This document shows, piece by piece, positions 1-64,000 of a DNA stretch of 64,000 nucleotides. Under the pieces are notes generated by a model. The model saw nothing but the letters and a program-made list of their open reading frames with translations. It did no database searches and was not told where the DNA came from. The DNA is taken from the NCBI GenBank assembly GCA_946965045.2, contig OX337230.1, positions 4,154,001-4,218,000 on the forward strand. Reading direction: 5' to 3'. Numbering within the stretch: position 1 is the stretch's first letter; each line of letters begins with the position of its first letter. The translations under genes and the position numbers were made by a program. Source of the DNA: Epithemia pelagica (Eukaryota; Protista; Bacillariophyta).

Positions 1-1110
1 TCTCCAGTCAATGCAAAACACAACTCATCATCACAAGAAATCGCTGTTGCAAAGCCAAAACCTGACACTCCGACAAAGCGATCTTCTGTTGCCAAACACA
101 GCAACCCACCATATTCTCAGATTATGACTCGCAAACAATATGCCACCGCCGCCAACCTCCTCATTAAAGCATCCAGAGCAAGGCGACAAATCTGCTACAA
201 AGATAAGAACAATATTCGACACATGCCTGGTCAACCTGTTCGTTTGAAACCCAATGATCTCTCCTTGTACAACAAAACAAAAAGTTGCCCCCCCACAATA
301 TCTGAACAGACTTTGAGAAAGAGGGTTGTTGACTTGCAGTATTTGAAAAAGCTTCATGAACATTTCCTTTCCAAAGGTCTGGAAGCTCCAAGAGACAGTT
401 GGGAAGACTGGATTAACGACCATCTCTCACCAGAATCCGACCGAGCCTTCATGTGCTTGGTTGTGATTCTTATGAGTTCCAACACAAGCGACAAACAATT
501 TGCTAAAGTGGTACCCACTTTGTTCCAATGTGGGTTTGTCTCTAGTCGGGCAACCAGTGACATTGCACTCAACTATGGGATGAACGCTGTATGTTCCCTA
601 TTGGCAGAGACTGGTCTATATTATAAGAATGCTGAGGCTATCGTCAACGCAGCAGACTACTTCATCCAACGGCATTCTGGAATTATACCAGAAACCATTA
701 CGATGCAAGAACTAATGTGTCTGCATGGGGTTGGGTACAAGACTGCCACAATTGTCTTGGCATTTGCATTTTAAAGAATTGACGGAATTCCAACTGATGT
801 GCATGTACATCGCTGCTCTCGAGCCCTGGGATGGATCCCCAAATCATGCAACGACCCAGACATGTGCTCGGCTTTGTTGGAGTCTTGGATTCCAAAGGAG
901 TACTGGGAATGGGTCAACCCAATGTTTGGAGCGCTCGGGCAACTAATACAAGACCCAAAGACACGTCACCAATGTTCAGAAATCCAGATGGATTTCACAG
1001 TCCGTCGTCTTGACAAAGACCATAAGAAGAAACTCTTAGACAGCAAAGAGATCTACAACCTACACAACAATTTCCTTCATTTGTATCGGTCCTATTGCAG
1101 TTCCTCATGA
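1..1110 (+). pseudogene. Endonuclease III (Nth)-like HhH-GPD DNA glycosylase, interrupted by one in-frame TAA (772-774); N-terminus off-window
   Basis: Frame is open from base 1. ORFs 124-774 and 799-1110 are in the same frame and read ...LHGVGYKTATIVLAFAF*RIDGIPTDVHVHRCSRALGW. HhH motif with catalytic Lys (GVGYKTA), catalytic Asp (PTDVHV) and MSSNTSD motif are present. No C-terminal 4Fe-4S Cys cluster. Confidence 0.85.
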
Positions 1111-1253
1111 GTCAATTTCTTATTAGTTACTATCTGTTTTTCCTTGTTTGTTCTTTTTCTTTTTGGTTCTCGCATGTATCTTGTATGTAGTCGTTCTCGC
1201 ATGTAGTCGTATGTAGTCTTTTTCGTTTTCTGTTCCGTCATGTTCTGTATTTA

Positions 1254-1567
1254 TCAGTGGTCTTCATTACTGTTATTGGTGCGGCGTCGCGGACTTGTCC
1301 TACGTTGTTGTTGTCGTTGTTCTTCTTGCTGCTCTCCGATGTGTTCTGCAGGAGGTGGTTTCTTTGCTCTCGACGATTTGGACTTGGACTTTGTTCGAGA
1401 TGCCGATTCTTGAATGGATTGTTGGCGCACTCTTTTGGAAGATGCACTCGTTTGAGTTGTTGCCTTCCTTTTTGATAAGGTGGTGGATCGTTGGGTTGTT
1501 GGTGTGGTACTGTGCGTAGCAGGAGTTGTCGTCGAAACGATTCCTGTCACACTTCCTTGAACACTAG
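1254..1567 (-). mobile_element. Displaced C-terminal tail of the hAT transposase ORF (split off by the Copia insertion)
   Basis: Removing 1573-9938 plus one CACTG copy rejoins the frame: ...TTDQGNSTS-ASVQGSVTGIVSTTTPATH..., continuing to the stop at 1254. Confidence 0.85.
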
Positions 1568-1572
1568 CACTG

Positions 1573-2346
1573 TGTTAGAATTCTCACCGTCTATGGTGGT
1601 TAGATTCTACATCTCATCGATTCCCCATGTCACATAGCCTCGTGCTATCACATCATGCCATCTAGCTTCGAGCTATGTTCCCTAGCTTTGCGCTATATCG
1701 ACCTATATTTCTTCGCAAATCATGAAAAGTGAGAATAGATTGACGAACTCACTCTCAAGACTAAACTGGGTCGTGCGGTATTACAACGGACATAAATTTG
1801 GCCGTTGCTCGGATATTATACTAACGCCCTAAGCGTACGCGCCCGAAATCATCGAGCGCGCCCAAGCGACATCCGAGCGCTGTCGGCATCTATCCGACCC
1901 AACGGTCTAAGTATCCCAAGCACGACACACGATCACGCGAGACCATATTTCCATTCCCACAATCTCCAAATTGTCAACAAGCTGCGCGCCATGAAAACAA
2001 CTATGCCAACCCAAAGCAAGAGCTGTTGACCCTGTATATGTTATCCGTCCACATATACATGTCATATACATCACATGAATCGACTCCAAACCTGTTGCCG
2101 CCAAGAACCTATGACACATGACCCTTGGCAGGACCGAACATTTCACGTAGACCTATCGTAGTAATCAACACACAATCTAACAATATCACCATTTATCACA
2201 TCTTCTTTTGTGTCCCGACTATCCTTCTGATAGACTTCGACTTGCTTGCTTCTCTGACCCTGAGAAGCTTGTATCGGTTGGTGACCTACCTGATTGTCTG
2301 CTCTACCGAGCATCAATGTCCCTACGATTCAGAAAGAATTGTAACA
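1573..2346 (+). repeat. 5' LTR (774 bp)
   Basis: Direct repeat of 9165-9938 at a constant offset of 7592. No differences noticed by eye, and the ORF-track translations within the LTRs are identical. Confidence 0.97.
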
Positions 2347-2357
2347 GATTAACAGTC
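2347..2357 (+). promoter_or_regulatory. Putative primer-binding site complementary to a tRNA-Asn(GUU) anticodon arm
   Basis: GATTAACAGTC abuts the LTR end. Its reverse complement GACTGTTAATC matches the anticodon stem-loop of tRNA-Asn as recalled for yeast and bacteria. Confidence 0.55.
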
Positions 2358-2382
2358 TCAAAGCTTATTTCCTTGTGGTTTC

Positions 2383-3162
2383 ATGGATTCTAACGAGCTT
2401 ATCACTCCTGTACGACAGATCTATCGAGCCAAACTGCATCCCGGGCAGCCCGATACCCTGGTGCAGCAGGAACTGGTGCCGACGCCGAAGGCAGCCAACA
2501 CATCGGTCAACATCTCCGTCGACAGTTCCAACAGCAACCCATTCGAGACTCCAACCCAGCCTCACGCTCCGATCCCTGCGCCGTTGCTTCGGCCCCCGAG
2601 TCCGCCTCGTCGGCTCGTCCCTTCTTGATCCCGTCGTACCACCCGGTTGATTGCTGATCATATCAAGTACTTCCGTCAACCAACTTGTTCGACCTTCGAT
2701 CCCGAGATCATCCGTGGGGAGACCCAGATCGAACGCCAGTTCCAATCGGTGACCCACATCGTCGACCAAGAAGACATTGACCGTCTGAACGACCAACTTC
2801 ACCGTTCTCCGAGGCGTCGCCTCATCTTGGCCGCCCTCTCGGGCAACCCCATCCGTACTGTCCACCTCCGCTTCCTAACCTTCGAGCGCCCAACTGGATA
2901 CTACAATACCATCCACGTCGTGAACGCGACGACTTGCCCTCTGCCTCCTAACGTTGTACGCCTAGATAACTACGTTGCCTACATCCACGAGGTCCATACC
3001 ATCGAGGACCATCGTGCAACTATCTACCCTTTGCGTACCGAGGTCGAGAACCACCTGGCTGAAGGTGATACCCCTTCTTCTGTTGCTTGTGCTGCCCCAT
3101 CTGAGCCTGGAAACGACTCTGATTATTCGGAAGAGAGTGGGGATTCGGAGACCGAAGCTTAA
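2383..3162 (+). pseudogene. Extra ORF (ORF0, ~259 codons) upstream of gag inside the Copia, one in-frame TGA at 2626-2628; function unknown
   Basis: ORFs 2383-2628 and 2647-3162 are in the same frame, separated only by TGA. Pro-rich N-terminal part, globular-looking middle, acidic tail. Confidence 0.55.
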
Positions 3163-3482
3163 TTACTCATAGTTAACTCCCGTCCTCTCAAAACCTTTCC
3201 AAGACTTAAACTCAACGCACATCCGGGTACCCTTGGTCGCACAACACGCCACACATTCCCGTCAAATCGCGAAAATTCGGCGAAAATTTGTTGAAACTCG
3301 GCGAAAATTTGTCGGAATCAACGGAAATTTCCAGGAGTCGCACATCACAACACACATCCGGGTATCATATACGTGGTACATACGTGGCACACGTGGTACA
3401 TCCGGGTTCACATCACATCACACATTAAATAAACCACATCACACCGCACATTAAATAAACATCGAACCAACCAAATAACACC

Positions 3483-6400
3483 ATGGATCCTCAATCACCC
3501 AAGACACCTACGACTCCTAAGGGAGAAGATAACCAAGACAATATCTCGGACACAGACCTATTCGACCACATCATATTTACTGTCTGCCAATTCTTTACCA
3601 AAGAAAGGGCCGACTACTTAATGAAGTGGATGAAATACCATGGTTTTGAGAACATTACCCATGTTATCTCGTATATGCAAACTAATACCGAGGAATCCAT
3701 GAAGGAACTGACACAATACAAGGTCAATAAACAGACACATGACCTACAAGGCCCCACAAGACAGCAGATCAAGCTCTTGGCTTATTGGGCCATATACAAG
3801 ACCAATGAAATTCAAGACGAGCTATCCAATAGCGACTGGATGAACCTAACGAGGAAAGAGTTCAACACTTGGAGGATCAACACAGATTTCTCTAAGGGAC
3901 CACCTAGCCAAGTCCCAGTCTCGCCAATGAAGTCACCGTCATCTGTGAAATCTGTCAGCACAGTTACTGCCACATCTCAATCTCAACAAGACCTTACAGC
4001 ATTCAGAAAGGGAACTAAGCGCGACGCAACTGCATATGAGGTATTCAAGGATGAACGATACTACGATTCATTCTGGCGTGTATTCAAGACTACAGCTAAG
4101 GCTCAAGGCCTATCCAACGTTCTGAATTTCAAATACACACCACCCCATGATGATGAGTATGCCGAAGAACTTTTTCAAGAGCAACAAGTATTTCTTTACT
4201 CCGTTCTTGTCCGTATCATTCAGACTGACCAAGGTCGAGCCTATGTACGTGAACATGAACACGATGAAGATGCGCGTGCCGTATTGCAGAAGTTACACTC
4301 TTTGCATACCGAATCCGACCTAGCAAAACGAGAGGTCCTCCGTTTAACCAACTACATTTCCAATCTACGTCTTGACGACGCATGGCGCGGAACAACACGT
4401 CAATTTCTTCTACACTTTCAAGAGCAGCTACGTTTGCTAGACAATCTAGTGACATTGTCTGATCGCATCCCTGATCATACCAGGATGACTTTCCTCATGC
4501 AAGCTGTAGAAAAGGTACCTGATCTCCGCCGAGTCAAGATCTTGGATAATGTGGTGAACACCAAATCCGGTGCAAAATCCCTTTGCTATCAATCATACTT
4601 CCGTCTCCTTCTAGACGCAGCTTATGACCATGATCAAGCAACCCAGTCATCTGTTCATAGTCGCCGTCGACATGTCAAACAACATGAATCACTATATGGC
4701 CAAGATACAGATGCTGACATAACCTCACAAGATGATATGGAGTATCATGTCCACAACACCACAGCGACATCTGAATCTCCATCCTCTTCGTCCAAGGTTA
4801 GTCTACCGCGTGACCTATGGTTCAAACTTTCTGAAGAAGATCGCAAGTTGATCATCGAGTATAACAAGATGATTCAAGCACCTTCATCAACAACACCGAG
4901 GAAAGTGCAAACACATGCCCTCGACATTGATCCGGAACCTGATCCTGACCCCAACCAAGTTGCATCTGATGACGACTCACCTGGCGTAGTCCCTGAGCAT
5001 CCAGATGATTCAGATCCGGTTACACAATTTATCAACCAAGCCATGACGACTGATATCAATCACCCGGCAACTGACCTGACTAGTGTTCTTTCTAACGCCA
5101 AGTCCAAGACGAGCAAGAAGGTTACATTCAAAGCCAACATGCATAAACAAGCAGGACATGTTCCACGCTATCTGTTTTCCAGGAAATCTACTTTACCAGG
5201 AAATCAATTAATTGACCGTGGTGCTAATGGAGGACTTGCTGGTTCTGACATGCGCATCCTTTCTAAGACTGGTCGCCATATCACTATTGTGGGTATTGAT
5301 AACCATGAACTTACTGGACTTCCTGTCGTCACATGTGCCGCAAAGTTTGAGACCAATGATGGACCTATTGTCGGCATCTTCAATGAATATGCTTATTATG
5401 GAAAGGGCTTATCTATCCATGCTCCTGGTCAATTCGAGCATTTTGGACTTGCTGTTGATGAACGATCTGTTAAAGTTGATGGTAAACAACGCATCACTAC
5501 ACTTGATGGTCGTGCTATACCTCTTCACATCAAGGATGGGTTAGCCTACATCCACTCCTTGGGTATCCCCAGTGACGATGACATGGATACCTTACCTCAG
5601 ATCATCTTCACGTCACCCGACACATGGGATCCTGGTGTTCTGGACCATTCGTATTCTCCCACACCCTCTGACAATGATCCTGATTGGAAACACGTCAAGA
5701 CTGATGGTAGTATGTCGAACCATCCATATGACAACTATGGGGAGTACACTGATCGTGTTGTTTGTAACCTCAATCTCCTCTTGGATCTCCCATACGATCA
5801 TGGACCTGATGACGCACCCTTCTTTTCTATCTACGCTGACGCAGAAGGTAATGATCCTACACTTCATGCCTCTGTCCACCGTCGTTACCAGGAAGCGTAT
5901 GACTGGAAGAAGTTCCGTCCATTCTTTGGTTGGCAATCTGAAGATGTTATTGCCGCTACGTTCAAGCACACTACACGTAATGGTAGCATTACTTTTGACC
6001 ACGACACCCTCAAGAAACATTTCAAGGCTCGCAATCCGGTCCTTAATATACCTCGACGTCATGAACCCGTTGCTACGGACTCGGTTTTCTCCGACACCCC
6101 TGCTGTTGACCATGGAGGTAAAGTCGCACAAATCTTTGTTGGTCGAGATACTCTGGTTACTGATATCTATGGGATTAAGTCAACCAAACAGTTTGTCAAT
6201 ACTCTTCAGGACAACATCCGGTTTCGTGGTGCCATGGAGACTCTTATCAGTGATGGTGGTTCATCTCTCATCTCTCAAAAGGTCAAAGACATTCTTCGCA
6301 CTTTGCTTATTGGGGAGTATCGATCCGAACCTTATCATCAACACCAGAATAAGGCTGAAAACCGTTACCAGACCGTTAAACGTATGACCAACGCTCTCAT

Positions 6401-9170
6401 GAATGCCACTGGTTGCCCTGCCAACACCTGGCTTCTTTGCCTTGAGTATGTCTGTGACTTATTGAACCATACGTCATCACCCACCCATTCCGGTCGCACT
6501 CCTCTTGAGGCTCTCTCCGGACGCCCACCCGACATTACTCATCTCTTGTTCTTTCCTTTCTGGGATGAGGTTTACTACCGTGTCGACCCCGCTGAACCCA
6601 ATTCTGGTTCATATCCATCTTCTTCTGATGAGAAACTTGGCCACTGGGTTGGTTTTGCTCACAACGTTGGTGATTCTTTTACTTGGAAGATTCTCACCCA
6701 GGATAACCAGATAATCTACCGTTCTGCCGTTCGCCGTGTTGAATCCACTACACCTAACCTACGTGTGGATCGACCTTCAGGGGAGGATCTGTCTGAGAAG
6801 GATGACAATGATAAGCAAGCTGACACTGTCTTCATTCGCAGTGATAGTGAAGATCCATCCAAACCAATGCCCACGATCGATTTTGACGACATGATAGGAC
6901 GCACATTCCTATGCGACACAGAAGAAAATGGGGAGCGACACCGTGCACGTGTCATCAAACGAGTCATTGATCTTAATGAAGAAGCAACGAAACAGGAAGA
7001 ACGTGTCAAGTACATCTACCGAAAGACAAATTCTGATGTTGATGAGATGATATCCTATAATCAACTCATGGAGTATATCGAACGAGATAACCAAGCTCAA
7101 ACCTCTGGAGATAATCTTTTCAGGTTCAGGGACGTCATCGCCCATCAAGGCCCACTGAACACAACTGATCCAGATTACAAGGGGAGCAAATATAATTTGC
7201 TTGTTGATTGGGAAACTGGGGAGACTACCTATGAACCTTTATCACTCATCGCCAATGATGATCCGATCACTGTAGCAATTTATGGAAAGAAACATGATTT
7301 ACTCAATGAACCTGGATGGAAGCATTTGAAATGTTATGTCAAAACAAGCAAACGTCTCATTCGAGCAGCCAAACAGTCAAGGATTAAACAAGTTCACCAT
7401 TCCGTCAAGTATAAGTTTGGATTCCAAGTACCACGCAATTATGAGGAAGCTGTCGCTCTTGATAAACAACATGGCAACACAAAGTGGCAGGATGCAACGG
7501 AACTAGAATTGTCACAGATCCAGTCCTACAAGACATTCAAGGATTTTGGGAAAGCCATCTTCATTAAAGGGAAAGTATCCAATGCACCTGAAGGATATCA
7601 TAAGATACGTGTACATCTTGTCTTTGACGTAAAACATGATGGACGACATAAAGCAAGACTTGTCGCAGATGGACATCTCACAAAAGAACCTGTTGAGACA
7701 ATCTATTCAGGTGTTGTTTCCATTCGCAACCTCCGCATTGCCTTATTCCTGGGTACTTTGAATGACTTGGAAATATGGGGAGCAGATATTGGAAACGCAT
7801 ATCTGGAAGCCTTGACAGGGGAGAAAATTTTCATTGTCGCAGGACCTGAATTCAAGGAATTAGAAGGTCACATCCTGATTATATACAAGGCACTTTATGG
7901 ATTGAAGTCATCAGGCGCTCGCTGGCATGATGTCTTATTCGATGTTTTGACAGACATGGGATTTTCACCAAGCAAAGCAGATCCGGATATCTGGATGAGG
8001 AAAGCACCCGGAGAAGACTGTTACGAATACATTGCCGTATACGTTGATGACTTAGCCATTATTTCTACTGACCCTGGGAATATCTGCAAGATCCTGAAGG
8101 AGAAATACAACTTCAAACTCAAAGGAGATGGACCTATTGATTTCCACTTGGGATGTTGTTACACCAAGGATTCTGATGGAGCATTAGTAGCAGATCCAAG
8201 ACGCTACATTGGTAAGATGATGGACACTTTCGAACGAATCTTCAAGGAGAAACCCAAGAAAGCCAAAACACCTCTTATTGGTGGAGACCATCCTGAATTG
8301 GATGATTCTGAGCTCCTTGATGAAGAAGGTACTAGCCATTTCCAAACTCTGATTGGACAACTCCAATGGGTGATCACTATTGGTCGTTTCGACGTCTTCA
8401 CCGCTACAATGACGCTATCACGCTTTCGTGCTGCTCCGAGGAAAGGACATCTTGATAGAGCCAAGCGTATCTATGGATACCTTGCACATCTCCCAGAAGG
8501 CGCAATCAGATTTAGGATTGGAGAGCCTGATTATTCAAGTCTTCCTACCCAAGAATTTGATTGGACTCGCACTGTCTATTCGAATGCAAGTGAACGTATT
8601 CCTGAAGACTGCCCAACACCTCTTGGCCGCTATGTTACCACAACTCATTATGTTGATGCCAATCTCATGCATGACATAGTCACTGGTTAATCCGTCACTG
8701 CTGTTCTACATTTGTTGAACGGAACACCTATTGACTGGTACAGCAAGAGACAGAGCACGGTGGAAACTGCTACCTATGGATCCGAGTTTGTGGCTGCAAG
8801 GACAGCAATAGATCAGATTACAGAATTACGACATTCTCTCCGCTACCTTGGAGTACCTATCCGAGAGCAAAGTTACATGTACGGAGATAACAGATCTGTT
8901 GTGCTCAATGCAACCGTTCCTCATTCCATACTATCCAAGAGACACCATCTTCTGTCATACCACCGAGTTCGTGAAGCCATCGCAGCAAAGTATGTTGCAT
9001 TCTACTGGAAAGATGGAAAGACCAACCCTGCCGATATCCTTAGCAAACATTGGGATTTCGTATCTATTTGGCCCATGCTCAAGCCATTGTTGTTTTGGAA
9101 AGGAGAAGTTCAAGACCTCAACAAATCCAATGATGACAAGGCTGAAACGACGAGTTGTGGGGAGTGTTAG
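3483..9170 (+). pseudogene. Copia Gag-Pol polyprotein with a single in-frame TAA (8688-8690) in RNase H
   Basis: Protease DRGANGG; integrase EPVATDSVF...SDGG...QNKAENR; RT ADIGNAYL and YVDDL; RNase H DANLMHDIVTG*SVT...WYSKRQSTVETATYGSEF. 8712-9170 is in the same frame as 3483-8690. Confidence 0.93.
9157..9164 (+). promoter_or_regulatory. Polypurine tract
   Basis: GTGGGGAG immediately 5' of the 3' LTR. Confidence 0.65.
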
Positions 9171-9938
9171 AATTCTCACCGTCTATGGTGGTTAGATTCT
9201 ACATCTCATCGATTCCCCATGTCACATAGCCTCGTGCTATCACATCATGCCATCTAGCTTCGAGCTATGTTCCCTAGCTTTGCGCTATATCGACCTATAT
9301 TTCTTCGCAAATCATGAAAAGTGAGAATAGATTGACGAACTCACTCTCAAGACTAAACTGGGTCGTGCGGTATTACAACGGACATAAATTTGGCCGTTGC
9401 TCGGATATTATACTAACGCCCTAAGCGTACGCGCCCGAAATCATCGAGCGCGCCCAAGCGACATCCGAGCGCTGTCGGCATCTATCCGACCCAACGGTCT
9501 AAGTATCCCAAGCACGACACACGATCACGCGAGACCATATTTCCATTCCCACAATCTCCAAATTGTCAACAAGCTGCGCGCCATGAAAACAACTATGCCA
9601 ACCCAAAGCAAGAGCTGTTGACCCTGTATATGTTATCCGTCCACATATACATGTCATATACATCACATGAATCGACTCCAAACCTGTTGCCGCCAAGAAC
9701 CTATGACACATGACCCTTGGCAGGACCGAACATTTCACGTAGACCTATCGTAGTAATCAACACACAATCTAACAATATCACCATTTATCACATCTTCTTT
9801 TGTGTCCCGACTATCCTTCTGATAGACTTCGACTTGCTTGCTTCTCTGACCCTGAGAAGCTTGTATCGGTTGGTGACCTACCTGATTGTCTGCTCTACCG
9901 AGCATCAATGTCCCTACGATTCAGAAAGAATTGTAACA
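9165..9938 (+). repeat. 3' LTR (774 bp)
   Basis: Copy of 1573-2346, followed by TSD CACTG. Confidence 0.97.
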
Positions 9939-12900
9939 CACTGGTACTATTGCCTTGATCTGTCGTCGATGTAGTGGGATTCATTGTTCGATTTGAAGAT
10001 GCAGAAATACTAGAACCAGCCATCAAGTTCATTTGTTGTAGTTTGACCGCCTCAATGATGCAAGCATCACTATCTGACTGAAATGGGTCCTTGTCTTTGC
10101 CAAGACGACCCATGCATTCCATTTGTTCCTTGTCCCCTTCGTCCACGATATCAATGAGCACTACGTCATCGAATTTTTGTACCAAATCCAGATTAGAATC
10201 ACTGCATTTGTATTCGTATTCTGAACCAACAATCCCATCGTTCCCTTCGTCTTCATCAAGTTCAATTTGTTCCCGGGCCTTGTGGTGCTTCTGCATATCT
10301 TTTACACCCTTCAAAATGGTTTTCAGACGTTTCATATGACCTTGAGTGGTCCCTTCAGCAATGGAATCCCATACCGAGACTTCATCGGTTCCCTGCTCAT
10401 GTTCCTCAACAGCTTCATTTTGTTCTTCATTATCTTCGCCACTGCCGTAGTCAGTTCCATTGTTGTCTTCATCGTCATCGTCATCAACCACGGAGATTAC
10501 TTCCGCCTCTATTTCGGCCTGGGCCTCGTCTCTCTCTTGGCTTGAAGCTGTTCTTTGTTGGTTCTGCAGTTGCTCCTGTTGACTTATCTGGCGCTGTGTG
10601 GCATTACTCCTAGCTTGCTCCTCGGCCTTACCCCTGGTTTGCGCTTCGTCCTCGTTCTCTGTGGTGTGTTGAGATTTCTTTTTCAGGGTCATTTCATTAA
10701 CCTCAATCTCTCCACGAACCTTTCTTGTTACCATCTCCATGGTGCGAATCTCGAAATGTTTCTTGAGCTCGTTCCTCATCAATCTATTGCTATCAAACCA
10801 TGAGGAGAAAGAAAATATCCTCTCTTGGAAAGCGTTTGTAGAAGGCTTCGAGAGCCACACGAGGGCACTTGGGAAAATCATCCTGAAATTACTCTTGTTC
10901 GCCTGCCACCACTGTAAGACATCAAAATACTTGCCCACACTGTTGAAATCTTGATCATTACATGCCCGTCTGAACTTTTTCTTTTCTTGAGGCGTCCATT
11001 TTGGTGACTTTTCAGAAAAAAGAACGGTGGGATACTCCCTAATCAACGATTCCCAGGAACTGTGGATAATGCGCTGACAGTAATCCTTGAACCCCATGAA
11101 TTCGTTGTTACATTGTTCTCTAAAGCTCTTCTTCTGCTCGTCCAACGTGTTAAGATTGTTGTTTTCCACGCACGTGCTGTCTTCATTCTCTCCATGATTC
11201 CGAAAAATATTGAACACATCGTCATCATCCGAGTCGTCGTCTTCTATATCTACAACCTCCTCATTGGCTGTCTCGGCCATTGGGGCTGGTCCATTCATTG
11301 CCAACCTTTCAGGAGTGGAAAACTTTGCTACCATGTCATCAACAAATTGTTTTTGGATTCTGGAGACGTCGTAGTCGTCGTAGATCTTGATTTTTTTCAG
11401 GATGTACGGTGCCATGTAGCAGAGAAACGGATGACCGCAGATAGCATTCTCTGCATGGACGTCGTCACCATTCATCATGTAGGTGCGAAATTCACGTAGA
11501 AGCCGGTTAATAAGCATCCGTGAGGCGGGCAGTAAATCTGCAAACTTGATATTTTTCCTTTTGGAACGGAGTTTCTCTATGGTTAACCTGGCATCCCAAC
11601 GTTGGAACTCTGTGTCTAGTTCTGTGGGGTTCACAAGCAGAACAGAGACACCGTTGTCTTTGTGATATTTAATTCCATGATGGCAACCAAAGATTTCCAG
11701 CAAAGAGCCTGCAGCAGAGGAAGGATCATCTGCTTGTAAGGACATGGCGCATTTCTTGAGTGGAGAAAGAATTCCTTCGAATTCTGCTATGGCCTGCCAG
11801 TCCTCCTTGGACAGATAATTTTCGCGGAAGTCTTTGTCTACAGAAAACTCTTGTGAATTGTAGTCATCCATGACGTACTTATCACGTAGGAGATCATGGA
11901 ATGTGAGAGCGCATCCGAGAACCCTGGTTGTGTTCGGCATACGGATCTCCACTACAACTTGGTGATTTTTTGTTGCGTAGTCCCTCAATGCCTGGAATCT
12001 CTTCTTTCTCTTCGTCATCAGGATTGAAGCTAACTTCAAGGCTTTCTTGTATGTGTCCACAAATCCGGGAAACTGGTCGATTACCCTTCCCCCCCTTCGT
12101 CGTATAGCCAAGCCGGTGGCGTGCTTAAGAATTAATTCCGCACGATGCATATCGCACTTTCCTCCAGTCTGATTTCCCACAATGTACTTTCCGGCAAGGA
12201 CTGCCGAATTTGTATTGTCGTTGACGGAAGAGGAGAGGTCAGACTGCGTAATTCCAACGGTTGTGAGGATTTTTAGTGTGTGAGTCGCCACTTGGGCTGC
12301 TGTGTGGCCGTCTGTTTCGCAGAGACCTACGGGAATCTTGTAAAACACGCAATTCCTGGGGTCAATCAGCATTAGGCACAATCCAAGGATGTCTTTTCGA
12401 TGGCCTTGCCATATGTCATGACAAATTGTGGCGAAGGGAATTGTTTTGCCACAAATTAGCTTGTAGGCCATCCGGACATTCAGGCATAGGGAGGAAACAG
12501 TTTGGAGAAAATTGTTGTAGGAATCAAGTCGCTTGCGTATGATGGCTTTGTTGCTCATGACACAATCTTTTGTCGACAGCTTCTGGGCGTTAAGAATGGC
12601 GAATTCCAGCATAGCTCGGAAGGACTTCTTTTCCACTGTTGAAGTGGGTAAGCCGTTGTCGTTGACAAACTGGTAGATTGATTGTTGAAACTTGATTCTA
12701 GCCTCGTCCTTTGACATCATGGAACCCTTGTAGGATGTCATAAGTGGTTGGTTGCTTTCTACATTGGACTTCGGTCCAATTTTTTTTTCGTTCCATTTCT
12801 TCTTTCACATGCGGGTGGAAAGAATCCATATGTTGGCTAACATTCGAAGAGGAGCCACTTTTCTTCTGCTTGCTGACACCACAGAGGATGGTAGAGGCGA

Positions 12901-13555
12901 AAAAAGACTTCTCTGGGTCTTCAAAGCAAATCGGGCACACCACAAGACGCTTACATATGGATCCCCATGACTTTTTGGGTGCTGTTGGGTCCTCTTTTGA
13001 TGCTTGGTTGAGTACAGCAAAGCATCGAGAAATACCTTCCATTTTGCTAACTTCTTTGGTGTCAAGTCTTGCTTGTAATTCTGTTAACTGGCAAAAGTCC
13101 AAGTGTCTCACTGTTCCCCAGTCGGTATTCAGATTCTTGAAATGCTCTCTCGGTGGACTTTTGAGGAAGGGGACATAGTCTTTCTCTTTCTTGATTTCTT
13201 GATGAATTGCTTCGGTTTGTTGGGCTTGGGTAGGGTGTTGCCTATTCTGTTGATTGTTGTTCCCTTGGGGGGCTAAAGCAGCGGGTGGGTTCTCGTCTTG
13301 CTGTGCAGGTGGAGGGTCTGGGTTCTCTGCTTGTGTGGGATGAGCCGGGGGTGTCTCCTCTTGTTCTGCCATCGTCGGTTGTGTTGACATGATGGTAGAT
13401 CCAGACAGGGTGGACAAGGATGCTGGGCTTTGAAGATGATTAAGAGGCACAATCAAGCCAGACACCATGTGTTGCAAGTTGCAAGCTGCAACAGACAATG
13501 AACTGTTGAAGGATTGGTGGATGGACGGTAGAGGTGAGAGGTAAGAGAGTGTCAC
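9939..13555 (-). mobile_element. hAT-family transposase (BED-type Zn finger + DDE + C-terminal dimerisation domain), frameshifted at an A9 run (12780-12788) and interrupted by the Copia
   Basis: CPICF...SNVSQHMDSFHP BED-like finger in 12698-13555; ICHDIW and VNDNT Asp motifs; QWWQAN...PSTNAFQERIFS hAT C-terminal motif. Deleting one A joins the two ORFs (RKKIGPKSNVESNQPLMTSYKG). Confidence 0.85.
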
Positions 13556-13619
13556 AAGTCACAAAGATGAGGCGGTTGAAGGTAGGGTCACTGTGTGATA
13601 TTGTATAGAAACGTAATTC

Positions 13620-14001
13620 ACATGACACATTGGGGGGAGAATGGTAATTCCATCTGTGCGTAGGAGAAAATTGATTGGATTCTCAAATTCTTATAGTGAG
13701 TAAGAAGGAATTGGATTGGATTGGGAATTGATATCGTCTGATAAAGTGAATTGAATGGAATTGGGAAGTGTCTATTTTAGAGAATTGGGAATTGAATTAG
13801 GGAATTGACATTCCCCGTCTGAGATGATGAGACTTGAATCGGAATAGTGAATCCAAGAAAAAATCGGTATTGAGTTGAGTGGATTGTGAAATTCAATGAA
13901 AGTAAAGGAGGAGGATTTCAATTGAATGGCTTAATTCAAGCTAAATTTAAGTTACATTCCCTAAAGTCATTAAAGTCCCACTTTTTGAATTCCAGACCCT
14001 G
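13620..14001 (-). repeat. Candidate hAT terminus and subterminal repeat region
   Basis: Dense GAATTG/GATTGG short repeats. The minus strand from 14001 reads CAGGGTCTGGAATTCAAAAAG, and CAGGG is a typical hAT TIR start. The partner TIR must lie left of the window. Confidence 0.5.
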
Positions 14002-14237
14002 CTCGTAAGTCGTAAGGTTATAGATTATTGCATCGGGAATATACTGACCCAACTGCGACTTGGACCACTTCCGCTGGGGAATACCAATCGTTTCATCCGA
14101 CTCGTTTCCCGACCGACGGACTGACGGTGGCCGCAGATGGTTTGGGTGACATATATGTGCGCCTGTCTTTTGTTTGCGGTCCGGGGGACCATGACGACGA
14201 CGAGGATGGCACAACAACACGGTTTGCTGCGAACCAT

Positions 14238-15234
14238 GGCGCCTTTTTGTTCCAAGACGACGACCCAATGACACGACCCTTCGACGACGACGACGAGTCT
14301 GCCGCTTCCTTGTGGCTGTACTACTAGCTGTGCTAGTGTTTCGAGACCACCACCAACAGTGTGCCGACAAGCCCAGCAAGTGTTTGTGGTCAATGGTCGT
14401 CAAGGCATGGAGCTTTCATCAACCTCGTCGTTCTACTTTGGTGAGAAGAGGGAGACCACCTTGGGATCATCATTCCTTCCACCACCGCAACAACAGGGAA
14501 CAAGGACAACGAGTAATTGTCTTGCAGCAGCAGCAATTGGATTCGACCAACCCCATCACTTCCTCATCATCCTCATCATCATCGTCGTCGTCCATGAATG
14601 TCTCCCCCAATGCAACAACAACAACAACAACAACAATAACAAGGTTATCTAAAACGGCACGGCACTTGATTCAACAAGCCAGTAAGTGGCAAGCACAGGC
14701 TGCGGAATTGAGAGTCCAAGCACGGGCCCTGGAAACCCAATTGGACCACGTTCGATCGCAGCAACCACCGCCACCAGCACAACCAAACAACACCACGACG
14801 ACGACGACGACAACGACAAAGGCACAACAACTGGTGCAAACCGTGTTTGCGGCACGGCCCTTGCTTGACACCGCAAGCCATTGCCAAGCCTTGCAAGTAG
14901 AACGAGATCGACATTTCAACAACACGTCTTGACGGAAACCAACTTTGGCTGTTTGTCGTCGGACGTGACAACCCGAGCCGCCTTGTTTCGAGGACGTCTG
15001 AAACCACGGTCCGGAGGAGAACTGAAAGGAGAAGGACCATCGGAACAAGCCTATCAAACCTTGTACGACGACATCCTGAGAGAGGGATGGCATGCCGATA
15101 TTGGGAAACGACCGAGCTTTTTGAAATTGGGCAATGCGTTGCGAACCATCTTGGATACGGAAAGTGGCGAACATCGAGAGACCGTGTCAGACATTTCGAG
15201 TGAAATTTTTCGACTGACCCACAACCAACAATAA
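14238..15234 (+). pseudogene. Chimeric pseudogene: internally deleted copy of the 23033-25435 gene fused to a protein-kinase C-terminal fragment
   Basis: Similar to 23031-~23600, then jumps to ~24177-24340 (TTTCAACAACACGTC...TACGACGAC). After 15072 it reads ILREGWHADIGKRPSFLKLGNALRTIL, resembling kinase subdomain XI. Confidence 0.7.
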
Positions 15235-15570
15235 GCAATCCTGGCCGATTAATAAGAAGGATTGTGGCAAGCCGTGTCCGTAGAATCTGCTATGACACGT
15301 TGCTCCGGCCTGGTTTGTGTGTGAGCAAGTCGCGATTGCTAGAATATCTGTAGGCAACTGTGTTTGTTGACAATCAATGATTGGGGTATACAAGAGAGAG
15401 GGGGACATGGTCGACAATGCCTTTTCGTCTTGTGACGGAATACGTGTATTAGGAGTATAAATTGGCTAGCTATATAATTATACCAAAAAACAACATGAGC
15501 TATTATGGGCTTTTGCATTGATTGTGGTCGTCACCCAGAAGTTGTGAATGTCCGCAAACGCCTAATTCTA

Positions 15571-16785
15571 TCACAACAAACAACAACAAAAACAACTGTC
15601 ATCCTTCCGTTTCGCACTGTAGATATTGGTTGCTTTATTGGCATCTCGGATACGTCCCATTTCGTTCCATTGGTGGTACCATCCGTTTGGTTGCTGCTCA
15701 CAGAGTCGTTGAAAGAACCACGAATTCTTGTCCATGAGTGGCAGTGTCAAACAGGTAGAATTCTCAAATCCACCAATAATGGCAACTTGATTGGCCACTG
15801 TCACCATACTGCAGCCATCAAGGCGATTTTCTAGTGATGGGAGATTCCACAAGAGGTTGCGGTTCGTATCCAATACTTCCACGGTTCGACGAAATCGTCC
15901 CGCCACAACCAGACAGGATCCAACGGCAACCCCTGCACAAGAGAAACCTCGTGTATCGGAAAGCACCGTATCTGAATGAGTCCTCGTATCTGAATGAGTC
16001 CTCCAAGTAGATGAGAAGGAAAAGACTTCATCATCTTTCTTTGCCTTTGTCTTCTTCTTCTTCTTGCCGTAAGTCTTTGCAAATTCCAAATACTCCCCCG
16101 ACTCATCCTCACAGCCTCCACCTACAAAGATGCGGTGGCCAACGACCGCACTGGCATACCACAATCGTGGAACTTTCATCGATGGTCCCGCAGTGACAGT
16201 ATGATTTCTAGCATCAATCATGTCCACCGACGACAAAATACGCCTGTTCCTGCCACCCATTACAACAATATAGCGATTGTGAACCGCAACAGCACAACAT
16301 CCATATCGTCCCGGTGATAATCGACATTTCAATGTTGTCCAATAACTCTCTTGTGTGGTTCTTGTTGTGAAAGATGACTGTAGCAAATCATTGGAATCAA
16401 TCCGTTCCATACAATCCAAATATCCTCCTTCGTCATTGTGTCCTCCCATCACGTAGATGCTTCCGTTGCACACAACAGCGGCATGATGCTGACGTTTCTG
16501 GTTCATGGGTGGCCCTTCTCGCCACTGCTTGTTGGATTCTGCTAAATTCAATACAAGAACGGAATTGACAAAGCCTTTGCCTCGTTGTCGTCCTCCCAAC
16601 ACAACAACCGTCTGCCCCTTGTTGTTGGTATCGTTGTTCTTGTCGGGATGGTTCAGTACGACCGAAGCATGTCCCTTACGCCATCCACCCACAAGAGGAG
16701 GCCAATCGGTGTCATTCCATTCTGCTGTCTCGTCCAAAAGGACAAGGCCCGACTGCCATGCTTCTTCTTGCAGTGTCATGCTCAT
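15571..16785 (-). CDS. Kelch-repeat protein (paralog 1)
   Basis: Repeated GG-containing Kelch motifs (VVVLGG, IYVMGG, IVVMGG, IFVGG, VAIIGG) with R/H-x-x-x-A-V spacing; 404 aa, intronless. Confidence 0.9.
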   Translation of the reverse strand: MSMTLQEEAWQSGLVLLDETAEWNDTDWPPLVGGWRKGHASVVLNHPDKNNDTNNKGQTVVVLGGRQRGKGFVNSVLVLNLAESNKQWREGPPMNQKRQHHAAVVCNGSIYVMGGHNDEGGYLDCMERIDSNDLLQSSFTTRTTQESYWTTLKCRLSPGRYGCCAVAVHNRYIVVMGGRNRRILSSVDMIDARNHTVTAGPSMKVPRLWYASAVVGHRIFVGGGCEDESGEYLEFAKTYGKKKKKTKAKKDDEVFSFSSTWRTHSDTRTHSDTVLSDTRGFSCAGVAVGSCLVVAGRFRRTVEVLDTNRNLLWNLPSLENRLDGCSMVTVANQVAIIGGFENSTCLTLPLMDKNSWFFQRLCEQQPNGWYHQWNEMGRIRDANKATNIYSAKRKDDSCFCCCLL

Positions 16786-17544
16786 GGTTCCAAACGTTCA
16801 CTGCAGAATTTATGATTCTAGGTAGTGGGCTTGCTGTGCTCTGCGGTGATGCGCGCTGATTCTGATGGGTGCGGACCGGAAGTCGCACGACTGATGCGAT
16901 TTCACGAGCAATATGGATGGACAAAAAGAAAAAGATGGAACGGTAGGTGTCTGTCGGTTGTAGGAGTAATGACCGATTGAAAACAGAACACAGATAGAGG
17001 GAACCTATCCGACAAAATGACGATACTCCGTAGATGATGCGGCACAAAACAAAGTATAGGAGATGACGTGCCGTTGCCATGGTCGGCCTCCGTGCATTCC
17101 CAGCGCGGCACAACAGAGTACTCGTATATCCGGGTTGTATAAATAATATTCAGGTTTTCCGCGACCGACTCTGTGTTGCAATAAAATACTACTCTCTAGC
17201 GGCATAGAGTGTGATTCTTTCGGTTTGTTTGTGAATCATTATCATCCAGGACTATTCAATGAGATAGGAAGTAATTAATCCATCGAAAAATTCTCTGAAT
17301 TCCTTGGAGCGAGAGGAGCTTTGTATACACATGTACAACAGAATCTTGGTCGACAATGTCTGAGTTGCGAACGGCAGTTAAGGCTGCTTCGACACTTGAA
17401 GCACTTGCGAAAATTGAAACTCGCCGGATTGCGACGAATGGCTTTCCGACTTGACAACGTGATAGCTTACAGAAGGCCTCCGTCATCTCACAGAAGAACT
17501 CCGTCATTGAGAGACTGTCTCTTGTTTCCGAGCTGCGATAGGCG

Positions 17545-19100
17545 TTGGCAACCGTTGAATATCACGGTGCAACTGGTAGTTCCGACCATCCACACGCCGA
17601 CAGCAAAGAGTCCAACTTTGATTTCACCCCAGTTGAGGAAACCCTTGAGATTATTTCGGATACGAATGGTCTTTCATTTGGCGAGCAGCTACACAAGGCC
17701 CCGGTGAAGGGATCATGCAGAAAGGCTCCTCTTGTCGGTTTGAACGAAGCGGACGTCCAGACGGTTGTACACGCAATTCGTCATGATGCCGTCCACATGT
17801 GCAGCATCATGCTAGGACTTGACAACGACGACGGTAACATATTGGTTGTGTCCAGAGAAGCAAATTTGTTTGCCAATCGACCGGATCATTATACGGTGTA
17901 CTTCTTCTTGAGTAGCCGCAGACGCCGAGTGCCTGTGGTGACGGTCCAAGATCAACCGGGAGACACGGCGGTCGACGACATTCGAGTTCACGGTCAAAAA
18001 TTCGACCAGCTGCTCAAGACTGTGCTTTGGAAGCATAATGGAAATACCATTGGCGCCATTACGTCTATCAAGAAAACCCGCATTGCTTGGATTGGGGATG
18101 AGGCGAACCGCATTGTGGAGGGGGTTCCTTTCTCTCCATGGAAAAGCTGCGCGAATACAGGAACCGATTGCTACCAAGGGACGGGGTGCCAGAAGAGAAG
18201 TCTTCATCGCCAAGGAAAAAGGAAGACAGCGGTATCCAGATGCAAGTTCCAGCAACACCTCATCGTAACGCGAAAAAGCCCCGAATCGAGGAGGCCAAGC
18301 GAGAATTGGTTTTGTCGCGTCCTTTCCCAGCGGAAGATCTCCTCTATGTGTTCTGCAATCTTATTATTGCTGGTATCCTTGTTCATGATCCCGATACCGT
18401 GCCATTCACTTTTCCGAACAGCAACACGGTAGTGGACATTCCGGCATGTGTGGTACTTTATCCAGGCCGAAAGGCGCCCATGCTGGAACGCCTGGCAACA
18501 ATTGTTCGTGGGCCGGCAACGAAACCTTGTTTTTCGGGACTTGCGAGAAAGGCCGCCCGTTTTGTGGGTATGGTTCCGTCGCCCAAATATTTTCTGGTGG
18601 AACGGCTTGGCTTGGGTTCGACGTGGAACGTGTTTCGAGCCGTGACGGATACGGGGCATGATTGTGTGGTGAAACTGTACATTCGCGAGTACCGGTATGG
18701 GCAAAAGATTACCGATTTTGATTCCAAAGGCTGGGAGGCCGTGTCACGCGAAGAATGGATGTACCACAACGTATATCCAGAGCTTGCTGCGGAACATGTA
18801 TGGGTCGAAAAACTGTGCGGCGGGCACTGCTTGATTCTTCCGTTTTTGGAACCTGTGCCCAAGGCTGATCGAGAATCGAACGTAGCCAATGTTGGCGCAC
18901 TCTACCAACAAAAATGTGTGAGTCGGGGATATCGTATCCAAAAGGAGCATGTAGGTTGGGGACACATTTGCATGTTCTCCAAGAAACTCTACCTGTATAG
19001 TCTGGGCAGCGTGGAAACGAGTACTGATGGAGTAGAACAGAATGAGCTGCAGAACATTCTTATAGAGAGAGCGACTCTGGATGCCACCGAGATATTCTAA
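17545..19100 (+). pseudogene. Crinkler-like/degenerate kinase-domain protein, frameshifted near 18120-18138
   Basis: Overlapping ORFs 17545-18432 and 18138-19100 in different frames. The C-terminal part has a Gly loop (LGLGSTWNVF) and CVVK Lys but a degenerate catalytic loop. Confidence 0.5.
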
Positions 19101-19741
19101 TGCTTTCAACGTCAGGACCCGTCACATGAAAGACTTTGGCAAAGAGTCTCCACGATCGTGTTCGACAAGAAGTGGGTGGACACTATACCGTATCGTGTTG
19201 TTTCATGTAGTAAATACCGTCTATAGCCCGAGACGGGCAAATGAAGAAGGGCACTTTGGGTGATAAAATCTCTTGGGTAAAATCATTTTGTGTGTGTACT
19301 ATTGGATCGAACGATATAGACCGATTCCGAATCATTTTGTAAGATTCGTCCACTGTTTTTTTTTCGTCGTATCAGAAAAAGACAGCCAATGTGGTCTTAT
19401 ATTAGTAGAATGGCGGAGCCCACTAGCTGTTGGGAACCCGTCCCTGTTGCTATCGGTTCTTTGGTGATGCGGGAAGCCCTCTCTCACTCTCATGTCGTTT
19501 GGATTCTTTGCAAATTGTGAGGTGCTTCCGAGTTGCTACAATACCTGGGGGGCTTGAGTCGTGGGTGACTCGCCGGATCAGTCCCGGATCTGCCGTTCGG
19601 AAGAAAGGCGCGAGACTTCGTTTGCGCAAGAGAGAGAGATCAAAAAGAAACCCTATATAGACGACGATCCGCAACGGACGCCGCATTGCGCAGAACCAAA
19701 GCTCACCAACCACTTCATACAAACCACTCGCAATCATCATC

Positions 19742-20767
19742 ATGACGATTCCGTTGTATCCCGATTATGTCATGGCTCAAGACTTGTCTCCAGACGCCTT
19801 TGGATCGGCCGTCGATCAAGCCTGTGAGGAAATTGAGTCGGCCACCAAGGGATTGGGGGCGAATCGGCAACGAGTGATTGACGCCTTGGCGACACAAGAT
19901 CCGACGGAACGTGCCAAGATTAGTATGCGGTACATGGAATTGTATGGATGTGATCACAAACGATTCAAAACCATGGCCGATCTCATGGCCAAGGAATTTT
20001 CGGGCGATTTAGGCGACGCCCTGGAATTTCTCGCATTGCCCGCGCACGAGGCGGAATGTCTCATGATTCGCAAGGCCACCAAAGGATTGGGCGCCAATGT
20101 CAGTGTCGTGTGGTCCATTGTGGCGGGACGGACCAACGACGAAATGGAATTGCTCAAAAAGACGTATTTTCGCATGTTTGACAAGGATTTGGGCAAAGTG
20201 CTGGCCAGTGAATTGCATGGCAATATGGAACGATTGTGCTTCAATTGTTTGCAAGCCGCCGAACAAGCCTACGATCCCGAATTTCATACCATGGACAAGG
20301 CTCGAGAAGATGCCGAAACCATTCATGCCAAGGGACAAGGACGCATGGGCACGGACGAAAAGGGTATTTTCAAAGTCTTGTGTGCGGCACCGCCCGAACA
20401 TTTGCAAAACATTAACACGGTGTATGCGGAAAAATATGGCTATACGCTTTGGAAAGCCATGGAAAAGGAATTGGGTGGCATGGGAGAAAAGAATTTGCGA
20501 CAAGCGACCTTGTATCTGATTGGCATGAAGGAACGGCCGCACGAAACCATGGCCAAATTGCTCGATCAAGCTTGTCGAGGCTTTGGCACAGATGAATTGC
20601 TCTTGACGTGTAGCTTGATTCGCTTCCAACCGCACATGGGTAATGTCTATACAGCCTTTTTGGAAGAATATGGCAAGGGCATTCATGATTTGATCCGAGC
20701 CGAAGTGGGGGGCAAACACAAAACCTTGCTCTTGACCATTCTCAATGCCGTCTGGCCCGAACCCTAA
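19742..20767 (+). CDS. Annexin
   Basis: Four annexin repeats (ATKGLGAN x2, GQGRMGTDE, CRGFGTDE); 341 aa. Confidence 0.95.
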   Translation: MTIPLYPDYVMAQDLSPDAFGSAVDQACEEIESATKGLGANRQRVIDALATQDPTERAKISMRYMELYGCDHKRFKTMADLMAKEFSGDLGDALEFLALPAHEAECLMIRKATKGLGANVSVVWSIVAGRTNDEMELLKKTYFRMFDKDLGKVLASELHGNMERLCFNCLQAAEQAYDPEFHTMDKAREDAETIHAKGQGRMGTDEKGIFKVLCAAPPEHLQNINTVYAEKYGYTLWKAMEKELGGMGEKNLRQATLYLIGMKERPHETMAKLLDQACRGFGTDELLLTCSLIRFQPHMGNVYTAFLEEYGKGIHDLIRAEVGGKHKTLLLTILNAVWPEP

Positions 20768-21344
20768 CCATCTCCTTTCATACACGGTAGTCCTACACAA
20801 CATACCTCACTCTCCCTCTTGTGTGTGGCGTCGGTCCAGGGAGTTGACGATTCATGGTTTCGGTGTCTCGTCTTCTAGAGAAGTACTTTTTGTAGTCTGC
20901 TCTAGTCAAAGTGCACCCCACCTCTGTATACTACCTACCACTCTACTAGCTACAACCACTTCCAATTTCCCCCTGTATTGTCTCGATGGCGTTGTTGTTT
21001 GAATCGATGATCGAATATAGGAGAAGCTTTCTGGATCTGCTACCTATTGTACAGCTATACTACGCCCTAGATGAGGTGCACGCAGTGCAACTACGTTTCA
21101 TCGATGTGGTCTTGCATTTTCTCGTGACAAGAATGAGACGCACAAACGTTTGCCGTAGGCTATGATGCAAAGCTATTAGCGCAACGAATGGGCACATTGT
21201 CCTCGAACAGTTGACTTGTGTTTACTACAACATGTTGTTTTCTTTGGAGATCATGCGAATCCTATACTAGTTACTTCGTCCGTAAGGGTAACCAATCACT
21301 GCAATGTACTCGGCAAACGCCCAATTCTATCACAACAACCCACA

Positions 21345-22532
21345 TCAAACACAAGTGTCATCCTTCCATTTAGCACGTTCGATAATGGTTGCCGCAGTGG
21401 CATCTCGGATACGTCCCATTTCGTTCCATTGGTGATACCATCCGTTTGGTTGCTGCTCACAGAGTCGTTGAAAGCACCACGAATTCTTGTCCATGAGTGG
21501 AAGTGTCGCACAGGTAGAATTCCCTTCTCCACCAATAATGGCAACTTGATTGGCCACCGTTACCATACTGCAGCCATAGAGGCCATTTTCTAGTGATGGG
21601 AGATTCCACAAGAGGTTGCGGTTCGTATCCAATACTTCCACGGTTGGATGTTCTCCCGCCACAACCAGACAGGATCCAACGGCAACCACTGCACAAGAAA
21701 AATTTCGTGTTTCGGGACGCACCATATCGGAATGAGTGCTCCAAGTAGACGCGAACGAAAGGACTGTAGAAGCAGTCTCCTCCTTTTTATCCGCACTGCC
21801 CTGAGGCTTTGAAAAGTCCAAATATTCCAACGAGTCAAGTTTGTCGTTCCTGTTGATATCTTCTCCACCGACAATGATGCGGTGGCCAACGACCGCACCG
21901 GCACACCACACTCGTGGAACGTTCATGGATGGTCCCTCAACCACAGTGTGATTGCTGGTATCAATAATCTCAACCGACGACAAATGACGCCAGTTACAGC
22001 CACCCATTACAACAATATATCGATTGTGAACCGCAACAGCACAACATCCTGTTCGTTCTGTTGATAGTCGACAATTCAATGTTGTCCAATAACTCTCGTG
22101 TGTGCTGCTTGTTGTGAAAAATGATTGTAGCAAATCATTGGAATCAATCCGTTCCATACAATCCAAATATACTCCTTCGTCATTGTGTCCTCCCATCACG
22201 TAGATGCTTCCGTTGCACACAACAGCGGCATGATGCTGACGTTTCTGGTTCATGGGTGGCCCTTCTCGCCACTGCTTGTTGGATTCTGCTAAATTCAATA
22301 CAAGAACGGAATTGACAAAGCCTTTGCCTCGTTGTCGTCCTCCCAACACAACAACCGTCTGCCCCTTGTTGTTGGTATCGTTGTTCTTGTCGGGATGGTT
22401 CAGTACGACCGAAGCATGTCCCTCACGCCATCCACCCACAAGAGGAGGCCAATCGGTGTCATTCCATTCTGCTGTCTCGTCCAAAAGGACAAGGCCCGAC
22501 TGCCATGCTTCTTCTTGCAGTGTCATGCTCAT
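21345..22532 (-). CDS. Kelch-repeat protein (paralog 2)
   Basis: 395 aa; first ~135 aa almost identical to 15571-16785. Confidence 0.9.
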   Translation of the reverse strand: MSMTLQEEAWQSGLVLLDETAEWNDTDWPPLVGGWREGHASVVLNHPDKNNDTNNKGQTVVVLGGRQRGKGFVNSVLVLNLAESNKQWREGPPMNQKRQHHAAVVCNGSIYVMGGHNDEGVYLDCMERIDSNDLLQSFFTTSSTHESYWTTLNCRLSTERTGCCAVAVHNRYIVVMGGCNWRHLSSVEIIDTSNHTVVEGPSMNVPRVWCAGAVVGHRIIVGGEDINRNDKLDSLEYLDFSKPQGSADKKEETASTVLSFASTWSTHSDMVRPETRNFSCAVVAVGSCLVVAGEHPTVEVLDTNRNLLWNLPSLENGLYGCSMVTVANQVAIIGGEGNSTCATLPLMDKNSWCFQRLCEQQPNGWYHQWNEMGRIRDATAATIIERAKWKDDTCV

Positions 22533-23032
22533 GGTTCCAAACGTTCACTGCAGAATTTATGATTCTAGTTAGTGGGCTTGCTGTGCTCTGCGGTGATGCG
22601 CGCGCTGATGCTGATGGGTGCGGACCGGAAAAGCAGCACGACTGATTGCACGAGCAATGTGGATGAGGTGGGACGGTAGGTGTCTTTCGGCCAAAGGAGT
22701 ATCTACCGACCGCTCAAAAACAGACCACAGATAGAGGGAACCTATCCGACAAAATGACGTTACTCCGTAGATGATGCGGCACAGTGCCCCATGGTCGGCC
22801 TCCCTGTATTCCATGCGGCACAACAGAGTACTCGTATCTCCGGGTGTCTTAAATATTATCCTACAGAGTCCACATAAAAGGGGGAGAGTGACTGAGGTCT
22901 TTGAGTCACGAATTGATCGAGTCGTGCTTGTGGGTGTTGATCTTTATCGACGGATGGACAGACGTTGGCCGCAGATGGTGTGATGTGGTACGTAGTGTCT
23001 GTCGGGGAGAAAAGTACTATAGAAATCCAACC

Positions 23033-25435
23033 ATGGCGTCGTTGATTGTTCCGCCCAGACGACGACCCGCCTTGTTCGGAAGACGAAGACGACGACGAGT
23101 CTGTCGTTTCGTTGTGGGTGTAGCAGCAGTACTAGGACTTGTATATCTGGACCACCAGCAATCATTCGACTTGTCGTCGGTGGTGCAGGCCTGGAGCTCT
23201 CATTCGTCTCGACCTTGGGTAATAATAAGAGGGAGACCAGGTTTGGATCCTTTCTTGCACAACACCCGAAAACGTGTCCTTGTCTGGCAACAGTTGGATT
23301 CGACCAACCCCACTCCATCCTCCTTGTCAAATGTCTCCCCCAATACTACAACGACAACGCTATCCAAAAAGGCCACACGGTTGCGTCAACAAGCCAGTGA
23401 GTGGCAAGCGCAGGCGAGGGAATTACGAGTCCAAGCACGGGCCCTGGAAACTCAATTGGACAACCACTTGCGATCAAAAACACCTCCACAAAACGCCACG
23501 TCGACAACGACAAGATCTGCAACCACACTGGTACAAACTGTGTTTGCGGCACGACCTCTCACACCCGAGGCCATTGCTCAAGCCTTGCACGTGGAACGCA
23601 TTTCTTCCGAACAAGCGCATACCCTCCTGAAACAACTCTGTCACGAATTCCTGGCACTCGATCCCAAATTGGTTCCCACCACCACCAGCAATACTATTTT
23701 TACGGCACGGATGGAACCCACCACTACTACAACTGCCAACGGGACGACGGAACAACGAGTCGAGGCGGCACTCTTGGTCGCTCGTCGCATCGAATGCTTG
23801 ATGGCTGCCGCCCAACAGTGGGATCAAACCAACCCCGAAGAACGGCCGCCTCGATGGACCAATCCTCCCGTGGCTCCCTCCTTGCAAGCTCTGCAACACC
23901 AACTTCTTCCACAACTCCACCAACAAGCACCACCACAAGGACAAGCAAGACCCTTGCGGCCAACCGTGTTGCCACCATTCAATGCCACAACCACAACGAC
24001 CACGACTACGACGACGCCCGTCGTGTTTCCGAACCGGAATACTACTACGACTTCTACGACTAGTATCGAGAGCCCCGCCGTTCTTCCACCCTGGTTGCCC
24101 TCACGGTTGATCCCCGTCTTGACGACGACGACAACGACCAACCACACTGCGACACTCTTGGCGTCGGAGGATGTCACGACCTTTCAACAACACGTCTTGA
24201 CGGAAACCAACTTTGGCTGTTTGTCGTCGGACGTGACACCCCGAGCCGCCTTGTTTCGAGGACGTCTGAAACCACGGTCCGGAGGAGAACGAGAAGGAGA
24301 AGGACCATCGGAACAAGCCTATCAAACCTTGTACGACGACTTGACGACGAGTTTGCACAAGCATGGCTTAAAGGATCGGATCCAATTCTTTTTGTTGCGA
24401 GATCCGGAACCGTCCGGACCCTACCTTGATGTTTTGGAACCTCCCGTGGTCCTGGCCCTTTCGGCCCGTGCCACGACGCCTGCAGCGGCTGCTTCCACTA
24501 CTTCTGGTCCTCGAACCAGCGGTGTTTGGAGTCACGGCGTGGCAGTCTTGATCACCCTCGGAACCTTGATTGGATACGCCGTGGCCTCGTATTCCCTCAA
24601 TCCGCACATCTTTGCCAGTCTGGTGCAACAACAGCACCAAGTGACTCGTCTCTTGTGGTCACGACGTGTCGCACCCCTGGTGGGTGGCCTTGTGGGGTTG
24701 CACGTTGTGGCCGAAGTGGTCCATTGGGTCGTGGCACATCGGTGTGGCCTGCCACTGGCCACACCGCGTCCCCTCCCCTCGATTGCCTTGGGAACCTTTG
24801 GATGTGTGACACCCCTCAAATCCTTTCCCACACGACGACACGATTTGTTGGATGTCGCTCTCTGTGGACCCCTCGTGACGGGAGTCTTGTCCCTCACCTG
24901 TTTGATGGTGGGATTGTACAAAACGGTGCACGTTCCCACAATGGCCACCCTTTGCACCTTTCCCTTTGGTTCGGTCGCCTGGCTCAAATCCAGTCTCGTG
25001 ATCGGTACCCTGGTCACGTGGATGGCACCCAAACTCTTGAGCTTGCCCCTGTCCCAACCCATTCCACTCCATCCACTCGTTCTGATTGGATATTCGGGGT
25101 GGATTTCCGCAGCCCTCCAATTGTTGCCCGTCTGTGGCGTCAAGGGCGGACGCGCGTGCGATGCCGTCCTCGGTCATCGCATGGGCGAATTTGTCTCGGC
25201 CACGACCCTCCTATTTTTATTTTCCAATAGCTTGTCTCCCGGAACCAAACCGTTCTTGTCCACGTGGTTTGTGTGGATTTTGTTGTTGCAACGCAATCCC
25301 GAAGTTCCCTGTCGCAACGAATTGACGCCCGTGGACCGGACCCGACGCCTCACCTGGATGGCGGCCCTGGTCCTTAGTCTCTTGACACTTTTGCCCTTTC
25401 CCGGATACCGACGACCGGCCTTGTACAATTTGTAA
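23033..25435 (+). CDS. EGY-like peptidase M50 family membrane protein, probably catalytically inactive
   Basis: Multi-TM C-terminal half with LGTFGCVT...DLLDVALCGPLV (EGY-type motif). The HExxH position reads VAEVVH. Thr/Gln-rich N-terminal half. ATG at 23033 chosen as the likely start. Confidence 0.7.
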   Translation: MASLIVPPRRRPALFGRRRRRRVCRFVVGVAAVLGLVYLDHQQSFDLSSVVQAWSSHSSRPWVIIRGRPGLDPFLHNTRKRVLVWQQLDSTNPTPSSLSNVSPNTTTTTLSKKATRLRQQASEWQAQARELRVQARALETQLDNHLRSKTPPQNATSTTTRSATTLVQTVFAARPLTPEAIAQALHVERISSEQAHTLLKQLCHEFLALDPKLVPTTTSNTIFTARMEPTTTTTANGTTEQRVEAALLVARRIECLMAAAQQWDQTNPEERPPRWTNPPVAPSLQALQHQLLPQLHQQAPPQGQARPLRPTVLPPFNATTTTTTTTTTPVVFPNRNTTTTSTTSIESPAVLPPWLPSRLIPVLTTTTTTNHTATLLASEDVTTFQQHVLTETNFGCLSSDVTPRAALFRGRLKPRSGGEREGEGPSEQAYQTLYDDLTTSLHKHGLKDRIQFFLLRDPEPSGPYLDVLEPPVVLALSARATTPAAAASTTSGPRTSGVWSHGVAVLITLGTLIGYAVASYSLNPHIFASLVQQQHQVTRLLWSRRVAPLVGGLVGLHVVAEVVHWVVAHRCGLPLATPRPLPSIALGTFGCVTPLKSFPTRRHDLLDVALCGPLVTGVLSLTCLMVGLYKTVHVPTMATLCTFPFGSVAWLKSSLVIGTLVTWMAPKLLSLPLSQPIPLHPLVLIGYSGWISAALQLLPVCGVKGGRACDAVLGHRMGEFVSATTLLFLFSNSLSPGTKPFLSTWFVWILLLQRNPEVPCRNELTPVDRTRRLTWMAALVLSLLTLLPFPGYRRPALYNL

Positions 25436-25816
25436 GAATAACACACGAAATCAATCAACACGAAAAACAAACCCACTCATCTCCTGTGGGTTTAGATGTC
25501 TGTGGTGCCAACGAAACCATCCTACATTCAAACTCTATAGCGAAATCACGATCCATAACTCGAGTGTTTTTTTTTTAATTTTTAGAACAAAATATAAGAA
25601 AATGTCGTCGATTGGACAAGAACACACCTATATATCTGCCTTGTCGTCGTCGTCGACCAAATCACCGTATCCTCCCTTTTGCTTTGTATATATGATACAC
25701 CCAGCCTCGTGCAGTAACCATTTCTATAACCCATGCATTTTTTTCTGTTTGTAGCTTTTTTCTCTGTTGGTATCATTCGTTTCTCGTATATATATATATC
25801 ATCATCATCATCATCA

Positions 25817-27829
25817 TCAACGAGGTCCTTCTCGAATTGGAACTGGTTCAAAGGGATTCTCATCAATGACATCCATCCCAAATCCAGTATGTTCCAACGA
25901 TTGTAACCGTGCCAACAGTTGGGAATCGTCATCTCCTGGATGATGTGGCAGGGAATTGTTGGTGTTGTTATTATTGATGTGGTTGCCATTGTTGGTGGGA
26001 GTGTTGACCGTTCCGCCATTGACCGTATTGGGATTCACCACCCCCAGGTTGCCATTGGCCGGGTTGCCCCCGCCCAGGGAACTCCCCATGGCATGGGAAG
26101 GAGAGGCATTCAAATTTCCCAGTAATTGTTGTTGTTGTTGGCGTTTGAGACCATGCGGTAGATAATGACGACCCGCTTCATGTTCTTCGTCGTCATCCTC
26201 CTCATCATGCTGTTCTCCATCATCGATTCCTCCTATTCTGGGAGGACCCACAACGACTCCGCCACCGCCATTGGGTGGTCCTACGCCGGTTGTACTATCG
26301 ACAAAGGCTGCGGCCGGACCGGTTCCCCCATGATTGCTATCGTTGAGTCCCAAATTTCCAATTTGTTGTTGGACACCGAGCAACAGACCATTTGGTCCTC
26401 CCGAATTGGCTCTCAAGACGGGTCGACGAATCATGTGATGACTGGGTGGTTGTCGCGCATAGCCACGACGCGAACCACCTTGAGGATTAATGGGCGGAGC
26501 ATCGCCAAACAAGTTGGGTTGCGAATGATGAAACCAATTTTGTTGCGAGCGGGGCGTCGCCGAAGCATGATTGGTGGGTGTGGGAATGCCGGCGGCGGTA
26601 CTACTCGAATTGGAGGCCACGGAACCGGTATCACCGCCCCGAAAACTATTGTTGTTGGTGGCATCAAAGGAATCAAAATCTTGAAATTGCGTCGATTCCA
26701 AAGAGTCGGGGAACACCATGGGGGACGGTGCCGTAGGCGGAAGTGTACTCGTGGTTTCTTCTTGAATAATCTCAATGTGGGAAATGGGGGGAGCTCCACT
26801 ACTACCACTGGCATTGGGATTATTGTGATTGCTGTGCTGCGACAGACTGTTGTTGGTCGCGCTGTTATTGGCATTAAAGGGGGACGACTGGGATGACATT
26901 TGTTGTTGTTGTTGGGAGGGAGGAGGAGCGGCAAAGAGATTGGGACACGAAGATCGATTGTAAAAGGAGGGACCATCGCCACTGGTTGGTTGCGTCATGA
27001 CGGATCGTCGATTGGTATCAAAATCCAAAACGGCCCGCAAGGATCGCTGTCTCGTATATTGTTGTCGCGGTCGTCCGTAATTGGCAATGTCTTGGCCCAA
27101 TCCACCCAACAAATCGTCATGGGGACCGCCGGCTCCCACCAAACCATCGTCGTCTTCGGCATTCTCGCTGCCACCCGCACCCAAATTCAAAATACTATCG
27201 GACCGTTCCAATTGCCCCATACCCATGCGCATGAGTTTGGAATCACTCAACATGTAATCGCCCGTTTGGGACGATCCGACACTGTGAACGGAACTGGCAT
27301 CCAAGGAATTGGCCCCCAAACTGCGATTGGAATGAGCGCGGACTAATTTTTCCGCCTGTTCTTCCTGACGGCGCTTTTTCTTGGCCGTGTTGCTCGACTT
27401 GTACTTGTCGTGCAAGACATCGCGAAAGGCTTGCGAGGTTTTTTCGCGGGCCAAAAAGTCTCCCACCTCGTACCACCGGCCGGTATTCGGATCCTTTTTG
27501 ATAAAACCACCCTGTCCACTATTCTTTCGCACTTGCTCTACCACATCGGACAAGATATAACTCTTTTCCAGTTTGGCAATGGCCTTGTTGTATTGCGGCA
27601 AAAAGCTTTGGACAATGGCCCGAAACTTGACATTGCCGGCATGATTGAAGCATTTGCGGCCCCGTCCGCAAAGGACATCGTGATCACCGGGTTTGTAGCC
27701 TTCGGGCAAGAATCGCATGGTATGCGCCGAATCATCCTTGGCGGACGAATTCTTTTCACACGCTTGCATGGCATCCACGACCGAAGGTCGGACACCACCG
27801 TCACCGGCCAGATCGGCACTCCGGATCAT
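25817..27829 (-). CDS. DUF6824-domain protein (diatom-expanded family) with long low-complexity tail
   Basis: DVLCGRGRKCFNHAGNVKFR...GGFIKKD...WYEVGDFLAREKTSQAFRD; likely start MIRSADL at 27829. Confidence 0.85.
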   Translation of the reverse strand: MIRSADLAGDGGVRPSVVDAMQACEKNSSAKDDSAHTMRFLPEGYKPGDHDVLCGRGRKCFNHAGNVKFRAIVQSFLPQYNKAIAKLEKSYILSDVVEQVRKNSGQGGFIKKDPNTGRWYEVGDFLAREKTSQAFRDVLHDKYKSSNTAKKKRRQEEQAEKLVRAHSNRSLGANSLDASSVHSVGSSQTGDYMLSDSKLMRMGMGQLERSDSILNLGAGGSENAEDDDGLVGAGGPHDDLLGGLGQDIANYGRPRQQYTRQRSLRAVLDFDTNRRSVMTQPTSGDGPSFYNRSSCPNLFAAPPPSQQQQQMSSQSSPFNANNSATNNSLSQHSNHNNPNASGSSGAPPISHIEIIQEETTSTLPPTAPSPMVFPDSLESTQFQDFDSFDATNNNSFRGGDTGSVASNSSSTAAGIPTPTNHASATPRSQQNWFHHSQPNLFGDAPPINPQGGSRRGYARQPPSHHMIRRPVLRANSGGPNGLLLGVQQQIGNLGLNDSNHGGTGPAAAFVDSTTGVGPPNGGGGVVVGPPRIGGIDDGEQHDEEDDDEEHEAGRHYLPHGLKRQQQQQLLGNLNASPSHAMGSSLGGGNPANGNLGVVNPNTVNGGTVNTPTNNGNHINNNNTNNSLPHHPGDDDSQLLARLQSLEHTGFGMDVIDENPFEPVPIREGPR

Positions 27830-29959
27830 GGTCCGATGGTGGTGGTCGTCACTAATAATGCTACTACTACCAACACTCGTCCGATGGGTGGTTGGAATGG
27901 GCGGAGGCAGTTGTGGAGGATGCGCGGATGCCGGAGCGGTGATGGTTGTTGCTTTGTTGGTGGGCGACAGCTTGACGTGTTGTTGTGAATCCTTTTTCCA
28001 GAGGAGAAACGAGACCAAGAATTGCGTTGGTTTGCAATGGATGCTGTAGAGAGAGTAGTAATAGCTCCCCCCACAAACCAAAAAAGAGAGAACCACAACA
28101 AATCAATCCTCCGAACAAAACCCAAAGAGGTTTCAACACACTCCACAACGAACGGAGTTGTGGCCAAAAGGGATCGCAACGAGCACTGAATGTGTTTTCG
28201 GGTTCCTTCTTGCAAGAAAGAGGTGCATGCACCTCCTCGAGCGCTCTGGAAGAAGTGGTAGAGAGGGGAGAGTAGGTAGTTCCAACCAAGGACCACACAG
28301 GTGCGCAACTGGACTTGTTGGTTCTTCGTTCCTTCCAAGAGGGCCGATGGATTTGTTGCACTAAAGCTGGTGGATCTCGATTCCGTTCAACCGACGAGAG
28401 AAAAGAGGGCCAGATGACGAGATAAAGATGTGGATATGGATGGAACACTGGAATCAATCGATTTAATGGCACTTGGTTCCACTCTCAATGCCTCTATCTC
28501 TCTCTGCCAACAAGTGTGAATCCACAAGACACCTGCAGCGTGGAGCGAATAAAGTGTTTCGACGTCTTGGTGAACACGCTCTGCCTCAAACTCACACTCG
28601 TGTTTGCGCAAACGCAAAGCGACCAAAAGAACTTTCCCAACAGGCGTGTGTTGCTGCTTGCTGCCACCAAAGAGTCTTCTCTCTCTCCCCACTGACTGTG
28701 CCAAAACCAGAACCGGAAACAAGTACTCCTTATCAGTCAGAATGTATAGCTGGAACGAAGGGCAGAACCAGAAAAATTAGAATCGACACCTCTTCCAAGT
28801 CGTGGTTTGTACTGAGCGCTAAGGCTTACTATCGAAGAGCGCGTGCGGTCCACTCGATCAATGGATCATAGAGCTCTTAGAGGAAATAATAGAGGGGGAT
28901 TCGCACTAAGATATCTACTAAGGAGTACTTATTAGTTATTAGATATTAGATACTAGGTACTCAACGGCTCTCTTGATACTTATTGCTTTGCATGCAGAAT
29001 ACAGAATACAATGTCCGGCTGGCGTCAGTGGGCCGAAAGCCGTAACCAGTATAGCTAATAGAGCATGACAGATGGTCATTCAAAAACACCCCTCTAGCTA
29101 GCTTCTGAAACTTCTAGCGGTATCATAAATAAGACTGGTCTGTTCAAACGGAAGGATTTTTCAAAAATCCTTCTCTCGAGATATCGCGCTCCAAAGTTTT
29201 ATGGTTGCGCGCGGCTCGTACCCCTAAGGTCATTCACACGCGAGACTCACGTAGTCTTCTTACACCTGTGCCACACAAACCCCATTAGGGTTTTCAGTAC
29301 TAGACTTTCGTTGGGCAAACTTTAACCAAATATTCAACGATGTATATCTAAATTTCGCAAGACATATACAGGCTCAATCGAAAGAGCGCTGAAAGACGAT
29401 TCGATCTATGGGCTTATCTCAAATCCGACACATACAATTTGATCCTCCCCTTTGAACAGACCAGTCTTAAATCATAATGATTCCAATTATCCACAATTAT
29501 TCAAGAATTCTTGATCAAACCGCTCAAAATTCTCTTTGAGAAACAACCTCGCGATATAGATTCATATTTAAAAGAGCACTCAATACAAAACATGACTTTC
29601 TGATCGATTGGTATTATTGGCTGGATCTTCGTGGGATTTTGTATTATTTTGACGATGTGTGTTCAATAGTAGTTTATCTATGATATATGATACTTATTTG
29701 GGACTGGCTACTGGATCTTCGTGGGATTTTCTAAGAAAGGCGAAGGGAAGATCTCACTTTATCATCTCTTAACATAGCTAGGACTTCTTGTATGATCGAT
29801 AGGCTGCGCATAGAAAGCATAGTCTAGGCATAGTCCCTACAAGTGAAGACGACGGGAAGAGGAATCGGTCTACCTACTCCTACCTAGAAATGCTCTTTGT
29901 CTTTGGAAGCAGGCCTTGGAGTTCTCGAAGCTCTCGGTCACAGACTGTTCCCTCGATGG

Positions 29960-32900
29960 TTAGAAACCAGCCAGTTTGTACAGACCAATAAAGCTATCGG
30001 TCGCTCCGGCTGCCATGAGGGGTTTGTATTTGTGAAAGGCCAGACAACTCACGGGTCCAATGCGATGATGTGAGGAGGATCCTCCCACTTCGTGATTGCG
30101 AATGGCCTGGACCGTTTCTCCATCCGGAGTCAAGAGTTTGATAAATTGCGCTCCCGACCCCGTGGCAATCATGGGCACTTGGTCATGGACGGCCATGGTC
30201 GTCATGACACTGCGTTGGGCTTCAATGGTCCGAAGACTCGACACCATGCGCAAATCCCATGCCTTGATGGTACCTTCTGTCGTACCACTCACCAATTCGT
30301 ACTGACCTCCGTAATAGGCCGCAAACGAGGTGGATACCACCCACGCCTTGTGTTCAGCAAAACTCTGCAATCGTAACCGTCGTGTTTTGGTGGACGTGCT
30401 GCTGGCCGCACTTCGACTTTGAACCGTACGATGCGAACGAAGATCAAACAACTTGATGGTCCCATTGCTCATGCCCGCCACAAAAATGTCTCGTCCCAAT
30501 CCCTTGTGGGGCGATGGTCCGACCCCCAGAGAGTCATAATCCCAGGCTGTCGTCAGTGTCGTGACACAGGCTTCCGCACCCACTTCGGTAGGAATTTCCG
30601 CCACTTCTTTTTCCGCCTCCAAATCCCAACACGTTATGGTGGGACCGTTTCCTCCCGCCAACAGAAAGCCACTAAAGTTTTGGTACTCGCAGACAATGCC
30701 ACTTTTTCGTTGTTGACCCGGTGTCTTTTTGCAGGCATGAAAGGAAGAGACCAGTGTCGGACTAATCGAGTGTTGTGGTTGTTGTGACTGGTCGACCAGT
30801 CCGCCCCACAATCGAACCGTCCCATCGTCGCAACCCACAAGAAACAAACTCGAAGAGGCCTCGTTGATCCATGTCGATGTCGTCATTCGTGTCGATTTGA
30901 GGTTCTTGTTGGAGAACTCGAGGACTTTTTCACCCGTGTTGGTATTCCACAGTAGAATTCGGTTGGCTTCACAACACGCCACAACGTAGTCCTCTAACGA
31001 ATGGAAATTGATAATGGACGTATGATTCAAGTCCGTACGAAGAAGACTTTGTTCTTTGAATTTGAGTTCTTGCCGTCTCTTGGTAACTTCCTCGGCAACC
31101 TCTACATCATCGTCTTCTTCCAACATCATTTCAAAACTCTTCTTGGCCGGTTTGGGAGGTTTGGGAATGAGCGGAGCAAAGTGCCGCGCCAACTCCGTAC
31201 TCTTTTTTCGTATGGCCCGATCTCGAGCTTCTCGGTAGGCCCGAGCAGCTCCCAGTGGACTGAGAGGATCCCAATTGGCATCTTCCGTCTCGGGGACTCG
31301 GAAATTGACATCAAACGACTCTTTTTTCCAGCGATAAAAGGAGGATTCTGGAAGACGATAATTGGTTTCCTCCTCATTGTTGTTGTTTGTGGGTGGATGG
31401 ATCGCCGGCGTGGCAACATCAGCGGCCGCTGCCTGTTCCAAGGACGAATTTCCCGAAACAATCTCGGATGCTACCCGCCGCAATTCCGTTTCCTCTCGTA
31501 GGTGAGGGGTGGAATCGACGCGATGTCCCAGCCGGCTCGGATACCCTGTTTCATCTGCATGATGGCCCTCCTCTTCAATACCCACAAGACTACTCTTGAG
31601 AGCCGAGTTGGAACGAAAGTCTTGCTTGTTGCTGTCCTTAGTATTTTTGTCTTGCACGTCCGCACGAATCTTGAGTTTGAGAACGACTTCATGAACCACA
31701 CTGACAATTTCATTGGCAGCCTGTGCCACTTTGGGAAAGGGATCTTCGTGTTGGACGGATCGCAACACCTTCCAGGTAGCACGGAATCGCTCCAAGGACC
31801 GTCGTTCCAGTCCGCGCGGCATGGTCTTGGTATTGTGATGGTCCTTGAGTCCCGCCGAAGCCACCACGACAAAGGCATCGAGATATTTTTCCACGGCACG
31901 GGCCAGAGCCACGACACTTTCGTATCGTACCACCACACTGGCATCCAGAGCCATGCGAGACAAGTGTTCCATGGCTTGACAATCCACCGTTAGGCGTTGC
32001 TGGTCTTCAAAGACGGACGGTGGCACATGCCTGGAGGATTCGGTGGTGGTGGGTCGTATCAAGGGTTGGCCCTGTGGGGTCATGGGTGTTCCGCCAATGA
32101 GAAATCCCGACGGATTCGCCGTCATGTTTGCCTGTACTGGCATTGTGGGGAGAGCTTGACCATGTACCACGTATTGTGGATGAATCATGGGCTGCTGATG
32201 ATGCATGGGCATGGCTTGACCCAATAGCTGTGTACCCGGTTGTGAGAATTGTAGTGGCAATTGCTGTCCTTGTTGAAACTGCAGTGGTTGTGGTGCCAAC
32301 CCCTGCGTCGTAGTAGTGTTCCAATTCAAGTTGGGAAGGACCGTGGGTGTTGTCGAGAATTGTGGTTGCAAGGGGGCAGCAGAAGAGAGGACCGAAGTTG
32401 GACCAGATTGTACCATGAGTGATCCAGGACTAAATTGGGGAACAACCGCTGGAGGGACCATGGTAGGACCGGTCGGTGTGGTTGACATGGATGGAGTGGT
32501 AGCATTGGAACCATCCGTGCTAGGTGTCTTGCTGTTGTTGTTGTTGTTGTCCTTGGACCCAATTAGACATCCCAGCGCATAACAAACGGCGGCACGGACT
32601 TGAACGTTGCGGTCCTTGCTGCGAGCAAACAAATGCGTGTGAACACCGGCATTGGCGGCTTCACTTTGTGCTTGGGCATTGTCTTTGGTCATGTTGGCAA
32701 TGCACAGACAGAGCCAGAGTCGAAAATGGGCGGGCAAATGCAAATCGGCCGCATCGTCGGGCGCGTCGCCTTCGGAACTTTCGTAGGAGGACAAGAGTGC
32801 ACAACAATTGCCATGGACATTGAGACGAGCGCATTCAGTTTGACCGGCGGGATAATCGTGACAGGCGGCGGCCAAGACAAAGGCCGCCATGGTCCGTTCC

Positions 32901-35634
32901 TTGGCGACCGCGGCCACCTCCACAACGGGTCCATTCAAACCCCAAATCAAGTGTTGGACAAAGTGATGAAAGGCACCCTCCCGCAACAAGTCCACGCGAC
33001 AGGAAGGATCAAAACTGAGTATCGAGGCCCAAATATTGACCAACAAACTCTTGTATTCGGGAGACTGCAACATTTTCATGACATAGGGGAAAATGCCCAG
33101 ACTCAGCGACAAATTGACGGCCCAATGACCCAAATCCAAAAATCGTCGCAGCAATTCCAAGGCTCGCACTCGCAGGACCGGGCTCAGCAAGACTTGCAGG
33201 ACGACGGGAAGTTGTTCCGGTGGTTCCAGGTCCCCTCGTGCCAATCGTTGTTTGTGGATTTCGGAAAAGCCCAACCATACTTCAAAGGCGGTGAGTTGCT
33301 CACTGAAAAAGGGCGATGACACACTGGTAGTTTGAGGCGCAATGACGCGAGGCGGTCCCGACTCGGCGGCCGAAGGATCGGACTGCGACGACGACTCGTC
33401 TCTGGTCGTCGTTGGACTGGTGGTTCCAGTGTTGTTGCTGCGACTCGTTTTGGTGGGCAAGAGGCCATCGGAAATGAGTTGAAAGAGCATGGTTTCACAG
33501 GCCAAATCCCAGGCTTCCCAAAGAGCGTGTTGGGCCATGCCCGATGGCAATGGAGGATGCGACACGGGTGTACAACCGAGGGATTGCAAAATGCGGTCGG
33601 CCAACAAAAAGTTGCGAAACATGCTGGCCACCAACAAATCTTGTCGAAACAAGCGATGAAACAAGGCCTTGGGCAAGACATTCCAGGCAATCGAATCGGT
33701 CACGGCGGTAAAAATCCAATTGAGTTCGCCCAATGGCGTTTTGCGATCATTGGCCTTGCCGGGGATGGAATCCAACGTCTTGGGGTCCACGACGGAGGAC
33801 ATGGAGGGACTGCGCAAGACAAACCACAACAAGGCAATCCGAATCGGTGTCGTCAAGCAAGACGTAAAGACATCGGCAGGATATTCGGGAGTCATGGGAA
33901 TCCATTCCTGTTCGGAACAGGCACACAAGACAATGGTTTCACGGACCCATTGACTGCTTTGTTCCTCCATATCAATCGATCCATCCGGCAAGAGGGGAGG
34001 AGTGGTGGTCAGTGTGGGGGGAGTATTAGTGGTCGTCGCTGTTGTATCCGACAGGGGACAGGTCCAAAAGGGCACGAGAATGCCAGCCGCCGAACAATCC
34101 AACACGACAATACTGGGGACACCCAACCATTGTCGCAAATCGGCCACGGCCAAGGGAATGTATTCCCGATGTTTCTTGTCAAACACCCAGACTTCTCCAT
34201 TGGCGGTCGGTCGTGGCACACCATGACCATTGTAATGCAATAACAATCGTCTGTTCCGTATACCACAACAGCAAATAGTTTGCAAAGCATCTTGTCATGT
34301 TAGATCTTGATCCTCAGATCCATTTCTCACTTCAATTCTCCGTCCTGCACACATGTATGTATCTGTATAATATACATTATTCAATTCTCGTTGGCTTTTT
34401 GCTCACACGTACTCGGTTTTGGCTTGTCGTCGCAAGGACAGGCAGAGTTCTCGCACATCTTCGACGGTGGGATCCAAGGCCTTTTTGTATTTGAGAGGAC
34501 GTCCCGTTCGGGCCAATTGCCATTTGGCATATTGTTGTTCCAATCGTTCCACAATCAATCCCTTGGCCGCCGATCGTGAAATGGTACGAGGATCGGTCCA
34601 ACATTGCAAGACGGCACAGGGATGAGGTTTGGTCACATCGGGTGGATCTATCATAGAATCGAATATATAGAAACCCAAACCAACCAACAAACCAAAGCAA
34701 CAAGGTTGAGAGAGAATTCAACAAGGAACCAATAGCAAGCACAACACGAAACCGAATCGACACTGCGAGCCACAACACACGGCTCTTTTGGAACGAAATG
34801 AGAATAGCACCCTCTGTTGTTCCACAGAACAAACCGCAGGCCTACGCTATATACTATTACGTACCGGTTCCAGGATTGAGGGCCATGACCAATCCCACAC
34901 CGACCGTTCTCATGCGATCCTTGAGTCTCCAATCGGGTTTGATCATCGAACTAGCAGTCGTAGTATTTGTGGAATCCTCCTCCTTGTTGCGAGTGGAATC
35001 CCGCTGGTGTCCCTGTGTGGCCGCGGCTTGTGTTGGTTCACTGATTGCGCCGCCGGGTGATGAAGAATGGGAGTTCCAACGGGCAGTGCTGGTGGTTGTG
35101 CTGCCAGTGGTGGTGTTGGTCGTCATCGGTTCCGTCCAGGCCGCTGCTGTGGCATCGGCCGCTGGACCCAAAAACAAGGACGAGGCCGCACTCGAATGTC
35201 GTTGATGCTGTTGTGTTGGTGGTTGGGGCATGCCAAACAATGATCCGACTCGTGTCACAACACCTCCTGCCGCCGTATCGGCTTCATTTTGGACGAAGCT
35301 TGTTGTTGTCGTCGGATTGCCTTGTAATAAATTGCCATGAGATGCATTTCGCAATGGCTTATTTTGGGGGTGCAAAATGTGGCGTCGTCCACCCACATGA
35401 CTCGAAGGATCTTGGTAGTGTTGTGGTTGTTGCTGCCGTACCTCGGATGGTTGCAAGTAGGGAGCTCGGGTTCGTTCCAGATAAAATTCCTTCAAGACCA
35501 TGTGTGTGGACTACTTCTACTTCTCTCGAGATGTGTGTGTGTACAATCAAATCCAAAAAGTCTATTGCTCGGATGCTATCTAGGTAATAGGAATGCCGCA
35601 GATTCTGTGATGGCGGATTCTCGTCGTCGGCCAT
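29960..35634 (-). CDS. RPTOR: Raptor (TORC1 subunit), multi-exon; N-terminal start uncertain
   Basis: WRLKDRMRTVGVGLVMALN, DPPD...CAVLQCW, LLLHYNGHGVP, HEAT/ARM region (EQLPVVLQVLLS) and WD40 C-terminus. GT-AG introns at 34648-34864 and 34251-34412 restore the frame. Confidence 0.93.
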
Positions 35635-35969
35635 GGTTCGCTACGAATCGCGACTGGATCCATCGGATCATCCAATCATCAGTCGCCGTTTGATTCTTTG
35701 GATAGTTAGCAAACTTTAGCAAAGCTACCCCAGTCTTTGGGACATGGTATTACAAGAAGAGACGAAACAAAGTCAAGTGTATTGTGCCAATAGGAAAGAG
35801 GTGACATAAGCATCAAACAGGGAAATTCCCTGGTGGTTCCATTACACTACATCTATACTGTGCAGGGAACAAAGAGAGAGAGTGTGTGTGTTTTGAAGGA
35901 TCCATCAAAACAACAGTGAAATGAGGTGAAAACACTAATTGGTACGCGTCGTTCGAAACCGCGCACTGT

Positions 35970-36678
35970 TTAGTGTCCTGGAAGGTATCCCGAGGGAAGG
36001 ATGGAGTTGCCCAAGACTTCATGGGTGATCAAACCGGTGATTCCCATCATGGCGGCACGTCCTTGGTTGATTTCCGTGTTGCGTTTTCGGAGCTTGGTGG
36101 CATCGTCAAACTTGTCCCAGCCAAAGTCCAAGGCACCGTTGCGGAAATCACCAATGAATTCGGCCTTGCCAAAGGCATCGCGATTCACCATTTCGGCCAC
36201 GGCAAAAAAGGCCAACATTTGCAACAAGACCACCTTGCCTTCGGGAGTCGTGTGCATGGCCGGAAAGGCGGCCAAACCGTCCGGAATCGATTCGGCACCG
36301 GGGAATCGGATTCCGGCGGCCGTCACCAAGTAACCCACCACGGCCAACATGGACACACGGCCGTGCTTGATTTCCACATACCGCAATCGGTCAAATCGCT
36401 CTTGGTCTTCGTCGGCCAACAAACCGAGGGGATCAAAGAAACCAAGCTGTAATCCATTGGAATGAAAGAGTATCATCAAGCGTCCAACAACAACATGAGT
36501 GCTTTTTCCCAAGGAACAAACGTTTCGACCAGGACATTTTGTCTCGACTTACAGGAGCAGTGACACCGGGTTCCGAGGCAAACTTGTTGGCGGCCAAGGA
36601 GGTCGTGGAGGCCTTTTCGGAAGTAGGGGCAAAGGCAGCAGCCGAAGCAAGGAGGGTGGCAAACACAGCAGTCTTCAT
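35970..36678 (-). CDS. LHCF: Fucoxanthin-chlorophyll a/c binding protein (Lhcf-type), 2 exons
   Basis: MKTAVFATLLASAAAFAP bipartite presequence; intron 36447-36552; GFFDPLG, EIKHGRVSMLA and EINQGRAAMMG motifs. Confidence 0.96.
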
Positions 36679-36813
36679 GGTGATTCTTTGTTCGGTTGAT
36701 AGTGGGATGAACTTGAAACACACCTGCTTGTCGCAAAGATCGCGAGTTCAACTTGTTCTTCCTTCAAAGACGACAAGACAAACGAATCCAGACAGACTCC
36801 AGACACGAGACCA

Positions 36814-37440
36814 AAAAAAAAAAAAAAAACAATAGTCTATTTTAACGCTGCCGCACTTACCCGCTCGGAGTAAGCCGACCGACGCGCCGGGCCTAAAAGA
36901 AGGCGAGGACTAGCTACCAGTGCGCTGGGCAGCGTGTTAGGTAAACGAGAAAAGGCTTGCAGAGCGAAGGATCACTGGCCTCCAGGTGTTAATCCAGGAC
37001 CGAAGTGATATGGAAGACGTGTCAATGGTAAAATGTTGATCAAGCGAAGAATAGAACAAGGTCTGGTCAGATGGGTGAACAAGGTGGCGCATGTTGTACA
37101 GCGCGGTAACCTCCCGTTGGGCTTGGGCGTAGGCAGCAATTTCTTGAGTTTCAGGATTTGTGCCATGGGTATCTTCGTTTCGGCGAAGCCAAAGACGATG
37201 AGCATGATGCCAGATAATTTTGATGGAGCCGGATACGAAGAAGTGGCCCCGAAGTTTCGGTGACGTGAAATCGTGAGATTTGAGGTGGGAATCTTGAATG
37301 GACGCCCAGTGGGTGCTCATGCGACCATAAAAGAGCTGTTTCCAGCCAATGATATTTTGAGTGGTGAGTAAAGGATAGAGGTGGGAAGCATAGGATGTGG
37401 GAAGAGGAGTATCGTCCAACCAGTGATGAAGAGCGTCGGA
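36814..37440 (-). mobile_element. 5'-truncated non-LTR retrotransposon (Ambal-like) with 15-bp TSD and sense-strand poly(T) end
   Basis: Encodes the C-terminus homologous to 61221-63896 (QNIIGWKQLFYGR...WINTWRPVI). CCAGACACGAGACCA is duplicated at 36799-36813 and 37441-37455. The plus-strand A17 run lies at 36813-36829. Confidence 0.85.
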
Positions 37441-37561
37441 CCAGACACGAGACCATTTGGGTACGGGTTCGGTATCGGCGACCCCATTAAAGCGACCAAA
37501 TACTTCATTGGGTCGCGGGGGAAGTTTTCCTCCCAATCAACACGCAATCCACCCACACACC

Positions 37562-38021
37562 ATGAGGAAAATGACTAGGAGAGTGTTGGTGGTACCACTC
37601 TTGGTGGTGGTTCTACTACTACTACAACACACTCAAGGAGGCTATGCTCCCAAGGAAGCACCCGATCTACCAGCCGATGTGAGAAGTTGTTGTTGTTTGT
37701 GTTTGTGAGAGTTTGTGTGTAAAGTGTTTCCTCACGCCACCACCCACATGTGTTTGTCTCTCTGCTCGAACCCTCCAGTTTTGTCCCAAAGCAACGGGAG
37801 ATGTGACTGCGACAACGGGAGGTATGTAACGTGATAATTTGGTGGATATCCATCCGACGTGGCGGCGTTCGTGTCTCTCATGGTCCTTCTGTTACTACTT
37901 AGAATGCATGTGTCACTGGCAAGATCGCCGTGGATGCGTGGGATCGGCCTGTCAATATCAAATGGGTCTCGCGTTCTATCATTACTCCTGCAAAGACTGT
38001 CGATGTATTGCCGAGCCGTAG
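37562..38021 (+). CDS. Small secreted Cys-rich protein, 92 aa, 3 exons (37562-37678, 37779-37821, 37903-38021)
   Basis: Hydrophobic signal peptide (MRKMTRRVLVVPLLVVVLLLLQHTQG). Two GT-AG introns (100 and 81 nt) give a continuous frame with 8 Cys. Confidence 0.75.
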
Positions 38022-38169
38022 AGCTGGGGAAGCGGCATGTTGAAACCGAGAGCTCTTTTGATGGGAATCGACTTGTCGTCACGAGTGGACGGGCCTCTCT
38101 CCGGTAATCATCACCTCTTTTGCCTGAGAAAAGTCTGAAGGAATGGGACAAGATACACATCCCATATAT

Positions 38170-38624
38170 CGCTGTGTTTCGTTCGGTGGTGATTGACAAA
38201 GGTGCAAAGGTCCAATGGTATTCTAGGGCGGCCAGGTTGTGGAATGACGGCCAATCAGCTGAAGAACGATATATAGTATGTACAACAGATTTATTCGAAT
38301 GGATTCGTCTTTGTATTTATACAAACGCAGCAAGCGTATTTACATAGCATCCACCCCTCTTACTCTCTTTGTTCAAGCCCCACTGATTCCTCCTTCGCCT
38401 CGTCCATGGTTTCTTCTTCGTCTTCTTCGAGAGGGAGGACAAGCCTTTTTTGCGGTTTCACATAGGATACTAGCAGCATGTCCTCTTTTTGAAAGGATTC
38501 GTCACAGTCGGTAAATGACCCCATTCGTCCAACAAGTCATTATCATCATCATCTTCTTTTTCTTGGACAATTGTGGTGCTGGCACGTGTAACGTAGGAAC
38601 CAACACGGTCTTCACTTTCTCCAT
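38170..38624 (-). pseudogene. Diverged duplicate of the 3' end and 3' flank of the 42056-42865 gene (matches 41843-42278)
   Basis: Collinear direct similarity, including DDDD.DLLDEWGH; a 1-bp deletion shifts the frame after GH. Confidence 0.8.
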
Positions 38625-38763
38625 CTGGGACTACTAAGATGCCAAGTGGGCCAAGTTGCTGGAGGAAAGCAGGCACTCTTCCCATTATTGGGATGAGCAC
38701 GGATATGGATCCTTAATCTCTTGGAAAAGCGTCTTGTCCTGTTCCATGAGCTTGTCGTTGACG

Positions 38764-38855
38764 TTCTTGTTCTTTTCCATGAGCTTGTTCTCGAGAGTTT
38801 TATCCTTTTCCTTGTATAAAACTCTCAAGAACAAGCTCATGGAAAAGGACAAGAA
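38764..38855. repeat. Fold-back inverted repeat, 40-bp arms (2 mismatches), 12-nt loop
   Basis: TTCTTGTTCTTTTCCATGAGCTTGTTCTCGAGAGTTTTAT (38764-38803) versus ATAAAACTCTCAAGAACAAGCTCATGGAAAAGGACAAGAA (38816-38855). Confidence 0.9.
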
Positions 38856-38914
38856 GACGTCAACGACAATCAAAATTAAAACGTGCAGTCAAATCGATGA
38901 CCCAGGCCTTGCCC

Positions 38915-39141
38915 AAAAGGGTGAGATCTATTCTTCCAGCTGCCGCACGCACGTCGCAACGTGACGCCGACCGACTGCCCTGGCACTCGGAATCATGGAG
39001 CGGGGGGACAGCCCGCTTGTGACAAGGGGCCACATAGACGAACCGCTTTTTCGGGCCCCACATCTAGCCCTCCCAACCACCTTATCACAGCGGACTCGAA
39101 CCCTGGACCCTGGACACCCAGGAACCGAGACCATCGTGAGC
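38915..39141 (-). mobile_element. SINE-like element: degenerate tRNA-like head (A/B boxes) plus LINE-type 3' stem-loop
   Basis: B-box GGTTCGAGTCC (39092-39102); A-box-like TGGTCTCGG (39125-39133); 3' motif GTCGGTCG-hairpin-GCGGCAGC...AATAG (38928-38980) shared with both LINE ends; TTTT downstream. No TSD found. Confidence 0.55.
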
Positions 39142-39446
39142 AAAGGTCCGAACCAGCGGCTGGTGACCTTACTGATACTCAATTCGAATTTTAGATTCGG
39201 TCGCCTTTATATTCGGTCGCATATAGTCACCAGAATGCGCTAAAATCGCAATGCGGTGCTGGAGGAAAAGTTTTGTGGTGAGCATGAACTCATCAAAATC
39301 GCGCTTTGGGGCGTCGATAGAATGGACCCTGATGAGTACAGCAGCTTCGTGAGTCTCAAGTCTCAACATTCACCCCTACTTGGGGGTAGGAAAAAGAACC
39401 GAACGGTGGTGTGGAGTGTGGAGTCCATTTGCCGTTGGCAATTGTC

Positions 39447-41156
39447 ATGTCGGACGACGAGTTGGAGGCAGCAAAGACTGTATATATTGGACTACACGGA
39501 AATGAGGAAGGCTTCGATAAGTATTTTTCTCCTGGAACGAAGGTTTCTGAAATGACAGCAGCGGAGCTGCTTCAGCGACTTTCGATATCGAAGCCGTTCG
39601 CAGTCGACGACCATGTCATGTCGCCGGACGTGTACCACCAGAGACTTGCAGAGAATTTTTTGAAAATGGAGGAAGCAAATTTTATCGAAACTGTCGACAA
39701 TGGCGAGTTTGCCGCGTGTACTGATCTTCTCCTGCAGTGTCTTGACAGTCAAGACGATCTTCAGCCAACCCGTACATCGGCTCTCGTCTTGGAACGCTGT
39801 AGGCGCGGGGGCAAGACGTTTATGATCTCAGCCTTGGCCAGGAACTTGGCCCAAACAGTCAAGGGGAAAGACGTGTATATCGTGCAAATATCCCTAAATG
39901 GTGTCACACCCTATCAACCATCAGAGACGGCACTCAATGCAGTTTTCTCTCGCGTCGCCTATTTCCTTGCCAATCCGAAGGATCGTTTCCCGGCTTTCTG
40001 CAAGAAATACTCGGACTTCTCCTCTGTTGGAAGATGGCTTGAACAAAATCATATTGTTCTTTTAATAGACGAGCTCAATGTCATACCCAGCAACGCCAAG
40101 GGCTATGATGAGATGAGCGCCGTGCTGGATTTTCACGTGGCATCGAAAGGAGGTGCCCTTCTTTACTCGACACACCACAGCATTGAGCAAGATCTACTTC
40201 GAGGACGTCGACAGGGTTCTGCCTCAAAGTTGTCACATCGCGACCATAGATGGATGAGCATTCCTCGTATTGAAACTGAGGACCAACTCATTCGCAAGGG
40301 TACTTTTCAGTTCGGTTTTTGGTCCGCTGTACTCCGCGCCCGAATCCCCGCTTTGATTTGCCAAGACCAGTTTGCCATTGCTCGATATGCTGAAGAAGAC
40401 GGCAAAATGTTAGAAGATCGACAGATTGCTTTGGCTGCTGTGCATACGGGCGATTCTAGTGGTTTAAAGCCTGGTCGAGATTTGTTTCGGTCATACTCTT
40501 ATCATGGGAAGCAAGGCACCCAGCTGCTTCTATGGCCTCCTTTCATGATAGCCCAGCGGTCGGTGCTTGGCAAAAATTCTCCTCCTCTTCGAGAGATTCT
40601 CGAGCATCCAGAAATGAATGAAGCAAAGGCTTTCGAGGCGCTTGTGGAGCTTTCTGTCATTACCCGTCTGTTGTCGAACAGCAAGAATCGTCACAGATTC
40701 GTTCCGCGACACCCATTGGTTACCGATGACAACAGCTTGGATGCTACAGAAATCATGCATGTCCACAAGGGAAACGAGGACATTGAATCACTTCGCAAAG
40801 CAGTAGAGAGTGCTTTTCCACGCCAAACGGCAGTTCATGTACGTCAAGTGGTCGCAATCCCTCTCTACGATCAGTTTCCCAAGTATGACTTTTTCTTACT
40901 TCATCGCCGTAGCCGATTCCAAAACTGGAGTGTAACGGTGGGGTATCAGTGCCAGACGACGCCATCTTATCCTGATAAAACGCATGCAGCAGAGACCAAG
41001 CAAGTAAAACTGTCGGTATGGGTTGAAGGCAAGTGCCCTGGATCACGGAGTAAGAACGAAACAACCCACGGCTGGGAGATGATGGACGATGCGGAGCTCC
41101 AAAACTTTTTGGGCGCGTCTTTTTACCATTCTCTGGAACAAAATAATTCCCTCTGA
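39447..41156 (+). CDS. Crinkler-type P-loop NTPase + restriction-endonuclease-like domain protein
   Basis: Walker A-like RCRRGGKT, Walker B LLIDE; C-terminal FPKYDFFLL...GYQCQ resembling a PD-(D/E/Q)xK fold; intronless. Confidence 0.6.
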   Translation: MSDDELEAAKTVYIGLHGNEEGFDKYFSPGTKVSEMTAAELLQRLSISKPFAVDDHVMSPDVYHQRLAENFLKMEEANFIETVDNGEFAACTDLLLQCLDSQDDLQPTRTSALVLERCRRGGKTFMISALARNLAQTVKGKDVYIVQISLNGVTPYQPSETALNAVFSRVAYFLANPKDRFPAFCKKYSDFSSVGRWLEQNHIVLLIDELNVIPSNAKGYDEMSAVLDFHVASKGGALLYSTHHSIEQDLLRGRRQGSASKLSHRDHRWMSIPRIETEDQLIRKGTFQFGFWSAVLRARIPALICQDQFAIARYAEEDGKMLEDRQIALAAVHTGDSSGLKPGRDLFRSYSYHGKQGTQLLLWPPFMIAQRSVLGKNSPPLREILEHPEMNEAKAFEALVELSVITRLLSNSKNRHRFVPRHPLVTDDNSLDATEIMHVHKGNEDIESLRKAVESAFPRQTAVHVRQVVAIPLYDQFPKYDFFLLHRRSRFQNWSVTVGYQCQTTPSYPDKTHAAETKQVKLSVWVEGKCPGSRSKNETTHGWEMMDDAELQNFLGASFYHSLEQNNSL

Positions 41157-42055
41157 TTTGAGTTTGCGGGTCGACGAGGAAGTGAGTATAGTCATTGGGT
41201 TGCTTTTTTTTGGAGAACGAGGACGGCGTCCAATGTTCCGGCTGTTCGTTTCTCACAATCTTGAGGCGCGACACAAAACCCACAACTGGAAGACTTTGTT
41301 CTCTTTCGTATTCACAAGCGCTTCAACAGATGATGAGTTGGACGATGCCTTTGACACCGTCTTGGATGCAATCCAAGACAGCACTGCCCCAAGAAATATC
41401 GGTCTGTTGGCCGTAAGTTGGGATGAAACCGCTGGAGTCATTTGTGAATCAGTCATGCCGGAACCTGACTTTTAAAACAGTACCGTCGTTCCATGGAGTG
41501 ACCTCGATGAGGGCAATGGTCTCGCATTTCGTGGAACCATTTTGGTTCACGTGACAGCAACAACCACTGAAGTTGGAACATTCCCGGTGGTAGGCAAAGT
41601 TCCATCATCTCTAATGTTGCATCAACGATATGAGTCTGCATAGACGGTATCAACCATGGCATTACCTGGTTGCAATGATTTGATTGCAGGATGGCAGTTT
41701 ACACCTACAAACCGATTGCAAGGAGTAAGGGTTATCCAATCAACGACTGAAACCTTTCGCCGCAGAACCTCCATTCGACGGTAAAACTTTTATGCTTGAC
41801 TCACACACTGTCGTCCCGGATTGTCTTAAAGTCATGGGCATCCGCTGTGTTTCGTTCGGTGGTGATTGACCAAGGTGCAAAGGTCCGTTGGTATTATTCT
41901 AGGGCAGGTTGTGGAATGACGACCGATCCGTTGAAGAAGGATAAATAGTATGTACAACAGATTCATTAGAATTGATTCGTCCTTGTATCTATACAAACGC
42001 AGCAAGCGTATTTATATAGCATCCACCCCTCTCACTCTCTTCGTTGAAACCCCTT

Positions 42056-42865
42056 TTATTCCTCCTCCTCTTCGTCCATGATTTCTTCTTCTGGGAGGGT
42101 GGACAAGCCTTTTTGTGGGTTCACAGAGGATATTAATAGCACGTCCTCTTCTTGAAAGGATTCATCAAAGTCGGTAAAATGGCCCCATTCGTCCAACAAG
42201 TCATCATCATCATCGTCTTCGACAAGTCGGCTGCTGGCACGTGTGGAGTAGGAACCATCACTGTCTTCACTTTCCATTATGGCACCCTCTGACGAACAGA
42301 GGGAGGAATCCGAAACTCTTGTCGTGGGACCAGACTCTCCTTGTTTTCTTCTTTTGGTTTGGAATCGGAAAATGAATGGGAGCAAGCCAAACATGAGTGT
42401 GGAGGAAAAGCCATGATAGTGGAGTTTGAGAATCTCACACAGTTCGGTTCGAACCACTGGAACCTGCAGGGCCAAGATCAAGACGACCATGGCTTGAATC
42501 AGGCAAATGTGGTCCTGTGCTTGGAGTTGCTGCCTACTGGTGAAACAATCATGGACTGGATTCTGTGGCAGTGCTGGTTGGGGAGACTCGGTGCAGTCCG
42601 AAGAAGAAGAAGAAGCAGCATACTCGCTGCTGCTGCTACTCCGAAACGGGGATTGCGGTTCCGCGAGGGAAAGAGTAGACAGGGAATCGCAATGGGTACT
42701 ACAAGGCATTTTCTTCATGGCTTGAAAGGATCTTCGAAGCGCAGGAGAACGACGAGAGGAACTGAGGAGCGACGAAGAGGACGAGGAGAGGAGGGACCCC
42801 TCACTCTTTTTTGGCTCCAAGGGCTCCATCATCATTATCAAGGTTGCTGCCTGGGAGTGTCCCAT
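42056..42865 (-). CDS. Hypothetical Ser/acidic low-complexity protein (DEWGHFTDF motif)
   Basis: 269-aa ORF; its C-terminal motif is conserved in the diverged duplicate at 38170-38624. Confidence 0.55.
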   Translation of the reverse strand: MGHSQAATLIMMMEPLEPKKSEGSLLSSSSSSLLSSSRRSPALRRSFQAMKKMPCSTHCDSLSTLSLAEPQSPFRSSSSSEYAASSSSSDCTESPQPALPQNPVHDCFTSRQQLQAQDHICLIQAMVVLILALQVPVVRTELCEILKLHYHGFSSTLMFGLLPFIFRFQTKRRKQGESGPTTRVSDSSLCSSEGAIMESEDSDGSYSTRASSRLVEDDDDDDLLDEWGHFTDFDESFQEEDVLLISSVNPQKGLSTLPEEEIMDEEEEE

Positions 42866-43669
42866 TTGGATTGATTATTTGATTGGAAGGCGCAAATACA
42901 ATGTTCCTCTGGAGAGATGGTTTGGTCGTACTAATAGATTGCAAGAGTATATTACATCATCCTCCCCATCATGACTCTACTGAACCATGCCATCTCAAGA
43001 GGCAACCTCAAGGAGACGAAATTGATTGGACATTTTCAAGTTACCTTCCGAATGGCACCCTCTTGTGGCTCTAACGCAGTTCTACGTAGAAATTCTTTGC
43101 CATGCGTCATTTTGCTTCGATCCAATTCCTGCAATTCTTGACACCCCTTGACACCCATCACCCAATCCAGTCTTGTGATTGGTCCAACTATTCGAAAGAT
43201 GACTCACGTTACGAACTGAAACGAATCTCGCTCGTGTTGGATATTCCCCCAACTATGGATTCCAGGACCCGGAGGTTGGGGATGTCAATCTACGTATGTA
43301 GGATGACGCAATGCCGCTTTGTTCTGACGCAAGGAAACGTCATCGGAATTTGGACCGGCAGTCGCTCAATTTGACATCACTCAACTACTCCCTCCGATCG
43401 CCATCTCTTAATTTTCAGTGCGAACCGTCCCGGATGGATCGATCCAATCGAAGCGTAATAGGAAATAGGATACCTATGCAAGCAGTTAGGCAAGTTTCTA
43501 ACACACATCTACTCCTAGGTGATTGCTTACTTACTTTCATCCTTACTCCCTGAGAATCATCCATGATGAGAACTTGATACAACCGTAAAACAGCGTAATG
43601 TAATGTAGAACTACTAAAGCAAACCAAGGTTTTCCCATACAAAAAAAGACCCATCGCTCCACAAAATGT

Positions 43670-45169
43670 TCAAAAAATGTCGCCGGGGGAGGGATTGTTG
43701 AGGGACTGGAGTGGAATCGGTGTCGTATCATCCTGTGTGTGTTGTGGCGGTGGTTGTTGTTGTTGTTGTTGTTGTGGTGGTGGTTGTGGCAATTGTGGTG
43801 GTGTTGATTGATCCGGTGCAGTCCCTCCCTGCATTTGGGCCAACATGGATTGAAATTGCTGATGGCTCAAGGCCGTCGCCGCGGCAAACCCGGCCGCAAA
43901 CTGCGACGCAGCCGAACTCGCTTGATAAGCCGCGGCCATGTTGGGATTGGCAAAGGCCAGTTGGTTCGCCACAGCGAGCGGACCAGCCGATTTATCGCCC
44001 ATATTGTTCATGCTTCCCATAGTAAAGGGAAGGTTAAAGGGCATGGGCGTCAAAAAGTTGGATTGGGGAAGGACCACGGGAGCCGTTGGGTTGGCCGCCG
44101 TCATGGCAGCCGCTCCACCCGTCAATTGGTTTTCCGAAGCTCCCAACGACTGTTGAAAGGCGGCGAGGGCATGTTGATCGCTGGGCGTGAGTTTCGGCCC
44201 CGTCGTCGTACTGTCGGCCATACTCCCCGTTGGTTTGGGAGTTGGCATGGACGACGAGGATCCCGAATAAATGGGCATGCGAGCCTTGGGACCTCCTTGC
44301 AGTGTGCATTGCAAGAGAATGGATTCATCGTCCGCCTTTTCCGGTACCGGATGGACTTCGGAAATTTTGTAAAGGTCCGGTTCATGGTCCGGGTCCGCGG
44401 CTTGTTTTTCCGAAACGCCCGGACGCCTCATTCTCTTGCACAAATGCGGGAGACCCCGGAGAAACAAGGGATGGTAATAACTATTTCGGTCGCGGCTCTG
44501 GGTAATCCGTCGAAATCCCCACTGTCACACGACAATCCAGAAAAAAAGACAAACACGTTAGACACAACTCATTGGAGGCAACCTAGTAACCCTATCCGTT
44601 GAAAGTATATACCCTGCACGCACCCCATTGGCTTGCCGAATAAAGGAGGAAAACTTGGCATGTTCAAAGTAGGTTGGAATGACTCGGACTTCAAATTCAC
44701 GAGGTTTCAAGACGCGCCACGATCTCCCATGGGGCATCCACGAAATGATATCCGCCAAGTCTTGTCGACTCAGAATCGAGTGCATTTTGGCTGGAAAGTT
44801 GGGCACGCGGCCCGGCGGGGTCAAGGGCGTGAGGGGATCGGGATCGGTTTCGGACGAAAAGTCCTTGTAATAAAAAAAGGGAAAGGGTTGAATTTCCTTC
44901 TTGGGCATAAAGGCCGACATGGGTGGAACGGGAGGTCCGGCATAAATTCCGGCATCTTCTTGTGCCAAGGAAATTTTCTTGGCCGTAGACTCGAATATAT
45001 CTTCCTCGTGATGAGGATCCAAAGGATGATGATGATGACTCTCGTCTCGATCTCGTTTCATTCCCACCGTTGCCACCGTCGTCGATGCCGCCGCAAGGTG
45101 GTGGTCATCAAAGGTGATGTGATCAAAGTTCATGCTAGTCAAGCTCGAAGCAGAGGATACTGGATGCAT
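43670..45169 (-). CDS. HSF: Heat shock transcription factor, 2 exons
   Basis: FPAKMHSIL...IISWMPHGRSW...FSSFIRQANG|WGFRR...YYHPLFLRGLPHL; GT-AG intron 44522-44623. Confidence 0.93.
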
Positions 45170-45520
45170 GCAACGAACGGCACCTCACAACAGCTCCAAT
45201 CGAACGGCGTAATACTTAGAGCAGTTATTAGCACGGTGCACTGTGGTATTTGGCCTTGACTCACTCCCTGTGCAGTTGGGAGGAGTCGAATGAAATGACG
45301 TCATGCCATCCTCCGAAGATGATGTTCTGCAAATGAGCTTCACCCCGGGACTGGACGATTCTCTTCCCCTGCGCGAGTAATCAGTTTTCCGAAAGGCTGT
45401 TATCAGACATGATTAGGACATATAAGAATGTCATGAGGACTTCTGAAACAGCTGCATTGAGAGATGTTGCTCTTAGCAGTAAGCGAACCATCAGCTGTCG
45501 CTTCGACGTCCATCTGGTTT

Positions 45521-45613
45521 ACCCTCGGTATCAGTGTCCACTGCTTAGCTGTTTTTTGTCTGTGCCACTTCCATAGGTTCCCAAGTGGACACAGACAACA
45601 AAATTTTCTTTTT
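45521..45613 (+). repeat. Left TIR (93 bp)
   Basis: Exact reverse complement of 51915-52007, checked base by base. Contains an internal near-palindrome (GTCTGTGCCACTT...AAGTGGACACAGAC). Confidence 0.93.
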
Positions 45614-45777
45614 CACAATTCTATTTTTCTGATTTCATCAAATTTCCATTACTATCGAGCAAGCCCTCCTCCCGTTGGAATCAAACGCATGCCCACCATC
45701 CCACTGAATTCAAATCTCACTTTGTCACATCGCATGCTCTGTATTACTCATCTGCTGTTTTGCTGATTTGATGCGGT

Positions 45778-48700
45778 TTGACAATGGCGGCAGATTCCTC
45801 CGACGGAGTAAGTCGACTCAATCGCGAGCTTCATGCACTCAACAATTGGAAAGCCGAACTCTTCTGCAGTGACATTATTGGATATGAGAATCCTGTTGAT
45901 CCCTTTCAATTTACTGATAGGTCAAGGTACAAAGCCACACGGTGCAAACCTACCAACAAGACACAGACACATCCTATTGTTTTTGACTCTTCCAAATTCC
46001 CACCAACTAAAGAAGGCTTGAACAAGCTTTTATGTCACTTGAAGAAACTTGGAATTGCTCATGGTATGAATCTTATCTCTCGAAGTTCCAGTGGAGTTTT
46101 ATCTTGCTATCGATGCCGCACTTTTATTCGCAACAAAGCACTGTCATCTGACAAAAGTGCTACCGACAACGATCTTTGTATTCCCATTGACTCTTCGAAA
46201 GATTTTGATGAAGATGGCATTCAACTTGGGATACGGTCCTACACATATCATCGTGATAAATCAAATGAACGTCCTGATGGAAAGTCGTCTCAAAGGGGAA
46301 CCTGCAGTGGTCGTCCATTGCACATTGAGGAAACATGCAAGGTGTCTTTACGCTTTGGTATTCGTGAAGGACATGATGGATACATCTATTTGAAACAAGG
46401 GTGTGGATATGCATTCCATACAAACCATCCGAAACCCATTCCGGGAGAACTCTCCCTGAAATCAAGACATCTATCAGAGTCAGCAGTAGCTGTTATCAAG
46501 AGTGGTGGTAATGCTTCAATTGGATCTGGATCTGTTCGATACTTTGTGCTCGAGCATAAACAGGAACTTATATCGAGGGGATCAATGCAACGCCTTCAAA
46601 TGGTACCCTCATTTCTGCAAAATTCGTCTAATCCTGTCAATGAGCACTCAACTGCATCGATGATGATCAACTGGATGAGGAAGAATGCAAGCGATCCAAA
46701 TGTCAGATTGCGCTATTGTTTTCTTTCTTGTCGAAAGGAAGGTCGGGCTTTCCATCGCCATTCAAAAGGACGACCACCAACCAATGGACACTTATCAATT
46801 TCAGACGTTGAAGATAGAATGACTTATGTTGATGTTCTTGAGTCCACACACAAGACAAGTAACGACTTTCAAGAAGAGACAACAGACATTGGCCTTGAAT
46901 CGAATGAAGCATTAACAGACGCTTCAAATGCCTCAAGGGAGATAAACCAGGATCTCCAAATTGACGTTTCTTCCAAACGTGTTTTACTTGGTGCTGCATG
47001 GATTGACATGGAAGCTTATCGCCTGTTCCTCCGTTTTCCAGAGATTCTTTTTGTTGATTCTACGCACAAGACGAATAATGAAGGAAGACCATTGCTCTTA
47101 ATGTGTGGCAGAGACCAAAATGGTAAAGCCTTTGTTGTTTGTCGGATTTTTATGCCCAATGAAACAAGTGCATTCTATCGATGGGTCTTTCTCAAGTGTC
47201 TCCCATCTATGATTGGCAGAGATCACTTACAACGAGTTCGCCTAGTAGTCACTGATGGTGACGCGCAAGAGTTTGATGCAGTCGAAGAAGCATGTTGCTC
47301 AGTCCTACCATTGGTTAGAAGATCCCGATGTATGTATCACATTGTTCAAAAGACGTTTGAACGTTCAATAAACAATCATTATTGCTTGGACGCATCGTCA
47401 CATATAGTTTTGAAAGAGATAAAAAGATGGATATACAGTTGGTCTGATGGAAGCTCATGCGTCACAAAGACACAATATGAGTTATCAAAGGGACTTCTGC
47501 TAAAACGAATTCAGAGTGGGGTGTTGGAGCCGTTTTTCACACCGACGGGATTAACAGAAATCGAGCGGTGGATTATAGAGAAAATACTTCCACAGGAAAG
47601 CTCTACTGCCTTTTGGAGAAAAACATATCACCGATGTTTTGATGAATACATGAACAATTCGGGAGAAGCAATGAATCGTTCATGCAAAAATTCAGACATC
47701 TCAGCGAAACCAAACATGTGCATGGCTACGGCAGCCAACGCAATGCTTAACCATTCTTCTCTTGCAGCCAAAGATCGAAGAGTGAATCTTGCTCGACAAC
47801 TTTCAGAAGTTCCTTTATACATTCGACATGATTCAAAGCATAATATCAAGGCTTTATCTGGTGTTTCAAATATGGCACGTCACATGGTTATCCAACAATA
47901 TCGCCAACGAACCCAATACACTGTTGCAAGGTATGCCCCCAACCAATGGTACGTTCTCCGAAATTCTATAAGTGGCTTGTCGGAATTTAGAACGAGCACA
48001 CTTTGCCCTCCTGTGTTTAAGAATGCATGGAAAGTGGTAAACAATGATGGATATCTACAGTGTTCCTGTGGTTACATGCACAGGCACGGGATCCCTTGTC
48101 GTCATCTATTTGCGATTGAACCAGAATATGACACTTCAGACATCGATGTGCGATGGCATCTTGCATATGGTTATTATGCCCATTCTGATGGATTTTCCTC
48201 CCTTACAGAGGCATATGCTGATCTCCAGAAAATGGATCAGATTGGGCTTCGTTTGAAAACAGACATCTCCACAGAAGAAGACTATCCTTATATCTGGTCA
48301 GGCACCGAATATACTATTGACGACATCCTAGAAATTGCAAACAGTCCAGTTCCTCTATGCTGGAACTATACTGTCTCGGAATATCCAACTCAGTATCAGC
48401 CAATAGAAAGAGATCGTACAGGAAAAGAAAGAGAAGATATAGATGACACTGAGTTTCCTTTCACACAAGAGACTACAATGGAGGAGGAGATCGTCGACTC
48501 TGATAAAGTGGACTGCAATGAGTATCAGTTTCAAATGCCATTATCCGACGAGGTAAAGCAGTCAGCTTTGATAACCTTTTTCAAGGATATGCTTCCCTTG
48601 TTCAACTGCCGCTCATCTCGGAAACATCTCATGACAATTCTAAGTGAAGCGCGACAAAACCAATCCCGTGATTTAGGAAGAAAACGCAGACGTGTACTTG

Positions 48701-48804
48701 AGGGCAACAGGACGACAAATGAAATGGACCAATTTATTTCAAGCAATATCGACTTCGACAATTCTCGAAGTTCATATCAACAAACTTACTACAGAAACAG
48801 ATAA
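45778..48804 (+). CDS. MULE transposase with SWIM Zn finger (intact, 1008 aa)
   Basis: FVDSTHKTN, VVTDGD, RCMYH and NNSGEAMN motifs; SWIM CSCGYMHRHGIPCRH. Confidence 0.92.
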   Translation: MTMAADSSDGVSRLNRELHALNNWKAELFCSDIIGYENPVDPFQFTDRSRYKATRCKPTNKTQTHPIVFDSSKFPPTKEGLNKLLCHLKKLGIAHGMNLISRSSSGVLSCYRCRTFIRNKALSSDKSATDNDLCIPIDSSKDFDEDGIQLGIRSYTYHRDKSNERPDGKSSQRGTCSGRPLHIEETCKVSLRFGIREGHDGYIYLKQGCGYAFHTNHPKPIPGELSLKSRHLSESAVAVIKSGGNASIGSGSVRYFVLEHKQELISRGSMQRLQMVPSFLQNSSNPVNEHSTASMMINWMRKNASDPNVRLRYCFLSCRKEGRAFHRHSKGRPPTNGHLSISDVEDRMTYVDVLESTHKTSNDFQEETTDIGLESNEALTDASNASREINQDLQIDVSSKRVLLGAAWIDMEAYRLFLRFPEILFVDSTHKTNNEGRPLLLMCGRDQNGKAFVVCRIFMPNETSAFYRWVFLKCLPSMIGRDHLQRVRLVVTDGDAQEFDAVEEACCSVLPLVRRSRCMYHIVQKTFERSINNHYCLDASSHIVLKEIKRWIYSWSDGSSCVTKTQYELSKGLLLKRIQSGVLEPFFTPTGLTEIERWIIEKILPQESSTAFWRKTYHRCFDEYMNNSGEAMNRSCKNSDISAKPNMCMATAANAMLNHSSLAAKDRRVNLARQLSEVPLYIRHDSKHNIKALSGVSNMARHMVIQQYRQRTQYTVARYAPNQWYVLRNSISGLSEFRTSTLCPPVFKNAWKVVNNDGYLQCSCGYMHRHGIPCRHLFAIEPEYDTSDIDVRWHLAYGYYAHSDGFSSLTEAYADLQKMDQIGLRLKTDISTEEDYPYIWSGTEYTIDDILEIANSPVPLCWNYTVSEYPTQYQPIERDRTGKEREDIDDTEFPFTQETTMEEEIVDSDKVDCNEYQFQMPLSDEVKQSALITFFKDMLPLFNCRSSRKHLMTILSEARQNQSRDLGRKRRRVLEGNRTTNEMDQFISSNIDFDNSRSSYQQTYYRNR

Positions 48805-48839
48805 TGATGTGATTAGAAACATGAATTTTTGTGTGTCAT

Positions 48840-50294
48840 TTATACTTGTTTGAGGTAGTCACGAATACATTCTTCAATTGGAGTCGAGCCCAGATCATTA
48901 TTGTTTTTCCCCACAACTGACGTTTTCATATACAAGGAAAGAACAAAGACGTCTGAATCAACAACTTTTTTTGAAACACAATGGTATTCTTGAGGGTTGA
49001 AAATCAGGATGTCCAGATTTCGAAGAGCAACTTTGTGACCAAGTTCAGGAAAGACAAAGTAGCATAAGACTTCTTCGTTTTGACAAACAGATTCTTCAGG
49101 ACTCATTGCAACGACCACAGAGTACCCATAGTCTTGGTCTTTGTGAGCTGCTAGGAAAACATTCCGTCCGAAGGATATAGCACTGAAGAAGGTAGATTTC
49201 TTTCCATCGACTCCCAAAGTCGGGATGTCTTGAATCTTAATGAAATTCGAAAAGCCAAAAATGTAGGACCAGTCCGCCCAAGCGTAGAACTCCTCTTCGA
49301 TCTGTTTGACAAACCTGACCATCGTTTTCAAGTCTTTCTTGCTCATCAAATGTAACTTGGATGGAACAATTCCTTTCCCACCTCGGTTTGCCGTCATTCC
49401 AACTGTTACATACGATGATTTGTTTGAATCTTGTGCCACAAATTGTTTTTTGCCTCTCTGTTGGAACTTTACCTGACTCTCAAGTTTCGCGAGAACCTCG
49501 ATGACTTTGTCTTCGAAAGCAAAGGTGGTAAGGTTCTTGTTTCTCGGAGTTTTGAGGAAGACGGGAAGCTCAGCTTTTTGTGGACGAAACATGGCCCCAC
49601 CTTGTCCCACATCAGTTGTTAGAAACAATGACAATGAAATGAAGTCCAACTGAGAAGATGTTTGATTGTTAGAAACAAACAAAGACTCAGATGCGTCATC
49701 TTTGAAAACACAGCATTTTTTGTCAAGAACTTGTTCAGACAGTGTGTGTTCACTTGAGGCATTGTCAACCTTCTTCAGTTCCATCTGCTTCTTTGATTTT
49801 TTATTCCGATGGTATCGCTGATTTTTAGATCTTGCCTTGGAGCATCCATGCAATATAACCTGTCCAACTTGTGTTCGTCGTGAAGAAGGCTTGTTAGACT
49901 TGAACGTATGTATGATGTTGGTGATAGAGCAATCGTTTTTTTTGTAGCTGTGCTTGCTAAGGTTTCGGATCAACTTTGAAGCAGTTTTCTTCTTTGTAGT
50001 GTGCGATGAATTCAGTCCCGCCCTATGGATAGAAGATCTATCCAAGCGCAAGGCGGTGAGACCCTTGTCATTTGATGCATGACACATGCTCGAAGAGCAT
50101 GTTGGGTCTGATCGGCCACCCTTGAGAACTTTTGCGTCGCCACATGATTCCATCTTTTCTGCCAGTCCCGCCCAATGGAAAGAAGATCTATCCACGGACA
50201 AGGCGGTGAGACCCTTGCCATTGGAATGGCACACACTCATAGAGTGTGCTGGGTCTGATTGGCCACCCTTAAGAACTTTTTTGGCAACAGACAT
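48840..50294 (-). CDS. TET/JBP-like Fe(II)-dependent dioxygenase (484 aa)
   Basis: H384-K-D386 (49137-49145) and distal H438 (48981-48983) in AHKDQD...YFVFPELGHKVALRNLDILIFNPQEYHCVS...SLYMK. This matches the compact double-stranded beta-helix pattern of TET/JBP enzymes. Lys/Arg-rich N-terminal half. Confidence 0.68.
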   Translation of the reverse strand: MSVAKKVLKGGQSDPAHSMSVCHSNGKGLTALSVDRSSFHWAGLAEKMESCGDAKVLKGGRSDPTCSSSMCHASNDKGLTALRLDRSSIHRAGLNSSHTTKKKTASKLIRNLSKHSYKKNDCSITNIIHTFKSNKPSSRRTQVGQVILHGCSKARSKNQRYHRNKKSKKQMELKKVDNASSEHTLSEQVLDKKCCVFKDDASESLFVSNNQTSSQLDFISLSLFLTTDVGQGGAMFRPQKAELPVFLKTPRNKNLTTFAFEDKVIEVLAKLESQVKFQQRGKKQFVAQDSNKSSYVTVGMTANRGGKGIVPSKLHLMSKKDLKTMVRFVKQIEEEFYAWADWSYIFGFSNFIKIQDIPTLGVDGKKSTFFSAISFGRNVFLAAHKDQDYGYSVVVAMSPEESVCQNEEVLCYFVFPELGHKVALRNLDILIFNPQEYHCVSKKVVDSDVFVLSLYMKTSVVGKNNNDLGSTPIEECIRDYLKQV

Positions 50295-50436
50295 TTAGAA
50301 GAAGACCACAACAGACTTGAGCAGGAGTAAACTTTTCTTTTAATCTGGAAAGAACAATGTGCAACAAAAAATATAAGCAAGGAGGTAAGCAAGGAGTTGG
50401 AGCAATATACGTGACATCCATTCAAACAACAACCCA

Positions 50437-51723
50437 ACTTACCAATGTAGAGTTATGCTTGTTCAAAGATGGTCAGTCCCAAGAGACAAAAAAGTCGTAC
50501 CACTCCACTCAATCCAGTACAACTTTTTCTGTAGCAATTCGCCGGAATGCGGTTTACAACTGTTGTAAAGAGGGGTTAGAGACGGTTCTAATGCAAAAGA
50601 GTAGACTCCAATCTGACTTACCAATGTAGAGTTATGCTTGTTCAAAGATTGACAGTCCCAAGAGACAAAAAAGTCGTACCACTCCACTCAATCCAGTACA
50701 ACTTTTTCTGTAGCAATTCGCCAGAATGCGGTTTACAACTGTTGTAAAGAGGGGTTAGAGACGGTTCTAATGCAAAAGAGTAGACTCCAATCTGACTTAC
50801 CAATGTAGAGTTATGCTTGTTCAAAGATTGACAGTCCCAAGAGACAAAAAAGTCGTACCACTCCACTCAATCCAGTACAACTTTTTCTGTAGCAATTCGC
50901 CAGAATGCGGTTTACAACTGTTGTAAAGAGGGGTTAGAGACGGTTGTAATGCAAAAGAGTAGACTCCAATCTGACTTACCAATGTAGAGTTATGCTTGTT
51001 CAAAGATTGACAGTCCCAAGAGACAAAAAAGTCGTACCACTCCACTCAATCCAGTACAACTTTTTCTGTAGCAATTCGCCAGAATGCGGTTTACAACTGT
51101 TGTAAAGAGGGGTTAGAGACGGTTCTAATGCAAAAGAGTAGACTCCAATCTGACTTACCAATGTAGAGTTATGCTTGTTCAAAGATTGACAGTCCCAAGA
51201 GACAAAAAAGTCGTACCACTCCACTCAATCCAGTACAACTTTTTCTGTAGCAATTCGCCAGAATGCGGTTTACAACTGTTGTAAAGAGGGGTTAGAGACG
51301 GTTCTAATGCAAAAGAGTAGACTCCAATCTGACTTACCAATGTAGAGTTATGCTTGTTCAAAGATTGACAGTCCCAAGAGACAAAAAAGTCGTACCACTC
51401 CACTCAATCCAGTACAACTTTTTCTGTAGCAATTCGCCAGAATGCGGTTTACAACTGTTGTAAAGAGGGGTTAGAGACGGTTCTAATGCAAAAGAGTAGA
51501 CTCCAATCTGACTTACCAATGTAGAGTTATGCTTGTTCAAAGATTGACAGTCCCAAGAGACAAAAAAGTCGTACCACTCCACTCAATCCAGTACAACTTT
51601 TTCTGTAGCAATTCGCCAGAATGCGGTCTACAACTGTTGTAAAGAGGGGTTAGAGACGGTTCTAATGCAAAAGAGTAGACTCCAATCTGACTTACCAATG
51701 TAGAGTTATGCTTGTTCAAAGAT
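50437..51723. repeat. Tandem array of 179-bp units, 7 full copies plus a 34-bp partial
   Basis: ACTTACCAATG recurs at 50437, 50616, ... 51690 (exact 179 period); only a few substitutions between units. Confidence 0.97.
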
Positions 51724-51914
51724 GAGGGATGGGTCAATGGTTTTTTGTTGTTGGTTGTGCTTTGTGCAGACTGTGTAGTGTGCTTGTTGTTTTGGAGAGT
51801 GTGAGAGAAGAACTAGCGAGTTGGTCAGTGGTGCTTCAACGGTCAAAACTAGCGAGCATGTCATTCTAGGGAGTTAAATTACAGGTAAAGGGAATTTCTA
51901 GCAAGGAAACCGGA

Positions 51915-52007
51915 AAAAAGAAAATTTTGTTGTCTGTGTCCACTTGGGAACCTATGGAAGTGGCACAGACAAAAAACAGCTAAGCAGTGGACACTGATAC
52001 CGAGGGT
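51915..52007 (-). repeat. Right TIR (93 bp)
   Basis: Exact reverse complement of 45521-45613. Confidence 0.93.
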
Positions 52008-52699
52008 CGTACCCGAGTGTTATGGGTCAGTGTTGAGGTTTGCCACGTCACTTTGATATGGCTCGACTCGAATAGTTCGATGGTGTTCCCAGAGATCAAA
52101 TTTCGGCTTCGCATTTTTGGATCGAGTACTGTCTGGTCTTATAGAGGTGCGAGCCTTCTTATTCTTATGGCTCCCATGTTCTTCGCTGGAATGCGTTTGA
52201 AATAATTCGAATATTTACTCGTACAAGTAAGTATGCGCACATGCAGTCAGTAGCGTTGGAGCAGCCAAAGGCGAGCGTGCCCACAGTGGTCCGATCGATG
52301 CTCACAAATTGAAAATTGGAACACGCCAAACGTCGTCTCTGGTTCTCTGTTTGGCTCGGGCCACGAACGAGGTCGCGGCCACTTTGGAATTTGCAACGAC
52401 TCTCTCTCAAGACAAATAATAATAATAATAATAATAATGGGACGACAAGAGTAACACTGGAATTCATTCCTGGGAGCATCTCAGATTTCATAGTATGCGC
52501 TACCCAAAGCTCTGTCATAACGAACGACCGCAGGGTATCCCATAGAGAACAACATGTGGTCGTCGGATCCACGAGAGTACCCTGGCGTGTGTGTGCCCTG
52601 ACAATGATAGGGTGGCGAGACTGGGCGTCGTCTCCATGAAAAGGACAGTTTGCTCGTCCGAAATGACTTGTCGGTTGGAGATTGATTACAACAAAGATC

Positions 52700-53135
52700 T
52701 TCACTCTATCGAAACGCACTGGCTTTTGGATTGCTCACAAAGATCTTGGACCAAGACACTCGATCGAAACTCACTGACTCCATGATTGATCACAAAGATT
52801 GCCGACCAAGACACTAGATCGAAACTCATTGGCTTTGGGATTGATCGCGAAGATCTTCGACCAAGACACTCGATCGAAACTCACTGTCTCCAGGATTGAT
52901 CGCAAATATCTTCGAACAAGACACTTTTTCAAAACTCAGTTGCTCCAGGACTGCTCACAAAGATCGTCGAACAAAAGACACTCTATCGAAACTCACTGTC
53001 TTTAGAATTGATTCGAACAAGACACTCGATCGAAACTCACTGACTCCAGGATTGATCGCAACGATCTTCGAACAAGACACGATATTGAAACTCAGTTGCT
53101 CCAGGATTTATCACAAACCTCTTCGAACAAGGCAC
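52700..53135. repeat. Degenerate 55-bp minisatellite (~8 copies)
   Basis: (C/A)CAAGACACT recurs at 52751, 52806, 52861 and 52916; consensus ~GACCAAGACACTCGATCGAAACTCACTGACTCCAGGATTGATCGCAAAGATCTTC. Confidence 0.85.
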
Positions 53136-54766
53136 GATGGATTTTGAAACGGAATAATATTTCAATACACAAGGCCATGAAAACTGGATGAGAAAAGGTG
53201 GAGAAATGGCAACATGAGACGTACCATCATGGAAAGCAGAATGCGGTTACCTTTCACGTCCTGAGAAGCGCAATATCATGCGTTCCAAGACTCATCATCA
53301 TCATCAGACACCACTTTACAGTTCCATACAGCAGGGTCGTCTTTTGTAGGCTTTGTGTGCATTCAGGTAGCAAACGCAATGCTGAAAGCTTTCAAGGCGT
53401 ACAAGGAACAGAGGTTAGTACTTTTTCGTGGACTTGTTTCGGTGAGGTTATGCAATGAGGTGGCGCCGATGCAAAACAACATCAAGTCTGGATGCGTCTG
53501 GAACAGTTCCTACATCATTTTGTTTCGTATGGAAAGGTTTGGAAGTTCCAAGTCATCACAGCGAAGATGCTCATAACTCTTGACGATTCGGAAGATTGCA
53601 GGCTCCACTAGGTTGACCAGGCCTACCTAGTTTCTACCGTTGGAATTTGGAACAGACACACTATTTTACTGGAAATTGGAACTATATCGTCGTGTTATGT
53701 AGTGTACGTTCCACATTCGACGCCCCTCGAATGTGTTTGACCACGATTCATTACTAGCTAGGCCCTAGAGCTAGATAGGCCGTGCACTCAGGTAGTTTTG
53801 CACAATCGATGCGTCTCACACAACCCATCGGTAGAACACTGTGATATTTTATTTTGTTTAAGGCTTTTAACCATTCAGACATCTAAGGAATACCGAATAG
53901 TTACTACCTGTCGGCTGCCTGAACATGTGCTACGATGCGCAGTGAATACTAGCTAGCCCAAGAAGACGTCTTGACACTCTCTTGACCATTCTTGTTCTTG
54001 CAAGAGTCCGATCTTGATCATGATGATGTGAACGTCAAACAGAAAATAAAGCAAAAAAGCTTTTCAATGGTGTGTTTTCCGAGTTAATGGATATCAGGGC
54101 GGGGTTACTCTGCTCTTTACGCCATTGTCGAAGTATCGTGTGCTCTCCTCATAATGTTCCTGTAGCAAAACGCCCATGGCATTTCCAGGTTATATCAGGT
54201 TCCCCTAGAAGGAAATGAAAAATGATCAATGGTAACTTTATGTGCGTGCCTTACCTGAATACGAGGACAATCGTCTATCCACTCCTTTAGTTCAACTACC
54301 TATAGATGTAGCATGATATGATATTGTGTGATGATTACGGTGTGATGTGTGATCGATCAATGTAGCCAACGCGTAGCCCTCTAGCTAATTCGATTCAGGA
54401 GGCGATTCAAGATAGCAATTCTTGATTCTTCTATCATCTCTTCGTAACATTACCTCTGCTGCGCACGGCCGCTACCCGCAATCCACAATGATGGACCATG
54501 GACCATTGGAAGTTGGAAATTAGAAGGCCCCCTTCACCTTCAGCCTTCACCTCTCATTTTCGGCATGAGTGATCTGGGACTCAGTCGAATTGGAGGCTCA
54601 TGGCTCATGTCTCATGTCTCATGTCACCGATTTAATCGACGTGACATGTGCTAATAATAAGTAAATAAGTCCTGCGGGATTTTCTTGGTCAGAAGTTTCT
54701 TGCTTAGGGTTCTTGTTTGCATTTGTTATCTTGTAGGACGCGACTGTATTGTTCATTGATCTTCTA

Positions 54767-55046
54767 CCGTAAATAGCGGAACTTAAGAACCACCGCTTAT
54801 AAGAACCACTTTGGTCGGACATGTCCCTTCACCCCCACTTCCCACTACCTAGTGTTTTAGGTGCACATGCATCCTCTACCCCCTATTCCAAAGAGAAGCG
54901 AACAGTCACCCCCCGAATTTTAAGAACAATAAAGGGGAGATATAAGAAAATTTTCAGGGGTCACCCTTTTGTTATATTGCGGAAGATAAGAACCATTTTG
55001 CCCGAAATGAGGACATTTGGTGGTTCTTAAGTTCCGCTATTTACGG
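54767..55046. mobile_element. MITE (Tc1/mariner-pogo type), 280 bp
   Basis: Perfect 28-bp TIRs CCGTAAATAGCGGAACTTAAGAACCACC; TA TSD (54765-54766, 55047-55048); internal TAAGAAC repeats. Confidence 0.9.
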
Positions 55047-55252
55047 TAGTTGGATTCCCGGTTGCGATTGAACTCTGCATACTTGCGAGGTTCCGTCATC
55101 AACTAGCCAGATCACTGGATGGTTGTGAGAATGGAATTGTGAATTGTGGCACTAGATGTGATGACGGTAGGTTAGACGAACGAAAGCAAATTTAATACAA
55201 AACAGGAACTTTCTTACCTTTTACACACCATGGCACCATTTCACACCATCCA

Positions 55253-57310
55253 GTGTCGGCGAAAACACATTTTTATCTTCTGAACAAAGCCATCAAAATG
55301 CACCGAGAGCAAACGGTCGATTCCAGAGCTCGAGGAAGGAACGACCAAGTGCCTAGGGAAACAATGTCAGAAGCACGGTTAACTCCCGATCGAGAAATTC
55401 ATTTGTTAGCAGACTTCCAGCCTGGTCCGTGGGATGTGATATGCTCAAGGGGAATGGTGAGCTTTCACAACGGTGAGTTAGATTGCATTCATGTTTCCGA
55501 ATAGAGCATCAGTCATTCCTGATTTCTGGCCTGCTCACATTTTCATGACACGAACGGTACAGAGGGAAACATTCGTTTGCGCAAGATAATAGACGAATGT
55601 CTAGAAGAATACTTGCATGCCACCAAGTCAGAGAGAGTTGGCATTGTTTCGCGAATTATTGACCGAGTATTGGCAAAATCGAGTGTTGGATTTGTACGGC
55701 AAGATCCAGACACGAAACGATGGTTCAAGGCCTCTCGCCGTGTGGCACGAGAAAAGGTTGGCCAAGCGCTTCGAGCAGCCCTGAAAAAGAAGGGCATGTA
55801 CCAGTCCCGCAAAATGTCTGATCGAAGTCTAACATCTCCTTCTAGAGCAGAAGGAAGTAATTCATCTCCATCAGCAACCCCGATCGCAACAAAATCCAGT
55901 CTTCCGGGTGCTTCAAGAGGTTTGCTGTTGCCTACGCAATCCGATTCCGCTATTTTGCCTCATCCTCGATCGTCGCCACTATCCGCGTTGAGGGGACTTT
56001 CCGACTCGTCCCTTCCCATGTTTCACAAATCAAGCAGTAACGAGTCACTACCAACTTCTTTTCCATCCCCATCCTCTCCATCCATGGGCACACAGATGGA
56101 GGATACCAGTCGAGGGTCTTTGACTTCTAGCGGTCGCACATTAACAGATCCACTTTCAGCAGGCCTAGCTCAAGGCTCTTTTGCGACAGCTACCCCGGAT
56201 CCTTCCTCCAACTTGTCAAACCAAATCATGTTGACAGGAAGAAACAACAACGAATCATTGGTTGCAATGGACCAAATGAGTCATAGATCCCAAAGCAATA
56301 GCAACTTGGGTGTATTTCACACAGCTGCCTGCGAACCCATTCCCATTGCACCCTCGTCCTCGAATCGACCGATGTTGGGTCATTCAATGGCCAACATGAC
56401 TTATGGAGGAGGGGTCGAACAGCAACCACAAAACCAAGTACCAATAATGATGGAATCCGAGCAATTGTCATCTTCTCCACTGAACGAGGACAATCCAATG
56501 AGTTTGTTTTCTCTTCGTGACACGACTAGTACCGTCGGAGGGACTCGCGGAAGAATGACACAGGGCCTCCGATCCACCGTCAACACCAGCAGTAGTACTA
56601 GCAGCAGCATCAATGCCATGGACCCAATTCATTGGGAACCCACTCGACAGTTTCCACCCAACACCGGAAGCCCACTGTCAGTTTTGAACGAACCCACGCA
56701 TCCTCCCATTCAACAGCTGCAACATCAACAGCCGTATCATTCAGGGCCCGTATCCCACAATTTTGCCACCGCCACTAACAACCACAGTAATCTGATATCA
56801 CCTTTTCCCGTCGCTACCACCAGCAGCAGCAACAGCCGACGTGATAGCCTTTCCTTTTTGCCATCGTACCATCACCCAGATGGTATTTCCAACATGAACC
56901 AGGGTGTTTCTCCATTGCTAAATTCGCCTACCATGACAACCTCAGTCTTTCATCGTTCCGACCTTGTCGACCTTGTCGGTGAACCGTCCGAGCAAGAGCA
57001 ACAACAAACAATGTTCGCAGGACCACACTCTCCGCTTCAACGATCAAGCTCTCAACAGTATCATCATCATGAAGGACTTGAAGGAGGAGGAGGGCTTTCC
57101 TTGTCGAGCTTTTCGTTTGATGGTGGACCAACAGCCAATACTAATACCAGTACAGTTCGTGCAAGTCCTGGTACTAGAAATATGGAACAAGAACCGCCGC
57201 AACCACAAGATGCAAGGTTGAGGTATCAGCAACAACAGCAACGACAAGAACACTGGAACAGCCACAAGGACACTTCACGACGAGACCACCACGGTTCAAG
57301 CTACAGCTAG
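55253..57310 (+). CDS. DUF6824-domain protein, 2 exons; start uncertain
   Basis: PGPWDVICSRG...HN|EGNIRLRKII...GFVRQD...WF...AREKVGQALR; GT-AG intron 55473-55562; long Ser/Gln-rich tail. Confidence 0.82.
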
Positions 57311-58227
57311 AGGAGGGGGCACACGTGAATCGCCTATGTATTGCTACATACCGCTGGGTTCCGATTTTGGAGGAGGATAATAGAAGGGGCAACGCAAGAG
57401 ATGGAGAGAGCAAAAGGCTCCCTTCGTGGTTGCCACCACAATTTTAGTTTTGCCTAACCTAAAGTTTTCAAATTTTGAAGCGACAGGACATGTGCTCCAC
57501 ACATTCCGAGCGTTGCGTGTGTACGAGTGGTCTCACATAGGAGTTGCTCTTTAGTACGAGTAGCCTTTAAGTAGCACGTATCCCCCTCGAAAACTGAGCT
57601 CCTACGCTCAATCCCAGCAATTCACCAACCTCATAGCCATATTGAAAACAAAACAAGAAGACCATGGCGGCAGTTTGATCAACCTTTACACAATCATACC
57701 TCTGTTATGCCTCCTCCTGCTACCCGCCAGTGTGCTGTTACGAGTTTCCCGACAGAAATTGGTCTATTCCTTGTCTCAGAGAGCAACCTCTTTCCATCCG
57801 TCCACTCTCATTTTGTTTCTATTTCTGTTCGAGCAATTCACTGCTCTGCCCATGTGAATCAAGACAATCGATCAATGGAAAGTACAATGAAAGTGTCATT
57901 TTGGTCTGCAAATTCAGACCAACCAGTCCACGAAGCCATTGTTTCTGTTCCACTTGAATGGTCTCCAAGAATCTTTCTGGCAGCAATACGATTGACCGTC
58001 ACCCAACGAAACAACGTTTGCCTGTATAAAGTGACCGACACTCCACCAGGCTACTGCCGGATCAATGAGGTCCATTGGCTGTATGAGAACATTACAGCAA
58101 CAACCAGGAGTATTTTGGAAGAGCAACATGCTTTTGTCTTTATTTTTGGTGGTGACTCGTAATCAACACACAAGTACAAAGCAAAAACAAGCAGCAATTA
58201 ATGATGGTTTATTAGTATCTTTCATGA

Positions 58228-60450
58228 CTATCTGGTTTTTATTGTATCAATTCGGATTGATTTTAAGCAAGGAAAAGGGTCAGTTCGGAGAGGTAAAGAG
58301 AGCAGATCATTGCGATCATCGTCTCGTTTCAATTTCTTTTGCCGACTATTCTCATCCCTCCGCATATCCTCCTTTCTATTCTGACGCTTTCTTTCTTGTA
58401 CCTTTGCCACTTGGGCTCTCACTTGCGGAAGCTTTGAAATGGTTTCATCTACAATGTGGGAGAGGCTTGCTGACTGATGATTGAGAGATTTTGTCCGTGC
58501 CTCAGCTTGCAAACCAGTCTGATGAACTCTCTCGCCTTGCTCTTCTGTCAAGTCTCCTACTCCTTTGTAGTATCTAACAGAAGCAAGCAGATGATCCTCC
58601 ACAAAATGAAACTTTGGTGTGATACTCAAACCAAGAGCTCGCCACATATATGAGGATTGTTTAATTTGTTTTGCGAGCCTCTCGTAGTCGAGGCTGGTTG
58701 GGTGGTATCGCTTTATGGAACACAATGAAAAGACAGCATCAAGGTGTCCAAGTAACCTTTCATAGCCATCCAATACTGTCTTGATTGTATCTTGAGAAGC
58801 AACAAGGAAGGGTTCAGATCTTTCGCAATGCTTGTCTCCGTCTATCCAACGAGTAATGATGCAGAGACAACCTCGTGAAGCCCCTTGGCCATGATCACAG
58901 GACCATAATAAGTCAATGGAATGAAATTGTGGTATTTTGGATGACTGCTTCACAACAGAAATGACATAGGTCTTCAATGTTTCGACTATATCACGGCAGA
59001 ACCATTCCACGGAACGACTTCTCGATAAAGAGAGAGACGATGTTGTCGTTGGAGGAATTAGCGATCGAGACACAAGCAATTCCTTCCTAATTTTGTCTCT
59101 TCCTGCTATGACCGTTCGTCCAAAGTGGACGCAAAGATGGCTGGCAATGATCTCTGCTTGCGTTGTATTCAATCCAGCTTCGCAAAGCATTGCTGTTGTT
59201 TCAATGACAGACATCGGCTTGGCAACAACAATGTTTTTGCAAGAGCTTGCAGCACTGAGCATTGCTTCGGGGTATCTGTTTCCGACAAAAGCCAAGAGAA
59301 TAGCAGCGGCGTGTTCCATTGATGACAGACCATCGGCCTCTACTTCGTCTTCATTTTCTTCTTCATCAATGTGATCCTGCTCTCGTTCAATGGAACAAGA
59401 GTCAGGAACAAACTGCTTCAAAATATTGTCAAGGAATGGATGATCTCGTTCATTCTCTCGTAAACACTTCATATTGCGTGACTTTGGTATCCGACAGAGA
59501 CGGATGCGAGTAGAGTTCCCCATCTGAACGTTGAAGAGATCATACTTTCTCTTTGACTGTTCAAGAGTAACTAGGTTGCGAAGTACTGTCGAGACTGACC
59601 AGGTATTAGATGGGTCAATGCCAAACTTTTGGAGCGCATGTAAGGATTTGGCCTCAGCAAGAGGCGACATCATTGTGGATGAGACTGCCATTGCTGAGCG
59701 TTCTTCTCTTTTCTTTCGAAGGTCTTGGCCAAGTTTTATTATGATGTCCGCTGCATCCTTGTCAAAACTTTCAGGTTTTCTCCACCATGAGCGACTTGCA
59801 AGCTGTTCCCTTTTGAATATCTTGGGAAGAAGAAACTGATTGATTGTTCGGAATATCATTTCGTGCTCCTCCATTTTGTGTCGGTATTCTATTGTTGCTG
59901 ATTCATCCATACCAGGATTGTCTGGAGAAAAACAAACTTCAGGCAATGGAGCTGCTGAGGAAAGAGTACTGCGAGACAGGGATGGCTGCATTTCTTGCTT
60001 AATGGCCTGTTTGAGTTGATCAACAAATGGTTTCAGGCTGATTCGTCTTGGTGGCTGCGATAGGTGACGAGGCTCTTCATACAGTGGGAGGGCTCTTTGC
60101 CCAACTCCCAGTTTAATCCAGATACACTTTTGGTCCCTTTTTCTGGTTTCCACCTTGTCTTGGTACTCGGAATAGGTGAACAGGCGACTTGTATACGACA
60201 GTTCAGCCATGTTCAACAGTCGATCAAATCCATCAGCTGCATTCCGTACCAAATTTTGGCCTTTCTTCTTTTTCATTTTAGTCACTTCAAATACAATTTG
60301 CATTTCTTTGTCATCAAGACAACACAAACAAGCAATACTCCATGGGTGGGTGGCAGGGAGAAACAAACCATAGTGGAAACAGGATCCCTTGTTGGCTTCC
60401 TTGAGTAGAAGCACAAAAGCTTCCTCGATAGAGGTCGGTGAAAAATCCAT
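58228..60450 (-). mobile_element. Transib/Chapaev(RAG1)-like DDE transposase-related ORF, apparently internally deleted
   Basis: WSCDHGQG (first Asp) and ITPKFHFVEDH...GVGDLTEEQGERVHQ (His-x4-His plus Glu) are separated by only ~90 aa. No TIRs identified. Confidence 0.5.
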
Positions 60451-61069
60451 TATATCTCTTGAAGAAATGGCACAGCACCAATATAATTTTGTGGGAACCT
60501 CTCTTGGGCCGTGTTATCAGTGACACTGGCTTTGTATTGATAACAGAGATGATTCAGATGAGAAATTGGATGTTGTTCATGGTCAAGCCACTCTAATTTC
60601 CGGAACGTGGATGGAACGAAACGCGTTGATCCACGGAGGAGATTGAGTCGCACTTTGGAGCTTGACTATTTTCAGCGGAATACCGACGGGCGCGCATAAA
60701 CTACTCTTTATTCTATACTATGTGTGCGTTGAGTATAAATCTGGGGGCCATCGGAACGTGCCATGGGTCGCATCTCTCACGCATCGAGAATGGCCCCCTC
60801 TCTCATCATGTCCTTTGTCACATGGACACATTCAATGCGTGCGTGCGTGCGAGTGGATTTCATCCACAGATGATGTCAAGTCGTTGGTCGATCGAGAAGG
60901 AGTCACCAAAAGTCTTTTTTCATCCACTACTGGTAGGATGCTCGTTGCTGGTCGTCACCAAACGACTGTCGTCGATTGCGATGGCGTCTTGTGTCGGGAA
61001 AGGTCCTTGTGACCCATTCTCATGTGTGTGTGTGTGTGTGTGTGTGTGGGATTGGCAAAATATGGGGAC

Positions 61070-64000
61070 AAAAAAAAAAAAAGGTACAATCTATTTTAAC
61101 GCTGCCGCGCGCACCCGCTAGGGTAGCGTCGACCGACGCGCCTGGCTCCACACAAAATGTGAAGCGAGGACTAAAGGACGGGACAAGGTATGACAGGGGG
61201 GAGAAACATGGAGAGGTCGGTTAGGAGAGTGAAACAGTCCTGCTGATAACAGGACGCCAGGTGTTAATCCAGGAGCGAAGCAGAAACGAGGAAGTTTCCG
61301 CTTCGAAGTGGGCGTCGGTAGAAGAGTAGAAAATATCACGATAAGCCACGGGAACTTGATGTTGTAGATCATAAAGAGCACAGACTTCGCGTTGAGCTTG
61401 AGCGTAGGCAGCTGCTTCAATAGTAGGTGGTGTATTGCCATGGACGTCTTGGTTCCGAGTTATCCAAAGAGTGTGAATATGTTTCCACATGATTTTTATT
61501 GAGCCTGTGACAAAGTGTGTGCCAGAGATCGAGCGTTTAGCAAGGTTCCGTTGAGAAAGATATGAATCTTGAAGTCGACTCCACAACCGCGAGAAGCGTC
61601 CGAGGAAAAGTTGCTCAAAGCCAATAAGTCGTTGGTTAGTGATAAGGGTGCGATAAAGATCGGGAAAAGTAGGGAACACAGGTGGAAGATTTGCAAGCCA
61701 AGAATGGATCATTTCGGTCAGAATCAAGGACAAGTTAGGATCAAGGTGCTGATGTCGCCAAAATTGTTGTAGTTCGGTGATCATAGAACCTTTCCATTGA
61801 CGGTGAGGACAGCGGAGAAAGTGCGTTCGAGTCTCAACAACAGGTGGAGTGCAAAGAGGACACGTTTCCGAGTAAAAAACTGCATAACGTGAGCGCAGGT
61901 ATCCAAGGGGAAGCCAGTCATGGATGAGTTTTATCAGAAAATGGCGCCGGGCGAAAGAGGCTTTGATGACGCGGCCATGGGCAGGCCAATCGATTGAGTC
62001 ATACACCGAGAGAGGCCAGTCGTACTTGTTTGTAAGGTAATCCCGAAGAGTGGTCCATGTAGCAAGATACCGTAGGGTACCACGGTAGTTTGAGTGAACA
62101 GTACCGAGTGGTGTGTGGAGCATGGCGTGGCTGCCTGAAATGAGAGGAGCATGTGTGGATGAGATTGAAGCTGGGTACTCGTAATCTTCAGCAAGACGGT
62201 CTGCATCGACATTAAGTTGGGCTGGGAGTGGGAGTGTCTCATAAGATCTGGTTCTGTCTTGGTGTCCACGTACATGAAAAAACTGTGGAATCACAGGAAA
62301 TTGGCGGAGGGTGTACGTGATGGATTGTTGGATATCCCAATCTGCTTCCATAGTCGAGTATGGGAAATCGTATGCCCATTCGAGACGTTTCTCGACAGTT
62401 TGAATTAGACTTTTCGAGTCTGTATAAAGAAGAAGTTGGGACTGGAGGTGGAGACCGAGAAACTTTGTGATGTGAAAAATGCTTCGTAGAATCGCAAGCA
62501 TACCATAACTCTCAGAGCGAAAAGACGAGGTTCTGTACCCGGGAGCCGGACCGCGAAGATGGAACAGGCGTTGACCATGAGGAGTGCTGCAAATGGAGCC
62601 AAACTTGCCGGTGAAAAGAGCAGCTGAGCCGTCACTACAGAAGAGAAGGCGGTTTGTTGTTTGGAAAACATGATGTATCGCAGCAGTCGGACAAAGAAAG
62701 TCAAGTTGGGAGAGAAGCTGTTGGTCCCATCTGGCAAGACTAGCTGTGTACTCAAGAAATGAGTTCGGAGAAGATGGTGTGGGAGGCAGTTGCTGTGGGC
62801 GGCATGGTGACAAGAAGAATCCAGGGCCATTTTGAATCACATGAGCGGGAACAGCAGTGGGGGGAGGTTTCGGCGACATTTGAGACGTAGGAAGAAATAA
62901 CGGATGTTGATACCAGTAATGGCGGTACCCGTCCTGTTCAGAGACGTAAAGTGTGCAGCTGGGGCAGTCCACCAAGTATTTCCAATGGCGGTATGTTTCA
63001 TGGCCTGGAACGAGCCATCGACCAAGGGGAGTCGCTAGAAGAAATGGAGAGCTTGGTTGTCGAAGAAGTTCCAGCAATTTGTGCCATTGATTCCACGCTC
63101 GAGAGCTGGGCTTTGTTTGATACGGAATCAAGCCGTGATGGGTTGAAAAGTTATCGTGACGATATTCTGTGGTGAATAGTGACAGTTTCTTGCCATCAGG
63201 AGTAACTATATCACTGAGTAAGGTGACACCCAGGTACATGCGACAAGCGTTCAGCATCTGGAGTTCCATCGGGGTAAGAGTCATTGACTCGAGTACAAGA
63301 TCCATCAGGAATCGGTCATTCTCTCGTTGAAGTTTGGGGAGGAACGTAGCTTCGAGTTCGATGTGGCAGTTTGTTGAGTGAAGGAACTGTCGTACTTGGG
63401 GGATCCATTTCATCGGTGCAAGATATGGTATCGGAGTTGAAACGTCCTCGAAAACAGACACGCTAGTACCAGCAAGAAACTGTGCCCAAGAGATGGCGAT
63501 ATTGGCTAGCTTGGCAGGGACGCCAGGAGAGCGAAGACATGCCAGTAGAAGATAGGTCTGGGAGATTCCCCTTTCGACAGAGAGTGTACGAAGTCCAAGG
63601 CCTCCAAGATCACTGGGTCCGTAGACAATGGCATTTGGCATATGTCGATTGAAGCCGTATTTGGGTAAAAAGGCTTTTTTGAATTGCACTTGTAAAGCAT
63701 TACAATGTGCATCGGACAGAGTGGAAGAGGGAAGTGGATAGCATATACTCGGTAAGTAAATTGCATGATAGTAAGCCCAGGCGTCGGTTCTCGAAAACGG
63801 ACTACTAGCCATGACTGAAGCATGTTTTTGATTCTTCTTGGCAAGGGCAAGGAACAGACCTTTATCCGTACAGAAAGGCGATTTTTGCACGCCCAATGTT
63901 TTGTGGCTGCGATACGAAGAAAGTTGTTTAATGGGAGTAGCCTGATCAGAGTCGTGGAACTTGATGGTAATCCTTGGTCCGAAGGAGTCGGGTTGGAGGG
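61070..64000 (-). mobile_element. Ambal-like non-LTR retrotransposon, 3' part (RT thumb, RNase H, CCHC finger); 5' end off-window
   Basis: ORF open to the window edge (HKTLGV). RNase H FCSDGS...RSESYG...YTDSKS...HVRGHQ...NVDADRLA; CPLC...ETRTHFLRC. Stop at 61221, then the conserved 3' stem-loop (61091-61142) and plus-strand A13 (61070-61082). Confidence 0.9.

Follow-up and report, generated by a model that had tools for sequence, protein, structure and literature searches.

Why should two unrelated DNA transposons of one diatom each carry, tail to tail with the transposase gene, a second gene that resembles those for enzymes of DNA base chemistry? The question is raised by the window analysed here, a stretch of 64,000 nucleotides of Epithemia pelagica DNA (genome assembly ERZ21939226, contig ctg1262l; the window's own contig is designated L019). 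It contains copies of two unrelated families of two-gene, cut-and-paste DNA transposons belonging to this one genome. In the MULE family, the transposase is accompanied by an iron dioxygenase of the TET/JBP fold, and in the hAT family by a glycosylase derived from endonuclease III/NTHL1; in both, the inverted ends enclose the second gene, which is convergent with the transposase gene. Comparison of copies indicates that each cargo gene moves with its element, and that its linkage to the transposase has been kept over deep divergence. In the window, where the two copies are separated by 31.5 kb, the MULE copy appears functional; the hAT copy is dead, since a Copia element splits its transposase gene and its glycosylase gene contains a premature TAA.

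The sequence-only reading had paired a hAT transposase with an Nth-like glycosylase, and had held the linkage in doubt because the far end of the element is off the window. The pair is present and convergent, with stop codons about 143 bp apart, and the doubt was resolved by the flanking sequence: the element extends from 1441 bp upstream of window position 1 to position 14001, has CAGGG ends, and is flanked on both sides by a matching 8-bp target site duplication (TSD), CTCGTAAG, at 14002-14009 and at L019:5069-5076, immediately before the left end. When its position was checked against these ends, the glycosylase gene was found inside the element and not beyond it. The terminal inverted repeats are short and of the CAG/TAG type; CAGGGTCTGGAA is found at both ends (12/12 positions matching, imperfect beyond), beginning the right repeat at 13975-14001 (minus strand) and its left counterpart 1441 bp before the window. 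A 99%-identical paralog (L004), at a different site, has an 8-bp TSD of its own, GGTGCAAT. No clean empty site was found on the second haplotype contig (L014), where homology ends about 42 bp beyond the hAT end.

The hAT transposase gene lies on the minus strand at 9944-13555, with a main ORF up to 12741 and an upstream ORF in a different frame (12698-13555). Its last 105 or so codons (1254-1572, minus strand) are severed from the remainder by a Copia LTR retrotransposon (1573-9938, plus strand; Pfam RVT_2 and rve). The LTRs of this Copia, at 1573-2346 and 9165-9938, are 774 bp each and 100% identical, its TSD, CACTG, stands at 1568-1572 and 9939-9943, and the insertion is by all these marks young. 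When Copia and one TSD copy were removed by script, a transposase ORF of 1059 aa was obtained across the junction, and the L004 hAT, which has no Copia, is colinear with the window copy at 98.8-99.0% identity. Pfam Dimer_Tnp_hAT (PF05699) is matched marginally by the window ORF (21.8 bits, cut-off 21.4) and with 26.7 bits by a relative on the contig L005.

The C-terminal 369 codons of the glycosylase gene fall within the window (1-1110, plus strand), the frame being open from position 1; the ORF starts 947 bp upstream (L019:5571), and the gene call spans L019:5571-7292. A premature TAA at 772-774 (plus strand), in frame and in the HhH-GPD domain, stands where the paralogs, such as the 96%-identical P0005, have Gln, and the window copy is a pseudogene. 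In the L004 paralog, the frame is shifted within a run of C. Uninterrupted paralogs (P0005 and L004) were used in the searches for identity, and the window pieces were searched separately. P0005 matches human NTHL1 (7rds) with E 7.6e-20, the E. coli endonuclease III (2abk) is matched with E 8e-10, and Pfam HhH-GPD (cut-off 26.2 bits) scores 33.1 bits in the uninterrupted paralog L004:9926-10774 and 17.1 bits in the window piece alone. The catalytic Lys (GVGYK, aligned with GVGPK of NTHL1; GVGxK) and Asp (PTDVHV, aligned with AVDTHV; xDxHV) are retained in all clade members covering those positions. The C-terminal Cys-x6-Cys-x2-Cys-x5-Cys of the [4Fe-4S] cluster is absent in P0005, the window copy, P0158 and P0007, and a Cys-rich tail is still there in a distant free-standing relative, P0159. 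These alignments place the hAT-borne glycosylase in the NTHL1/EndoIII family, and indicate that in the transposon-borne clade the iron-sulfur cluster is lost and the catalytic Lys and Asp are retained. Human NTHL1 and E. coli Nth are its best sequence matches and share with it the HhH-GPD domain and the aligned catalytic residues, whereas the transposon clade differs from them in the missing four-Cys loop, in a long, unconserved N-terminal extension, and in being transposon-borne.

The other pair that had been proposed, a MULE transposase facing a TET/JBP-like oxidase, was found as described, convergent and with stops 35 bp apart. The element is bounded by terminal inverted repeats of 93 nt, at 45521-45613 (plus strand) and 51915-52007 (minus strand), which are 100% complementary; its homology to the copy on L003 ends at 45522, and the inverted repeats of its relatives measure 36 nt in L001 and 34 nt in L002. 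The transposase (45778-48804, plus strand) is an intact protein of 1008 aa that matches Pfam MULE (PF10551) with 56.9 bits (cut-off 27.6), SWIM (PF04434) with 20.0 bits (cut-off 19.6) and ZSWIM1-3_RNaseH-like with 47 bits, and its dN/dS against the L003 copy is 0.27. Between the start of the TET-like gene and the right inverted end lies a 179-bp tandem array (50437-51723; 7.2 copies, 99% matches), and arrays of period 178-179 bp occupy the equivalent position in L001 and L002. No TSD of 4-12 bp was found at four MULE copies with a tolerance of 4 nt on either side of each end, the sole match being a 5-bp one ascribed to chance; the 8-11 bp duplication typical of Mutator/MULE elements was not observed. 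A candidate allelic contig near the MULE, anchored on a 151-aa ORF, was dropped, as this ORF belongs to another repeat.

The MULE cargo is an intact protein of 484 aa (48840-50294, minus strand), with a Fe(II)/2OG-type dioxygenase catalytic domain at residues 189-484. An AlphaFold model built on a 62-sequence alignment predicts a double-stranded beta-helix nearest to solved TET/JBP members, N-terminal extension included, and on this model the cargo belongs to the TET/JBP fold class. The HxD...H iron triad is invariant in the 62 relatives (H196, D198 and H250 of the domain; H384, D386 and H438 of the protein). The assignment rests on fold and motifs because the window protein has no Pfam match: Tet_JBP (PF12851) was matched neither by the whole protein nor by its C-terminal part even at E 10, and weakly by 6 of the 62 relatives (best E 0.0017). 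A profile of these relatives matched no solved structure among PDB sequences, and in an Atlas neighbour cluster Tet_JBP occurs in 36% of members. The residue after the distal His that binds the C5 carboxylate of 2-oxoglutarate is usually Arg; in the aligned sequences, an invariant Lys stands 19 residues after the distal His. By alignment, the family consensus also has Arg at +5 after the distal His, where the window protein has Lys.

Both pairings recur. The TET-like gene is convergent with the MULE transposase within the element's own inverted ends in L001, L002 and L003, so that this pairing is found in three lineages of the genome. Two further MULE lineages share with the window pair 48% (transposase) and 45% (TET-like) identity in one case and 24% and 40% in the other; the TET-like ORFs, of 473-559 aa, are intact at 40-45% identity and are always placed and oriented alike with respect to a transposase that has diverged with them. 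For the hAT family, the unrelated sediment-metagenome contig L005 carries a glycosylase convergent with a hAT transposase, at 54% and 40% identity to the window pair, the transposase being a single ORF of 1363 aa that is 40% identical over 717 aa to that of the window. Judged by these divergences, each pairing of cargo and transposase is old. A scan of JGI metagenomes for the glycosylase returned no relative. Other organisms also have TET-like genes that stand alone, as on a contig of Cyclotella and on others that carry cyclin and ankyrin genes. No MULE transposase was found in the available DNA beside 11 TET-like loci from other sources (the Cyclotella contig included); a scan with a 4-sequence TET-like alignment returned four loci, none of them with a MULE transposase. 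The claim that such cargo is a general strategy of diatom DNA transposons is not borne out by these loci. The sequence-only reading had also attached weight to the shared layout within 52 kb. Both pairs are indeed convergent, but proximity and common orientation were rejected as signals, being within chance (the prior for both pairs to be convergent is 1 in 16).

In Phaeodactylum, CpG methylation disappears when DNMT5a is lost, and young transposons are released from repression (PMC9998398). Both elements described here carry the marks of CpG methylation in the form of CpG decay: their CpG o/e is 0.68-0.70, against 0.95 in the host stretch, and the differences between young copies of the two elements show a 2.8-fold (p 0.002) and a 4.4-fold (p 1e-8) excess of CpG transitions. 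The cargo does not keep the elements unmethylated, since both are CpG-depleted and CpG transitions are still accumulating. Recent constraint on the cargo is weak or unmeasurable, because young copies of the glycosylase differ by 7 non-synonymous changes against 1 synonymous change, and the dN/dS of the TET-like gene between young copies is 0.64. The four sequencing runs with the element were of DNA, with no RNA run among the runs matching it.

The explanation that we regard as best, and to which we give about half of our credence, is that the two element families carry cargo that erases their own methylation silencing. Both enzymes would act on the CpG-methylated DNA of their own element and its relatives, removing or converting 5-methylcytosine (5mC), the dioxygenase through oxidation of 5mC and the glycosylase through base excision followed by host repair. 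Silencing by methylation would thereby be relieved for as long as expression of the transposase requires. Expression of each gene probably starts from the element end on its own side, and the tail-to-tail layout would be the result. The families are most likely independent of each other in their action, and we take their occurrence within 52 kb to be chance. Counter-silencing, as the sequence-only reading had suggested, is plausible because diatom transposons are CpG-methylated, both elements are CpG-decayed, and fungal DNA transposons carry TET/JBP genes; the position of the genes inside the ends, the age of the pairings and the catalytic residues also speak for it. A demethylating activity is putative for both enzymes. 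The normal substrates of EndoIII/NTH1 enzymes are oxidised pyrimidines rather than 5mC, and the 5mC glycosylases DME/ROS1 retain the Fe-S cluster, the lack of which in the transposon clade counts against 5mC excision. The invariant Lys in place of the usual Arg, the missing Pfam Tet_JBP match, the profile that matched no solved structure, the continuing CpG decay, the weak recent constraint on the cargo and the MULE-free TET-like relatives likewise weigh against an anti-silencing function.

It is also conceivable, if unlikely, that the cargo serves transposition or DNA repair rather than epigenetic escape. The glycosylase/AP-lyase would then nick or process donor or target DNA, or channel gap repair, and the dioxygenase would mark the element's DNA (thymine to 5hmU, as JBP does), guiding the transposase or shielding the ends. 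The retained catalytic Lys of a bifunctional glycosylase/lyase agrees with such a function, the finding of a TSD at 0/4 MULE copies hints at unusual integration or repair, and a second gene of unknown helper function is a classical feature of Mutator elements, as in maize MuDR with its convergent mudrA and mudrB. However, we know of no hAT or Mutator mechanism that requires a glycosylase or an oxygenase, and the elements stand in a CpG-methylated context. NgTET1 acts on thymine too, and no 5hmC was detected in the DNA of Naegleria (PMC12344493), which fits a role in transposition or repair; the nearest documented case, that of fungal TET-bearing transposons, is interpreted as anti-silencing (PMC12730594). 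Another proposal, to which we assign a low probability, is that the glycosylase is a device against decay, which would remove T from T:G mismatches after deamination of 5mC and protect a heavily methylated element rather than demethylate it, on the model of the T/U:G mismatch glycosylases of the EndoIII family (Mig; functionally MBD4). The glycosylase is of this family, the elements are under CpG-transition pressure, and a Methanobacterium plasmid has an EndoIII-type mismatch glycosylase adjoining a cytosine methyltransferase. Nevertheless, with so reduced a CpG o/e (only 0.68-0.70) and CpG transitions as the largest class of differences, any protection would be poor, and the parallel TET-like cargo would be left unexplained.

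The two cargoes could act in trans as one pathway, in which the MULE dioxygenase oxidises 5mC and the hAT glycosylase excises the oxidised base to mutual benefit, and we see a slim chance of this. Both families are present in one genome and lie close together here, and NTH-type enzymes favour oxidised pyrimidines, which TET makes. Against this, the proximity is within chance, the hAT copy of the window is dead, and the hAT with its glycosylase occurs on a metagenome contig with no evidence of the MULE family; in the fungal elements with TET cargo, a partner enzyme of this kind was reportedly not found (PMC12730594). Similarly slender is the prospect that the DNA transposons of this diatom jointly carry a distributed kit for active demethylation (TET-like oxidation plus Fe-S-less, NTH-derived excision), which, if true, would amount to a counterpart, encoded by transposons, of the TET-TDG pathway of animals, built from a different glycosylase family. 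That the second genes are useless captured passengers of the Pack-MULE type, or host genes merely caught between two ends, is in our judgement highly improbable. The stand-alone occurrence of the TET-like family and the weak constraint between young copies point in that direction, but captured fragments normally decay, whereas the diverged TET-like ORFs remain intact, with all catalytic residues and a constant placement, and the glycosylase is likewise maintained at 54% identity in another sample.

Returning to cargo that erases methylation silencing, no demethylase is, to our knowledge, known in diatoms. If the enzymes remove 5mC, active DNA demethylation would exist in diatoms, its genes would sit on the very elements whose silencing is the task of methylation, and both biochemical routes of demethylation would have been independently recruited by mobile DNA. 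The question is directly testable, because the proteins are small, intact copies exist, and Phaeodactylum has methylation-dependent silencing of transposons (PMC9998398). The cargo enzymes could also serve as compact demethylation tools.

Plant DEMETER and ROS1 remove 5mC and reactivate silenced transposons and, as HhH-GPD glycosylase/lyases of the EndoIII lineage, offer a functional model for the hAT cargo, from which they differ in having the Fe-S cluster and extra conserved domains and in being host genes. No specific sequence relationship of the hAT glycosylase to DME/ROS1 was found here, and we found no paper on a base-excision glycosylase in a hAT element. The MULE resembles maize MuDR in its superfamily, its long inverted ends and its second gene, the two convergent genes of MuDR being driven from the two ends. 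The capture of cytosine methyltransferases by retrotransposons was reportedly described by de Mendoza et al. in 2018, and TET/JBP-bearing KDZ elements of fungi are said to have been noted by Iyer et al. in 2014. PMC12730594 cites SET-domain cargo in Phytophthora transposons, and the VANC factor with which VANDAL Mutator elements undo their own DNA methylation. The DNMT and SET cases share with ours an enzyme that writes or erases chromatin or DNA marks, but those enzymes differ, being writers of opposite chemistry, and none is a glycosylase, whereas mudrB and VANC are unrelated to TET/JBP and are not enzymes of DNA base chemistry.

The published TET-bearing cases comprise three fungal lineages and eleven lineages of DNA transposons, with hAT included and MuDR/Mutator not, and the TET/JBP genes are read as an escape from methylation silencing (PMC12730594, Kojima 2025). 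There, too, cut-and-paste transposons of several superfamilies have a TET/JBP gene inside their ends beside the transposase, and the cargo forms old clades that are exchanged between elements; escape from silencing by cytosine methylation is the role proposed for it. In the MULE family described here, a TET/JBP gene likewise lies inside the ends of an autonomous DNA transposon, and it recurs in the family. As far as is known, transposon-carried erasers of cytosine methylation are documented only for fungal TET/JBP genes; the present case comes from a diatom, its carrier belongs to a superfamily off the published list, and its protein is too diverged for Pfam Tet_JBP. Gene orientation varies in the fungal elements. 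In the diatom MULEs, a tandem array of 178-179 bp always precedes the gene.

The glycosylase gene at the left of the window lies inside a hAT transposon. The left end of this element was located 1441 bp upstream of position 1, in the preceding part of the same contig (L019), and CTCGTAAG is present at both flanks. The gene, which runs from L019:5571 to window position 1110, is therefore enclosed by the element, and the main doubt of the sequence-only reading, which had named a position outside the hAT as its refuter, is removed. The transposase ORF (9895-12741, minus strand), with a hAT dimerisation domain at the Pfam threshold, ends within an LTR of a Copia element of 8366 bp (1573-9938) that sits inside the transposase gene. 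This Copia, with RVT_2 and rve domains, identical (100%) 774-bp LTRs (1573-2346 and 9165-9938) and a 5-bp duplication, CACTG, on both sides, is very young. Once it was taken out in a script, the transposase frame continued for about 105 codons, to position 1254. The stops of transposase and glycosylase are separated by about 143 bp, tail-to-tail. Another contig bears a paralog without the Copia (L004), colinear at 98.8-99.0% identity with the two window segments 1-1572 and 9944-14001; this element measures 7063 bp, has CAGGGTCTGGAA at both ends and lies between two copies of the 8-bp duplication GGTGCAAT. Neither young copy is still functional: the window copy has been inactivated by the Copia and a nonsense codon, and L004 by frameshifts in both genes. 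A second contig, L014 (ctg1299l), matches window 14104-22940 at 96.6% identity, with a short extra match back to about 14043, and is wholly different leftward; it probably represents the other haplotype, structurally different at the hAT site, and comparison with window 14002-22940 revealed no clean empty hAT site on it.

The hAT cargo belongs with the NTHL1/endonuclease III glycosylases. Because an in-frame TAA interrupts the window gene at 772-774, the pieces on either side were searched separately; a 96%-identical paralog (P0005) has Gln at this codon. P0005 matches human NTHL1 (7rds; E 7.6e-20) and bacterial endonuclease III (1e-18 to 1e-9), and the alignment pairs the catalytic residues, Lys (GVGYK) and Asp (PTDVHV); the L004 glycosylase exceeds the Pfam HhH-GPD threshold. 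The iron-sulfur loop with four Cys found in EndoIII, NTH1, MutY and DME is missing from the transposon clade, and a distant free-standing relative retains a Cys-rich tail. On a 7.3-kb sediment-metagenome contig (L005), a 54%-identical glycosylase converges on a hAT transposase 40% identical to that of the window, so the pairing is old and extends beyond this genome. Conservation between the two glycosylases is limited to the last ~330 residues, and the long N-terminal part gave no match in a Pfam search.

The second element, a MULE at 45521-52007, is bounded by terminal inverted repeats of 93 nt (45521-45613 and 51915-52007) that are 100% complementary. Its transposase (45778-48804, plus strand; 1008 aa) matches the Pfam domains MULE (56.9 bits), ZSWIM RNaseH-like (47 bits) and SWIM (20 bits), and the cargo ORF (48840-50294, minus strand; 484 aa) lies 35 bp beyond the transposase stop on the opposite strand. 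The convergent arrangement claimed for both transposons is thus not only confirmed but sharpened. A word search with the cargo protein recovered four relatives, three of them on large contigs of the same assembly, each tail-to-tail with a MULE transposase inside its own inverted ends (L003 1077-14670, L001 8512-15329 and L002 8743-14867). Transposase and cargo are, respectively, 97% and 95% identical to the window pair in L003, 48% and 45% in L001, and 24% and 40% in L002; the pairing is therefore older than the split of the three MULE lineages. No target-site duplication was found at any of the four copies searched, despite perfect inverted ends and inter-copy homology that stops exactly there. 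In L003 the cargo gene is disrupted in its 5' part by a Copia (about L003:1984-10161), with a 5-bp overlap at window-equivalent 50027-50031. Copia elements have thus hit DNA transposons of this genome repeatedly, here in a TET-like gene and in the window in the hAT transposase gene.

Upstream of the cargo gene, the three lineages share an array with a period of 178-179 bp, present in 6.5-7.2 copies with 98-99% internal identity (window 50437-51723, 7.2 copies of a 179-bp unit; L001 8826-9976; L002 8921-10111). The period is conserved but the sequence is not, as the arrays cannot be aligned between lineages. An internal duplication of ~150 bp also occurs at 50013-50280, in the N-terminal, non-catalytic part of the window protein, and the L001 gene has a 180-bp repeat (2.6 copies) in the same N-terminal place; the N-terminus seems to be growing through repeats of the type that forms the upstream array. 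In three public runs, the DNA contigs give a word depth of about 50,000-80,000 over the MULE inverted end (45521-45684) and about 500 in the interior, and this ~100-fold excess suggests many short derivatives that share the MULE ends. No RNA run containing the element was found.

The window TET-like protein gave no match in a Pfam search. A four-sequence profile retrieved 1079 relatives at E<=0.001 (219 at E<=1e-30) from 1.84 billion representatives, and an alignment of 62 relatives showed the domain residues H196, D198, D200, F227, D240, H250 and K269 to be invariant, a set that takes in the HxD...H triad by which Fe(II)/2OG dioxygenases bind iron. At the putative co-substrate site, an invariant Lys occupies the place where Arg is usual. 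The AlphaFold2 model built from this alignment (pLDDT 92, pTM 0.91) has TET/JBP enzymes as all of its best 25 Foldseek matches in the PDB (E 5e-9 to 1e-6), namely Coprinopsis CcTet, Chlamydomonas CMD1, human TET2 and Naegleria NgTET1, with AlkB-type enzymes ranked below. Pfam Tet_JBP matches weakly in 6 of the 62 relatives and is carried by a language-model neighbour cluster. In view of the Foldseek ranking, the iron triad and the weak Tet_JBP matches, we accept the designation 'TET/JBP-like' for the predicted protein as far as fold and metal site are concerned. An annotated relative is found in the diatom Cyclotella cf. meneghiniana. A 25%-identical relative occurs with the same protein sequence on 24 lake and sea metagenome contigs (L008-L010, L015; GC 36%), where its neighbours are cyclin, ankyrin and RING genes; it is a member that stands alone, in either a small eukaryote or a giant virus of wide distribution.

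Both transposons bear traces of methylation. The CpG observed/expected ratio is 0.68-0.70 in the two elements, compared with 0.87 for the Copia and 0.95 for a 31-kb host stretch. Among the differences between young copies, CpG transitions account for 10 of 52 in the hAT and 20 of 70 in the MULE; as 6.6-6.8% of all bases belong to a CpG, these are enrichments of 2.8-fold (p 0.002) and 4.4-fold (p 1e-8). Such depletion and excess are the mark of cytosine methylation, in agreement with Phaeodactylum, in which CpG methylation depends on DNMT5a and occurs only in transposons, the young ones being de-repressed when it is lost (PMC9998398; PMC12344493). Both elements thus appear to be targets of the system that their cargo is proposed to counter, and the same CpG figures show that carrying the cargo does not free them from methylation.

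As the most likely mechanism, which we hold at about even confidence, each element would encode the removal of its own 5mC, the two by independent chemistries. That the enzymes instead serve transposition or repair is unlikely, and a role in anti-deamination repair is distinctly so. It is slightly less probable again that both enzymes act in one joint pathway, cooperating in trans as the sequence-only reading had allowed; the 52-kb proximity of the elements is within chance. The idea that the cargo genes are useless passengers is very improbable. Comparison of young copies gives a dN/dS of 0.27-0.28 for each transposase and 0.64 for the TET-like gene, and the glycosylase has 7 nonsynonymous to 1 synonymous changes; the argument that the cargo is under selection rests on intact ORFs and on catalytic residues kept at 40-54% identity.

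The sequence-only reading also inferred a general counter-silencing strategy of diatom DNA transposons, and here support is partial: the cargo lies inside both elements and the pairings are old, but layout, proximity and generality across diatoms do not add to the case. Tail-to-tail is the classical MuDR layout, and sharing it has a prior of 1 in 16 for two elements. Eleven TET-like loci from other sources (L006-L011, L015-L018), among them one on a contig of Cyclotella and others on contigs bearing cyclin and ankyrin genes, had no MULE transposase in the flanking DNA searched, which reached up to 8 kb. In fungi, TET/JBP genes carried by transposons are an established finding, described in KDZ elements by Iyer et al. 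2014. Kojima 2025 reports eleven such transposon lineages, with hAT, Harbinger, EnSpm and Helitron among them but not MuDR, from rusts, mushrooms and Pezizomycetes (PMC12730594). That cargo stands in either orientation, unlike the constant layout here, and has been interpreted as an escape from methylation silencing (PMC12730594). The kind of cargo is thus the same, whereas the host group, a diatom, and the carrier superfamily, MULE, are new. Full-text literature searches found no eukaryotic transposon with a DNA glycosylase; thus the recruitment of an eraser by each of two superfamilies is an extension of a published concept, and the glycosylase route is its new element.

According to ORF and Pfam scans, the window is a gene-dense eukaryotic stretch into which mobile elements have inserted, with Kelch, annexin, raptor-like and DUF6824 host genes. 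Its proteins and DNA recur exactly in loci L012 and L019, which places it on contig ctg1262l of ENA assembly ERZ21939226. Two Kelch-repeat paralogs (15571-16785 and 21345-22532; DNA identity about 85-89%) enclose the annexin gene, and more Kelch copies lie just upstream of the window (L019:1-709 and 2844-4022). At 52702-53135, 0.7 kb past the right end of the MULE, lies a degenerate tandem array of 55-bp units (8 copies, 72% matches), and a 31-nt perfect inverted repeat with 224 nt between its arms (54764-55049) may be a miniature inverted-repeat element. A 151-aa ORF with an adjoining 740-aa ORF (57707-60450) is found on at least six assembly contigs in differing surroundings, including L013, and is probably another repeat family.

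Follow-up and report, generated by a model that had tools for sequence, protein, structure and literature searches.

A Mutator-like DNA transposon family of the diatom Epithemia pelagica carries a gene for a predicted TET/JBP-fold dioxygenase

Our analyses support that positions 45521–52007 of the window, the whole 64,000-nt stretch of Epithemia pelagica DNA that was analysed (contig OX337230.1), correspond to one intact copy of a young, apparently autonomous family of diatom DNA transposons of the Mutator superfamily (MULE). Besides the transposase gene the element contains a second gene, here called the cargo, which is a stable and selected part of the element, inherited with the transposase across subfamilies under purifying selection. 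We lean, with modest confidence, towards an autonomous MULE family whose cargo is a TET/JBP-fold dioxygenase that would probably oxidise 5-methylcytosine and counter silencing; whether it acts as an enzyme, on which substrate and with which co-substrate, and what the element gains from it are what we infer from the comparisons below.

Two convergent genes and a tandem array lie between the TIRs:

45521–45613, no strand: left TIR, 93 nt, 100% complementary to 51915–52007
45784–48804, + strand: MULE transposase gene, 1006 aa from the ATG, assigned by Pfam domains and homology to subfamily L001
47047–47352, + strand: MULE catalytic (RNase H-like) domain, residues 424–525 of the 1008-aa ORF, PF10551 profile positions 2–99 of 99
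48805–48839, no strand: spacer between the convergent stop codons, 35 bp, from ORF coordinates
48840–50294, − strand: cargo gene, 484 aa, with N-terminal repeats, a basic linker and a C-terminal predicted TET/JBP-fold dioxygenase domain
50437–51723, no strand: tandem array, 179 bp × 7.2 units (99% matches by TRF), between the 5′ end of the cargo and the right TIR
51915–52007, no strand: right TIR, 93 nt, 100% complementary to 45521–45613

The perfect 93-bp TIRs claimed in the original prediction were reproduced, as were the uninterrupted 1008-aa MULE transposase, the uninterrupted convergent ORF of 484 aa and the distance of 35 bp between their stops, which is also found in the sibling copies L004 and L005. 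The tip of the left TIR reads (A)CCCTCGGTATCAG, and the window contains exactly two instances of a 31-nt TIR tip versus 0 expected from 100 shuffles. Homology with the four sibling copies compared begins at 45521/45522 and stops at 52006/52007; because it breaks off exactly at the outer TIR ends, we take the TIRs to be the true ends of the element. Word depth is ~430–610 inside the element and ~40,000 at the TIR tip, versus 60–69 in the unique flank, the depth of the tip indicating that there are many derivatives with a common TIR tip. The element was present in three sequencing runs, all of them DNA assemblies. The CpG o/e ratio of the element is 0.68, lower than in any of the 45 segments of equal size into which the window was cut (0.73–1.03), and this mild depletion is a hint of methylation.

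The transposase ORF spans 45778–48804 (+) when its 1008 aa are counted from the TTG at 45778; translation probably begins at the ATG at 45784, in agreement with the start of the homolog from L001, to which the protein is 48% identical over its full length. Pfam identified the domains MULE (PF10551, E 3e-15), ZSWIM1-3 RNaseH-like (PF21056, E 3e-12) and SWIM (PF04434, E 5e-4). Residues 423, 490 and 624 mark candidate D/D/E motifs, and residue 760 a SWIM finger of the form CxC...CxH. The family thus resembles canonical MULE/MuDR elements: it has a DDE domain of the MULE type, a SWIM zinc finger and long TIRs, and its members measure 5.6–6.8 kb. Unlike these, it lacks the 8–11-bp target-site duplication that normally defines MULE transposition, which was found at none of the five complete TET-carrying elements; a duplication of 9–10 bp was found in L014, a related TET-less subfamily. 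The tandem array has counterparts of 178–179 bp × 6.5–6.7 units at the equivalent location in L001 and L002, its period being conserved across subfamilies and its sequence not, and near-identical copies contain from 1.2 to 7.2 units. There is also a deletion derivative consisting of TIR plus array.

Within the cargo gene, the following features were recognised:

50013–50280, − strand: two coding repeats of ~50 aa at the N-terminus (LKGGxSDP...KGLTAL...DRSS), next to a Lys/Arg-rich linker
48843–49730, − strand: dioxygenase domain, residues 189–484, a TET/JBP-type double-stranded beta-helix (DSBH) as predicted by the AF2 model and structural matches
49137–49145, − strand: HxD iron-binding motif (H384, K385, D386), H and D invariant in the 53-sequence alignment A3
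48981–48983, − strand: distal iron-binding His H438, invariant in A3
48924–48938, − strand: last DSBH strand, S453-L-Y455-M-K457, Y and K invariant in A3

The N-terminal direct repeat (50013–50133 and 50163–50280, 83% identity) has a motif common to P0002 and P0003, and K plus R make up 25% of the linker (residues 96–188). The HxD...H iron ligands that had been claimed are present as H384 (codon 49143–49145), D386 (codon 49137–49139) and H438, and are invariant in the 53 relatives together with R280, D388, Y455, K457 and N466. All eight residues are intact in the window copy, L004 and L005, where the ORF is open from one common ATG.

The claim of a TET/JBP-like domain was supported for the fold, whereas the protein escapes the Tet_JBP profile of Pfam. 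Neither Tet_JBP nor 2OG-FeII_Oxy_6 matched the cargo at E ≤ 1, and there was no significant Pfam domain or PDB sequence match; a profile of the family retrieved no TET/JBP chain from PDB sequences, and Tet_JBP matched just one of 53 cargo relatives (E 0.0017) from a dioxygenase family of 1,079 representatives at E ≤ 1e-3. The AF2 model of the dioxygenase domain (pLDDT 89.9, pTM 0.90) placed TET/JBP enzymes first in five structure libraries. With Foldseek, the first 26 PDB matches were all CMD1, CcTet, NgTET1 or TET2 (E 1e-8 to 1e-6, TMq 0.48–0.57), CMD1 being the best, and AlkB, FTO and NMAD-1 came next (TMq 0.33–0.41). VIA-align, run without Foldseek, gave Z-scores of 17.9 for TET2, 15.7 for NgTET1, 15.1 for CMD1 and 14.0 for CcTet, followed by ALKBH1 with 12.2. 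On top were JBP2, JBP1, NgTet1 and CMD1 among the AFDB Swiss-Prot models (JBP TM up to 0.61), and fungal Tet-like, JBP1/TET and KDZ-associated proteins among the AFDB clusters; the ESM Atlas yielded TM 0.64–0.67 to Tet_JBP and PF20515 clusters. The TM-scores of the cargo to TET/JBP structures, 0.5–0.6, are moderate. These model-based comparisons support a fold of the TET/JBP type rather than of the AlkB/FTO/P4H type, so that the protein sides with TET/JBP enzymes and not with 2OG oxygenases that act on substrates other than nucleic acids. The cargo is a remote TET/JBP-fold family and not a demonstrable Pfam member.

Like CMD1 of Chlamydomonas, CcTet of Coprinopsis, NgTET1 of Naegleria, human TET2 and the kinetoplastid JBP1/JBP2, the cargo combines a DSBH core, the TET/JBP N-terminal extension and HxD...H, and its Y455/K457 resembles the pairs Y1902/H1904, F295/H297 and F416/R418 in having an aromatic residue with a basic residue or His two positions on. 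It differs from these enzymes in being transposon-borne, with an N-terminal repeat and basic region of its own; sequence identity to them is 10–16%, and a Cys-rich or CXXC module is missing. In TET2 and NgTET1, R1896 and R289, respectively, bind the C5 carboxylate of 2-oxoglutarate (PMC7854593). Unlike in both enzymes, the equivalent Arg is not conserved in the cargo, which in alignment A3 has no basic counterpart there, with the register of the last strand taken from the sequence pattern and the residue logic from PMC7854593. Consequently, the canonical last-strand Arg binding 2-oxoglutarate appears to be missing, and this makes the co-substrate uncertain.

In the mechanism that we propose, the cargo protein would enter the nucleus, bind DNA by its basic linker and oxidise a modified base, most probably the 5-methylcytosine that the host would put on transposons. 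Since the oxidised mark would be the very one that the host deposits there, methylation-based silencing would be weakened and the element might stay transcribable and mobile. This anti-silencing role is proposed by analogy with TET-carrying fungal DNA transposons.

A possible, if doubtful, alternative is that an active TET/JBP-fold enzyme writes a mark on its own DNA or on neighbouring chromatin, either by hydroxylating T, as JBP does, or by forming an adduct on 5-methylcytosine from a co-substrate that is not 2-oxoglutarate, in the way that CMD1 uses vitamin C. The absent last-strand Arg fits this, since it is for want of a functional basic residue there that CMD1 does not use 2-oxoglutarate (PMC7854593), and so do the best Foldseek PDB match, CMD1, and the best Swiss-Prot model matches, JBP2 and JBP1. 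However, fold ranking cannot tell substrates apart and VIA-align puts TET2 first, while R280 and K457, both of them invariant, might yet bind 2-oxoglutarate. It is unlikely that the dioxygenase serves transposition or repair, for example by cleaning damaged or alkylated bases at excision or insertion sites, or has RNA or protein as its substrate: enzymes of the AlkB family that work in repair or on RNA come second among the structural matches (Z 10–12) and the missing target-site duplications hint at unusual integration chemistry, but in each library every TET/JBP enzyme ranked above every AlkB-like one, with longer alignments (204–246 versus ~155–190 residues), and in VIA-align the alignments to TET2 and CMD1 take in the model's N-terminal extension (model range 1–280/287).

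Returning to the element as a whole, the family comprises ~7–9 copies, with members on seven contigs, that are 98.4–98.8% identical and occupy unrelated sites with different flanks. Both ORFs are intact in L004 and L005, as in the window copy, and some siblings are decayed or interrupted, L003 being a dead copy. The prediction of a young autonomous element is supported: the element is young, intact and apparently autonomous. The cargo is carried by all sibling copies examined and by the two diverged subfamilies, L001 and L002, which keep the order TIR, array, cargo facing the transposase and TIR. Their cargo homologs, in matching position, are 45% (L001) and 40% (L002) identical to that of the window, and their transposases 48% and 24%, so that in L001 both genes diverged in step. 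Between subfamilies, dN of the dioxygenase domain is 0.37–0.68 and dS is saturated; among intact copies, omega is 0.19–0.42 for the cargo and 0.21–0.28 for the transposase, the young-copy values resting on small counts (7–14 non-synonymous versus 10 synonymous changes).

These data largely refute the idea of a passively captured host gene, or a decaying one, without benefit to the element. We consider it very unlikely, since the gene has been retained, in the same place and direction and with its catalytic residues, by three subfamilies whose synonymous divergence is saturated, and three young copies hold the 484-codon ORF open with omega below 1, even though the comparison of young copies with the dead L003 looks near neutral (22 non-synonymous versus 9 synonymous changes) and related MULEs do without the gene. 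The latter are L014, a fourth subfamily, from the same genome (43% identical), and L011, from another sample (37% identical); because both hold another gene in the cargo slot, the TET-like gene is not essential to the MULE clade. Least likely of all is that the transposase–cargo pair is a domesticated host locus that no longer moves, as the lack of target-site duplications might suggest, given the dispersed near-identical copies, the perfect TIRs, the decayed or interrupted siblings, the very high depth of the TIR tips and the TIR-plus-array derivative.

Iyer et al. in 2014 reportedly described TET/JBP-encoding DNA transposons of fungi. Such fungal elements include KDZ (Kyakuja, Dileera, Zisupton), hAT, Harbinger, IS3EU, EnSpm, ESTA, Plavaka and Helitron (PMC12730594; Kojima, 2025), with a proposed role in countering methylation-based silencing (PMC12730594). 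As in these, we find cut-and-paste elements with an intact TET/JBP-type gene beside the transposase that is kept across families and, as in the 'PE type' of Kojima, which sequence searches missed (HHpred E 1.4 to CMD1) and structure recognised (PMC12730594), a cargo that is recognisable by structure and not by sequence. They differ in that the host is a diatom and the carrier is Mutator/MuDR, which is not among the ten described lineages, in the conserved 178–179-bp array beside the cargo and the lack of target-site duplication, and in a distinct protein family, with 1 of 53 tested members touching Pfam Tet_JBP. PMC12730594 cites Mutator-like elements with accessory genes, namely VANDAL/Hiun of plants (VANC) and MuDR of Phytophthora (SET); as in these, the second gene is actually or presumably aimed at host epigenetic control, but where they have VANC or a SET methyltransferase, the element described here would have a TET/JBP-fold oxygenase. 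The literature searched contained no link between Mutator-like elements or MuDR and a TET/JBP dioxygenase. The original prediction of an undescribed Mutator-borne TET in a diatom stands in so far as published cases do not cover MuDR or diatoms, although TET-carrying DNA transposons as such were already known from ten lineages in fungi (PMC12730594). TET-carrying transposons have so far been described in fungi only, and the Mutator carrier and the diatom host are new.

The MULE element occupies positions 45521–52007 of the window; its parts, followed by two features beside it, are these:

45521–45613 and 51915–52007, the two TIR arms, 93 nt, 100% complementary
45778–48804 (+), transposase ORF, 1008 aa from a TTG, or 1006 aa from the ATG at 45784
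48840–50294 (−), convergent ORF of the cargo gene, 484 aa
50437–51723, tandem array of 7.2 units of 179 bp, 143 bp upstream of the cargo ATG
44558–45169 (−), ORF with an HSF-type DNA-binding domain (PF00447, E 3.7e-13)
52702–53135, degenerate 55-bp tandem repeat, 8.1 units with 72% matches, ~700 bp to the right of the element

The original prediction, made from the sequence alone, described perfect TIRs enclosing an uninterrupted transposase and a convergent, uninterrupted ORF of 484 aa, with 35 bp between the two stops, and all of this was recovered, the spacing from the ORF coordinates. The ATG start of the transposase agrees with that of the homolog in L001, which together with L002 represents two diverged subfamilies carrying homologs of the cargo. 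The 31-nt tip of the TIR occurs at only two sites in the window, which are the two arms, with none expected by chance, and sibling copies confirmed the ends of the element that these TIRs define. The element has a higher AT content than the sequence around it (GC of ~0.41–0.42 vs 0.45–0.49), and its anatomy is solid. Outside it, the HSF-type ORF probably runs on past an intron, because only positions 1–57 of the 100 in the profile were matched; the left TIR lies ~350 bp upstream of the ATG of this ORF, a likely promoter region. The family of HSF-type DNA-binding proteins is greatly expanded in diatoms.

The transposase contains a MULE DDE domain of the RNase H-like type (PF10551, E 3e-15, 56.9 bits, cutoff 27.6), a match to the RNase H-like domain of ZSWIM1-3 (PF21056, E 3e-12) and, C-terminal to the catalytic domain, a SWIM finger (PF04434, E 5e-4, 20.0 bits, cutoff 19.6), with its CxC...CxH motif at residue 760. 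The full-length L001 homolog, at 48% identity, shares the candidate D/D/E motifs as well as the CxC...CxH finger. A SWIM-type zinc finger is common, if not universal, in MULE transposases. One relative of the transposase is annotated from Cylindrotheca closterium. This annotation, the HSF-type neighbour and the Bacillariophyta records of the nearest Atlas clusters point to a diatom host; a Dis3 neighbour, by its Atlas matches, placed the host no more narrowly than as a eukaryote.

Members of the two protein clusters were found in seven contigs of one assembly. Among the sibling copies, L005 is complete (5,592 bp) with identical, perfect 93-nt TIRs, the left end of L004 is missing at the end of its contig, and L006 is truncated, at window-equivalent position 48033, and interrupted by a 1.4-kb insertion (6566–7998) at window-equivalent 50224–50236, with 13 nt present on both sides. 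The L003 copy is 98.4% identical to, and colinear with, window positions 45522–52007, where the homology ends, and it has decayed, with stops at codon 254 of the transposase and codon 364 of the cargo and 1 bp missing at window-equivalent 48193, which shifts the frame. Its cargo gene is also split, towards the 5′ end, by an 8.2-kb Copia-type retrotransposon (L003 1984–10161; RVT_2, ORF of 1893 aa), flanked by a duplication of the 5 bp equivalent to window 50027–50031.

Word depth, taken from three assemblies of DNA from the same organism with contigs of up to 509 kb, was 430–610 inside the element vs 60–69 in unique flank, which suggests some 7–9 copies at 95% identity or more. Depth reached ~40,000 at the TIR tip (45521–45570), against the same 60–69 in unique flank, and one contig fuses the TIR region at 45546 straight to the 179-bp array at 50437; therefore, the termini are probably shared by many non-autonomous derivatives made of TIR and array.

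The TET/JBP character proposed for the cargo could not be seen with sequence profiles: there was no Pfam match at E ≤ 1, to either PF12851 or PF20515, and among 53 aligned relatives of its dioxygenase domain a single one matched Tet_JBP (E 0.0017, below any curated threshold). Likewise, a search of PDB sequences with the family profile retrieved no TET chains, its sole return being one chance match. The domain itself is C-terminal (residues 189–484); its family is large and has no name, and counts 1,079 cluster representatives at E ≤ 1e-3.

The affiliation emerged from structure comparisons, based on an AlphaFold model built with the 53-sequence alignment (pLDDT 89.9, pTM 0.90). In a Foldseek search of the PDB the first 26 places were all taken by CMD1, CcTet, NgTET1 and TET2 (E 1e-8 to 1e-6, TMq 0.48–0.57), with NMAD-1, AlkB and FTO ranking after them (TMq 0.33–0.41). 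A scan of 48,161 chains, independent of Foldseek, returned as its top four TET2 (Z 17.9), NgTET1 (15.7), CMD1 (15.1) and CcTet (14.0), with longer aligned stretches that include the N-terminal extension, followed by ALKBH1 (12.2) and all others at 12.2 or less. The best matches among Swiss-Prot models were JBP2, JBP1, NgTet1 and CMD1, and the top AFDB clusters were fungal proteins named 'Tet-like' and 'JBP1/TET', one of them associated with a KDZ transposase. Atlas clusters with Tet_JBP or PF20515 gave TM values of 0.64–0.67 to the cargo model, and unnamed Atlas clusters, one recorded as Bacillariophyta, came closer (0.76–0.83). By these rankings, the predicted DSBH fold is nearest to TET/JBP, as originally proposed, and not to AlkB, P4H or JmjC; therefore, a placement of the cargo among 2OG oxygenases that do not act on nucleic acids fails. 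We consider the fold assignment solid, with the cargo family forming a large branch of its own, without a name, among the TET/JBP-fold proteins.

The cargo is retained across related elements. Three homologs from a set of 5.8 billion proteins could be located, all in one assembly, and each is arranged tail-to-tail with the gene of a MULE transposase. In L001 the cargo is 45% and the transposase 48% identical to those of the window element, and in L002 the values are 40% and 24%; in both cases their own TIRs enclose the two genes, and the TIR tip of L001 is recognisably related to that of the window element. A dioxygenase gene lies inside the TIRs of the window element, L005, L003, L001 and L002.

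Selection was evaluated at two levels. Comparison with the dead L003 copy gave a dN/dS for the cargo near neutrality; this reflects decay after insertion, so intact copies were instead compared with one another, and subfamilies likewise. The ORFs of 1006 and 484 codons are open from the same ATGs in the window element, L004 and L005, and among these omega was 0.21–0.28 for the transposase and 0.19–0.42 for the cargo, values that derive from small counts. Between subfamilies synonymous sites are saturated, and the dN of the cargo domain (0.37–0.68) is similar to that of the transposase, with less constraint on the N-terminal third of the cargo. The alternative that sibling copies would lack the gene, or that it would be a captured fragment under no selection, thus fails, with copies carrying the gene and omega below 1. 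The window cargo has private amino acid states at residues 139, 158, 161, 266, 269, 284, 352 and 404, where L004, L005, L003 and collapsed read contigs agree with one another (e.g., I352 vs N, C404 vs R); none of these falls on an invariant position of the family.

Not all related MULEs carry this enzyme. L014 (8746–15372) is a fourth subfamily from the same genome, with a 43% identical transposase and 57-nt TIRs, and shows a like layout of TIR, transposase, convergent ORFs, an array of 3.8 units of 175 bp, and TIR. A dioxygenase was absent from L014 by both BLAST and the family HMM; its place is taken by two convergent ORFs of 195 and 335 aa, which overlap each other, are unlike TET and had no family match. 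L011 (2936–8735), a MULE from an unrelated run with a 37% identical transposase, carries a convergent gene of 627 aa that is unrelated to the dioxygenase and of no recognised family. Thus, this clade of MULEs seems to have a cargo slot, which the TET-like gene fills in some lineages only. No MULE remnant was found in the contigs of two distant members of the family, P0005 and P0015, which at 6.5 kb or less are too short to inform on the breadth of the association. All observed pairings of a MULE with the TET-like gene come from this one genome.

The putative HxD...H iron ligands claimed for the cargo correspond to H384, D386 and H438, which are invariant in the 53 relatives and intact in three copies; R280, D388, F415, D428, Y455, K457 and N466 are also invariant across the relatives. 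In TET2 (R1261/R1896) and NgTET1 (R224/R289) two arginines hold the co-substrate, and in the last strand the second of them is followed by a base-stacking aromatic residue at +6 and a base-contacting His or Arg at +8 (PMC7854593). CMD1 is unable to use 2-OG because it has no working basic residue at the site of the second Arg (PMC7854593). The last strand of the cargo reads V-F-V-L-S453-L-Y455-M-K457, which puts Val or Cys at the position of the second Arg in either plausible register, as judged from the sequence pattern and not from a residue-level superposition. Therefore the canonical 2-oxoglutarate Arg of the last strand appears to be missing from the cargo, and the invariant R280 and K457 might be substitutes for the 2-oxoglutarate arginines.

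At its N-terminus (window 50013–50280) the cargo has two repeats of ~50 aa (LKGGxSDP...KGLTAL...DRSS), which in L001 (10038–10511) take the form of a coding tandem repeat of 2.6 units of 180 bp, followed by a Lys/Arg-rich linker with 25% K+R. The public gene call for the cargo family begins at Met171 (314 aa) and leaves out this N-terminal part, although three copies have all 484 codons open.

Arrays occupy the same position in L001 (6.5 units of 178 bp) and L002 (6.7 units of 179 bp), and each unit of the L002 array contains the annotated start codon. Comparison of the units between subfamilies detected nothing beyond a motif of 19–28 bp (E 0.015–0.05), and unit number varies from 1.2 to 7.2 among copies that are 98% identical. 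Period and position of the array are conserved, whereas its sequence is not. The 178–179-bp period is about one nucleosome repeat, and candidate roles of the array are those of a promoter or enhancer, of binding sites for the transposase and of nucleosome-length phasing.

A target-site duplication of 8–11 bp is a defining feature of MULEs. In the 40-nt flanks of the five complete elements (window, L005, L003, L001 and L002) the longest shared direct word was 5 nt or less, and no adjacent duplication was found with 300-nt flanks either, including positions beside the TIRs and at offsets. By contrast, L014 is flanked by a duplication of 9–10 bp, in CT-rich sequence. The lack of a duplication at the TET-carrying elements contradicts a defining MULE feature. 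All 12 flank ends begin with A or T; short (TA/TTA) and inverted-flank patterns were inconsistent and were rejected.

The observed/expected ratio of CpG is 0.68 in the element, the lowest when set against 45 same-sized chunks of the window (0.73–1.03), with TpG and CpA slightly raised; this depletion is weakly consistent with past cytosine methylation.

TET/JBP genes have been described in ten lineages of DNA transposons, all of them fungal, in a work where MuDR figures solely for carrying epigenetic genes of other kinds and which makes no mention of diatoms or algae (Kojima, 2025; PMC12730594). Our literature search retrieved no paper on TET/JBP dioxygenases as cargo of MuDR or Mutator-like elements, nor any on TET/JBP transposons in diatoms. 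Fungal TET-carrying transposons were thus known before and the strategy is the same; what is new here is a TET-carrying DNA transposon on a Mutator element and in a diatom-like host.

We infer the function of the cargo by analogy. One could imagine a Mutator lineage whose integration leaves no target-site duplication and whose TET-fold cargo is devoid of the canonical 2-oxoglutarate Arg; this enzyme would use another co-substrate, as CMD1 does, and would chemically rewrite 5mC in cis on the element's own array, making up a self-contained anti-silencing device in diatoms; we regard this complete scheme as quite improbable. Three features call for an explanation: the lack of target-site duplications, the conserved period of the arrays and the apparent absence of the 2OG-binding Arg. 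The first two, missing duplications and period-conserved 178–179-bp arrays, are separate puzzles on the movement and the regulation of these elements. The family of 1,079 representatives may have an unusual co-substrate chemistry, which could make it of interest in enzymology and for the design of epigenome-editing tools. One genome contains sister MULE subfamilies that carry the enzyme and others that do not, so any effect on methylation can be compared between them directly, in what amounts to a natural experiment. More broadly, our results suggest repeated origins of enzymatic counter-silencing by DNA transposons, and its wide occurrence across eukaryotic microbes.
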